Positions 1-64,000 of a stretch of DNA of 64,000 nt are shown piece after piece. A program made the translations under genes and the position numbers. This DNA comes from Eledone cirrhosa (taxonomy: Eukaryota): the NCBI GenBank assembly GCA_964016885.1, contig OZ024741.1, positions 34,224,001 to 34,288,000 on the forward strand. Reading direction: 5' to 3'. Numbering within the stretch: position 1 is the first letter of the stretch; each line of letters opens with the position of its first letter. Below the pieces are notes generated by a model. It did not search any database, was not told the origin of the DNA, and was given only the letters and a program-made list of their open reading frames with translations.

Positions 1-3000
1 TATGTATTAGGTAGTGGAGTACAGTGATGGTGAGGAATAGCTAGTAAAGAGTATGTATTGGGTAGTGGAGTACAGTGATGGTGAGGAATAGCTAGTAAAG
101 AGTATGTATTAGGTAGTGGAGTACAGTGATGGTGAGGAATAGCTAGTAAAGAGTATGTATTGGGTAGTGGAGTACAGTGATGGTGAGGAATAGCTAGTAA
201 AGAGTATGTATTAGGTAGTGGAGTACAGTGATGGTGAGGAATAGCTAGTAAAGAGTATGTATTGGGTAGTGGAGTACAGTGATGGTGAGGAATAGCTAGT
301 AAAGAGTATGTATTAGGTAATGGAGTAAAGTGAAGGTGAGGAATAGCTAGTAAAGAGTATGTATTAGGTAGTGGAGTACAGTGATGGTGAGGAATAGCTA
401 GTAAAGAGTATGTATTAGATAGTGGAGTACAGTGATGGTGAGGAATAGCTAGTAAAGAGTATGTATTAGGTAGTGGAGTAAAGTGATGGTGAGGAATAGC
501 TAGTAAAGAGTATGTATTAGGTAGTGGAGTACAGTGATGGTGAGGAATAGCTAGTAAAGAGTATGTATGGGGTAGTGGAGTACAGTGATGGTGAGGAATA
601 GCTAGTAAAGAGTATGTATTGGGTAGTGGAGTAAAGTGATGGTGCGGAATAGCTAGTAAAGAGTATGTATTAGGTAGTGGAGTACAGTGATGGTGAGGAA
701 TAGCTAGTAAAGAGTATGTATTAGGTAGTGGAGTACAGTGATTGTGAGGAATAGCTAATAAAGAGTATGTATTGGGTAGTGGAGTACAGTGATGGTGAGG
801 AATAGCTAGTAAAGAGTATGTATTAGGTAGTGGAGTACAGTGATTGTGAGGAATAGCTAATAAAGAGTATGTATTGGGTAGTGGAGTACAGTGATGGTGA
901 GGAATAGCTAGTAAAGAGTATGTATTAGGTAGTGGAGTACAGTGATTGTGAGGAATAGCTAATAAAGAGTATGTATTGGGTAGTGGAGTACAGTGATGGT
1001 GAGGAATAGCTAGTAAAGAGTATGTATTGGGTAGTGGAGTACAGTGATGGTGAGGAATAGCTAGTAAAGAGTATGTATTGGGTAGTGGAGTACAGTGATG
1101 GTGAGGAATAGCTAGTAAAGAGTATGTATTGGGTAGTGGAGTACAGTGATGGTGAGGAATAGCTAGTAAAGAGTATGTATTGGGTAGTGGAGTACAGTGA
1201 TGGTGAGGAATAGCTAGTAAAGAGTATGTATTGGGTAGTGGAGTACAGTGATGGTGAGGAATAGCTAGTAAAGAGTATGTATTGGGTAGTGGAGTACAGT
1301 GATGGTGAGGAATAGCTAGTAAAGAGTATGTATTGGGTAGTGGAGTACAGTGATGGTGAGGAATAGCTAGTAAAGAGTATGTATTAGGTAGTGGAGTACA
1401 GTGATGGTGAGGAATAGCTAGTAAAGAGTATGTATTGGGTAGTGGAGTACAGTGATGGTGAGGAATAGCTAGTAAAGAGTATGTATTGGGTAGTGGAGTA
1501 CAGTGATGGTGAGGAATAGCTAGTAAAGAGTATGTAATAGGTAGTGGAGTACAGTGATGGTGAGGAATAGCTAGTAAAGAGTATGTATTGGGTAGTGGAG
1601 TACAGTGATGGTGAGGAATAGCTAGTAAAGAGTATGTATTGGGTAGTGGAGTACAATGATGGTGAGGAATATCTAGTAAAGAGTATGTATTAGGTAGTGG
1701 AGTAAAGTGATGGTGAGGAATAGCTAGTAAAGAGTATGTATTAGGTAGTGGAGTACAGTGATTGTGAGGAATAGCTAGTAAAGAGTATGTATTGGGTAGT
1801 GGAGTACAGTGATGGTGAGGAATAGCTAGTAAAGAGTATGTATTAGGTAGTGGAGTACAGTGATGGTGAGGAATAGCTAGTAAAGAGTATGTATTGGGTA
1901 GTGGAGTACAGTGATGGTGAGGAATAGCTAGTAAAGAGTATGTATTAGGTAGTGGAGTAAAGTGATGGTGAGGAATAGCTAGTAAAGAGTATGTATTGGG
2001 TAGTGGAGTACAATGATGGTGAGGAATAGCTAGTAAAGAGTATGTATTGGGTAGTGGAGTACAGTGATGGTGAGGAATAGCTAGTAAAGAGTATGTATTG
2101 GGTAGTGGAGTACAGTGATGGTGAGGAATAGCTAGTAAAGAGTATGTATTGGGTAGTGGAGTACAATGATGGTGAGGAATAGCTAGTAAAGAGTATGTAT
2201 TGGGTAGTGGAGTACAGTGATGGTGAGGAATAGCTAGTAAAGAGTATGTATTGGGTAGTGGAGTACAATGATGGTGAGGAATAGCTAGTAAAGAGTATGT
2301 ATTGGGTAGTGGAGTACAGTGATGGTGAGGAATAGCTAGTAAAGAGTATGTATTAGGTAGTGGAGTAAAGTGATGGTGAGGAATAGCTAGTAAAGAGTAT
2401 GTATTGGGTAGTGGAGTACAGTGATGGTGAGGAATAGCTAGTAAAGAGTATGTATTGGGTAGTGGAGTACAGTGATGGTGAGGAATAGCTAGTAAAGAGT
2501 ATGTATTGGGTAGTGGAGTACAATGATGGTGAGGAATAGCTAGTAAAGAGTATGTATTGGGTAGTGGAGTACAGTGATGGTGAGGAATAGCTAGTAAAGA
2601 GTATGTATTAGGTAGTGGAGTAAAGTGATGGTGAGGAATAGCTAGTAAAGAGTATGTATTGGGTAGTGGAGTACAGTGATGGTGAGGAATAGCTAGTAAA
2701 GATTATGTATTGGGTAGTGGAGTACAGTGATGGTGAGGAATAGCTAGTAAAGAGTATGTATTAGGTAGTGGAGTACAGTGATGGTGAGGAATAGCTAGTA
2801 AAGAGTATGTATTGGGTAGTGGAGTACAGTGATGGTGAGGAATAGCTAGTAAAGAGTATGTATTAGGTAGTGGAGTACAGTGGTTGTGAGGAATAGCTAG
2901 TAAAGAGTATGTATTAGGTAGTGGAGTAAAGTGATGGTGCGGAATAGCTAGTAAAGAGTATGTATTGGGTAGTGGAGTACAGTGATGGTGAGGAATAGCT

Positions 3001-4131
3001 AGTAAAGAGTATGTATTGGGTAGTGGAGTACAGTGATGGTGAGGAATAGCTAGTAAAGAGTATGTATTGGGTAGTGGAGTACAGTGATGGTGAGGAATAG
3101 CTAATAAAGAGTATGTATTGGGTAGTGGAGTACAATGATGGTGAGGAATATCTAGTAAAGAGTATGTATTGGGTAGTGGAGTAAAGTGATGGTGAGGAAT
3201 AGCTAGTAAAGAGTATGTATTAGGTAGTGGAGTACAGTGATGGTGAGGAATAGCTAGTAAAGAGTATGTATTGGGTAGTGGAGTACATTGATGGTGAGGA
3301 ATAGCTAGTAAAGAGTATGTATTGGGTAGTGGAGTACAGTGATGGTGAGGAATAACTAGTAAAGAGTATGTATTGGGTAGTGGAGTTCAGTGATGTTGAG
3401 GAATAGCTAGTAAAGAGTATGTATTAGGTAGTGGAGTACAGTGATGGTGAGGAATAGCTAGTAAAGAGTATGTATTAGGTAGTGGAGTAAAGTGATGGTG
3501 CGGAATAGCTAGTAAAGAGTATGTATCGGGTAGTGGAGTACAGTGATGGTGCGGAATAGCTAGTAAAGAGTATGTATTGTGTAGTGGAGTACAGTGATGG
3601 TGCGGAATAGCTAGTAAAGAGTATGTATTGGGTAGTGGAGTACAGTGATGGTGAGGAATAGCTAGTAAAGAGTATGTATTAGGTAGTGGAGTACAGTGAT
3701 GGTGAGGAATAGCTAGTAAAGAGTATGTATTGGGTAGTGGAGTACAGTGATGGTGAGAAATAGCTAGTAAAGAGTATGTATTAGGTAGTGGAGTACAGTG
3801 ATGGTGAGGAATAGCTAGTAAAGAGTATGTATTGGGTAGTGGAGTACAGTGATGGTGAGGAATAGCTAGTAAAGAGTATGTATTAGGTAGTGGAGTACAG
3901 TGATGGTGAGGAATAGCTAGTAAAGAGTATGTACTGGGTAGTTGAGTACAGTGATGGTGAGGAATAGCTAGTAAAGAGTATGTATTAGGTAGTGGAGTAC
4001 AGTGATGGTGAGGAATAGCTAGTAAAGTGTATGTATTAGGTAGCGGAGTACAGTGATGGTGAGGAATAGCTAGTAAAGAGTATGTATTAGGTAGCGGAGT
4101 ACAGTGATGGTGAGGAATAGCTAGTAAAGAG
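1..4131. repeat. 51-bp tandem minisatellite, about 81 copies, runs off the left window edge
   Basis: Unit TATGTATTGGGTAGTGGAGTACAGTGATGGTGAGGAATAGCTAGTAAAGAG repeats with period 51. The main variant is ATTAGG/ATTGGG. Confidence 0.98.
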
Positions 4132-5960
4132 CAGGAATTGGTTGGTGGTGTACAGTGCGAGCTAAGAGACCTACTAAAGAGCAGGAATTGGTTGGTGGTG
4201 TACAGTGAGAGCTAAGAGAGCTACTAAAGAGCAGGGATTGGTTGGTGGTGTACTGTGAGAGCTAAGAGAGCTACTAAAGAGCAGGAATTGGTTGGTATTG
4301 TACAGTGAGCGCTAAGAGAGCTACTAAAGAGCAGGAATTAGTTGGTGGTGTACAGTGAGAGCTAAGAGAGCTACTAAAGAGCAGGAATTGGTTGGTGGTG
4401 TACAGTAAGAACTAAGAGAGCTACTAAAGAGCAGGAATTGGTTGGTGGTGTACAGTGAGTGCTAAGAGAGCTACTAAAGAGCAGGAATTGGTTGGTGGTG
4501 TACAGTGAGAGCTAAGAGAGCTACTAAAGAGCTGGAATTGGTTGGTGGTGTACAGTGAGAGCTAAGAGACTTACTAAAGAGCAGGAATTGGTTGGTGGTG
4601 TACAGTGAGAGCCAAGAGAGCTACTAAAGAGCAGGAATTGGTTGTTGGTGTACAGTGAGAGCTAAGAGAGCTACTAAAGAGCAGGAATTGGTTGGTGGTA
4701 TACAGTGAGAGCTAAGAGAGCTACTAAAGAGCAGGAATTGGTTGGTGGTGTACAGTGAGAGCTAAGAGAGCTACTAAAGAGCAGGAATTGGTTGGTGGTG
4801 TACAGTGAGAGCTAAGAGACATACTAAAGAGCAGGAATTGGTCCGTGGTGTACAGTGAGAGCTAAGAGAGCTACTAAAGAGCAGGAATTGGTTGGTGGTG
4901 TACAGTGAGAGCTAAGAGAGCTACTAAAGAGCTGGAATTGGTTGGTGGTGTACAGTGAGAGCTAAGAGACTTACTAAAGAGCAGGAATTGGTTGGTGGTA
5001 TACAGTGAGAGCCAAGAGAGCTACTAAAGAGCAGGAATTGGTTGTTGGTGTACAGTGAGAGCTAAGAGAGCTACTAAAGAGCAGGAATTGGTTGGTGGTA
5101 TACAGTGAGAGCTAAGAGAGCTACTAAAGAGCAGGAATTGGTTGGTGGTGTACAGTGAGAGCTAAGAGAGCTACTAAAGAGCAGGAATTGGTTGGTGGTG
5201 TACACTGAGCACTAGGAGAGCTAGTAAAGAGCAGGAATTGGTTGGTAGTGTACAGTGAGAGCTACTAAAGAGCAGGAATTGGTTGGTGGTGTACACTGAG
5301 CGCTAGGAGAGCTAGTAAAGAGCAGGAATTGGTTGGTGGTGTACAGTGAGAGCTACTAAAGAGCAGGAATTGGTTGGTGGTGTACAGTGAGCTCTAAGAG
5401 AGCTACTAAAGAGCAGGAATTGGTTGGTGGTGTACAGTGAGGGCTAGGAGAGCTAGTAAAGAGCAGGAACTGGTTGGTGTGTGTACAGTGAGGGCTAAGA
5501 GAGCTACTAAAGAGCAAGAATTGGTTGGTGGTGTACAGTGAGCGCTAAGAGAGCTACTAAAGAGCAGGAATTGGTTGTTGGTGTACAGTGAGGGCTAGGA
5601 GAGCTAGTAAAGAACAGGAATTGGTTGGTGGTGTACAGTGAGAGCTAAGAGAGCTACTAAAGTGCAGGAATTGGTTGGTGGTGTACAGTGAGCGCTAAGA
5701 GAGCTACTAAAGAGCAGGAATTGGTTGGTGGTGTACAGTGAGGGCTAGGAGAGCTAGTAAAGAGCAGGAATTTGTTGGTGGTGTACAGTGAGAGCTAAGA
5801 GAGCTACTAAAGAGCAGGAATTGGTTGGTTGTGTACAGTGAGAGCTAGGAGAGTTACTAAAGAGCAGGAATTGGTTGGTGGTGTACAGTGAGAGCTAAGA
5901 GACCTACTAAAGAGCAGGAATTGATTGGTGGTGTACAGTGAGGGCTAGGAGAGCTAATAA
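4132..5960. repeat. 50-bp tandem minisatellite, about 36 copies, homologous to the 51-bp array
   Basis: Unit GCAGGAATTGGTTGGTGGTGTACAGTGAGAGCTAAGAGAGCTACTAAAGA, with two 40-bp deletion units near 5260-5360. Aligns 37/51 to the 51-bp unit by hand. Confidence 0.97.
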
Positions 5961-6060
5961 GGTGTGCTAAGATAGGAGAGAGGAACACATAAATGTGTCA
6001 GGTCACATCTATGCTGGTAGGCATTCACCAGTTCTTGTAGTCCTTTGTCATCTCAAATGT

Positions 6061-6096
6061 AAAAAGTGCAGTGGGATTACAGGCAAGCTGACAGAA
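6061..6096 (+). mobile_element. Tiny RTE LINE relic (PHD-finger region)
   Basis: Translates KKCSGITGKLTE, matching HKRCSGITGKLTK of the RTE ORFs at 9-13 kb. Confidence 0.6.
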
Positions 6097-6634
6097 ATAC
6101 TTTGTATGTAACAAGTTGTTGGAAGTGTGTGTGGGGGAGGGGGGGGGTTAATTTTTCTAGGTTGTCTCCATTGATTTTTTTGGGGGAAAACCAGAACTAG
6201 TCGTTTATTTTACATATTGAGACCCCCAACCCATCCTATTTATTTTATAACATATGGGATTTCTAGTAATGTACTTTTTTTTGTCATATATAATGTTTTT
6301 TTAATATACAAAGAATGTTAATTTTTGCAGGAATGCTATCACTTAAAAACAAAATTTTTCCGGGGATAGATTTGCAAAATTTAATTAGTGGGGTGTGGGG
6401 GTGTAGGAATGGGGGAGGGGATCTGAAAAATTAAAAGTGGGGGTAGGGGAACGATTATTCAAGACCCGAAAGTAAGAGCAACCATGAAATACCTGAAAGA
6501 TTCGATAGAAATACTTAACAAATTAGTATGCTTGTTTTCTCCATACTAAATACAGACCCAGCAAGGTCTCACATGTAATATACTGAATTAAAAACCTTTG
6601 TTTAACCCCTTTAGCATTTACATTACTCTATATA

Positions 6635-7941
6635 CAAGGTGCGGACAATATTTGTTCGCAAGATTACTGTCTATGAAAAAATAACACAGTAGTTATATTT
6701 TTTAAGATGTATTTATCAAACTTGGGTCAGTTAGTCTTCATGACTTGTTCTTTCGATCTCACTCGATAATCCCGCCATTGGCTTTGATGACGGTCTCAAG
6801 GCGGCCTCGGAATCGGCTACAGGCCTTCGTCACTGTCCCCCGACTTAGGCCCCTAAAGGCACTTGTGATCCTGGCCTTCAGATCGTCTTTCATAGTGCAG
6901 CTAGATCTGTTGGTGTCTCGTTCTACTGCGCCCCACACAAAGAAGTCGAGGGGGTTGCAGTCAGGCGAGCTGGGAGGCCAGATCTCAGGTGAAGTGTGGT
7001 CGACAAAGTTCTCTGACAGCCAGGCTTGGGTCTTTCGGCTGGTATGGCAGAGCGCTGAGTCTTGCTGCCACACGTACGGCCTTCCTGCAGCTACCTGGTC
7101 GATCCAGGGCTTTACTACCTTGCTCAGAACGTGGATGTAGTCATCGGTGTTCAGCTTGAGGCTCTCAGGGAAGAAGTGAGGTGGCATGACGTCACCTTGA
7201 CTGCTGACGACACCTAAGACCAATGTTGTCGCTGGAAACTTTGTCTGCATGACTCTGGGCACGTCTTTGGATGAGACAGCGAGCCACCTATTGTTCTGGG
7301 AGTTGATCTTCTGGCCTTGGCAGAAGTTTTTCTCGTCGGAGAAAAACCACAGCATCTCTGGCTCTAGTGGGTGTTTCAACTTGTTGATCAGCTTCTTTGC
7401 ATGCTTCAGTCGCTTTTCTTGCATCACCTTTGACAGAAATTGTCCTTTCCTCATCTTGTATGAAACGTAGCGAATGTCTTCATGTACCACCAGCCTAATG
7501 AACTTTTCATCCACACCTTTCTCCCTTGCAATGGCACTCATCGACTTGCTAGGTTCCTTGTTGATGATATCCTGAACTTCAGTGACGAACTCGGGCGTTC
7601 TGAAGGCGTCAGATCGTCGATCATGTGTTTTCCTCTCTGATGTTGCTTCGTAGTCGAATGCTGAATCTTCCAATTCCTTTTTGACCTTTTCCACCATTCT
7701 CCTGCTGACGCCGAGAAAGTCTGAAATTTCCTTATTTGTCCTCCCGGCGCGGATTCCAAAAAGACCTCCGTGTCTCTTCCACACATTTGGAGGTTCAAAA
7801 TTATTCATAATCAATTATTCTGAAAATAAATAATGGAAATATAGTCACTGTTTTTATGAAGACAAGAGTGACAATGGAAGTAAAAAAAGTTTGCATAAAA
7901 TTAGCAGTTGAAAATTGCGAACAAATATCGTCCACACCCTG
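6635..7941 (-). mobile_element. Full-length Tc1/mariner DD37D (maT) DNA transposon, 1307 bp
   Basis: 27-bp TIRs at 6635-6661 (CAAGGTGCGGACAATATTTGTTCGCAA) and 7915-7941 match 24/27. TA target duplication at 6633-6634 and 7942-7943. Contains a transposase ORF. Confidence 0.96.
6759..7808 (-). CDS. DD37D (maT-family) transposase, 349 aa from the first ATG
   Basis: Uninterrupted ORF with an N-terminal HTH-like region and catalytic motifs FFSDEKNF, WQQDSA and WPPSSPDCNPLD. Exactly 37 residues lie between the 2nd and 3rd catalytic D. Confidence 0.93.
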   Translation of the reverse strand: MNNFEPPNVWKRHGGLFGIRAGRTNKEISDFLGVSRRMVEKVKKELEDSAFDYEATSERKTHDRRSDAFRTPEFVTEVQDIINKEPSKSMSAIAREKGVDEKFIRLVVHEDIRYVSYKMRKGQFLSKVMQEKRLKHAKKLINKLKHPLEPEMLWFFSDEKNFCQGQKINSQNNRWLAVSSKDVPRVMQTKFPATTLVLGVVSSQGDVMPPHFFPESLKLNTDDYIHVLSKVVKPWIDQVAAGRPYVWQQDSALCHTSRKTQAWLSENFVDHTSPEIWPPSSPDCNPLDFFVWGAVERDTNRSSCTMKDDLKARITSAFRGLSRGTVTKACSRFRGRLETVIKANGGIIE

Positions 7942-8692
7942 TATACTATTGTATTTTCATGGTACAGGCTTAATCTCACATATTGAATCTATGAGAACTT
8001 GATATTTATTTTGAGAACAATATCTATGAGTATGCATAGCCGTTTACGGCCGGTTTGAATAGGAAAATGTGAGAGAATTCTGGCCAGTTACGGCTGGTTT
8101 AAATGCTAAAGGGTTAACAGAAATTATTGATGCAGTTTCGACAGTGTTTGAATTCAAAACTAAGGTAAGGTAGATAACTCCAATGAAATGTACTAAAAAT
8201 TGGAGATTTTTGGAAACTAAGAGACATTGCAGATGATAGAGGATCTTATCTTTAAAGCCAACTGGTAAAAGCAATAGACATGTCATTTGCCCACTTCAGT
8301 AAAGCATATACTATTCAGTTGTTAGATTTGGTGAACAGTATATATAGAAATAAAGGAGTTCTAATGATAGTGGCTTTTTTTTTAATGAATTTCAGTTAGT
8401 TGGATTTATTAAAGTTATCTCCCTTGTTAATTTTTTGTTTTATTGTTTGTAAGATTTTAAATACACCTAGAGTTAATTTTTGTCAGTTGTCGATTTCAGT
8501 TAATTGAAAGTTCTCAACTAATGATATTACATATGTGAATACCTACTATGTATATATATATATATATATATATAAATATTTATATACTCGCAAATGTATA
8601 TATATATCGTCATCATCATCGTTTAACGTCCATCTTCCACGCTAGCATGATGCATACATATGTAAACGTGTGCGTGTGTGTATATATATATA

Positions 8693-10517
8693 TCATCATC
8701 ATCATCAACGTTTAACGTCCGTGTTCCATGCTTGCATGGGTTTGGACGGGGGTATTCCCACTTGAGGCAAGAGTGATTGTCTTGCTCGCATAGGACTGTC
8801 TGGCAGGTATTCTACAGTTGGATGCCCTTCCTAACACCAACCACATTTACAGTGTGGGACTGGGAGGTTTTTACCGTGTTGCCTACACGGCCACATTACA
8901 GCGTGGACTGTGTGTTTTTTTGTCGTGACACCTACACGATCTCATTTGTTTCGGCCTGGATGTTGTGGCACCAACATAACTTTACATAAGAGGGGGTGGT
9001 GTGGATGGGGTGTGGGTGGTGGGACGGGGGTGTATTTTGTTAGGGATGCCTACTGGCTGTAGTAGGTTTTACTATGTATTTAGGTAAGGCGGGTCTTCTC
9101 TATTACTGAGTACCGCCAAAGGTCTCGGTCCAGTGACATTGTCTTGGAGAGGTGTAATTGTGTGAGGTCGGAGTTTATCAGCTCGTCCCAGGTTTTTCTA
9201 GGTCTGCCTATTCCGTGGCTACCGTCTATCTTTATTGCCCTGCACTTTGTTATACAGCTATCGACTTTCATGCGCATCACGTGTCCGTACCAACGTAGCC
9301 TTCTTTCGAGTAAACAACATCTGATCCCTCTTATTTCTAATTTTTTCCTTAGTTCGTTTATGCTTTGCCGTTCACGTATATTACTATTACACATCCAGCG
9401 GAGCATGCAAGCTTCGTTCCTCTCTAGTCTGCGTATATCCTCTGCGCACAATGCCCAGGTCTCACTGCCATGCAACATTGCTGTTCGTATGCAGGCATCA
9501 TACAACCTGCCTTTCATTTTTAGGGAGAACCCTTTAGCGGCTAATAGTGGTATAAGCTCTCTGAACTTTTTCCATCCAGTTCTGACTCTAGCTACTGTAC
9601 TTTCGGAGCACCCTCCCCCACTGCTGATTTTGTCACCCAGGTAACGGAAGCTGTCCACTATTTCTATAGAGCCCTCTGCGCAATTGAAAGAGTTAGTATT
9701 TTGTGGGCACTCGCTGCTACTTATTGCACCAGAGCACCGCCCACATGTAAAATCTAAGTTCTTAGTTAGCTTACCTGTGATCCCACTACATCTTTTATGC
9801 ACCTATACTTTGCATTTGGGACATAAAATGGAGTTTCTACCTACGCCTTTCCTACACACTGAGCATGGCCATTTCCCGGAAGGGACCGCCGCCTTATTTT
9901 CTTTCCTACAAACTAGAACTTTAGTCTTAGCCAGGTTAATTTTAAAGCCTTTTGATTCTAGGCCGTGCTTCCATGTTTGGAATTTCTTCTCTAGCTCGGC
10001 CATTGATTCAGCTATGAGTGTCAGGTTGTCTGTGTATAGGAGTTCCCATGGGCAGCCGGTCTTGAACTCCTCTGTTATAGCCTGAAGGGCAATAATAAAT
10101 AGTAGGGGGCTGAGAACAGAGCCCTGATGGACGCCAACTTTTACGCTAAACTCTTCACTATATTCGTTGCTGACTGTTTCTTTATACATGGCTTGTATAG
10201 CTCTCACAAGCCATTCGTCGACACCTAGTTTTCTAAGGGCCCACCAGATAATGGAACGGGGGACTCTGTCGAAGGCTTTCTCCAAGTCGACAAAAGCTAA
10301 GTAGAGGGGTTTACCTTTAGCTAGGTACTTCTCCTGTAGTTGACGTACAATGAAAAGAGCGTCTGTGGTACTTTTGCCTGACACAAACCCGAACTGCATT
10401 TCATCTAGGTCAATTCTCTCTCTGATTAGTTGCGCTATTACTTTTTCCGTGACCTTCATGACCTGGTCGATTAATTTAATGCCTCTATAGTTACTCCTAT
10501 CTAGGGCATCTCCCTTA
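8693..10517 (-). mobile_element. RTE-clade LINE copy A, 5'-truncated and inactive
   Basis: RT motifs (AFVDLEKAFD, GVHQGSVLSPLLF), YADD mutated to YTDN, in-frame stop at 9803-9805, 5-aa deletion versus copy [14 protein letters not shown]-terminus, about 380-bp 3' UTR and (TGA)n tail. Confidence 0.95.
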
Positions 10518-10596
10518 TGTAGTGAAAGAGTGAAGAATAACATGATCGGCTGTACATATATGTATATACATACATACGTAAACGCGTGTGTGTGTA

Positions 10597-13130
10597 TCAT
10601 CATCATCATCATCATCATCGTTTAACGTCCATATTCCACGCTTGCATGGGTTTGGACGGGAGTTTTCCCACTTGAGGCAAGAGTGGTTGTCTTGCTCGCA
10701 TAGGACTGTCTGGCGGGTTTTCTACAGCTGGATGCCCTTCCTAACACCAACCACATTTACAGTGTGGGACTGGGAGGTTTTTACCGTGTTACCTACACGG
10801 CCACATTACTGCGTGGACTGGGTGTTTTTTTTGTCGTGACAACTACACGACCTCATTTGTTTCGGCCTGGATGTTGTGGCACCAACATAACTTTACATTG
10901 AAAGGGGCGGTGTGGATGGGGTGGGGGTGGTGGGACGGGGGTGTATTTTGTTAGAGGTGCCTACTGACTGTAGTAGGTTTTACTTTGTATTTAGGTAAGG
11001 CGGGTCTTCTCTATTACTGAGTACCGCCAAAGATCTTGGAGAGGTGTAAGTGTGTGAGGTCAGAATTTATCAAGTCGTCCCAGGTTTTTCTTGGTCTGCC
11101 TACTCCATGGCTACCGTCTATCTTTATTGCCCAGCACTTTTTTATACAGCTGTCGTCTTTCATGCGCATCACGTGACCGTACCAACGTAGCCTTCTCTCG
11201 AATAAACAACATCTGATCCCTCTTATTTCTAATTTTTCCCTTAGTTCGTTTATGCTTTGCCGTTCACGTATATTACTATTACACATCCAGCGGAGCATGC
11301 AAGCTTCGTTCCTCTCTAGTCTGCGTATATCCTCTGCACACAATGCCCAGGTCTCACTGCCATGCAACATAGCTGTTCATATGCAGGCATCATACAACCT
11401 GCCTTTCATTTTTAGGGAGAACCCTGTAGCGTCTAATAGTGGTATAAGCTCTCTGAACTTTTTCCATCCAGTTCTGACTCTAGCTACTGTACTTTCAGAG
11501 CACCCTCCCCCACTGCTGATTTTGTCACCCAGGTAACGGAAGCTGTCCACTGTTTCTATAGAACCCTCTGCGCAATTGAAAGAGCTAGTATTTTGTGGGC
11601 ACTTGCTGCTACTTATTGCACCAGAGCACCGCCCACATGTAAAATCTAAGTTCTTAGTTAGCTTACCTGTGATCCCACTACATCTTTTATGCACCCATAC
11701 TTTGCATTTGGGACATACAATGGAGTTTCTACCAACGCCTTTCCTACACACTGAGCATGGCCATTTCCCGGAAGGGACCGCCGCCTTATTTTCTTTCCTA
11801 CAAACTAGAACTTTAGTCTTAGCCAGGTTAATTTTAAGGCCTTTTGATTCTAGGCCGTGCTTCCATGTTTGGAATTTCTTCTCTAGCTCGGCCATTGATT
11901 CAGCTATGAGCATTAGATCATCTGCGTATAGGAGTTCCCATGGGCAGCCGGTCTTGAACTCCACTGTTATAGCCTGAAGGGCAATAATAAATAGTAGGGG
12001 GCTAAGAACAGAGCCCTGATGAACACCAACTTTTACGCTAAACTCTTCACTATATTCGTTGTTAATTCTAACCTTGCTGACTGTTTCTTTATACATGGCT
12101 TGTATAGCTCTCACAAGCCATTCATGAGCACCTAGTTTTCTAAGAGCCCACCAGATAATGGAACGCGGGACTCTGTCGAAGGCTTTCTCCAAGTCGACAA
12201 AAGCAAAGTATAGGGGTTTACTTTTAGATAGGTACTTCTCCTGTAGTTGTCGTACAATGAAAAGAGCGTCTGTGGTACTTCTTCCTGACACAAACCCGAA
12301 CTGCATTTCATCTAGATCAATTCTCTCTCTGATTAGTTGCGCTATTATTTTTTCCGTGACCTTCATGACCTGGTCGATTAATTTCATGCCTCTATAGTTA
12401 CTCCTATCTAGGGCATCTCCTTTACCCTTGTAACAGTTAATGATGATGCTGCTACGCCAGTCCTTCAGAACAACCCCATTCTGTATGACTTGGTTTACTA
12501 TCCGGGTGACCATGGTGTGTCCCACCGTTCCAGAGGCTTTCAGCATCTCAGCAACTATTTCCGAAGGCCCAGCCGCCTTACCCGTCTTCATATCTTTGAT
12601 TGCCTTACTTATTATACTACCTTCGACTAACACTGCTGGTCCCTCTATTGGGTCGATGTGGGGGAGACTGTCTTTCTCCCATTTATTCTCCTCATTTAGT
12701 AGCCTTTCATAGTGACACTTCCAAGCTACCTTCTTATCAGCGTCAGTGATGGCAAGTACGCCATCATCATTAAGTACACACTTCTCCCCGACAATATCAC
12801 GGTTTTCCTTGACACATTGCCTAGCAATCCTGAACACCTCACGTTTTTGGTCCTCGCGTTGTAGAACATGCTTGAACTTTCTTTCCTCTGCTTCCCTTCT
12901 TGCTAAGTACACTTGTCTCCTAGCTTCCCTCCTGGCCACTTGATAGTCTTCTCTACTTCCCCCATCCCGCCATACTTTCCAAGCCTGCTTTTTGGCCTTA
13001 ATTGACTCCTCCACCTTACTGTTCCACCACCATGTTACTCTCCTCCTGCCTATAGGCCTGCTCCGGCCACAGACTTCGTCTGCCGCCATCAGCAGGTTTG
13101 CTTTCAGGAATTCCCACTGTTCCTCTATAT
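10597..13130 (-). mobile_element. RTE-clade LINE copy B (same family as A), 5'-truncated with no APE domain
   Basis: 570-aa ORF 11377-13089 with intact YADD and a C4HC3 finger. Premature TGA at 11377, small C-terminal deletion, same 3' UTR and (TGA)n tail as A. Confidence 0.96.
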
Positions 13131-13288
13131 TGTACGGTGTATATATATATATATATATATACGTGTGTATAATGGTAGCTATGGTGCTTCCATAAGCGAT
13201 ATGCCAAAATTAGCATTCAAAATTCATACAGAGCAGAGCGGAGCAAATTTTCTCACTGAGGAAGAAAATTTGCTCCGAAGGAACTGCC

Positions 13289-13386
13289 CGTGTCTGAAGG
13301 AACTTGCAGCCGTAGAATCAGCCAGATCCATACAGTAATCATGTCTCGAGCTACCTGCCGGCGAAACAATTGTAACACGCAATAAA
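13289..13386 (+). ncRNA. Type-I hammerhead-ribozyme-like motif (Penelope pLTR type) followed by AATAAA
   Basis: Stem I CGTGT(13289)/ACACG(13375), core CTGAAGGA (deviates from CUGANGA), long stem II region, GAAA(13363), palindromic stem III CAATTG, GUA triplet 13372-13374, AATAAA at 13381. The surrounding element is bounded by (TA)n tracts. Confidence 0.62.
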
Positions 13387-13496
13387 CTGAGTCCAGATTC
13401 ATCACTGACTTTTCGTTTTTTTATACTATATATATATATATATATATACACAACCCTTGCTAGCAGGGAAAGCGATGTTAAAATGTTGAAGATGAT

Positions 13497-13497
<1 letters not shown>

Positions 13498-13528
<31 letters not shown>

Positions 13529-14933
13529 TTTACGTCCGCTTTTCCCTGCTTGCAAGGGTGGGATGGGTCTTATTCAGCACAGCATCTCTCCACTCGTCAC
13601 GGTCCTTCGTCATCTCCACCGTGAGCTTCAATGATCTGAGGTCTGTCCTCACCACCTCCGCCCATGTTTTTTGTGGTCTACCTCTACCACCTCTTCCTTC
13701 AACTGGCATTTCCTGGCACTTCTTCACCCATCGGTCATCCTCCATGCGCATCACATGTCCATACCACCTGAGTCTCCTCTCCCGTACACTACATTCTATC
13801 CCTCTCAGACACAGTTTCTCTCTCAACACATTTATGCTGGGTCGTTCACGCACATTTAAACTGCACATCCAACGGAGCATGCTTGCCTCATTTCTCCCCA
13901 GCCGTCGCATATCCTCTGCAGTTGCTGCCCATGTCTCACTACCATGCAGCATCGCGCTCCTCACACAGGCATCATACAACCGGCCTTTCATACGCAGGGA
14001 GAAACCCTTCTTCGTCAACAGGGGAAGCAGCTCCCTAAACTTCTTCCAACCTGTCCTTATTCTAAATACTATGGCCTCGGAACACCCTCCTCCCATGCTA
14101 ATCTGATCTCCTAGGTACCGGAAGCTATCCACCACTTGTATAACGCCCTCCTGCATCTGAAAAATGTGTCTATCAATGCGACTTCTACTGTCTAATTTCC
14201 CTGTACATCTACTGCATACATATTTCTCCCTACCTGTTAGTTTGCCTGCTATCCCGCTACATCTCTTGTGTACCCAGGATCTGCATTGTGTGCATTTTAT
14301 AGAATTTATGCCAGTTCCTTTTCTGCATATCTAACATGGCCATTTCCCTGACGGAATCAGGGTTTTGTCCTCTTTTCTACTCATCAACACTTTTGTCTTA
14401 GCTAGGTTCACTCTCAGTCCTCTTGCTTCCAACTGTTGTTTCCATAGCCAGAATTTATTCTCTAGCTCCTCTACTGATTCTGCTATAAGAACCAGATCGT
14501 CAGCATAGAGATGTTCCCATGGACAGCCAGTCTTAAACTCCTCTGTTATGGCTTGGAGGACTATAATGAACAAGAGCGGGCTGAGGACCGAACCTTGATG
14601 TTCTCCTGCTTGTATCTGGAATTCCTCACTAAACTCCATTCCTACCCTGACTTTACTGAGAGTATCTCTGTATAAAGTTTGCACTGTCCTCACAAGCCAT
14701 TCCTCAACACCTAGCTTCCTTAGGGACCACCAGATGACAGATCGGGGTACCCTATCAAAGGCCTTCTCTAGGTCAACAAAGGCTAAGTATAGTGGCTTAT
14801 TTTTCTCTGAGAACCTCTCTTGCAATTGTCTCGCCAAGAAGAGGGCATCTGTTGTACTCTTCCCAGGCACAAAACCAAACTGCATCTCATCTAGTTTGAC
14901 CCTTTCTCTAATTAGTTGTGCTAATATCCTTTC
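13498..14933 (-). mobile_element. RTE-clade LINE copy C (different family), 5'-truncated
   Basis: RT with YADD, GKWPC finger, internal stop at 14331. The ORF runs almost into the (TGA)n tail. The 5' end abuts (TA)n. Confidence 0.94.
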
Positions 14934-15329
14934 TATATATATATATATATGTGTGTTTGGCGTGCATATACACACACGTGTATATATCAATATATATATA
15001 TAGTGTGTGTGTACGTGTATATGTCAACACACACACACACACGCATATATATATATATATATATATATATGCGTGTGTGTGTGTGTATGTCATCTGCAAA
15101 TTACCACTGACATTGATCACCAATAACAATGGAAAAGACTCAGATCAATATTTTCAGAAACCATGTTTACCAAAACCACTAGATACTGTAGCAGTAGTGC
15201 AGACATTATGGTGGTAGTGCTGCTGCTAATACTATTAGTAGTAGCAGTAGCAGTAATTGTAGTAATAGTCTTGCTATAGTTGCAGTGTGTAAAATTTTGC
15301 CTCTCATTTTATACACATGGTTGCTTTAA

Positions 15330-15537
15330 CCCTTTACCGTTTTATCTGGCCAGAATTCTCTTACATCTTTCTGTTCAAAGCGGCCGCAACCGACCACTCA
15401 TACTGATGTTAAGGTATTGTTCTCAAAATAAATATCAAAATCTCATAGATTGGTTATTATGTGAGATAATTATGTAAGATAAAGACTTTACCACGAAAAT
15501 ACAATAGTATATATAGAGTAATGTAAATGCTAAAGAG
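15330..15537. mobile_element. TTAA-flanked MITE, uninterrupted paralog of 6606-8113 in opposite orientation
   Basis: TTAA|CCCTTTA ... TAAATGCTAAAGAG|TTAA. The interior matches the reverse complement of 7944-8113 joined to 6606-6634. Confidence 0.88.
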
Positions 15538-15587
15538 TTAATATGTGTGTATGTATATACATGTGTGTGTGTGTGCGTATGTATATA

Positions 15588-15632
<45 letters not shown>

Positions 15633-15771
15633 ATGTATGTATATATATATGTGTGTATGTATGTATATATATATGTGTGTGTGTATGTATATATATGTGT
15701 GTGTGTATACATATATATGTGTATGAGTATACATATATATGTGTGTGTATATATATATATATACATATATA

Positions 15772-15835
<64 letters not shown>

Positions 15836-15836
<1 letters not shown>

Positions 15837-16504
15837 TGGGCGCTGTCTGTGGAAGACTTGCGTAGATTAGAAAGAAACGAAGCCTGCATGCTCCGATGGA
15901 TGTGTAATAGTAATATACGCGAACGGCAAAGCATAAATGAATTGAGAGAGAGATTGAGCATAAGAGGAATCAAATGCTGTGTGCAAAAGAGGCGGTTGCG
16001 TTGGTATGGACATGTGATGCGTATGAAGGATGACAGCTGCATAAAAAGGTGCAGAGCACTAGAAGTCGATGGAAACCGCGGAGTGGGGAGACCCAAGAAA
16101 ACCTGGGATGAGGTGATAAAAGTCGACTTTACTCAATTACACCTCTTAAAGGCGATGACACACGACCGTGACCTCTGGCGTCACGCAGTAGTACAGAAGA
16201 CCCGACCCCCCACGGGTACAAGCTGAAGCATATAGACAATATGCCCCCACACCCTCCCACTACAAAGTGTTCGTGGAGGTGCCACGGCAAAAAAGCACCC
16301 AGCCCACACTGTAAAGTGGACATGTAGGCGCCACGGAAAAAAAGCACCCAGTGTTAGGAAGGGCATCCAGCTGTAGAAATCAAGCCAGAATTAGTTGTCG
16401 TATGAGCAAGGCATGGTCAGCCGACCGGACACTGCCCACAACAGGACAACCCGTCTAACCCATGCTAGCGTGGAAGAACGGATGTAAAACGGTGATGATG
16501 ATGA
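15836..16504 (+). mobile_element. RTE LINE 3' fragment D inserted in (TA)n
   Basis: [23 protein letters not shown]...[12 protein letters not shown], stop at 16226, 3' UTR and (TGA)n tail. Confidence 0.93.
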
Positions 16505-16537
16505 TATATGTGTGTGTGTGTATATAAATATATATAT

Positions 16538-16678
16538 GAGACCCGGGTTCAATCGGGGGTAAGCACAGTAAGTAAGGTACTCAATACATTAGTAGTATAT
16601 ATATACAAAATTTAATATAGAAATGGCTTCTACGGTACTAGAACTGTTTCATTCAAAGGAAATCAATACCGAAGTAGA
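16538..16678 (-). mobile_element. Penelope-pLTR-like fragment with a decayed hammerhead (same family as the 28.1 kb and 58.2 kb copies)
   Basis: Minus strand reads CTTCGG-TATTGA-TTTCCTTTGAAT-GAAA-CAGTTCTAG-TA-CCGTAG. Shares TAAGGTACTCAATACAT with the 58.2 kb copy and GGCTTCTAC..ACTAGAACTGTTTCATT with the 28.1 kb copy. Confidence 0.55.
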
Positions 16679-16684
16679 GTTTAA

Positions 16685-16840
16685 ATATTCATTTTATTAA
16701 GGCTAAATAATGAGTCTTGTTACTCTGGAGTTCCGTCTGTTTATCACAGTGTCATCAGACATTCTTGTCTGATGACACTGAGAAGCAGGCAAAACTCCAG
16801 AGTAACAAGACTCTCTATTTAACCTTAATAAAATGAATAT
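16685..16840. mobile_element. Fold-back element carrying two divergent hammerhead-like motifs
   Basis: Imperfect palindrome with apex near 16763. The + arm reads TCTTGT-CTGATGA-stem II-AAAA-CTCCAGAG-TA-ACAAGA and is followed by AATAAA. The - arm has CTGATGA...GGAA-CTCCAGAG-TA-ACAAGA. Confidence 0.7.
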
Positions 16841-16903
16841 ATATATATATGGTGATGAATTTGTTTTGCAAGGTTTTTGATATGAAATCATGTGTCGAAA
16901 TAA

Positions 16904-17395
16904 ATATTGTTATATTTGGGGAGGGTCATATTATAATATTGCCAGAAATATACAATAAAAAACACTCACTGTTCGGTTTGGGTTGGTTTTCGCTTCCATA
17001 TATTTGATATCTCTATAGTTAATTTAGCTGACAATCAATGTTTATCGTTGATTGACCAACAGTTAAAATATGCTAGCGTGGAAGATAGACGTTAAACGAT
17101 GATGATGATATATATGTAGTCTCTCAAAGTTCTTTCATCACACATGTGACATCATCAGTGGTACTATTATGTCACAAGTGTGTGATGAAAGAACTTTGAG
17201 AGACTATATATATATTTATACCTATATTTTTAACTGTTGGTCAATCAATGATAAACATTGATTGCCTGCTAAATTAACTATAGGGATATAAAATATACAG
17301 AAGCGAAAACCAACCCCAACCAAACAGTGAGTGTGCTTTATTGAATATTTTTTGGCAATATTATAACAATATGACCCTCCCCAAATATAACAATA

Positions 17396-17396
<1 letters not shown>
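16904..17396. repeat. About 170-bp diverged inverted repeat pair (16904-17071 and 17224-17396) enclosing an RTE tail and a second palindrome
   Basis: The arms are reverse complements with scattered mismatches. The left arm is preceded by GTGATGA...CGAAATAAATATTGTT, a decayed hammerhead-like motif. Confidence 0.85.
17117..17206. repeat. About 36-bp-arm palindrome with a hammerhead-like core at the apex
   Basis: TAGTCTCTCAAAGTTCTTTCATCACAC.. pairs with ..GTGTGATGAAAGAACTTTGAGAGACTA. Minus strand reads CTGATGA-TGTCAC-ATGT-GTGAT-GAAA. Stems I and III are not recoverable. Confidence 0.75.
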
Positions 17397-17437
<41 letters not shown>

Positions 17438-17441
<4 letters not shown>

Positions 17442-17633
17442 AAAGGTATCCAGCCATAGAAACCAAGAATAAACAAAAGAAGTATCATGAGTAAGAGATG
17501 GCCAGTTAGCCTCATTACATGACAATATAATATATATTCTTCACATTGTCATGTAATGAGGCTAACTGGCCATCTCTTACTCATGATACTTCTTTTGTTT
17601 ATTCTTGGTTTCTATGGCTGGATACCTTTCCTA
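17438..17633. repeat. Perfect 89-bp inverted repeat with 18-nt spacer, adjacent to (TA)n
   Basis: 17438-17526 is the exact reverse complement of 17545-17633 (checked by hand). It includes an old RTE-type tail motif GGAAAGGTATCCAGCCATAGAAA. Confidence 0.95.
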
Positions 17634-17649
17634 ATGCCAACCACTTTAC

Positions 17650-18960
17650 AATTTGTTATAACTTACAGAGTTGGCTGGATACATAATACAATTTCCTTTT
17701 CTTCCTGAGAGAGTGAAACACTTTGTAGCCAGCAGAGGTAGTAGCTCCCTGAAACCCCCCCCCCTTTTCTCACTCTCGCTACTGTTCTTTTGGAACACAC
17801 TCTCCCACTACTTATTAAATCACATAGGTAGCAGGAGCTCTCAACCACTTCTAAGGAGTCTTCAGAGCATTTGGTAGTGTCTGTTCTGTGTGGGTACTTG
17901 CTGCTTATTGCTCATGTGCACTTGCCACATCATAGCTACATCTCTTGTGTTTATACACAGTATGGAATTTCTGCCAGCTCCCTTTTTACATATTGGCTAT
18001 TTTCCTCGAGACATCAAGGCTCTGTAATCTTTCCTACTTACTAGGACGTTAGTCTTAGCCAGGTTGACTTTCAGGCCATTTGATTTTAGGTTTTGCTTCC
18101 AAGTCTGGAATTTCTTCTCTAGTTTCACAGCTTATTCACCTGTGAGAACTAGGTCATTTGCATACAGGAGTTCCCATGAGCAGCCAGTCTTAAACACCTT
18201 TGGTATAGACTGGAAGACTATAATAAACAGATAAGGGATAAGGACAGAACCTTTGTGGCCACCCATCCACATGCTGAATTCCTCACTATACTTATTGTTA
18301 CTTCTCCCTTTACTGTCTGCCTTTCTGTACATGGCTTGTACAACCTTCACAAGCCACTCATCTACCCCTAGTTTCCTTAGAGCCCACAGGATTATGGAAC
18401 AAAGCAGTGTCAAAAGCTTTCTTGACATCAACAAATGTTAGGTGGTGGAGCTTACCCATAGCTAAATACTTCTACAGTTGTCTCACATAGACGATAGCAT
18501 CACTTATACCTCTACCCAGCACAAAACCAAACTATTTCTCGTCTAGATCAACTAAATCCTTAATCAGTTGCACTTTCTGTAATTTTCATAACTTGGTTCA
18601 TTAGTTTGGTGATATAGTTTCCCCTGTCTAGAGATCTCTCATGCCCTTGATGATGCTGCTACGCCAGTCATTAGGTATGACACCACCTTGTAATATCCGA
18701 TTTACAATATTTGTGGTTAACATGTGGCCCACCATCCCAGATGCTTTCAGCATCTCTGCAAGTATCCTTGATGGTCCAGCTGATTTTCTGCTTTTCACAG
18801 CCTTAATTACCTTACTTACTACAATTACCTGCATCTAATTTCGATGGCTGGTCCCTCTGTTGTGTCTCCTTTGAGCAGAATATCTTCCTCCCATGCATTC
18901 TTCTCATTCAACAGTCGCTCATAATAGCCCTTCCACACTTCTTCTCTCTAACAACATCCT
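17650..18960 (-). mobile_element. Old, heavily decayed RTE LINE E
   Basis: Fragmentary frames: WALRKLGVDEWLV, FKTGCSWELLYAND, AGPSRILAEMLKASG. Many frameshifts. Confidence 0.9.
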
Positions 18961-19048
18961 GAGAGAGAGAGAGAGAGAGCAGCCGGTAATATTAGTGAAA
19001 CTTCAAAGTAAACAGTACCATTAATAATATATAAATCTCTCTCTCTCT

Positions 19049-19084
<36 letters not shown>

Positions 19085-19407
19085 GGCTTAGTGGTTAGAG
19101 CATTGGGCTTGCAATCGAAAGGTTGTGAGTTCAATTCTCAGACCGGGTGATGTGTTGTTTCCTTGAGCAAGACACTTTATTTCACGTTGCTCCAGTTTAC
19201 TCAGCTGTAGAAATGAGATGATAGGGACTGGGGTCCCTATCATTCCACTGCAAAGTGGTCGTGGAGGTGCCACAAAAAAAAAGCACCCAGCACTCACTGT
19301 AAATGAGGTTGGTGTTAGGAAGGGCATCCAGCTGTAGAAATCAAGCCAGAATCAGTTCCTGTCCCACCCTTGCAAGCAGGGAAAAGCGGACGTAAAATGA
19401 TGACGAT
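19085..19407 (+). mobile_element. tRNA-derived SINE with RTE-derived 3' tail
   Basis: A box GGCTTAGTGG, B box GAGTTCAATTC, core CCTTGAGCAAGACACTTTATTTCAC, 11-bp hairpin near 19218-19243, tail shared with the LINE D and LINE C ends. Confidence 0.88.
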
Positions 19408-19514
19408 ATTATGATAATCATAACTATAATAAAGGAAGGAGTGCAGGACTGCGTCCCGAATATATTTTTTTTTATCCCGTTGGTAAAATAAGTTAGATTA
19501 CTTTGAATAAATAA

Positions 19515-19702
19515 TTGTGTCTACTTTTGGCACAAGGCCAGCAATTACCCAGTGTATTACTGGTACTTTATTTTATTGACCCCATAAGGATGAAAGGCAA
19601 AGTTAACCTCGGCGGGATTTGAACTCAGAATGGCAAAGGCCGTAACTTTGTGCGTCAAAGCATGGCGTCCGACCCTCTACCGATACTGTCAATCCACTGC
19701 CC
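19515..19702 (-). mobile_element. tRNA-derived SINE, family 2 (GCCTTTCATCCTT..GGGTC.ATAAAAT core)
   Basis: B box GAGTTCAAATCCC on the minus strand. The family recurs at about 25880, 26860, 31850, 31980, 35135, 36055-36545, 47700, 50160, 50330, 55505 and 57075. Confidence 0.88.
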
Positions 19703-19850
19703 TGTTTGAATAAATAAATAATGAATGAATATTACATAATTTATATACTAAATTTTGTAGCTGTTGATTAAACAAAGATTCTTATATATAATGATTGCTT
19801 ATTTTAAGATTCACTTTTAAAATTTTCAAATGTCTACACTTCCGGTTAGC

Positions 19851-20516
19851 CTTCATTTGGATAACGATAGCCTGCGCATCGGCTTTTCCTTGAGGCTTGG
19901 CCTCCGGATCTGCGAGCCACACTAATGTCGCTGTGGATCCACCGTGGACTCTTTCAGACTCCACGCGCTTTCCTGTTGCCACAGTGCCGGCCGCCTTCCA
20001 CGTCATGCTGCCCTCAACGAGGTCATTAAGCATGGCTTGAACGCTGCAGGCTTCCCCTCCCAGCTCAAGCCAGTGGGGCTGGACTGAGGGGACGGCAAAA
20101 GGCCAGACGGTATGACCATCTTCCCGTTCCGCGGTGGCGAACCCCTCATTTGGAATGCCACTTGCAGCGACACTTTCTCCAGCCGCAACCTGGTGCAGTC
20201 TGCGACTAACCCAGGTATTGCTGCACGTTCGGCTGAGGAGACCAAACTCTCCAAGTACCGGTCACTCTCCGACAGGTTCGCGGCCGTGCCCTTGGCAGTG
20301 GAGACTTCCGGTGTCCTTGGCTCTAGGGCTACCTCCCTATTCCCCACCATAGGCGCTGAGCTAGCCAGCCGCAGGTGTGAGCCTCACGAGTCGGAATGGC
20401 TCTTCCAGCGCATTTCACTTACTATCCTCCGGGGAAACGCCTTCTCCATCCTGTCCGCCGGGGCTGTGGGGAGGCCAGCACGTGGGACCCCATTTGCTCA
20501 CCATACGGATTCATAA
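19851..20516 (+). mobile_element. CRE-clade non-LTR retrotransposon 3' relic (zinc knuckle plus restriction-like endonuclease)
   Basis: One frame reads [58 protein letters not shown] with two in-frame stops. These motifs are typical of CRE-type RLE domains. Confidence 0.82.
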
Positions 20517-21256
20517 CACTTATTACATTGCTTATATAAACATCCATATATTGCATCGTTATATAAAGTTTCATTACATTTCACCGTAATTCAGTTTATA
20601 TATTATATCGTCTTTTTTAAATGTATCCCGGATTACTTTACTGATTACAGAAAAGAGTGTAACACAGTCTCTTTTCAATTTCTGTGCATATTGTCAATTA
20701 TGATATTATTTGACATATCATATCACATGCATATATATTTGCATATAATATAAATATGCACACTACACATGCTAGCAGAAAACTACCCAAAGGGTGGTTT
20801 TTCTGCTAGTAATAATAATAAAAGAACGATTTGTTATATCTTCATTACATTTATTGAGTAGTGACGCACGTTTTGCTATTGATCATCTCAAGGTTCGATC
20901 TGTATCGATCTAGCCCGACTCTGGAATCAAAAGCTCGTCGGACTTCTGCTGTGGTAATGACAGATTGAACCTGTAGGGCTTAGAAAGGTCTATAACAATT
21001 CACATTCATTTATGGTGGTCAGTTACTGTTTTGATTGGTGGTTTTGCTATAAGGAATGTTTTGGTATGTGTGATAGGTGGGGGGGGGGGTCATATGAAGA
21101 GGTGTTGGTGGGGAGCGATGGTTGGTGTGAGCTGCGGAGGTGTGGTGTTTTGGCTGTTTCATAGACATTGTGGCATATATGTGGTGAGGCGAGGATGGTG
21201 GGTGTGGGTGTGGAGGTGGTTATGTGTGATGGGAGATGAAAGAGTGTGGTGCACAT

Positions 21257-21298
<42 letters not shown>

Positions 21299-21303
<5 letters not shown>

Positions 21304-21565
21304 GTAGTTCCACAACAGTTCACCATACCGAGAACAAATGTTTCACCTTACGCGGATTCTCAGCTCGGTCTAAATGAAGTTGCACAGAAAAGGAAAAACA
21401 ACCGTTTCTCCTTTTCCACACAACTTCATTTAGACCGAGCTGAGAATCCCCATAAGGTGAAACATTTGTTCTCAGTATGGTGAACTGTTGTGGAACTACT
21501 TCTACCAAACTCGTCCTATGGACTGAGTGCTCTACTACTACGGATTTAATCCTCCAGTGTTCTAC

Positions 21566-21570
<5 letters not shown>
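21299..21570 (+). mobile_element. Fold-back Penelope-pLTR-like element in (TA)n with a divergent hammerhead-like pair
   Basis: Palindrome 21299-21504. Motifs at 21327-21369 (-) and 21434-21476 (+): ACCGAG-CTGAGAA-stem II-GAAA-CATTTG-TT-CTC(G/A)GT. The tail 21505-21570 is homologous to the reverse complement of 57543-57610. Confidence 0.7.
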
Positions 21571-21600
<30 letters not shown>

Positions 21601-21602
<2 letters not shown>

Positions 21603-21875
21603 ATCATCATCACGGTTTAACGTCTATTTTTCCACGCTGGCTTGGGTTAGATGAGTTGTCCTGTTGTGAGAAATGCCGGTCAGGTGACCTTACCATGCTC
21701 ATACAGAACTGTTTCTGGCTTGGTCTCTACGGCTGGTTGCCCTTCCTAACATCAAGCACATTTACATTGAGTACTGGGTACTTTTTGTCGTGCCACCTAC
21801 ATGACCGCTTCACAGTGAAGACTGGATACTTTTTGTCGTGAGACCTACATAACCATTTCACAGTGTGGACTGGGC
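21601..21875 (-). mobile_element. RTE-type 3' UTR/tail fragment
   Basis: CATCATCAC..TTTAACGTC..TTCCACGCT..GCCCTTCCTAAC motifs as in the LINE A/B tails. Confidence 0.8.
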
Positions 21876-21897
21876 ACAAATTTAGATACATAAATGC

Positions 21898-21929
<32 letters not shown>

Positions 21930-22372
21930 GTTTTTATTTTTCAAATATTTCCAGCTTTAACAAATTAAAACATGTTTAGTGATTGTGTTATTTCCAATAT
22001 GTAGTGCAGTGTCTAAATAGTAATCAGTTTTTGTTCGTTTTGAAAGTAAACAGTAATGAACATTAGGGTCAGTGTTGTATGTAATTTAAATAACTAATTA
22101 ATGAAAACAGAAGAACTGTGTAATCAATGGGAGGTGGAGTATTTATTAACATAGTATGTAGATGTGATGATGGTGATGATGATAGCTGTGGTGGTTTTAG
22201 TGGTTGTTACAGGGGGTGAGGGGGGGTTATGGTGGTGGTGTTTGTGATGATGATAGTGGTGGTGATTGTTGTGATGGTGGTGGTGGTGGTGGTGGCGATG
22301 ATTGTTGTCTTTATTGTTTGTGAATGCATGTGTGTGTGTATATATATTTATATATATGTGTTTATGTATATG

Positions 22373-22441
<69 letters not shown>

Positions 22442-22769
22442 ATATATGAATATGTGTGTGTGTTTCTGTGTATAGTTGTGTGTGTGTTTGCTACTGTATA
22501 TAGTTGTGTGTGTGATTCATCTGAAATGTATTAATGATACTTGAGATTTTGCTATTTTCTTCCCCTCCTTGAGAGATCTGTGTTGGAAAGTGGGACAGTT
22601 GTGTTATGTCTTGGAAGTGGGTCTGATGGCGCCACTCTCTCAGATTGAGGGCTTTCGTAGTCCTTCCTTCCTATAGACCAGGCACTCACTGCTTTGGTTG
22701 GCTTAACTTTTTTATAACATCAGCTTTTTGTTGTGGTATAGACTTCGATATTGTTGTAACTAAGACCAC

Positions 22770-25540
22770 ACAGACATTACACTACACCATACACTGCACT
22801 ACACTACACCACACAAACACCATACACTGCACTACACTACACCACACATACACCATACACAGCACTACACTACACCATACACTGCACAGACACTACACAA
22901 ACATGATACACTGCACTACACTACACCACACAAACACCATACACTGCACTACACTACACCACACAAACACCATACACTGCACTACACTACGCCACGCAAA
23001 CACCATACACAGCACTACACTACACCATACACTGCACTACACTACACCACACATACACTGCACTACACTACACCACACAAACACTGCACTACACCACACA
23101 TACACTACACAAACACTGCACTACACTACACATACACCACACAAACACTGCACTACACCACACATACACTACACAAACACTGCACTACACATACACCACA
23201 CAAACACTGCACTACACTACACCACACATACACTACACAAACACCATACACAGCACTACACTACACCACACATACACTACACACTACACTACACTACACT
23301 ACACTACACTACACTACACTACACTACACTACACTACACTACACTACACTACACTACACTACACTACACTACACCACACAAACACCATACACTGCACTAC
23401 ACTACACCACACAAACACCATATACTGCACTACACTACGCCACGCAAACACCATACACAGCACTACACTACACCATACACTGCACTACACTACACCACAC
23501 ATACACTGCACTACACTACACCACACACACACTGCACTACACCACACATACACTACACAAACACTGCACTACACTACACATACACCACACAAACACTGCA
23601 CTACACCACACATACACTACACAAACACTGCACTACACATACACCACACAAACACTGCACTACACTACACCACACATACACTACACAAACACCATACACA
23701 GCACTACACTACACCACACATACACTACACACTACACTACACTACACTACACTACACTACACTACACTACACTACACTACACTACACTACACTACACTAC
23801 ACTACACTACACTACACTACACTACACTACACTACACTACACTACACTACACTACACTACACTACACTACACTACACTACACCACACATACACTACACTA
23901 CACCATACTCAAACACCATACTACAAACATACTCCTTGACACCACATACATACTCTACTACACAGCTCCACATACACTACACAACAGCACACATACACTA
24001 TACAACACCACATACACCACACTACACAACATCACATACATCACACATACACTACACAACACTACCGAACATCACATACACTACACAACACCATATACAC
24101 TACACAACACTATATACACTACACAACATCACATACACTACACAACACTACCGAACATCACATACACTACACAACACCATATACACTACACAACACCATA
24201 TACACTACATAACATCACATACACCACACATACGCCACACATACACTACACAACATCATATACACTACACAACACCACATACACTAAACAACATCACATA
24301 CACTACACAACACCATATAAACTACACAACATATACACTACACATACACCATATACACTACACAACATCACATACACTACACAACGCCATATATACTACA
24401 CAACACCATATACACTACACAACACCATATACACTAAACATACACCATTTACACTACACAACACCATACACTACACAACACCTTACACTACACAACACCA
24501 CATACACCACACACTACACAACACCACATACACCACACAAGACCATATACACTACACAACATCACATACACTACACAATACCATATACACCACACAACAT
24601 CACATACACTACACAACATCACATACACTACACAACACCATATACACCATACAACACCATATACACCACACAACACCATATACACTACACAACATCACAT
24701 ACACTACACAACATCACATACACTACACAACATCACATACACTACACAACACCATATACACTACACAACACCATATACACTACAGAACACCATATACACT
24801 ACACAACATCACATACACTACACAACACCATATACACTACACAACATCACATACACCACGCATGCACTACACAACATCATATACATTACACAACACCATA
24901 TACACTACACAACACCATATACACTACACAACACCACATACACAATATACACTACACAACATCACATACACCACACAACACCATATACACTACACAACAC
25001 ATACACCACACAACACCATATACACTACACAACACCATATACACTACACAACACCATATACACTACACAACACCATATACACTACACAACACCATATACA
25101 CTACACAACACCACATACACCACACACACCATATACACCACACAACACCACATACACCACACAACACCATATTCACTACACAACACCATATACACTACCA
25201 AACACCACATACACCACACAACACCATATACACTACACAACACCACATAACACCATATACACTACACAACACCATATACACTACACAACACCACATACAC
25301 CACACACACCACACAACACCACATACACCACACAACACCACATACACCACACAACACCATACACCACACAACACCACATACACCACACAACACCACATAC
25401 ACCACACAATACCACATACACCACACAACACCATATACACTACACAATACCATATACACTACACAATACCATATACACTACACAACACCACATACCACAC
25501 AACACCACATACACCACACAACACCATACACTACACATCT
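22770..25540. repeat. CA-rich cryptic satellite with perfect (ACACT)n cores
   Basis: Pure pentamer runs at about 23275-23370 and 23725-23880, embedded in CACCATATACACTACACAA-type units. Confidence 0.95.
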
Positions 25541-26271
25541 CCCTGTTCCATCACATTGTGTTAGCTAATTCTCAATAGTAACACATTATTATGTCCAAAT
25601 TATGCCTGACTCGTGTGGGGCTGACTGAATAGAATCTGTTCAATTTTAGCAAAGAGGTAGCAACAGGGAACAGCAAATCAAAGAAGGAGCTAGTTAACCG
25701 ATACATGCATGGTCCCGTAACTGACGAGGGAGACGTGGGGGCACTGTATTGACATATGATGTTACTAGGGTATTTTTAAGCCTGGTGGAGCCCAATCCTT
25801 TCCAGGTCTCAATACAGCAGATTTCTTCCAGAGAAGGATGGAGAGTGAGAGAATGGAAGTGAGAAAGAGATATAGAGGAAGAATCGACCCCAGTACTAGA
25901 CTGGTACTTTTTTTATCGACTTCGAATGGATAAAAGGCAAAGTTGACCTCAGTGGGATTTGAACTCGGGGAGCAGAGTGCTGAAATGAATACCATAAAGC
26001 ATTCTATCTGACTCTGCCAATTTGCTAATAACAAGATCCAAACAGAAAAGTCATCCATTTTGGTTGTCACCCATAAGGATGATTGTTTGACAAACAGGTT
26101 CCATTCCAGTTTTGTAGTTGTTTAGACCAAGGATGCTCCAGCTGTGACACTGCCATCCCATTTACTTTCTCAGGCATAATATACCTAGGACTACATTATC
26201 TGTTTAACTAAGAGGAGGCCACATATAAAATATATGTTAGGAGGACATATGTAGATATAACTGTGTCTGCT

Positions 26272-26440
26272 GACATAGCTGTGTAGTTAAAAAATTTGCT
26301 TTGCAACCACATGGTTACTGGTTCAATCTCACTGTACAGCACCTTGGACAAGAATTTTCTACAATAGTCTTCAGCTGACCAATGCCTTGTGAGTGGAATT
26401 TGTTAGGTGAAAATTGAGCTGGTGTCCATCATTGTGTGTG
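26272..26440 (+). mobile_element. Decayed tRNA-derived SINE (family 3)
   Basis: A-box/B-box relics (TAGCTGTGTAG, GGTTCAATCTC) followed by CACCTTGGACAAG core and CCTTGTGAGTGGA. A similar relic lies near 54110-54220. Confidence 0.6.
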
Positions 26441-26854
26441 TGTATCAATCACTTGTGTGTATCTGTGAAAGATGTAAAGATTAATGAGAAAACCAATAAA
26501 CAAGTGCTTTCAAACAAAAATACCCAGTGTGGTATTTGTTCTGCCTTAGTTACACAGATCCTCCCTTGTCTCAATGAGAAATGCTGTAAATAAATGATTG
26601 TACCATTGGAGACATGTAATTAATAGGACTCTTGTTCTCCTAATAGGGATGATCAGGGCACCCCACAAGCCCATGGTCACCCTGATTATCAAGGGCAAGT
26701 GCCCTCTTTCGATTTTCCTACTTCGACCTATAGACTTATACTGAGAGTAGAACCAGTCAATCTCGTCATTTTCATTTGTCACCCATCTTTGATAAAATTC
26801 ACTATAGGAGAATACCTCCTGCTCCTCTCACATAAAAATAATGATAATAATAAT

Positions 26855-27058
26855 GGTTTTTGATTTAGGCACAAGGCCAGCAATTTGGGGGGGGGGGGGG
26901 AAGTTGATCAAATCGACCCCAGTGCATAACTGGTGCTTTATTTATTCACCCTGTAAGGATGAAAGGCAAAGCTAACCTCGGCGGGATTTGAACTCGGATC
27001 GTAAAGGGCCGTAACTCTATGCTGCAAAGCATGTCCGATACTGCCAATCCACCGCCCT
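26855..27058 (-). mobile_element. SINE family 2 copy, ending about 85 bp upstream of the exon splice acceptor
   Basis: Same core as 19515-19702, with (ATA)n on both sides. Confidence 0.85.
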
Positions 27059-27143
27059 TAATAATAATAATAATATTTCATCACTATATTTATCTGAGTA
27101 GAGTCTCTAATATATGTTTTTTATTTTTTTTGTTATTTTTCAG

Positions 27144-27604
27144 AAAATCAAGATGTTAATTTAGATGCCATTCTTGGAGAACTCTGTGAACTAGAATGTC
27201 AGTTAAATACAACACAGAGTGAAATATCAAAGTCTCTGGCTCCAACCACTCCACAGTCTACAACAGGTATCAACTCTACTGATCCACCGGTGCACAATGA
27301 AACAGGAGACCCAATTCAAGCTGAACTCGATGCACTGGCTGCAGAAATCACCAAAGGACTTGGATTTAATACAGCCGATGATTTCTTTGGAATGCACTCC
27401 GAGCTTACGTCACTGTTTCCGGACGGTGGTTTGGATATCACGGAAACAGACTCTGCTTACTCCGACAATGCTTCATTGCCGTCATCGGAGTCATTCACAT
27501 CAATGGCCACTGTGTCTTCATCTGCCGATACGTCGAGCACTGGAGACGCCTGTAGCACGAGCAGCACTAGTACACTAACGCCAGCTTCTGCCACCCAGAC
27601 TGAA
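27144..27604 (+). CDS. Internal coding exon (461 bp, phase 1 to phase 0) of an MRL-family adaptor gene (RAPH1/lamellipodin, APBB1IP/RIAM, pico-like)
   Basis: Polypyrimidine tract plus TTTTCAG acceptor, and GAA|GTAAGT donor. Open frame NQDVNLDAILGELCELECQL...ELDALAAEI...TDSAYSDNASLPSSES..., which resembles from memory the LDAILGEL and DSAFSD..S..SSES motifs of invertebrate MRL proteins upstream of the RA-PH domains. Confidence 0.85.
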
Positions 27605-27641
27605 GTAAGTTCTTTCAATTCCATACTTACATGCACAAACA

Positions 27642-27684
<43 letters not shown>

Positions 27685-28085
27685 GTGTATGTATGTACAT
27701 ATTGTTCTTAATTATTTCTGTTATTTGTCTTTTGTTTTAACATTTTCACTGCAACTCCCCACCTCTCCACAGTATTTACAAAATATACCCTTAATTAAGG
27801 CAGTCCTCTGTGAAAAATGTTCCCTCCCAAGTGTATTATTTTTGCCTTATACGCCCGGGATAGCCCGAAAATCTATTTACATAGTCCACTATTGGGTGTG
27901 TATGTGTTATCCAGGTTTACCAGATCAATTTCATAAAAAGTAGCACAGCATTTTCAAAAGTAGCAGATTGTGTTAGAAAGTAACCCCAACTGAACATTTT
28001 GATAGATTAAAATATATAACCTAGGCCAGCATGGAAAAACAGACGTTAAATCATGAATGAAAAATTATATATATATATATATATA

Positions 28086-28231
28086 CAATAAGGATTTAGA
28101 ACAATGTGTATATTAGTAGAGTGTAAACATCAATATTTAATATAGAAACGGCTTCTACAGAACTAGAACTGTTTCATTCGTATAAAATCATGATTTCATA
28201 TAAATGAAACACTTCTAGTCCTGTAGAAGCC
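28086..28231. mobile_element. Fold-back pLTR-like element in (TA)n; palindrome axis falls inside the hammerhead core
   Basis: Palindrome 28150-28231 with zero spacer at AAATCA|TGATTT. The + arm reads TGA-TTTCATATAAAT-GAAA-CACTTCTAG-TC-CTGTAG. Confidence 0.68.
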
Positions 28232-29255
28232 ATATATATATATATATATATATTGTGTGGATCACCAGCATTAGGGAAGCTGTCATGTCCTTAATGATCC
28301 TCCCAACCCTTTGTTTGGCAAAGTTTCTATGATTGGATGCATAAGTAACAACCAATCAGTGTATAATGATACAATTAGATTTAAGCACTCAACGTCATGT
28401 ATTTCTAAATATGATTTGTCAGTCAGTGATGGAGTACAAGTAGAATAAGGAAAATGCAAAGTTCAGTATAGATGTTTAACAATCCTTTAACAAAGCTGTG
28501 ATACATATTTCAATGGCAATTGTAGCTGCGTGATTGTTCGATGACACAACCAATCAGATATCATTAGACAGCGTCTTATGTAATAAGGTTACTTTTCGTA
28601 AGCAATCCAATCTAAAGACAAGGGAACAGACAGAAAAGACGTTTTCATAAAGTCTGTTCTAATATATATATAAAGCATTGCCTGTAGATTAGTTCCAATT
28701 TACTTAGTTGATAACCTAATCTTTAGGGCGCTGATTTTTTAATGAATTGCCTCCCTTGACACTTTATGTATTAAGGAGAGATTACTCTATTGGCGACTTA
28801 TGTCACCAACAGTTCCAAGAAGGTTAATATGATATTCAATAGCATTCTTTAAAAAATAGAATATTAAAATAATGAGGGGCCCAAATTAAAAAACAAACAT
28901 AGTGTGCTGTCGTGAATAGTACATGTAGCTCAGTCTATCAGTCTAACAACCCCGTCTGTACTCCCTGACAGTACCCTGGGGAAAAAGGTGATGTAGTTGA
29001 GTTATTAAAAAAATATTGCAGTGAAAATGTTAACAGAATAAATAACTAACTAAAATTATAAGTATATCCATGTGTTTCATAATTAATCTGTTTCGTTGTA
29101 CTAATGAGCAATGCTGGATTTTAATTGCTAACCTTATATAACATACATTTCTTTTTCTCATGTTCTGTATGATTGAAAAAAGGAGGAATGAGTACTTTGA
29201 GAGAGTTACCTGCTTAGTATGTCCCTGTAGCATTGACTCCATTGTTGCTTGGGAC

Positions 29256-29832
29256 AACCCTTTTTATACCAACTTGGCCACAACCGACCCTGATTCTAGG
29301 AAAGAAAACCATCCATTTCAAACAACCCCTATATAAATTTATATCTACCCACATGATATTATACAAGAACCATATTTTAAGTTATTATATTAGTGAAGGC
29401 ACATGGCTTAGTGGTTAGAACATCAGGCTTACAATCATGAGGTTGTGAGTCCGATTCTTGGATCAGGCTTTGCTGTGATCTTGAGCAAGATATTTATTTC
29501 ACGTTTTTCCAGTTTACTCTAGAAATGAGTTGTGACGTGACTGGTACCAAGCTGTATAGGCCATTGCCTTTCCCTTGGACAACATCGGTGGCATGGAGAA
29601 GGGATTACTTGTATACATGGGTGACTGCTGGTCTTCCACAAACAACCTTGACCAGACTTGTGCCTCAGAGGGGAACTTTCTAGGTGCAAATCCCATAGTC
29701 ATTTGTGACCGAAGGGGCTCTTTACCCTACCCTTACCCTAATTAAGAATGAAATAATTAATCATTAAAAATTCTGCATTAATTAATTGAGAGTATATTTA
29801 TTTCATTATAAATATGGTAATGAGTTGAGGTT
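29256..29832. mobile_element. Old AT-rich MITE-like element interrupted by a SINE
   Basis: The flanks align to the uninterrupted element at 55767-55995 (TACCAAC..TTCTAGGAAA..AAGAACC..TAAGTTA..CATTAATTAATT..TTTCATTA). Confidence 0.55.
29397..29740 (+). mobile_element. tRNA-derived SINE with the same head/core as 19085 but a different body and (TACCC)n tail
   Basis: CATGGCTTAGTGGTTAGA head and CTTGAGCAAGA..TTTATTTCACGTT core. The body also occurs at 48300-48490. Confidence 0.85.
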
Positions 29833-30956
29833 TGTGCATTGTATCAACTAGTGGGGTGGGGGGTTTCTGTATCACATGACTAACAATCATTTAAGGTCTG
29901 TTGATCACATTGATTTATTCTGCAAATATTAAGTGGACCTTATTGTTCCTATGTGATTTATACAGGGAGGTTGGTGGTGGTGTTGTCTTTGTAAGGCTCT
30001 ATTAGATGATGGTGGTACCCACAGGTGTCACCAATAATACCTTGCTATGCCATTCAATATCTACAAAATAAATTACCATATATATATTTGAATATAAACC
30101 AAAAAATTGATGGTAAAATAGGAGGTTGGCTTATATACACCATCTAAACAATGTGTTCATTAGCTACCTCGGCTTAAAATTATAATAGTAATAATGAAAA
30201 TTATTGTGTACAGTGCTCAGGTGCACTACAACTCATCAAAGGTACATGTATAGTGCATAGAATATTGTACAAAAGTCAGGAAAGTGAACAGTGTATGAGT
30301 CATGATATACAGACAGGTACATGTGTGTGTATGGATATCAGGTGTAGTGTTGGTGGATTTGGGGAAGCATGAACATTTTGAAGGATGCAGTGTCCCGACA
30401 GCTAACAACTGATGCAGGGTGTTTGGATTTTTGTCCCTTTTTCAGACATAAAATAAGGGGCAGGGAGTCGGCTTATATTCAGATCAACTTATATTTGAGT
30501 TTTTACAGTAATTGAAACTGATATCATCCTCATTTTTACATTTTACCATGATTTTGGATGATTTTGAGGCAGTATTTTACAGCTGTATGTACTCTTCTTG
30601 GTACCAACCCTTGGTTTTTGTTTTTCTAAGTAAAGTACTTAACCCACTGATCTTTCCATATTAAACTGCTGAACTACACCATATATAAAAACATCACCAG
30701 CTGCACAAGCGGAACCTGAAGACACATGCTGAGACAAGTGCATACACACACACACGTGCACACACATGCATACACGTGAACGCACACACACATGCATACA
30801 CACACACACGTGCACACGCACACACATATTTGGTTTATTTACAAAGCATTAGGGGAAATATAAAAGAATGTTAGCCAGTGTAGACAACTATAAGTAATAA
30901 TTGAATAAGTTGCGTAAAATTATTCCTAGCGGTGGGAAAATGTGGACTAGTCAGAG

Positions 30957-31026
30957 ATGCCTGCAGGAATTGAACCGTAGATCTCTTGTATGCCAGACAA
31001 GTGCATTGAACCATTACACTATTGTC
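30957..31026 (-). pseudogene. tRNA-like relic (GGC anticodon arm), probably a SINE head
   Basis: A box TAGTGTAATGG, anticodon arm CTTGT-CTGGCAT-ACAAG, B box GGTTCAATTCC. The acceptor and T stems do not pair. Confidence 0.5.
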
Positions 31027-32509
31027 TTTTTAGAAGTTTTAAGTATTGTATATTTATTCCAGACTTCTAAGCAATTATATCATATATACATATACACATA
31101 TATATGTCATAGTTAGAGAGGCAAGTTAAGACCAGTCTTAAGACCAACATGCTGTACTGTCTGGTTAGGGTCCCCACTGCTGGTCACTGAAGACCAACAT
31201 ATCTGGTGACCACTGCTGGTCACTAAAGACCAACATATTATCTGGTGACCACTGCCAATCCTCTGCCCTATGGCCTCATCATGTTCTGTCTTGACTAGTT
31301 GATCATCACTCACCATTGTTACTTTAGAATTGACATCCACATGGACACTGGGAGTGGGTCTCAAGTAAGAGAACTGGGCTTCCTTCTGTTGCATGTATGA
31401 TACAGAAGAAGACTGCCTGCTTGTGTGTTTGTTTCCAAGAAAAGAAAACTGGCCTGTTTCTGTACATAGTTGTGGAATGGTGAGGAGGAAGAACTGTTCA
31501 CTTCCTACATCTGATATTGTAAGTTATAAACTGACATTTAAACACAGCAGTCTGTGTGTGTGTGAGGATGTGAGGAGACATAGAAAAAGGAGGTCCTTCA
31601 GTTGATGTCTGATGACAAAACCAAACCAGTGTCCCAAATATAATACAACTTGGTAAAAAAATACATCAACATAAACAAACAACATCAAAAATAACAACAA
31701 TAATGATAATAATTTCAAACTTTGGCAGTTTTGGTGGGGACAGAAATATAGTTGATATAATCATCCCTTAAATATTATACTATAAGGCAGTGTGCTACTG
31801 TCCCTGCCTATTCAGAGTATTTTAGTAAATAATAATAATAATAGTAATGGTTTCTGATTTAGGCACAAGGCCAACAATTTTGGGGAAGGAGAAAGTCGAT
31901 TAAATCGACCCCAGTGCATTACTGGTACTTTATTTATCAACCACGTAAGGATTATTGCCAATCCACCACCCTATAGTTCCTGATTCAGGCACAAGGCCAA
32001 CAATTTTGCGAGAGGGGAAAGTTGATTAAATCAACCCCAGTGCGTGACATTTTATTGACCTCATAAAGATGAAGGGCAAAGCTAACTTCAGCAGGATTTG
32101 AACTCAGAACGTAAAGGGCTGTAACGCTATGCTGAAAAGCATACTGTTTGATGTTCTACTGATACTGCCAGTCCACTGCCCTTTAATAATAATGATGATG
32201 ATAATTTCATATATGGGCACAAGGCCATAAATTTAGGGTAAAGGGACAGATGATTATATATATATATTGATTTCTGTGGAAGGATGAGAGAGTTGTTGTT
32301 TGTCTTCTTTATTTTTTCTCTTTCATTCTTTTTCTTTCTTTATTTATTTTATCTACTTCTGTATCTTCTTCCTTTTTAAAAAAAAATCCCCCAAATCTCA
32401 GAACAATTCCCAGATGTCTCTGTTAGAAGAGACAGACAGCTAGATAGATGGGCAACCATAATTTTACAATATTCCTCCTCTTGTATATCTGTCTATGCAT
32501 ATATGTGTG

Positions 32510-32556
<47 letters not shown>

Positions 32557-32618
32557 GTCTGTGTATGTATGTGTGGGTATATGTGTGTGTATATATATAT
32601 ACACACACACATTAGTGC

Positions 32619-33015
32619 CATCATCATCATCATCATCACCGTTTTACGTCCATTCTTCCACGCTAGCTTGTCTTGCTCATACGGAAACTGATTCTGGCTT
32701 GATTTCTACAGCTGGATGCCCTTCCTAACACCAACCTCATTTACAGTGAGTGCTGGGTGCTTTTTTTCCGTGGCGCCTACACGTCCACTTTACAGTGTGG
32801 GCTGGGTACTTTTTTTGCCATGGCACCTCCACGACCACTTTGCAGTGGAATAATAGGGACTCCAGCCCTATCATCTTTTTTCTACAACTGAGTAAACTAG
32901 AGCAATGTGAAATAAAATGTCTTGCTCAAGGAAACAACATATCACCCAGTTCGAGAATTGAACTCACAACCTTTTGATTGCAAGGCCAATGCTCTAACCA
33001 CTAAGCCATGCTGCC
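32619..33015 (-). mobile_element. SINE of the 19085 family with a LINE-D-type tail
   Basis: Reverse complement of the 19085 head/core. The tail matches 16260-16504 and ends in (TGA)n. Confidence 0.88.
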
Positions 33016-33573
33016 ATATTCTCATAAAAAATATTGACAGGGTGTTTACTTAGTTGCACTCTAAATCTACCAGACCTCTCGACAATAAGGTTTGGTACCC
33101 TACCAGAGCTTCTCTCCACAAGGTTTGGTACTCTACCACATTTTCTCTTTACAATAAGGTCTGGTACCCTACCATAGCTTCTCTCACTATAAGGTTTGGT
33201 ACCCTACCAGACTCTCTGCAATGAGCTTTGGTACCCTGTGACTTCTACTTACATCTCTGAACTTCTCAAATGACACCAATACACCCAATTCCACAGAGGA
33301 GCAGCAGCACGTGTGGAACTGTAGACTAGAAAGTCATGTAAAGAATATTCTAGACCTAACCTTTTCTCTCTCAATCCCCATCTTCCTCCACTCTGAACTT
33401 ATTTCTTCACGTGTTCATATTTTTTTAATAATGTTCACTTATCTTACACATATACATACATACACATATGTGTCTATGTATATATGTGTGTGTATATGTA
33501 TATGTGTGTGTAGATACATGTGTGTGTGTGTATATATACATGTGTATATGTATATGTGTGCATATAGATACAC

Positions 33574-33910
33574 ATCATCATCATCATCATTTAACGTCCA
33601 TCTTCCACGCTAGCATGGGTCTGGACGGGAATTGTCCCACTTGATGCAAGATTGGTTGTCTTGCTCAGGACTGTCTGGCGGGTTTTCTATGACTGGATGC
33701 CCTTCTTAACACCAACCACGTTTACAGTGTGGACTGGGAGGTTTTTACCATGTTACCTACACGGCCACATTACAGCGTGGACTGTGTGTTTTTTTTGTCG
33801 TGACACCTACACAACGTCATTTATTTAGGACTGGGCGTTGTGGTACCAACATAACTTTACATCGAAAGGGGTGGTGTAGATGGGGGTGGGGGTAGTGGGA
33901 CGGGGGGTGT
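33574..33910 (-). mobile_element. Solo 3' UTR of RTE family A/B
   Basis: Colinear with 8693-9035 and 10597-10945. Confidence 0.9.
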
Positions 33911-34454
33911 ATACACGTGTGTAAGTATGTATATACATATGGGTGTGTATGTATGTGTGTGCATATATATTTATATATATACACACACGCATATTAACAT
34001 AATGCCCATAAAAAATTATGAAGTTTATAGTGAGAAATACTTAATTTAATAACTCCTTGATTTCAACATTCTATGTAAAGATATTTGAATCTTCAATTAT
34101 CCTTAACTTTCTCTCTCTTGTCACTCCAGCCATTGCTGTATTTCATTTTACATACATTTGAATCTTATCAAACATATCCACTAATTTACAATGTCTTTGT
34201 TCTACCTATATATGTGTCTGTCTAATTTTGTGACTATGTATGTTGGCTTAAGTTGGACAAGCCGTAACAGACCATATCAATACATAATTAGAGTTACTGA
34301 CCTATCAGAGGCCAGGTATCTCATGTTACAGAGAGTACTGGGTGCATTTGATCATGGTACAAAACAAGAGAGTTTGTCATCTCCATGACACAAATGCTCT
34401 TTCTAACAACCACTCACTTCTGTACTGGCTACACTTTTCATAGAACTATCACTG

Positions 34455-34491
<37 letters not shown>

Positions 34492-34747
34492 TCATCATAC
34501 GTCTGCTTTTCCCTGCTTATGGAAGATACATATACATGTATACATAAGTATAAAAACACACCTATATAAGGTTTCCATCCTTTACTAGTTTTGCTCGATG
34601 AATGAATTAAATAAATAATCAATTAGTCAGAGCTTTATGTAATTATAAGTAGGAAGAGCAAACAAGATAAAAAGTTACCTAATTTTACTTCAATGTCAGG
34701 TCATTGAAGTAAAATTAGGTTACTATAGTTAGTTTATTCATTATCAG

Positions 34748-35115
34748 TCTTCTTCTTCTCCATCCACTTATTCCTGATAGGGTCGTTGGGATTCCTCAAA
34801 GACTCCTCCCAGTGGGTTCTCTCAGAAGCAACTGTCTCCAACTGGATCCCCAAGCAAGACCAGCCAAGCTCATGGATGTTATCCAACCATTTTGCATGGG
34901 GTCTACCCCTGGGTCTCCTGCCAATTGGTTTTGTAAAATTGCCTGTAAAATTTGTCCAGCGATTTTTTCCTGAGACATTCTAAACACAAGCCCATAGTAT
35001 CGGAGCTGTGATCTCCCAATTCGGAGAAGTAGCGGCTCTCTGATCGCGAAATTACACTTTCTATCAAGTAACGTTAACTCTAAAGACCCTTCAGAGGACC
35101 CCATTTCGGCCGCTG
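34748..35115 (-). mobile_element. Old RTE-type LINE 3' fragment (third family)
   Basis: LLLRIGRSQLRYYG..RMSQE. The same family occurs at 53340-53680 (+) and 56250-56920 (+). Confidence 0.75.
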
Positions 35116-36054
35116 GTATTCACGAAAATAATAATTGTTTCTGTTTTGGGCACAAGGCCCAGTTTTTGGCACAATTACCCCAGTGCATTACTGGTACTTT
35201 ATTTTATCGACTCTATAAAGATGAAAGGCAAAGTTAACCTTGGCGGGATTTGAACTCAGACCGTAAAGGAACGTTACTCTATGCTGCAAAGCATGGCGTT
35301 AGACCCTCTACTGATACTGCCAATCCACGAAAATACTAATAATCTGTTTACTCAAAATTCATGACCATGAGACTTGGCACAAATACCGAATTAAAGACAG
35401 TTTGTTTCGGCTTTTACATCTACCTCCCTTCTGGTTACCGAATGCTAAAACTGGTACATTACTGCGCCAGCGCCTGTAATGTATAAAAATACTTATATGT
35501 TATTTTCAAAGTCTTGCGTGCGGATTTATAAACTAATCGCCGATGACAGGGAACGGACGTTCGACCGTCTGGTCGATGCTCCAACTTCGTGTTGACTTCA
35601 ATTAATGTAAAGCTGACTGAGAAGTCCAAGGGGCATAACTCTGTCAAAACATTGTTCGATAAAAATTGATGATAAATTTAGAGAATTGATTCATGGTAGA
35701 TTAATGTTTTGTGCACTGGTGAGGTGGGAATATGGGAATGCTAAGGTCAAAATATGATTGTGGAGGGAGTCCGTAGAGTACTCCCCATTTCAACAGACCA
35801 GAAACTTTTCTGGTTTATTACTATTTATTGTCATCAAACATCGTCATTTAATTCAAACTTGCACACACATACACACACACACTCACATACACATTCTGTA
35901 GGATTTACACGACACATTGTTTTGTTTTTATGTGGTTATTTAGTTCCGGTCCTTTATGTTTTGAATTCAAATTCCACCTAGGTAAACTTTTCTTTTTATC
36001 TTTTCATAAAATATGTCTTCAATAAACTCTCCTTTACCTACTTAATAGACAATA

Positions 36055-36545
36055 GTATCGGTAGAGGGTCTGAGGCCATGCTTTGAAGCATAGTTTAACC
36101 TCCCTTTATGATCTGAGTTCAAATCCTGCCGAGGTTAACTTTGCCTTTCATCCTTACGGGGTCGATAAAATAAAGTACCAGTAATACACTGAGATAATTG
36201 CTGGCCTTGGGCCAAAAGTAGAAACAAATATTTTATGCTTTGACGCATAGAGTTACGGCCCTTTCCATTTTGAGTTCAAATCCCGCCGAGGTTAACTTCG
36301 CCTTTCATCCTTACGGGGTCGATAAAATAAAGTACCAGTAATACACTGGGTAATTGATGGCCTTGTGTCAAAAGTAAAAACAATATCTTGTTAAGTATCG
36401 GTGGAGCATCGAACAACATGCTTTATGACATAGAGTTACGGCTCTGAGTTCAAATCCTGCCGAGGTTAGCTTTCCCCATCATTCTTACGGGGTCGATAAA
36501 ATAAAGTACCAGTAACATACTGAGGTCGATTTAATCGACTTTTCC
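36055..36545 (+). mobile_element. Three head-to-tail partial copies of SINE family 2
   Basis: GAGTTCAAATCC.GCCGAGGTTA..CTTACGGGGTCGATAAAATAAAGTACCAGTAA at about 36115, 36271 and 36446. Confidence 0.88.
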
Positions 36546-36659
36546 CTAACCCAGTATTTTGCATGTTATTAATAATATACTTTGCGGCACAGAGTGACGG
36601 CCCTTTGAAGCCAATTGTTAATGTTATTGGGTGAGTTGTGTGTGTGTGTATAATAATAA

Positions 36660-36838
36660 GCATGTGTGTTTGTGTGTATAAACGCGTTTGTAGTTGTGTG
36701 TGTAAACGCGTGTGTGTTTGTGTGTATAAGTGCGTTTGTAGTTGTGTGTATAAGCGCGTTTGTAGTTGTGTGTATAAACGCGTTTGTAGTTGTGTGTGTA
36801 AACGCGTGTGTGTTTGTGTGTATAAGCGCGTGTGTATA
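36660..36838. repeat. 24-bp minisatellite derived from (TG)n
   Basis: TGTGTGTATAAACGCGTTTGTAGT-type units, about 7 copies. Confidence 0.85.
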
Positions 36839-37544
36839 TCATTCGAGAGAGACTATCTTTAAAAACACTATGTTCCAGGCAAGCCATTCAAAATCTTCAA
36901 CTTTCTATCATTCCTATTCTTATTACTTTATTTTACTCTACATCCAAAAAAGTCCCCCCAAAACGTTAGCTCCCTTCTTCACTTTCTATTTTACTGGAAA
37001 TAACATTACAGATTGTTCACAATTCTTTCAGAATGAAAATGTAAACACATGTAATAAACACAATTAACTATTGTATATATACGATCAAAGCGAGAGGCAA
37101 ATGCGACAATCGGCCGCACACTACAAGTGTCAACGGAAATTTTTGTAAATTTTAGTGGAAATATTTCTACTGTAAACAGGTAGTTCTTATTTTAGTAGAA
37201 ATATTTTAACCACGTGTTTTTTTTTTTGTTTTTTTTTTTGTTTTTTCTCAATTTATTCACTTTCTGTTTCTCTGTTCATAACCTTTAAGTCTGTATCTAA
37301 TTCAGAACAGTTTTAAGCTTGATCTCTGCCGTTAGGATGTTGTGCTAACTACATGTTGTATTTCTAGACCGAGGTGGCTGTGTTCTTAAGATGGTTCATT
37401 TTCCATTTGTTTATCATTATAGGACTGTCCCACCTCCTCTCTCGCTCCTATCATTAAAACACTCAAGAAACCGCCTTTGAGGTGCACCTTCATAAGACAT
37501 ACCTAGAAAGGTGCGAGCTGTAAATTTCATTGTTTTTCTCATTC

Positions 37545-40500
37545 ACTACCACCACCATCACTATCTTTCCTTCATCTCAGCGATGTCCTTCACATTTTAT
37601 ATACCACCAACACTATCACTATCTTTCCCTCATCCCAGCCATGTCCTTCACATTTCATATGCCACCACCACCACAATCACTATCTTTCCCTCATCCCAGC
37701 CATGTCCTTCACATTTCATATGCCACCACCACCACAATCACTGTCTTTCCCTCATCCCAGCCATGTCCTTCACATTTCATATGCCACCACCACCACAATC
37801 ACTATCTTTCCCTCATTCCAGCCATGTCCTTCACATTTCATATGCCACCACCACCACAATCACTGTCTTTCCCTCATCCCAGCCATGTCCTTCACATTTC
37901 ATATGCCACCACCACCACAATCACTGTCTTTCCCTCATCCCAGCCATGTCCTTCACATTTCATATGCCACCACCACCACAATCACTGTCTTTCCTTCATC
38001 CCAGCCATGTCCTTCACATTTCATATGCCACCACCACCACAATCACTATCTTTCCCTCATCCCAGCCATGTCCTTCACATTTCATATGCCACCACCACCA
38101 CAATCACTGTCTTTCCCTCATCCCAGCCATGTCCTTCACATTTCATATGCCACCACCACCACCACCACAATCACTATCTTTCCCTCATCCCAGCCATGTC
38201 CTTCACATTTCATATGCCACCACCACCACAATCACTGTCTTTCCCTCACCCCAGCCATGTCCTTCACATTTCATATGCCACCACCACCACCACCACAATC
38301 ACTATCTTTCCCTCATCCCAGCCATGTCCTTCACATTTCATATGCCACCACCACCACCACCACAATCACTATCTTTCCCTCATCCCAGCCATGTCCTTCA
38401 CATTTCATATGCCACCACCACCACCACCACAATCACTATCTTTCCCTCATCCCAGCCATGTCCTTCACATTTCATATGCCACCACCACCACTATCACTAT
38501 CTTTCCCTCATCCCAGCCATGTCCTTCACATTTCATATGCCACCACCACCACAATCACTATCTTTCCCTCATCCCAGCCATGTCCTTCACATTTCATATG
38601 CCACCACCACCGCCACCACCACAATCACTATCTTTCCCTCATCCCAGCCATGTCCTTCACATTTCATATGCCACCACCACCACCACAATCACTATCTTTC
38701 CCTCATCCCAGCCATGTCCTTCACATTTCATATGCCACCACCACCACAATCACTATCTTTCCCTCATCCCAGCCATGTCCTTCACATTTCATATGCCACC
38801 ACCACCACCACAATCACTATCTTTCCCTCATCCCAGCCATGTCCTTCACATTTCATATGCCACCACCACCACAATCACTGTCTTTCCCTCATCCCAGCCA
38901 TGTCCTTCACATTGCATATGCCACCACCACCACCACAATCACTATCTTTCCCTCATCCCAGCCATGTCCTTCACATTTCATATGCCACCATCACCACCAC
39001 CACCACAATCACTATCTTTCCCTCATCCCAGCCATGTCCTTCACATTTCATATGCCACCACCACCACAATCACTGTCTTTCCCTCATCCCAGCCATGTCC
39101 TTCATATTTCATATGCCACCACCACCACTATCACTATCGTTCCCTCATCCCAGCCATGTCCTTCATATTTCATATGCCACCACCACCACAATCACTATCT
39201 TTCCCTCATCCCAGCCATGTCCTTCACATTTCATATGCCACCACCACCGCCACCACCACAATCACTATCTTTCCCTCATCCCAGCCATGTCCTTCACATT
39301 TCATATGCCACCACCACCACAATCACTGTCTTTCCCTCATCCCAGCCATGTCCTTCACATTTCATATGCCACCACCACCACCACAATCACTATCTTTCCC
39401 TCATCCCAGCCATGTCCTTCACATTTCATATGCCACCACCACCACAATCACTGTCTTTCCCTCATCCCAGCCATGTCCTTCACATTTCATATGCCACCAC
39501 CACCACCACCACAATCACTATCTTTCCCTCATCCCAGCCATGTCCTTCACATTTCATATGCCACCACCACCACCACAATCACTATCTTTCCCTCATCCCA
39601 GCCATGTCCTTCACATTTCATATGCCACCACCACCACAATCACTGTCTTTCCCTCATCCCAGCCATGTCCTTCACATTTCATATGCCACCACCACCACCA
39701 CAATCACTATCTTTCCCTCATCCCAGCCATGTCCTTCACATTTCATATGCCACCACCACCACAATCACTATCTTTCCCTCATCCCAGCCATGTCCTTCAC
39801 ATTTCATATGCCACCACCACCACCACAATCACTATCTTTCCCTCATCCCAGCCATGTCCTTCACATTTCATATGCCACCACCACCACAATCACTGTCTTT
39901 CCCTCATCCCAGCCATGTCCTTCACATTGCATATGCCACCACCACCACCACAATCACTATCTTTCCCTCATCCCAGCCATGTCCTTCACATTTCATATGC
40001 CACCATCACCACCACCACCACAATCACTATCTTTCCCTCATCCCAGCCATGTCCTTCACATTTCATATGCCACCACCACCACAATCACTGTCTTTCCCTC
40101 ATCCCAGCCATGTCCTTCATATTTCATATGCCACCACCACCACCACAATCACTATCTTTCCCTCATCCCAGCCATGTCCTTCACATTTCATATGCCACCA
40201 CCACCACAATCACTGTCTTTCCCTCATCCCAGCCATGTCCTTCACATTTCATATGCCACCATCACCACCACCACCACAATCACTGTCTTTCCCTCATCCC
40301 AGCCATGTCCTTCACATTTCATATGCCACCACCACCACTATCACTATCGTTCCCTCATCCCAGCCATGTCCTTCATATTTCATATGCCACCACCACCACA
40401 ATCACTATCTTTCCCTCATCCCAGCCATGTCCTTCACATTTCATATGCCACCACCACCGCCACCACCACAATCACTATCTTTCCCTCATCCCAGCCATGT

Positions 40501-43500
40501 CCTTCACATTTCATATGCCACCACCACCACAATCACTGTCTTTCCCTCATCCCAGCCATGTCCTTCACATTTCATATGCCACCACCACCACCACAATCAC
40601 TATCTTTCCCTCATCCCAGCCATGTCCTTCACATTTCATATGCCACCACCACCACAATCACTGTCTTTCCCTCATCCCAGCCATGTCCTTCACATTTCAT
40701 ATGCCACCACCACCACCACCACAATCACTATCTTTCCCTCATCCCAGCCATGTCCTTCACATTTCATATGCCACCACCACCACCACAATCACTATCTTTC
40801 CCTCATCCCAGCCATGTCCTTCACATTTCATATGCCACCACCACCACTATCACTATCTTTCCCTCATCCCAGCCATGTCCTTCACATTTCATATACCACC
40901 ACCACCACAATCACTATCTTTCCCTCATCCCAGCCATGTCCTTCACATTTCATATACCACCACCACCACAATCACTATCTTTCCCTCATCCCAGCCATGT
41001 CCTTCACATTTCATATGCCACCACCACAATCACTATCCACCACCACCACAATCACTATCTTTCCCTCATCCCAGCCATGTCCTTCACATTTCATATGCCA
41101 CCACCACCACAATCACTGTCTTTCCCTCATCCCAGCCATGTCCTTCACATTTCATATGCCACCACCACCACCACCACAATCACTATCTTTCCCTCATCCC
41201 AGCCATGTCCTTCACATTTCATATGCCACCGCCACCACCACAATCACTATCTTTCCCTCATCCCAGCCATGTCCTTCACATTTCATATGCCACCACCACC
41301 ACAATCACTATCTTTCCCTCATCCCAGCCATGTCCTTCACATTTCATATGCCACCACCACCACAATCACTGTCTTTCCCTCATCCCAGCCATGTCCTTCA
41401 CATTTCATATGCCACCACAATCACTATCTTTCCCTCATCCTAGCCATGTCCTTCACATTTCATATGCCACCACCACCACAATCACTGTCTTTCCCTCATC
41501 CCAGCCATGTCCTTCACATTTCATATGCCACCACCACCACAATCACTATCTTTCCCTCATCCCAGCCATGTCCTTCACATTTCATATGCCACCACCACCA
41601 CAATCACTATCTTTCCCTCATCCCAGCCATGTCCTTCACATTTCATATGCCACCACCACCACAATCACTATCTTTCCCTCATCCCAGCCATGTCCTTCAC
41701 ATTTCATATGCCACCACCACCACAATCACTGTCTTTCCCTCATCCCAGCCATGTCCTTCACATTTCATATGCCACCACAATCACTATCTTTCCCTCATCC
41801 TAGCCATGTCCTTCACATTTCATATGCCACCACCACCACAATCACTATCTTTCCCTCATCCCAGCCATGTCCTTCACATTTCATATGCCACCACCACCAC
41901 AATCACTGTCTTTCCCTCATCCCAGCCATGTCCTTCACATTTCATATGCCACCACCACCACAATCACTATCTTTCCCTCATCCCAGCCATGTCCTTCACA
42001 TTTCATATGCCACCACCACCACAATCACTATCTTTCCCTCATCCCAGCCATGTCCTTCACATTTCATATGCCACCACCACCACAATCACTATCTTTCCCT
42101 CATCCCAGCCATGTCCTTCACATTTCATATGCCACCACCACCACAATCACTGTCTTTCCCTCATCCCAGCCATGTCCTTCACATTTCATATGCCACCACA
42201 ATCACTATCTTTCCCTCATCCTAGCCATGTCCTTCACATTTCATATGCCACCACCACCACAATCACTATCTTTCCCTCATCCCAGCCATGTCCTTCACAT
42301 TTCATATGCCACCACCACCACAATCACTGTCTTTCCCTCATCCCAGCCATGTCCTTCACATTTCATATGCCACCACAATCACTATCTTTCCCTCATCCTA
42401 GCCATGTCCTTCACATTTCATATGCCACCACCACCACAATCACTATCTTTCCCTCATCCCAGCCATGTCCTTCACATTTCATATGCCACCACCACCACAA
42501 TCACTGTCTTTCCCTCATCCCAGCCATGTCCTTCACATTTCATATGCCACCACAATCACTATCTTTCCCTCATCCTAGCCATGTCCTTCACATTTCATAT
42601 GCCACCACCACCACAATCACTGTCTTTCCCTCATCCCAGCCATGTCCTTCACATTTCATATGCCACCACCACCACCACAATCACTATCTTTCCCTCATCC
42701 CAGCCATGTCCTTCACATTTCATATGCCACCACCACCACAATCACTGTCTTTCCCTCATCCCAGCCATGTCCTTCACATTGCATATGCCACCACCACCAC
42801 CACAATCACTATCTTTCCCTCATCCCAGCCATGTCCTTCACATTTCATATGCCACCATCACCACCACCACCACAATCACTATCTTTCCCTCATCCCAGCC
42901 ATGTCCTTCACATTTCATATGCCACCACCACCACAATCACTGTCTTTCCCTCATCCCAGCCATGTCCTTCATATTTCATATGCCACCACCACCACCACAA
43001 TCACTATCTTTCCCTCATCCCAGCCATGTCCTTCACATTTCATATGCCACCACCACCACAATCACTGTCTTTCCCTCATCCCAGCCATGTCCTTCACATT
43101 TCATATGCCACCATCACCACCACCACCACAATCACTGTCTTTCCCTCATCCCAGCCATGTCCTTCACATTTCATATGCCACCACCACCACTATCACTATC
43201 GTTCCCTCATCCCAGCCATGTCCTTCATATTTCATATGCCACCACCACCACAATCACTATCTTTCCCTCATCCCAGCCATGTCCTTCACATTTCATATGC
43301 CACCACCACCGCCACCACCACAATCACTATCTTTCCCTCATCCCAGCCATGTCCTTCACATTTCATATGCCACCACCACCACAATCACTGTCTTTCCCTC
43401 ATCCCAGCCATGTCCTTCACATTTCATATGCCACCACCACCACCACAATCACTATCTTTCCCTCATCCCAGCCATGTCCTTCACATTTCATATGCCACCA

Positions 43501-45952
43501 CCACCACAATCACTGTCTTTCCCTCATCCCAGCCATGTCCTTCACATTTCATATGCCACCACCACCACCACCACAATCACTATCTTTCCCTCATCCCAGC
43601 CATGTCCTTCACATTTCATATGCCACCACCACCACCACAATCACTATCTTTCCCTCATCCCAGCCATGTCCTTCACATTTCATATGCCACCACCACCACT
43701 ATCACTATCTTTCCCTCATCCCAGCCATGTCCTTCACATTTCATATACCACCACCACCACAATCACTGTCTTTCCCTCATCCCAGCCATGTCCTTCACAT
43801 TTCATATACCACCACCACCACAATCACTGTCTTTCCTTCATCCCAGCCATGTCCTTCACATTTCATATGCCACCACCACCACTATCACTATCTTTCCCTC
43901 ATCCCAGCCATGTCCTTCACATTTCATATACCACCACCACCACAATCACTATCTTTCCCTCATCCCAGCCATGTCCTTCACATTTCATATGCCACCACCA
44001 CAATCACTATCCACCACCACCACAATCACTATCTTTCCCTCATCCCAGCCATGTCCTTCACATTTCATATGCCACCGCCACCACCACAATCACTATCTTT
44101 CCCTCATCCCAGCCATGTCCTTCACATTTCATATGCCACCACCACCACAATCACTATCTTTCCCTCATCCCAGCCATGTCCTTCACATTTCATATGCCAC
44201 CACCACCACAATCACTGTCTTTCCCTCATCCCAGCCATGTCCTTCACATTTCATATGCCACCACAATCACTATCTTTCCCTCATCCTAGCCATGTCCTTC
44301 ACATTTCATATGCCACCACCACCACAATCACTGTCTTTCCCTCATCCCAGCCATGTCCTTCACATTTCATATGCCACCACCACCACAATCACTATCTTTC
44401 CCTCATCCCAGCCATGTCCTTCACATTTCATATGCCACCACCACCACAATCACTATCTTTCCCTCATCCCAGCCATGTCCTTCACATTTCATATGCCACC
44501 ACCACCACAATCACTATCTTTCCCTCATCCCAGCCATGTCCTTCACATTTCATATGCCACCACCACCACAATCACTGTCTTTCCCTCATCCCAGCCATGT
44601 CCTTCACATTTCATATGCCACCACAATCACTATCTTTCCCTCATCCTAGCCATGTCCTTCACATTTCATATGCCACCACCACCACAATCACTATCTTTCC
44701 CTCATCCCAGCCATGTCCTTCACATTTCATATGCCACCACCACCACAATCACTGTCTTTCCCTCATCCCAGCCATGTCCTTCACATTTCATATGCCACCA
44801 CCACCACAATCACTATCTTTCCCTCATCCCAGCCATGTCCTTCACATTTCATATGCCACCACCACCACAATCACTATCTTTCCCTCATCCCAGCCATGTC
44901 CTTCACATTTCATATGCCACCACCACCACAATCACTATCTTTCCCTCATCCCAGCCATGTCCTTCACATTTCATATGCCACCACCACCACAATCACTGTC
45001 TTTCCCTCATCCCAGCCATGTCCTTCACATTTCATATGCCACCACAATCACTATCTTTCCCTCATCCTAGCCATGTCCTTCACATTTCATATGCCACCAC
45101 CACCACAATCACTATCTTTCCCTCATCCCAGCCATGTCCTTCACATTTCATATGCCACCACCACCACAATCACTGTCTTTCCCTCATCCCAGCCATGTCC
45201 TTCACATTTCATATGCCACCACAATCACTATCTTTCCCTCATCCTAGCCATGTCCTTCACATTTCATATGCCACCACCACCACAATCACTATCTTTCCCT
45301 CATCCCAGCCATGTCCTTCACATTTCATATGCCACCACCACCACAATCACTGTCTTTCCCTCATCCCAGCCATGTCCTTCACATTTCATATGCCACCACA
45401 ATCACTATCTTTCCCTCATCCTAGCCATGTCCTTCACATTTCATATGCCACCACCACCACAATCACTGTCTTTCCCTCATCCCAGCCATGTCCTTCACAT
45501 TTCATATGCCACCACCACCACAATCACTATCTTTCCCTCATCCCAGCCATGTCCTTCACATTTCATATGCCACCACCACCACAATCACTATCTTTCCCTC
45601 ATCCCAGCCATGTCCTTCACATTTCATATGCCACCACCACCACAATCACTGTCTTTCCCTCATCCCAGCCATGTCCTTCACATTTCATATGCCACCACCA
45701 CCACAATCACTGTCTTTCCCTCATCCCAGCCATGTCCTTCACATTTCATATGCCACCACCACCACAATCACTATCTTTCCCTCATCCCAGCCATGTCCTT
45801 CACATTTCATATGCCACCACCACCACAATCACTGTCTTTCCCTCATCCCAGCCATGTCCTTCACATTTCATATGCCACCACCACCACAATCACTGTCTTT
45901 CCCTCATCCCAGCCATGTCCTTCACATTTCATATGCCACCACCACCACCACC
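37545..45952. repeat. 8.4-kb minisatellite, 61-bp modal unit with variable internal (CCA)n
   Basis: Unit (CCA)2-6 CAATCACT(A/G)TCTTTCCCTCATCCCAGCCATGTCCTTCACATTTCATATG, about 135-140 copies. Confidence 0.98.
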
Positions 45953-47294
45953 TTTAGCCTGGTTGTTCACACTTCATGCACCAACACCACCCAGAACTGT
46001 CTTCCCCTCATATCTGCCAGATCCTTCACAACCATCACCACCACTACCCCCACTACCACCACTACAACCATCACCGTCAACAATAACACCATCACTACCA
46101 GCGTAACTGTCTTCCCTTCACCCCAACTAGATCCTTCACACCTCATTCTCCCCCTCCCCTTCCACAAAAGATTAGCTGAAGACAGGTGATAATCTCATTT
46201 GATGCTACCTGGGTGGGGAGGATTAAAACCTTATCTGCAGTGATGTGGCCAGTTATGACAGCTGCACTTTCACTTTCATTTTTACTGGAGATAAAACTTT
46301 GAGAAAGGGAAGAACGTTTCCGTATATCTTGGGGAGGGGGGGGGGGGCAGTAGTGGTATGTGAGGTAGGTTGAGGATGGGGAAGATATTTCCTTACCCAT
46401 GATCCTTTCTTCCTTAACAGATACATTGTTGAGAAAGGAAGACAGCCTGTAATGTTAGCACTGAAGGTGGTGGTGGTGGTGGTGGTGGTGGTGGTAATGG
46501 TCGTGGTGCTGGTGGTGGTGGTCCCTTAAGACTATGTTTGTAAATTTACTAAACTACAACCACCACTATCCTGCCCCTCTCCTTCATTAGTTTCAATCCC
46601 ACCCACCCTGTGTGCTGATTGATGTGACTGGACTTGGATATTTATAATTAACATTAGTTACCATCTTCATTATCACCATTACCAACATTACCACCACCAT
46701 CACCATCTCAACTGTTTTGTCTACCATCACTAACACCATTAACACTACCATCATCGTCACTAGCACCATTACCACCACCACCATCAACATCTGTAACATC
46801 ATCACTAACACCATTATCACTACCATCATCATCACCAACACCATCACCACCACCATCAACATCAGTAACACCAACACCATCACCACCACTAACACCATTA
46901 CCATCATCACCATCACCACCATCATCACTAACACCATTACCACTACCATCATCATCATCATCTTTTCAATGATAGTTTTCATCGGTACAGAGCCACAATT
47001 TTTTTTTTGTTGATTGATCTGGAAGAAGGAGCTGTTTCTTTGGCCCTCACTGACACTTTTGTCAATGATATGGCTGTTTCCCTAACCCCCACAAGCTCTC
47101 TGCTCAATGAGAAAGAGTCATCATTTTTACATCCATTCCTCCATGCTTCTATACATTGGACAAATGCCAGAGCTTATCCCAATTACATGTAGTAAACACC
47201 AGTCCTTCACAAGGTGAACCCCCCTCCCCCCAACTGTATCAGTAATTTAGTAAATGAATCTCAAACAGTCTTAAGCCAGGAGGTTCAGGCCAGT

Positions 47295-47485
47295 GCTTAC
47301 CCTGTTTTGTGACGTGAAGCAACTGAAAGTACAAGGCTCACTCCTGGACAGGGTACCAGTCCATTGCATGATTAAACCCCCAGCTGGTATTCATGTTCAG
47401 CTGAGTATACTGGAGCAATGTGAAATGAAGTGTTTTCCTTAAGAACACAATACGCAACCCAGCCCATGAATCGAACATACGACAT
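47295..47485 (-). mobile_element. Decayed SINE with the 19085-type core and a third tail
   Basis: CAGCTGAGTATACTGGAGCAATGTGAAATGAAGTGT is the reverse complement of the shared core. Confidence 0.65.
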
Positions 47486-48558
47486 TGCGATTACACGAAT
47501 ACAGGGAGAGGATTTATTCATATGTAACACACGTTGATAGTGCCCTGTCTTCCTACCATTGCTCATTTAGCAATAGAGAGTTCATGTGTGTAGATTCACT
47601 AGTTAGTCAGACAAGAGTTATGTACCTTGATGAAAGATAAACGCAATGAACTTGACTACCACAGCTAGTGATAACAAGAGGAGCCTTTGTTAAAGAATTA
47701 ATAATTGTTTCTACCTTAGGCACAAACCCAGCAATTTTTGTGAGGGGGGTGGAAAAGTCGATTAAATTGACCCCAGTGCATGACGAAAATTATTGTGTAC
47801 AGTGTTCAGGTGCACTACAACTCATCAAAGTTACCTTTTATACAAACTGTTCTACTTTACACTTGTTAGTGCATCATGTATGGTTTACTGTATTCTATGT
47901 ATTTTAGTACTGGTTGCTAAAATACTTAATGAGAAGTCTGAAATATAGTGGAGTGGGGGGCTTCAGTTCACATTTGTCCAGGGCCTTTGCATACATTTTT
48001 CCCACAGCAAGGATGTATATTATTCGAAATATATACATTCTTACACATAATTAAATAACTGAATAGATTGCTTAAGACAATTAACACCTCCCACCTGCAG
48101 TATCTTTACAAAATCTATCCTCACTATTTTTGTTGCTTTATCAAGTTCAAGAATTCATACAAATTTCATCAAAATATACATAATTTAATTATTGTTCAGT
48201 AAAAGAATTCTTAAAGAAAAATTAACCTTATTATGACTAGTAAACCAAAGACTGTCTTTGGTGTCTCAGTTGCTCTTAGAAGTATTTCTAGCATTGACTT
48301 AGAGAAATGAGCTGCAACGTCACTGGTGCCAAACTGTGTCAGTCTTTGCCTTTTTCTTGGACAACATTGGTAGCATGGAGAGAGAAAACTGGTATGTATG
48401 GGGTACTGGTGGTTTTTCAAACACCTTGTCCTGGCTTATGCTTCAGAGGAGAACTCTCTAGGTGTAAACTTATGGTAATTCATAACCTTTGAATTCCATT
48501 AGGGGAGTACACTTTGAGGTAGGAATTTGGGCCAGGTCTCTGGTTTGGGAGATACATT

Positions 48559-48857
48559 CAGGGTTGGATTTAGACCTTGGGAGGCCCGAGGCACTTCAGG
48601 TTTGAGGGGGCTCCTCTTACACAAAAAATTAGAATACACAGCAAATGCCCCAATTTTACATATCACAGTTAGCTTGGCACAAGTAATTGGAATTGAAACA
48701 TTATACATACAGGTATTAAATTAAACATTTCTAACCATCCTAAAACTAAAAAGCCCAGCAGTGGGCACAGATAGATTGCTATGGCCATCGCTGGTGGGGC
48801 TCCCCACTGCAGGGGGCCCAGGGCAATTCCCCCCCCCCCCCATTAAATCCGGCCCTG
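48559..48857. mobile_element. hAT-type MITE, 299 bp
   Basis: TIRs CAGGGTTGGATTTA / TAAATCCGGCCCTG (12/14) and 8-bp TSD GATACATT / AATACATT (7/8). Confidence 0.82.
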
Positions 48858-49356
48858 AATACATTCCTCCTTGCAACTGGGAAACACTGTAGTTCTCTCT
48901 TTGATTAAGCAATAAAAAGAAATATGTAGTGTTGTGCACATCTACATTGGCACATACACACATACACACACACACACACACACTGATGCACACAATGGTC
49001 CTTCTAATGTGGTCACTGACTTGACCTGCTAGAAATAGCAGCCAAGATGTATGTTAAATTACACCTTGCCATTGTAGTGTGTGGCAGATTGTCTGACTAA
49101 AAGATAGAATGATCACAGTTGGACTGATCTATGGTTGGATCGGGACTGACTCGTGGCTAAACAACCCAAACAAGGAACACCTACACACATACACATATCT
49201 ACACATACACACTCACAGACACACACACACACTCTTGTTAGTTCTGTATAGATCTATACACACTAAGACATTTTCATACATACATACACTTACATAGTTT
49301 TGTAGAAATATGTATGTACACACACATGCACTTACATACAATCCTGTACAAACATA

Positions 49357-49391
<35 letters not shown>

Positions 49392-49396
49392 AAAAA

Positions 49397-49590
49397 TCAT
49401 CATCTTCATCATCATCGTTTAACGTCCATCTTCCACGCTAGCATGGGTTAGACGGGTTTGTCCCACTTGAGACAAGATTGGTCTGGAGACTGTGTCTCGC
49501 TCGTACAGAACTGTTTCTGGCAGGTTTTCTACGGCTGGATGCCCTTCCTAACACCAACCACATTTACCGTGTGGACTGGGAGCCTTTTGT
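49397..49590 (-). mobile_element. RTE-type 3' tail fragment in (TA)n
   Basis: CATCATCGTTTAACGTCCATCTTCCACGCTAGCATGGG..GCTGGATGCCCTTCCTAACACCAACC. Confidence 0.85.
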
Positions 49591-49591
49591 A

Positions 49592-49628
<37 letters not shown>

Positions 49629-50325
49629 CATACACACATTTTTTTTATTGGTTCAGCATAATCATTAGTTGCTAGGCAACCAATTGATGCAGTTTTACCA
49701 CAGATGTCTGGCAAAGACATTATCACCATCATCATCATTATCATTATCACTGACACCACCATCATCATAATTATTACTGGTGCCTCCTCTACTACCATCA
49801 CCACCATCATCACTGCCACCATCAACATTATTATTACTGGCACCACCATCACAATAATTTTTACTGGCGCCACCTCCACTATTATTACTGGTGCCAGCCC
49901 CACCCCACTATCACCATCACCACCATCTTCTCTATCATCACTGCAATGAATAAATGAATATTAAAGTCTTAAAATAGCAACAGCATTTGTCCCTTTTTCA
50001 GTGGTGGCGGTGGTGGTGGTGTTATTGTTGGTGGAAGAGGGGGGTGCTGGTTATCTATCCATGAGGTAAGACAGTGAAGTCAGAGTTTGTTGTTTAACCC
50101 CAGGTCAGCCCTATTTAGGCAGACCTGTGACCAATGAACAACATTCCAGTCATGCTTAGTTGCACAGAGTTACGGCCCTTTGCGTTCTCTGTTAAAAAAT
50201 CCTGCTATGGTTAACTTTGCCTTTCATCCTTACAGGGTTGATAAAATAAAGTACCAGTAATGCACCAGGTCGATTTAATCGACTTTCCCCTTCCCCTAAA
50301 ATTGCATTATTTCGTCTTGGCAGAT

Positions 50326-50772
50326 ATATAATTGTTTCTACATTTGGCACAAGGCCAGCAATTACACAGTACATTACTGGTACTTTATTTTATCCTGCAG
50401 GTCGGTCGTGTAATAATTGTTTCTACATTTGGCACAAGGCCAGCAATTACTCAGTACATTACTGGTACTTTATTTTATCCTGCAGGTCGGTCGTGTAATA
50501 ATTGTTTCTACATTTGGCACAAGGCCAGCAATTACTCAGTGCATTACTGGTACTTTATTTTATCCTGCAGGTCGGTCATGTAATAATTGTTTCTACATTT
50601 GGCACAAGGCCAGCAATTCACCAGTGCATTACTGGTACTTTATTTTATCGACCACCGTAAGGATAAAAGGCAAAGTTAACCTCGGCAGGATTTGAACTCA
50701 GAATGGCAAGGGCCGTAACTCTATGCGTCAAAGCATGGCGTCCGACCCTCTACCGATACTGCCAATCCACCA
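50326..50772 (-). mobile_element. SINE family 2 copy whose 3' part is amplified as an 85-bp tandem repeat
   Basis: Units start at about 50326, 50411, 50496 and 50581. The last one continues into the full SINE head. Confidence 0.9.
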
Positions 50773-51429
50773 CGTCTTGGGAGATATATAATGTATCTAA
50801 TGTCATATCACTCCATATGTTCCTCCTTTTGTAGGAGGAGATTTAGACTGCTGTTTCTAGCACAGAGAAACTCCAATATTTGGTAACCAGGAGAAGGGAG
50901 GTTATCTTTGTTTCAGTGACAGGATAGGGAGGCAGTGTTAGGGCGGGGTGGGGGTCTGTATAACAGGGCATGGGGGGGGGTGTATTACTAGTGATAGGGC
51001 AGGGTTGGGGCTGTCTGATAGGGTAGTGGGCTATGGTGATGATAGGGGCATCAGTAGGGAGGGGGTTACTGTTGTATTATCACATATACTCTCAAACATG
51101 TATATATACATGGTGGCTGCCAACTCGTTTTCGAGTACGGCCACTACTTTATATCCATGTAGGAGAACCCCTACCGAAGCGCTGAACGAGTGTGACTTTT
51201 TAGTCCAGCCAGCGACTTGAAAACTCTGGTACAAACACTACACTTGTGACAATTATTGACACATAGTGCTGGGGCCATGGTACCATGTGAGGACAAGTGC
51301 AGAGAGATCTCCAGATATAAAGCAATGCCTGTGCCGTGAAGCTTTTATAGTGAGCAAAGGCACTGCACAAAGCCAGTCCCACTCTCTTAACCAAGATGAT
51401 ATTTACCAAAAAGAAGAACAAGTCAACAT

Positions 51430-51720
51430 CATTGGATACCATCAGGGTTGCAGGTGTTATATCAGAGTTTTCCTTCTCCTAGAATTCTGCCTTGACAAAG
51501 GCTAAGGGGTCATCTCTCCCGGTGATTCTGGATGGCCATTGACTCTTAAGAGCTCCTTTGCCCTTTGACAGGTTTTGTTTTTAGTCCTGCAGGATGTCCA
51601 AAGTCACCCTCCTCACCAAGAAACCTTGGTGGGGTTGCCAGTTTAGTCGCCAACGACCCGACCATGAGACAGGTTGTACTGGGATACATGTTACCAGTAG
51701 CACCAACTGGTGACCTGACA
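51430..51720 (-). mobile_element. Probable RTE-type LINE 5' UTR relic
   Basis: Minus strand carries CTAGGAGAAGGAAAACTCTGA, a motif I recall from RTE 5' UTRs, preceded by a structured GC-rich segment. Confidence 0.45.
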
Positions 51721-51799
51721 TACAGACATGCAAACATACACATACTGGCATTTTTTTTTCCTATTTCATATATATTGTAATTATATTTTCACTGTCACT

Positions 51800-53000
51800 A
51801 TGGGAGGTGGTGTTGGTGGTAGTGGTTGTTGTGGTGGTGGTGTTGGTCGTTGCTGTGGTGGTGGTGGAGGTGGTGGTGTTGGTGGTTGCTGTGGTGGTGG
51901 TGGTGTTGCTGGTAGTGGTGGTGGTGTTGGTGGTGGTGTTGCTGGTAGTGGTGGTAGTGGTTGTTGTGGTGGTGGTGTTGGTGGTTGCTGTGGTGGTGGT
52001 GGTGATGTTGCTGGTAGTGGTTGTTGTGTTGGTGGTTGCTGTGGTGGTGTTGGTGGTGGTGGTGGTGTTGCTGGTAGTGGTGGTAGTGGTTGTTGTGGTG
52101 GTGGTGTTGGTGGTTGCTGTGGTGGTGGTGTGGTGGCAGTAGTGCCGACAGTGGTGTTGTGGTGGTGGTGTGGTGGCAGTAGTGCCGACAGTGGTGTTGT
52201 GGTGGTCATGCTTGTGACAGCAGTTGTGGTAGTGGTGCTGCAATGGTGGTGGTGGAGGAGATAGATTTCTATCAAGAACACATCACTTTAGTATTGAAGT
52301 CAAGTACTTTGGCTTCCTGGATCAATAACACCACCCCAACACCACCACACCACCAACACTACCACACCACCACCACTACTGCTGCTGCTTTCTTCAACCC
52401 TGCTTCTGCCACTAATAACATCAGCATTGCTGCTGCTGACAATTCCATCACTACCACTGCTGTTTGTTGCTTGTTAATACTACCACCACCAACACCACTA
52501 CCACTGCCACTATCACCACCACTGCCACTATCACCACCACTGCCACTATCACCACTACTACCACTGCCACAACCACCACCACTATCACCACCTCCACTAC
52601 CACCACCACCACCACCACTATCACCACCTCCACTACCACCACCACCACTACCACCACCACCACTACCACCAACACCACTACCACCAACACCACCACCATT
52701 ACCACTACCACCACCACTACCACTACCACCACAGCCATTACCACTGCCACCATCGCTACCACAGCCACCACCACCACTGCCACCACCACTACCACCACCA
52801 CCACCACAATATTTTCTTGTCTTCCATATTTCTCTAATATCTATCACTATACATGTTCTCTCTCTAATGTGCCACCATATATGCTCTCCCCCCTCTCTCT
52901 CTAATGTGCCACCATACATGCTCTCTCTCATGTGCAGCCCACATCTACTTCTATTACCACCACCTCCACTACCACCACTATTACTACTACTACTACTACT
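51800..53000. repeat. (GGT)n-rich tract followed by an (ACC)n-rich tract
   Basis: Degenerate triplet repeats at 51800-52255 and 52330-53000 in opposite orientation. Confidence 0.9.
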
Positions 53001-53339
53001 GTCCCACAGTATACAACACCCTGTCCTGTATCAGCTGTTGTAGTGTTGTTATCCTCTTGCTGTGGTTGTACGATAATTGGATGGCAGTAGATAATGAGAC
53101 ATAGTGGATTACCCACACGTATTACTGGTAATTTAACAACTGTTCTATTTCTTACATCAGCACAATTATACATATATTTGTCATGTAGCATTAGTGGTGT
53201 TTATGTGTGTCTATCAAATTGATCCGCAGGATATCACTGGTACCCAGAGCTAAATTAACTCCTTTAAAAAAATGATAGTCTCCCTCTCCTCATAAATTCA
53301 GAAAAAAGAATATATTTTGGAAAACCAAAAAGATCTTTG

Positions 53340-53680
53340 AAGTAATGTTACTTGATAGAGTGTGTAAATCAGAGATGAGAGAGTTACTCCAGTTAGAGCA
53401 GCTGCTTCTCCAAATAGAGAGATCACAACTCAGATACTATGGACATGTGGTTAGAATGTCTCAGGAAAGAATCACTGGACAGATTTTACAAGCAAAATCC
53501 CAACTGGCAGGAGACCCAGGGGTAGACCCCGAGCAAGATCGTTGGATAACATCTATGAGCCTGGCTGATCTTGCTTGGGGATCCAGCTGGAGCGGTTGGA
53601 GATGTTTGCTTCTGACAGGACCCTCTTGAAGGCATGTTTGAGGACTCTGCCCCCCACAACCCTAAGAGGGAGAAGAAGAA
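53340..53680 (+). mobile_element. Old RTE-type LINE 3' fragment
   Basis: LLLQIERSQLRYYGHVVRMSQER and an (AGA)n-like tail. Inverted relative to 34748-35115. Confidence 0.78.
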
Positions 53681-54254
53681 AAACTACTACTACTACTACT
53701 ACTACATCATTTAATATGAATAAACTGGTGCCTCCTCTTCTCTTGATGTCCCCTAAGCATGTGTTTGTTTTATTTAATGGTTAGTCCAACCACACTGGTT
53801 CCGAACTGTCACTTCATTGTGCTACTACCTGACTATTGCAGTATACTAACATCAGACCCTCTAAGAAATGTTACCAGTGAAAAAGACTGGTGTCCTTTCC
53901 AGGTGGGGAAGATTTCCATTATTTATTTAATGCTACTTTACCAGGAACTATGGACAGGTCAGACCAACGAGAAGTGTCCATTCCATTTGCTGTCCCACTC
54001 CCCGACCTGTGAAAGGAATGTGGCTGATGTTTGGATATGTCTGTAAGGAAGATCCAGAAGATTACAGTTTATAGAGGAAGTATTGAATAAAGTGAGAACA
54101 GCTTTGACAGTGAGGTTAAGAAGGTCCTTTTGCAATTACCTGGTTCTTGGTCCAAACCCACTATACAGTACCTTGTGAGGAGAATTTGGGGGATATAAAA
54201 ACTGTGGAAGCCCATTGTATATATATAATCATCCTTCTTTTTCTAATGTTTGCG

Positions 54255-54570
54255 TGAGTTGAGTCGGTCCTTTCATAGGTTGGGTGGGTCCTTTCCTGAA
54301 TTGGGTAGGTCTTTTCCCGAGTTGGATGGGTCCTTTCCTGAATTGGATGGGTCCTTTCTTGAGTTGGGTGGGTCCTTTCCTGAATTGGGTGGGTCCTTTC
54401 CCGAATTGGATGGGTCCTTTCCTGAATTGGATGAATCCTTTCTTGAGTTGAGTGGGTCCTTTCCTGAATTGGGTGGGTCCTTTCCCGAGTTGGATGGGTC
54501 CTTTCCTGAATTGGATGGGTCCTTTCTTGAGTTAGATGGATCTTTTCCTGAGTTGGATCAGTCCTTTCCA
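54255..54570. repeat. 21-bp minisatellite, about 15 copies
   Basis: Unit GA(G/A)TTGG(A/G)TGGGTCCTTTCCT. Confidence 0.93.
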
Positions 54571-55503
54571 GCAGCTTCCCTCAACATGTGTTCCTTTATC
54601 ATCTCCTGTAAAATTAAAACATCCTGAGATCATCTTTTGTCACTTCTGCCCAAATCTTCCTTAGACTTCTTCTATTACAGCTTCCTTCCACTTGGATCTC
54701 TCAGCACTTCACCCAATAATGATAATGATCATCATCATCATCCATATGCATCACATGTCCATACCAGCTCAGTCTACTCTCTTGCACACTGCATCTGATT
54801 CCTCTTATAGTCGTTTTTTTCTCTCAACTCGTCCATACTGCCATGCAACGTCAGTGATCATAAGTAAACAGAAATTCAAGAAACTTGTTGAAACTTAACA
54901 TAAGGAAGTTGTGAAACAACAACTATACTCTAAACGACGCTTAAAACATTTTAAACATCAAAATATTAAAACTTCGTAAATATATTTTATACTCGTGAGA
55001 ATTTCAAAGCTATGCTATCTGAACATAATGTGTTGATTAGCAACCTTGGCTTATAAACGGGGTTTGGACTTTTGCCCATTTCTCAGACAAAATAAAGGGA
55101 TCTATATTCAACTATACATGGTAGGTCCCATAGGTAACAGAAGCTATCAACTGCTTTTATTGGACCTTCTTGGGATTAGAAAAAAATTATTTCACCTGGG
55201 CTCATTCAACTACATATATGCACTTAGAAAGGGAGGTGGTGGGTAGAAAAAGCTGTTAGTGGTGGAAGGGTTGGATTTTAGCCAGTTAAATCAACTCCAG
55301 AAAATGACTAATACATATTTTATAAACTGCCCCCTTCTCTAGAAAGATTGCAGGAAAAGTCAAACGAGACTATAAAGGGACATAAATTGAATATTATTAT
55401 TTTTTCCTGTCCATCAAATCTATAATGTATTTTGTAACAAACCATCTACTTTAGGGGAAAACATTGTAAGATATATTAACCCATTGATTATATATCATAT
55501 ATT

Positions 55504-55700
55504 AGGCGGTGGATTGGCAGTATCAGTTCAAGGTCAGACGCCATCCTTTGCTGCATAGAGTTACACTCCTTTACGTTCTGAGTTCAAATCCCACCGATGT
55601 TAACTTTGCTTTTCATCCTTACAGGGTCGATAAAATAAAACACCAGTAATGCACTGGCGTAATTGCTGGCCTTGTGCCAAAAGTAAAAACTATTATTATT
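55504..55700 (+). mobile_element. Near full-length SINE family 2 copy
   Basis: GGCGGTGGATTGGCAGTATC head, GAGTTCAAATCCC B box, core, and (TTA)n tail. Confidence 0.88.
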
Positions 55701-55766
55701 ATAGAGAGCAGCAATGCCTATGGCCATTGCAGGACATCCCAGGTTGGTGAGATTGATGTGGTTTAA

Positions 55767-55995
55767 CTCTTTAGTTACCAACCCGACCCAAACTGGCTCT
55801 GGTTCTAGGAAATAATACCCATTTTAAAGGTTTCCAATTTGAATTATAATTTTCCAACATAATTTCATATAAGAACCTTACATTAAGTTACTATCTTAGT
55901 AATGAAATATTTAATAATTTTTGTAAATCTCTTAAAATATTTCATTAATTAATTAAAATAGAGTGCATTTCATTAAAAATGTGGTCTTGAAAAGG
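55767..55995. mobile_element. Old AT-rich MITE-like element (paralog of 29256-29832)
   Basis: TTAA|CTCTTT ... AAAAGG|TTAG termini and internal similarity to the 29 kb copy. Confidence 0.5.
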
Positions 55996-56249
55996 TTAGA
56001 CATTGTAGGTAATGGTCTGAATACTTTTAGTGGAATGAGTTCCTAGTAAAAACACCCAAGGGGAGAAGGGCAGAATCCATGACTTGTTGCTGAGATTGGT
56101 GCAAAGGGGGAAACAATCTTCAAACAGAAGGCCCGGTCTTTATAGCTTACAGCAGAGTGATACTGCTAACAGAATCAAAAACTAGATGGTGGTTTTAAAC
56201 CGAGTGACAGATATCACAAAGTAGACCTTGATCAAAGGCAATCCAGCTG

Positions 56250-56920
56250 GGACCATCCTGTATATCATGAACAGAATTGACATGTGCAGCTGGGTTGGAA
56301 GTGGTATTAAACCTGGCAGATGTAGGGTCAGTCAGTTGGAATTAGCAGATAACATTGTCCTACTTAATTCAGCAGAAGGTGGTCTCCGACATGCACTGGA
56401 TAGATTTGATGCCAATTCTGCACGGCAGGAATGGAAATCAGTTCAAGTATCTTGGGACTATTTTCACAAGTGAAGGAAGGCAGGAGGCTAAATTAAGTAC
56501 AAAAATGGTGCATAATACGCCAGCTCCAGCACTGTCATCAGAAAAAGGGAGGCAGGTGTAAAAACCGAACTCACTGTTTTCAGTTCTGTGTTTGTGCCTA
56601 CCCTAATTATGGTCATAAATCTTGGATAATGACCAAAAGAATATGATTGTGAATACAAACAGTTGAAATGGGATTTCTTCCAAAGGGTATTTGGAGTAAC
56701 ATTATTTAATAATGTATTTAGCTCAGAGATCAGGGTTCTGGTCCTACAGGCATGTGGTTAGAATGTCTAAGGAAAGAATTTCTAGACAGATTTTATGGGA
56801 AAAACCAAACAGCAAGAGACCCCAGGCAAGATGTTTGGATAACATCCATGAGCTCAGTTGATCTCATGTGGAGAGGACAGTGCCCCCACAACCCTCTCAG
56901 GAATAAGTGGATGAAGAAGA
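56250..56920 (+). mobile_element. Decayed, internally deleted RTE-type LINE
   Basis: LADNIVLL (YADD region), FKYLGTIFTSEGR, and a C-terminal region matching the 53340 family. Confidence 0.7.
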
Positions 56921-57542
56921 GAGTAAAATTTCCATGAATTCTTTAAGGAATTTGAGGAAGATTTGGCTATTATTTTTAGCAGGTTGTGCAACTTTCCATG
57001 TAGAGGCTCTCACTGGCTCCAAAATGTGTGAGTATACACACACATAATATAATATATATAGATATTTATTGTTGTGAGTTCAAATCCTGCCGAGGTTAGC
57101 TTTGCCTTTCGTCCTTACAGGGCCAATAAGATAAAGTACTGGTAATGCACTGAAGTTGATTTAATCGACTTTCTCCTCCCTCCAAATTGCTGGCCTTGTG
57201 CCTAAAGCAGAAACCATTATTATATATATGTATATATATGGAAAAGAATGAAACGAAATTTCATTTCCTACTCTTAGTACATACATACATTTATGTATAT
57301 ACACACATATGTATGATATATCAACCTATGATGAAGAAAATGGCTACTTGTTATCTCCCCTTACACCAATGTTCACATTGCATTGCATATTTTACAAGAG
57401 TGAGAAAAATATATACCAGTAAATTTAATGAATTAAAACCTCGAAGGTGCTGCCCCTGTATGATCACAATCCAATGACCAAACCCATTATACACACACAC
57501 ACACACGCACACGCACACACAGAGAGAGAGAGAGAGAGAGAG

Positions 57543-57764
57543 TGGTAAAAAGCCAGGAGGTTATATCCTTAGTAAGTAAAGCACTCACTCCAGAGGACGA
57601 GCCTGGTATAGAGGTAGTTCCATAACAAATTAGCAAACCATACTCAAGGATGCGTGTTTCACCGAGTTAATTTTCAACCCATGTATGGCTGCCATACACG
57701 GGTTGAAGATCTGTTCGGTGAAACCCTCATCTTTGAGTATGGTTTGCTAATTTGTTGTGGAACT
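57543..57764 (-). mobile_element. Fold-back pLTR-like element between (GA)n and (CT)n with a divergent hammerhead-like pair
   Basis: Palindrome 57616-57764 with a 3-nt apex. The + motif 57692-57742 reads CCATACACGGG-TTGAAGA-TCTGTTCGGT-GAAA-CCCTCA-TC-TTTGAGTATGG. The - motif 57638-57688 has GAAA-CACGCA-TC. Confidence 0.7.
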
Positions 57765-58147
57765 CTCTCCTCTCGCCCCCCCCCTCTCTCTCTCTCTACA
57801 CACACACACCCATCTCTCTTCTCTCCCTCTCTCTCCTCTCTTCCTCTCTCTGTCCTCTCTCCCCTCTCCCTCTCTCTTTCTCTCTCTCTATATATACACA
57901 GACACTCTCTCTCTCTCCTCTCTCTCTTTATATATATACACACACACACTCTCTCTCTCCTTTCCCTGTCTTTTTATCTCTCTCTCGCTCACTCATTCAT
58001 TCTTTTTCCTCTACTCCTTCTGTCTCTCATTTTCCTCCACTCTCATTCATTCTCATCACTTATCCAAATGTGTTTGACTCTCATCTTCTCTCTCTCTCTC
58101 ATCCATTAATTTCCTTCCTAACCCCCCCCTTCTCTATGCATATATAT

Positions 58148-58334
58148 GGTGATCCCTAATTAAGTTGGGAGTAATCACATTAAATAAGGTACTCAATACA
58201 TATGTAAAGTGACAGCAGAGGTTTATATAGAAAAGGGATTCTACTAGAATTGTTTCATTTGTATGAAATGATCATTCCTGATGATTTCATACAAATGAAA
58301 CAGTTCTAGTCCTGTAGAAGCCAGCCATTTCTAT
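58148..58334. mobile_element. Fold-back pLTR-like element with a canonical hammerhead core on the + strand
   Basis: CTGATGA(58278)-TTTCATACAAAT-GAAA(58297)-CAGTTCTA-GTC(58309). Inverted arm 58243-58274. Same family as 16538 and 28086. Confidence 0.7.
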
Positions 58335-58437
58335 CTCTCTCTCCTTCTCTCTCTGACTCCTCCATTCAATAGAGATAGTGGAGGAGAGGCGAGGCAGAGT
58401 AAAAGACAAGGAAATTAAGAAGGTTAGAGGTGAAAAT

Positions 58438-58850
58438 GCACATAAGCATGTTCACACACACACACACACTCTCTCTCTCTCTCACATAAGCATGTTCACA
58501 CACACACACACACACATACTCTCTCTCTCTCACATAAGCATGTTCACACACACACACACACACATACTCTCTCTCTCACATAAGCATGTTCACACACACA
58601 CACACACATACTCTCTCTCTCTCACATAAGGGTGTACACACACACACACATACTCTCTCTCTCTCACATAAGGGTGTACACACACACACACACACATACT
58701 CTCTCTCTCTCACATAAGGGTGTACACACACACACACACACATACTCTCTCTCTCTCTCTCTCACATAAGGGTGTACACACACACATACTCTCTCTCTCA
58801 CATGAGGGTGTACACACACACACACACACACATACTCTCTCGTGAGCGTC
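58438..58850. repeat. Compound (CA)n/(CT)n minisatellite, units of about 36-46 bp
   Basis: CTCTCACATAAG(CATGTT/GGTGTA)CACACACA units. The variant switches at about 58625. Confidence 0.88.
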
Positions 58851-59344
58851 TGCACACATGCACACACATACTCTTTCTCTTTCATGAACGTGTGCACACA
58901 TGCATATTCTTTCTTCTCTCTCATGAGCATGTACACACACACATACTCTCTCTCATAAGCGTGTGCACACATACAGATGCATATTTTCTCTGTGTCTCTT
59001 GCATGAGCTTGTGTGCACACACACACACGCACACACACTTTATCTATCTATCTATCTATCTCCTCTCCCCTTATACTTCCATTTCATCCTTCCCCACTAT
59101 TTCCCTTCTCTTCTTTTCTCTCCCACCACCATCCTCCCCACCACCACCATCTTCTATTCGTGCACCACCCCTCCCCCTCCCTTCATTCCTCCAATTTATT
59201 CCACTCAAGCCTCATTAATTTCCACCACCTTCCCCCCCCCCCCCTCCCCAACTTACATCAGATCTCTTCATGTATTTCCTCTATTATTCTGACAGTTCTG
59301 ATATCTTGAGCAAGTATGCCGGCTCTACCAACACACCACTGAGA

Positions 59345-59722
59345 CTGCTACTGCTGCTATTAGAACAAATACTACTACTACTACTACTACTACTGCTGCT
59401 GCTTTTACTACTACTACCACCACCATCACTGCTACTATTACTACTACTACTACTACCGCCACCACCACTACCATCACCACCATCACTGCTGCTGCTACTA
59501 CTACTACTATTACTACTGCTACTACTACTATTACTACTGCTGCTGCTACTACTGCTACTATTACTGCTGTTACCACCACTACTACTGTTGCCACTACTAC
59601 TACTGCTGCTGCTACTACTATTACTACTACTACTACTACTGCTGCTACTACTAGTACTTCTGTTGCTACTACTACTGCTGCTACTACTAGTACTACTACT
59701 ACTACTGTTGCCACTACTACTA

Positions 59723-59756
<34 letters not shown>

Positions 59757-59760
59757 AACA
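59345..59760. repeat. (CTA/CTG)n triplet tract
   Basis: Low-complexity triplets that give poly-L/S/V pseudo-ORFs. Confidence 0.92.
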
Positions 59761-59971
59761 GAAATAGCAGAGGCTGCAGTTGGACTGCTTGCCATTCTCT
59801 CTCACTCTGTCAATAATGTCACATCACCTCATGATGAAACTAGGAGTAATGTTCTCTTCCCTGTACCCACCCCACCATTAACCTCTCTTTCTACCCACCC
59901 CCACCAGTAACCTCTCTTTCTACCCACCACCAACACTAACCTCTAAACCTACCAACCACCATTATACTAAA

Positions 59972-61685
59972 TAACTCAGGGCTACCACAGATATCACTCT
60001 GGGCTACCACAGATGTAAAACAGGGCTACCACAGATATCAGCCAGGGCTACCACAGATATAAAACAGGGCTGCCACAGATATAACACAGGGCTACCACAG
60101 ATATCAGTCAGGGCTACCACAGGTATAAAACAGGGTTACCACAGATATAACTCAGGGTTACCACAGATATAACACAGAGCTACCACAGGTATAACTCAGG
60201 GCTACCACAGATATAACACAGGGCTACCACAGATATAACACAAGGCTACCACAAATCTAACACAGGGCTACCACAGGGATAACACAGGGTTACCACAGAT
60301 ATAACACAGGGCTACCACAGGTATAAAACAGGGCTACCACAGATATAACACAGGGCTACCACAGATATCAGTCAGGGCTACCACAGGTATAACACAGGGC
60401 TACCACAGATATAACTCAGGGTTACCACAGATATAACACAGAGCTACCACAGATATAACACAGGGCTACCACAGGTATAACACAGGGCTACCACAGGTAT
60501 AACACAGGGTTACCACAGGTATAACACAGGGCTACCACAGATATCAGTCAGGGCTACCACAGATATAACTCAGGGTTACCACAGATATAACACAGAGCTA
60601 CCACAGGTATAGCTCAGGGCTACCACAGATATAACACAGGGCTACCACAGATATAACACAAGGCTACCACAAATCTACCACAGGGATAACACAGATATAA
60701 CACAGGGTTACCACAGATATAACACAGGGCTACCACAGGTATAACACAGGGCTACCACAGATATCAGTCAGGGCTACCACAGGTATAACACAGGGCTACC
60801 ACAGATATAACTCAGGGTTACCACAGATACAACACAGGGCTACCACAGATCTAACACAAGGCTACCACAAATCTAACACAGGGCTACCACAGGGTTACCA
60901 CAGATATAACACAGGGTTACCACAGATATAACACAGAGCTACCACAGATATAACACAGAGCTACCACAGGTATAACACAGGGCTACCACAGATATCAGTC
61001 AGGGCTACCACAGGTATAACACAGGGCTACCACAGATATAACTCAGGGTTACCACAGATATAACACAGAGCTACCACAGATATAACACAGGGCTACCACA
61101 GATATAACACAGGGTTACCACAGGGCTACCACAGATATCAGTCAGGGCTACCACAGGTATAAGATAGGGTTACCACATATATAACTCAGGGTTACCACAG
61201 ATATAACACAGAGCTACCACAGGTATAACTCAGGGCTACCACAGATATAACACAGGGCTACCACAGATATAACACAAGGCTACCACAAATCTAACACAGG
61301 GTTACCACAGATATAACACAGTGTTACCACAGATATAACACAGGGCTACCACAGGTATAACACAGGGCTACCACAGATATAACAGGGCTACCACAGATAT
61401 CAGTCAGGGCTACCACAGGTATAAGACAGGGTTACCACAGATATAACACAGGGCTACCACAGATATCAGTCAGGGCTACCACAGGTATAACACAGGGCTA
61501 CCACAGGTATAACACAGGGTTACCACAGGTATAACACAGGGCTACCACAGATATCAGCCAGAGCTACCACAGGTATAACACAGGGCTACCACAGGGCTAC
61601 CACAGACATAACACAAGGCTACCACAGATATGACACAAGACTACCACAGATATGACACAAGACTACCACAGGTATAACACAGGTA
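59972..61685. repeat. 22-bp minisatellite, about 78 copies
   Basis: Unit ACACAGGGCTACCACAGATATA with period 22 (e.g. GGG at 60309, 60331, 60353) and a recurring TCAGTC variant. Confidence 0.96.
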
Positions 61686-61739
61686 TACTACAGGATGCTA
61701 TCAAAAATCTATTCCACATTATAACTGAGGAAGAGGATA

Positions 61740-62246
61740 TTCTCTCTGTCTTTCTCTCCTCCTCTCCCTCTCTGTCTCTCCTCCTCTCCTCTGTCTCTCT
61801 TCCTCTCCTTCTCTCCCTCTCTTTCTCTCCTCCTCTCCTTCTCTCCCTCTCTGTCTCTCCTCTCCCTCTCTGTCTCTCCCTCCCTTTCTCTCCCTCTCTG
61901 TCTCTCCCTCCCTTTCTCTCCCTCTCTGTCTCTCCTCCTCTCCTTCTCTCCCTCTCTTTCTCTCCTCTCCCTCTCTGTCTCTCCTTCTCTCCCTCTCTGT
62001 CTCTCCTTCTCTTTCTCTCCTCCTCTCCTTCTCTCCCTCTCTGTCTCTCCTCTCCTCTCCCTCTCCTTCTCCCTCTCTGTCTCTCCTCCTCTCCTTCTCT
62101 CCCTCTCTTTCTCTCCCTCGCTCCTTCTCTCCCTCTCTTTCTCTCCCTCACTCCTTCTCTCCCTCTCTGTCTCTCCGCCGCTCTTTCTCTCCCTCGTTCT
62201 TTCTTTCTTTCTCCCCCTCTCTCTTTCTCTCCCTCTCCCTCCTCTC
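61740..62246. repeat. 500-bp polypyrimidine (CT-rich) tract
   Basis: Almost exclusively C/T on the + strand. Confidence 0.95.
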
Positions 62247-62344
62247 TTAATAATACTTTATAAAACCATCCACAGATTATCCTACCACCCCCACCTCATC
62301 CACCTCCCCTCAATTCTATTCACTATACTCATCATCATGTACAG

Positions 62345-62382
62345 CACTGCTACTGCTACACTACTAGCAGCAGTAGCAGCAT

Positions 62383-62421
<39 letters not shown>

Positions 62422-62455
62422 CAGTAGTAATAGCAGTAGTAGTAGTAGTAGTAGC

Positions 62456-62487
<32 letters not shown>

Positions 62488-62760
62488 CAGCAGTAGCAGT
62501 AGTAAAATGTGGGAGACTGATAAAAACCTTCATTCATTTATTTATTCTTCCTCAGCAGCAGCAAAAGTAGTAGTAGTAGTAGCAGCAACAGCAGTAGTAG
62601 TATTGGTAGTAGCAGCAGTAGTAGTGGTGGTGCCGGTAGTAGTAGTAGTGGTAGCAGTAGTAGCAGCAACAACAGTAGTAGTGGTGGTGGTGGTGGTGCC
62701 GGTAGTGGTAGTAGTGGTGGTAGTAGCAGCAGTAGTAGTGTTAGTAGTTGTAGTAGCCAG
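62345..62760. repeat. (GTA/GCA)n triplet tracts
   Basis: Low-complexity triplets. Confidence 0.92.
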
Positions 62761-62849
62761 TCCAAGGCTGATACCATACTACAGTATATATACCACTACA
62801 CCACAACACCAACAGCACCAAGGCTGCCTGCTACACTTCATACCGCACA

Positions 62850-64000
62850 TACACACCAAACACACTACACCACACACCACACACACATACACACCACACA
62901 CCAAACACACTAAACTACACACCACACACCAAACACACTACACCACACACGTACACACCACACACCACACACACATACACACCACACACCAAACACACTA
63001 AACTACACACCACACACCAAACACACTACACCACACACGTACACACCACACACCACACACCACACACACATACACACCACACACCAAACACACTAAACTA
63101 CACACCACACACCAAACACACTACACCACACACGTACACACCACACACCACACACACATACACACCACACACACTAAACTACACACCACACACCAAACAC
63201 ACTACACCACACACGTACACACCACACACCACACACACATACACACCACACACCAAACACACTAAACTACACACCACACACCAAACACACTACACCACAC
63301 ACGTACACACCACACACCACACACCACACACACATACACACCACACACCAAACACACTAAACTACACACCACACACCAAACACACTATACCACACACGTA
63401 CACACCACACACCACACACCACACACCACACACACATACACACCACACACACTAAACTACACACCACACACCAAACACACTACACCACACACGTACACAC
63501 CACACACCACACACACATACACACCACACACCAAACACACTAAACTACACACCACACACTAAACTACACAACACACACTACACCATACACACACTACACC
63601 ACACACACACTAAACTACACCACACACCACTACACCACACACCACTACACCACACACCACTACACCACACACCACACACTAAACTACACCACACACCACA
63701 CACTAAACTACACCACACACCACTACACCACACACCACTACACCACACACCACACACTAAACTACACCACACACCACACACACACTAAACTACACCACAC
63801 ACCACTACACCACACACCACACACCACACACTAAACTACACCACACTACACTACACACCACACACCACTACACCACACACCACTACACTACACCACTACA
63901 CCACACACCACTACACCACACACCACTACACTACACCACACACCACTACACTACACACCACACACCACACACCACTACACCACACACCACTACACTACAC
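62850..64000. repeat. CA-rich cryptic satellite, runs off the right edge
   Basis: CACACCAAACACACTAAACTACAC / CACACGTACAC units grading into (CACACCACTACAC)n. Confidence 0.94.

Follow-up and report, generated by a model that had tools for sequence, protein, structure and literature searches.

The six palindromes reported by the initial annotation in the window, the whole 64,000-nucleotide stretch of Eledone cirrhosa DNA analysed here, are head-to-head, 5′-truncated 3′ ends (pLTRs) of Penelope-like retroelements (PLEs) belonging to five families; taken by themselves, these elements are commonplace transposon ends in a state of decay. We think it probable that they are short copies of the 3′ ends of GIY-YIG PLEs whose inner ends lie 30-31 nt past a TATA-like box, the template's end likely fixing the position of the join. 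Self-BLAST (E-values 1e-17 to 1e-133) and arm alignments confirmed all six at about the coordinates first reported, and dinucleotide tracts adjoin each of them, as had been noticed. The palindrome at 17117-17206 is real, but it is only the centre of a larger fold-back of about 16852-17396; DNA contigs aligned to 16690-17380 matched repeat pieces only and none ran across the whole stretch. About four unrelated families had been claimed. There are indeed several, but we distinguish five (A to E), and C and D are related at their 3′ ends. Family A is represented by the palindrome at 16685 (P1), B by 28150 (P4) and 58243 (P6), C by 21299 (P3), D by 57616 (P5) and E by 17117 (P2). In all six, a tail of 20-70 extra nt, absent from the initial annotation, sits on a single arm.

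Table. Palindrome arms and one adjoining solo copy in the window; spans are given relative to the hammerhead core, the first value being the start of the arm.
Feature	Family	Span from core	Position	Strand	Remarks
Solo copy	B		16538..16665	-	5′-truncated at core +4, full tail; adjoins partial tail of P1 left arm
P1 left arm	A	-3..+96	16663..16761	-	core at 16758, GAAA box mutated; partial tail 16663-16684
P1 right arm	A	-7..+74	16762..16840	+	core at 16769, GAAA box mutated; without tail
P2 left arm	E	-14..+275	16852..17172	-	core 17158-17133 intact; tail 16852-16899
P2 right arm	E	+3..+230	17166..17396	+	without tail; (TA)n at end
P3 left arm	C	-42..+69	21299..21405	-	core at 21363; without tail
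P3 right arm	C	-36..+135	21404..21570	+	core at 21440; tail 21505-21570, (TA)n beyond
P4 left arm	B	from +3	28110..28191	-	partial tail 28110-28132
P4 right arm	B	+3..about +55	28190..28241	+	without tail; merges into (TA)n
P5 left arm	D	-14..+131	57546..57691	-	UUGAAAA-type core at 57677; tail 57546-57615
P5 right arm	D	-11..+62	57692..57764	+	core at 57703; without tail
P6 left arm	B	+1..+110	58167..58274	-	degenerate; tail present
P6 right arm	B	-3..+53	58275..58334	+	core 58278-58300 intact; single stem II mismatch; without tail

The two arms of P1 differ in their loop II haplotype, and a G8A change is common to both P3 cores. The left arm of P2 is interrupted at 17070-17118 by the 3′ fragment of a different common repeat, and the two P2 arms overlap by a few bases where they meet. 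Self-BLAST also recovered further palindromes without a hammerhead in the window, at 17438-17633, 34673-34724 and 13239-13277.

The suggested Penelope-like origin is borne out by ORF linkage, head-to-head truncated copies, tails and microsatellite flanks. In tblastn searches, remnants of a GIY-YIG ORF lay directly 5′ of the hammerhead in families C (1.9e-31 to 1e-20), D (5e-37) and E (4e-6 to 6e-5), while A and B continue 0.4 to more than 1.4 kb upstream, so the description of the palindromes as pLTR-only non-autonomous elements does not hold. The linked GIY-YIG and RT frame that the initial annotation proposed to look for was thus found for C, D and E, but not for A and B: no ORF was detected 5′ of either in 11 extended stretches aimed at both or in 30 + 12 long B stretches, where contiguity was broken by long GT/AT repeats. 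Two autonomous families absent from the six window palindromes, F and G, were used as controls; their ORFs have Pfam matches to RT and GIY-YIG, and locus L199 has the layout pLTR-ORF-pLTR. By their motifs, C and D resemble the Hydra clade (a CxCX5C linker, and CxxC and CxH motifs surrounding the EN end in their ORF remnants), and E, F and G resemble Neptune/Nematis-type linker elements (a CX2-5CxxC linker). RWK and DKT motifs were seen only in a related ORF (L431), not in the C and D remnants.

The loci sampled are small parts of their families (e.g. 50 of 429, or 66 loci of 6570 matches), and those of B, C and D were chosen as the best matches to a tailed query. Before counting, we dropped four of 70 F loci (the other arm of the same locus), 16 duplicates among 100 G matches, partner matches of low complexity in A, E and F, and one spurious chain in L230. 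A dinucleotide run was found at the 3′ end of 192 of 236 loci, compared with 177 of 1100 random flank stretches. A partner arm was present in 134 of the 236 loci sampled from families A to F, and 30-73 % of loci lacked one. Most units are tiny, with both arms below 300 nt. Each family has two discrete 3′ ends, 45-65 nt apart, and both are also found among solo copies. The 134 pairs comprise 103 with one tailed and one short arm, five short/short, three tail/tail and 23 with a cut arm. In 62 of the 134, the two arms overlap where they meet.

In A, B, F and G, the 5′ ends of paired arms form a sharp wall at 30/31 nt past the TATA-like box. Solo copies of B, F and G also end at the wall (3/9, 9/30 and 7/31), and none of the 15 solo A copies does. 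Relative to the core, the wall stands at -9 in A (TATA -39), at about -7 in B (TATA -37, CCAAT -89/-70) and at -44 in F (TATA -75, CCAAT -174/-137); the wall windows of these three families and the A TATA variant (TATTTATA) were picked after inspection. For G, a wall at about -41 was predicted before the search and found at -43 to -41, with TATA at -72. At the wall, 42-44 nt upstream of the core, lie 44 of 102 F ends and 30 of 84 G ends. Stop rates per base are 0.169 at the wall, 0.002 in the hammerhead and 0.0006 upstream in F, and 0.113, 0.003 and 0.0014 in G, so that the wall rate is 40-85 times the rate within the hammerhead. Long G copies are cut off in the counts near -650, and five long copies where the locus or the reference ends. 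The idea that A and B never extend 5′ beyond stem I was rejected, as longer copies were found. Neither a sharp wall nor a TATA was found in C, D and E, where the best 3-nt window holds 9 of 52, 5 of 42 and 2 of 38 ends, respectively; the ends form a broad zone in C and D and are scattered in E.

Judging from TATA/CCAAT motif spacing alone, the wall is likely the transcription start in the pLTR. Transcription starts within the pLTR have been published for the D. virilis Penelope, whose promoter is TATA-less, and for Chlamys-3. A test for an extra G from the cap gave 23/55 against 27/91 (p = 0.15). Because the ends pile up 30-31 nt past the TATA-like box, at the likely RNA start, the units are probably promoterless "strong-stop" stubs, and stubs ending at the wall, without the TATA/CCAAT region, are probably dead ends. 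For the same reason the hammerhead, 7-44 nt downstream of the wall, is probably a bystander and not the cause of the join.

The two arms of a pair share subfamily alleles, with a mismatch of 0.10 in F against 0.54 permuted, 0.12 against 0.53 in E and 0.21 against 0.56 in C; A and B, with two diagnostic sites each, are weakly informative. Two independent random templates per palindrome were rejected on these grounds. Nearly constant sharing of alleles is also what copy-back would give, a process in which the RNA 5′ end fixes the position, the cDNA folds back or an antisense RNA primes itself, and endonuclease resolution leaves the one-sided tail. It fits published suggestions that the tail is a product of endonuclease resolution (PMC8557442) and that antisense RNA self-primes (PMC3846280). 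Moreover, the tailed arm is longer by at least 5 nt in 40 pairs against 30 in the reverse direction, and in 11 against 4 of the longest F pairs. We nevertheless regard copy-back as unlikely. The tail-less arm reaches at least 10 nt further 5′ in 21 of the 103 tailed/short pairs, so either arm has sequence missing from the other. At many junctions both arms are preserved in full or are separated by a loop of only 0-1 nt, solo copies show both 3′ ends, and two different linked haplotypes occur within one of 23 A pairs as well as in P1. Our own explanation, in which the template end sets the join, also has points against it here: asymmetric arms are also possible through later deletion at palindrome centres, and the excess of longer tailed arms among the longest F pairs is as copy-back expects.

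The type I hammerheads described in the initial annotation are real at family level, all seven family sequences showing the core boxes, NUH and the three stems. In the window, a strict core pattern was found in two of 12 arms and occurred four times against 3.28 expected, and an Rfam search returned no hammerhead match at E ≤ 10. The same search gave sub-threshold miRNA matches. Two features, a U3-A8 core (in D and G) and Y-Y at 10.1/11.1 (in A to D and F), are hammerhead variants published in part. Stem covariation amounted to eight double-change cells in E against 3.3 in shuffles (1/500 shuffles) and was without excess in D (375/500). The arms do not all start with stem I and CUGANGA, as had been stated: both arms of P4 and the right arm of P2 start at +3 and the left arm of P6 at +1, and family D has UUGAAAA in place of CUGANGA. 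Pooled over the seven families, 5′ ends showed no excess at the scissile bond (8 observed, 15.9 expected), which agrees with the earlier proposal of an uncleaved RNA template; the pooled counts give no support to hammerhead cleavage being recorded as 5′ ends. F alone had 4 such ends against 0.57, two of the four being arms of one locus.

It had further been proposed that RT halts past the uncleaved hammerhead and snaps back, the RNA fold fixing the axis. The axis does lie within -15 to +45 of the core in 76 of 90 A to D cases, and in C and D, with no TATA found, the stop rate is 0.051 and 0.042 at -12 to +4 against 0.005-0.006 at +20 to +45. However, only 2 of 8 axes in E and 5 of 36 in F are at the hammerhead, E shows no rise there (0.005 at -12 to +4), and F and G read through it and halt 42-44 nt beyond, with 2 of 102 and 2 of 84 ends at stem I. 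In A and B the wall tracks TATA spacing, and its position 6-9 nt before the core accounts for the axis being near the hammerhead. Solo copies without a fold-back end at the same wall, and folding of the hammerhead stretches did not surpass that of shuffled sequences in four of five cases (z -0.96 to +0.12). The two clusters of C ends, at -12 and -42/-44, carry initiator-like motifs. A halt set by the fold thus seems improbable as a general rule, and it possibly contributes to the axis in C and D alone.

Self-propagating non-autonomous units, either MITE-like DNA elements or retrozyme-like circles, would fit short, palindromic, hammerhead-bearing and abundant sequences (429 exact matches of an A 28-mer, control 0), but this reading is largely refuted and hardly credible, as inner junctions differ between copies, outer ends are asymmetric, the partner arm is missing at the frequencies given above, long ORF-linked copies exist, head-to-tail monomer arrays were not seen in the A to D loci inspected and ends are not in excess at the cleavage site. 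That the elements are not ordinary MITEs had been anticipated, and variable junctions, asymmetric ends and many solo arms agree, TSDs being unreadable in (TA)n. A non-LTR retrozyme was likewise rejected; the loci inspected hold inverted or solo copies with ends away from the cleavage site.

Within the preferred reading, a join at the template end, we tentatively suggest that PLEs routinely misfire on their 5′ leader, a dimeric RT using both internal starts on one RNA so that two strong-stop cDNAs are integrated head-to-head. RT would start internally at two adjacent sites and would cleave and extend both target strands, as published in vitro work suggests (PMC11167929). From a start in the 5′ pLTR copy, it would need 80-260 nt to reach the 5′ terminus of the RNA and run off it there. 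Each target strand would prime one of two such short cDNAs, mostly of the same source, whose 3′ ends would be joined via short homology or filler, with 0-15 nt trimmed. Longer copies, which extend beyond the wall, would be derived from a long RNA through its 3′ pLTR. LINE-1 twin priming also joins two target-primed cDNAs, through microhomology, but its inversions do not overlap, whereas the arms here overlap fully. Retroviral minus-strand strong-stop DNA is likewise a short cDNA up to the RNA 5′ end; it is then transferred, and the stubs here would instead be integrated.

Insertion units of EN+ Penelope-like elements (PMC8557442, fig. 2; PMC3846280) have in common with ours 5′ truncation, a head-to-head inverted truncated copy, an optional tail at one end, (TA)n targets, a pLTR hammerhead and parents with RT and C-terminal GIY-YIG. 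Ours are mostly tiny, with 5′ ends piling up at one base 30-31 nt past a TATA-like box, and their tails measure 45-65 nt against 30-40. Poseidon of Anolis (PAc; PMC11167929) shares two neighbouring RT start sites by which the tail is defined, as well as the cutting and extension of both strands, and uncleaved RNA is its main template in vitro; head-to-head products and an accumulation of genomic 5′ ends where the RNA starts are not described in the parts of that work consulted. Non-LTR retrozymes and minimal hammerheads share PLE-derived type I hammerheads with a short palindromic stem III, and opposite-strand hammerhead pairs 100-700 bp apart were already noted in Schistosoma (PMC4209133; 10.64898/2026.07.22.740005). 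Unlike retrozymes, our units showed no tandem monomer arrays in the A to D loci inspected; they are inverted, differ from copy to copy and begin 5′ of stem I instead of at the cleavage site.

The origin of inverted, one-side-tailed PLE insertions has been named an open question (PMC8557442). Our literature search found no published account of a rule placing the junction at the RNA start, although supplementary tables of these papers may show some of the ends. The rule is testable in the in vitro system that has become available (PMC11167929). In animal genomes, palindromic repeats of this short, hammerhead-bearing kind can be mis-filed as MITEs, miRNA hairpins or retrozymes. If true, misfiring on the 5′ leader would explain the inverted pLTR with its one-sided tail, which has long lacked an explanation; it would yield promoterless stubs by the thousand in each family, and where transcription starts in a PLE family, whichever it be, would be readable from genome sequence alone.

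All six palindromes (P1 to P6) are real, as each was recovered when the window was compared with itself (E 1e-17 to 1e-133), and several further palindromes were found besides them. Their arms are 80-92% similar, and on this sequence evidence the insertions are therefore old. Each of the six pairs a tailed arm, i.e. one with an extra 3′ stretch, with a tail-less one. The animal assembly containing the window is 3.0 Gb in size, and the repeats of the window may be octopod-like.

Positions of features in the window (for P1 to P6, approximate start).
Feature	Position	Description
Palindrome P1	~16685	Family A
Palindrome P2	~17117	Family E; mere centre of a ~545-nt unit
Palindrome P3	~21299	Family C
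Palindrome P4	~28150	Family B
Palindrome P5	~57616	Family D
Palindrome P6	~58243	Family B
Fold-back	17438-17633	Arms identical across ~91 nt; begins at (TA)n where P2 ends
A/B junction	16538-16840	Family B stub joined to truncated tail of family A arm via 3-nt overlap
Small palindrome	34673-34724	No obvious hammerhead
Small palindrome	13239-13277	No obvious hammerhead; matches sampled loci L422 and L435
ORF, 351 aa	6759-7814	Presumably mariner/Tc1-like transposase (named from translation)
LINE fragments, several	9080-16226	Presumably RTE-like (named from translations)
Exon	27098-27943	Probable host exon (named from translation)

The fold-back that adjoins P2 contains no hammerhead and had no match among the other loci sampled from the genome; what it duplicates is a diverged copy of a short repeat that is common. 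It looks as if flanking DNA had been duplicated in inverted orientation at a break, and it may be an assembly artefact. The A/B junction represents either a nested insertion or a template jump between families; clusters of mixed Penelope-like element (PLE) ends within single (TA)n tracts were seen repeatedly elsewhere (L140, L212, L233 and L236).

The initial annotation reported hammerhead ribozyme motifs in these palindromes. In the window alone, the strict core pattern is not enriched (4 observed, 3.28 expected) and the Rfam search returned no hammerhead match, but the motif is clear in the family sequences, all seven of which contain the core boxes, NUH and three stems. Stem covariation was modest in family E, where N7 and the length of loop II vary, and did not exceed shuffles in family D. 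The U3-A8 core used by families D and G is on record in the accessible text of PMC4209133, and U-U at 10.1/11.1 is tolerated according to that of PMC3088659. The scissile bond showed no excess of ends (8 observed, 15.9 expected), which bears out the idea that the uncleaved ribozyme is copied and agrees with the uncleaved in vitro template in the part of PMC11167929 consulted.

The elements had also been considered to consist of the PLE terminal repeat (pLTR) only, which does not hold for any of the five window families. Copies of C, D and E continue upstream into GIY-YIG remnants, with Hydra-clade motifs in C and D; up to ~450 nt of upstream sequence is common to 9 of the 30 A copies having a complete stem I, and B reaches at least 1.4 kb upstream, so none of the five is pLTR-only. 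No ORF was reached within these A and B extensions. Searching the genome for GIY-YIG yielded 150 scored loci, including long RT+GIY-YIG ORFs. Long, nearly intact PLE ORFs of Neptune and Hydra type were seen in L199 (938 aa), L201 (1096), L202 (636) and L431 (768). Bases resembling a splice donor coincide in part with hammerhead stem III in both pLTRs of L199 and in the family A tail, and the tail also contains a pyrimidine tract and an AG; this suggests a putative 5′UTR intron of 80-95 nt, similar to that of D. virilis Penelope.

Queries for family sampling were taken 3′ of the hammerhead, leaving the 5′ extent unselected. We sampled 50 loci out of 429 exact matches for A, the best 30 of 40 scored for each of B, C and D (a choice favouring tailed arms) and 30 of 698 loci for E. 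As controls we used the autonomous families F (66 loci from 6570 matches) and G (84 arms from 4030 matches), neither of which occurs in the window; both are young, with thousands of exact 3′-end matches. Two discrete 3′ ends, separated by 45-65 nt, occur in every family. A head-to-head partner arm was present in 134 of 236 loci of families A-F, with a tailed and a tail-less arm in 103 of these pairs, and a dinucleotide run adjoins the 3′ end in 192 of 236 loci compared with 177 of 1100 random flank stretches. The same arrangement is drawn in PMC8557442 and described in PMC3846280 for PLE insertion units, and PMC4209133 records minimal hammerheads on opposite strands, 100-700 bp apart, and attributes most single motifs to truncated PLEs (all in the portions consulted); the head-to-head units are a known kind of object. 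The tails of A and B, otherwise unrelated, have an 11-nt motif in common, and those of C and D, equally unrelated, a similar 7-nt motif, which are candidate RT or endonuclease recognition sites.

The hammerhead RNA fold had been proposed to fix the axis at which the two arms join. The axis lies at the hammerhead in 30/35 pairs of A, 21/21 of B, 16/22 of C and 9/12 of D, a real pattern in four of five window families, but it is not general (2/8 in E, 5/36 in F). With positions counted from the base at which the hammerhead core begins, 44 of 102 family F ends fall at -47..-42, 21 beyond and 2 at stem I, with stop rates per base of 0.169 at this wall, 0.002 in the hammerhead and 0.0006 upstream. 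A TATA box, itself preceded by CCAAT boxes, lies 31 nt before the wall. For family G, a wall near -41 was forecast from the TATA at -72 before the search, and 30 of 84 ends were found at -43..-38 (rate 0.113 vs 0.003 in the hammerhead). The walls of A (-9) and B (-7), which stop 15 of the 17 A arms and 13 of the 14 B arms that reach them, each lie 30 nt past a TATA-like box; the axes of both families therefore fall at the hammerhead, and the coincidence is explained by the geometry of wall and core. Among A, B, F and G, the wall-to-core distance ranges over 7-44 nt whereas wall-to-TATA is constant (30-31 nt). Families F, G and B include solo copies, lacking a partner arm, that end at the wall; none does so among the sampled A loci. 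TATA was not found in the consensus sequences of C, D and E; 5′ ends rise broadly from about -45 or -30 to +4 in C and D and are scattered in E. As F and G ends pile up at walls upstream of the hammerhead and few lie inside it, fold-back set by the ribozyme is not supported.

Both arms would be made by twin priming from one RNA, and RT run-off at the RNA 5′ end would set the inner ends. The available part of PMC11167929 describes two internal RT start sites and both strands being cut and extended, with a dimer predicted. Arms overlap at the junction in 62 of 134 pairs, and the remaining pairs abut or have filler. A cap-derived extra G, when sought at the 5′ ends, was not demonstrable. Copy-back is a possible source of the second arm, and the tailed arm is longer in most long F pairs; however, among the 103 tail/short pairs there are 21 whose short arm extends 10 nt or more beyond the tailed one on the 5′ side, so that in these, barring later deletions, neither could have been copied from its partner. 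Two random templates per palindrome are ruled out by subfamily alleles, which both arms share far more than permuted pairs do; discordant arms are rare but present, P1 included.

No accumulation of PLE 5′ ends at a predicted start site was found in the openly accessible literature searched, as far as its text was covered, nor in the portions covered of 10.64898/2026.07.22.740005. A TSS within the pLTR has been published for Chlamys-3 and, in the accessible sections, for D. virilis Penelope (PMC2377424), and a TATA/Inr pair for an Adineta pLTR (PMC3846280, likewise in part). The palindrome arms are likely to be stubs anchored at a promoter predicted from sequence.
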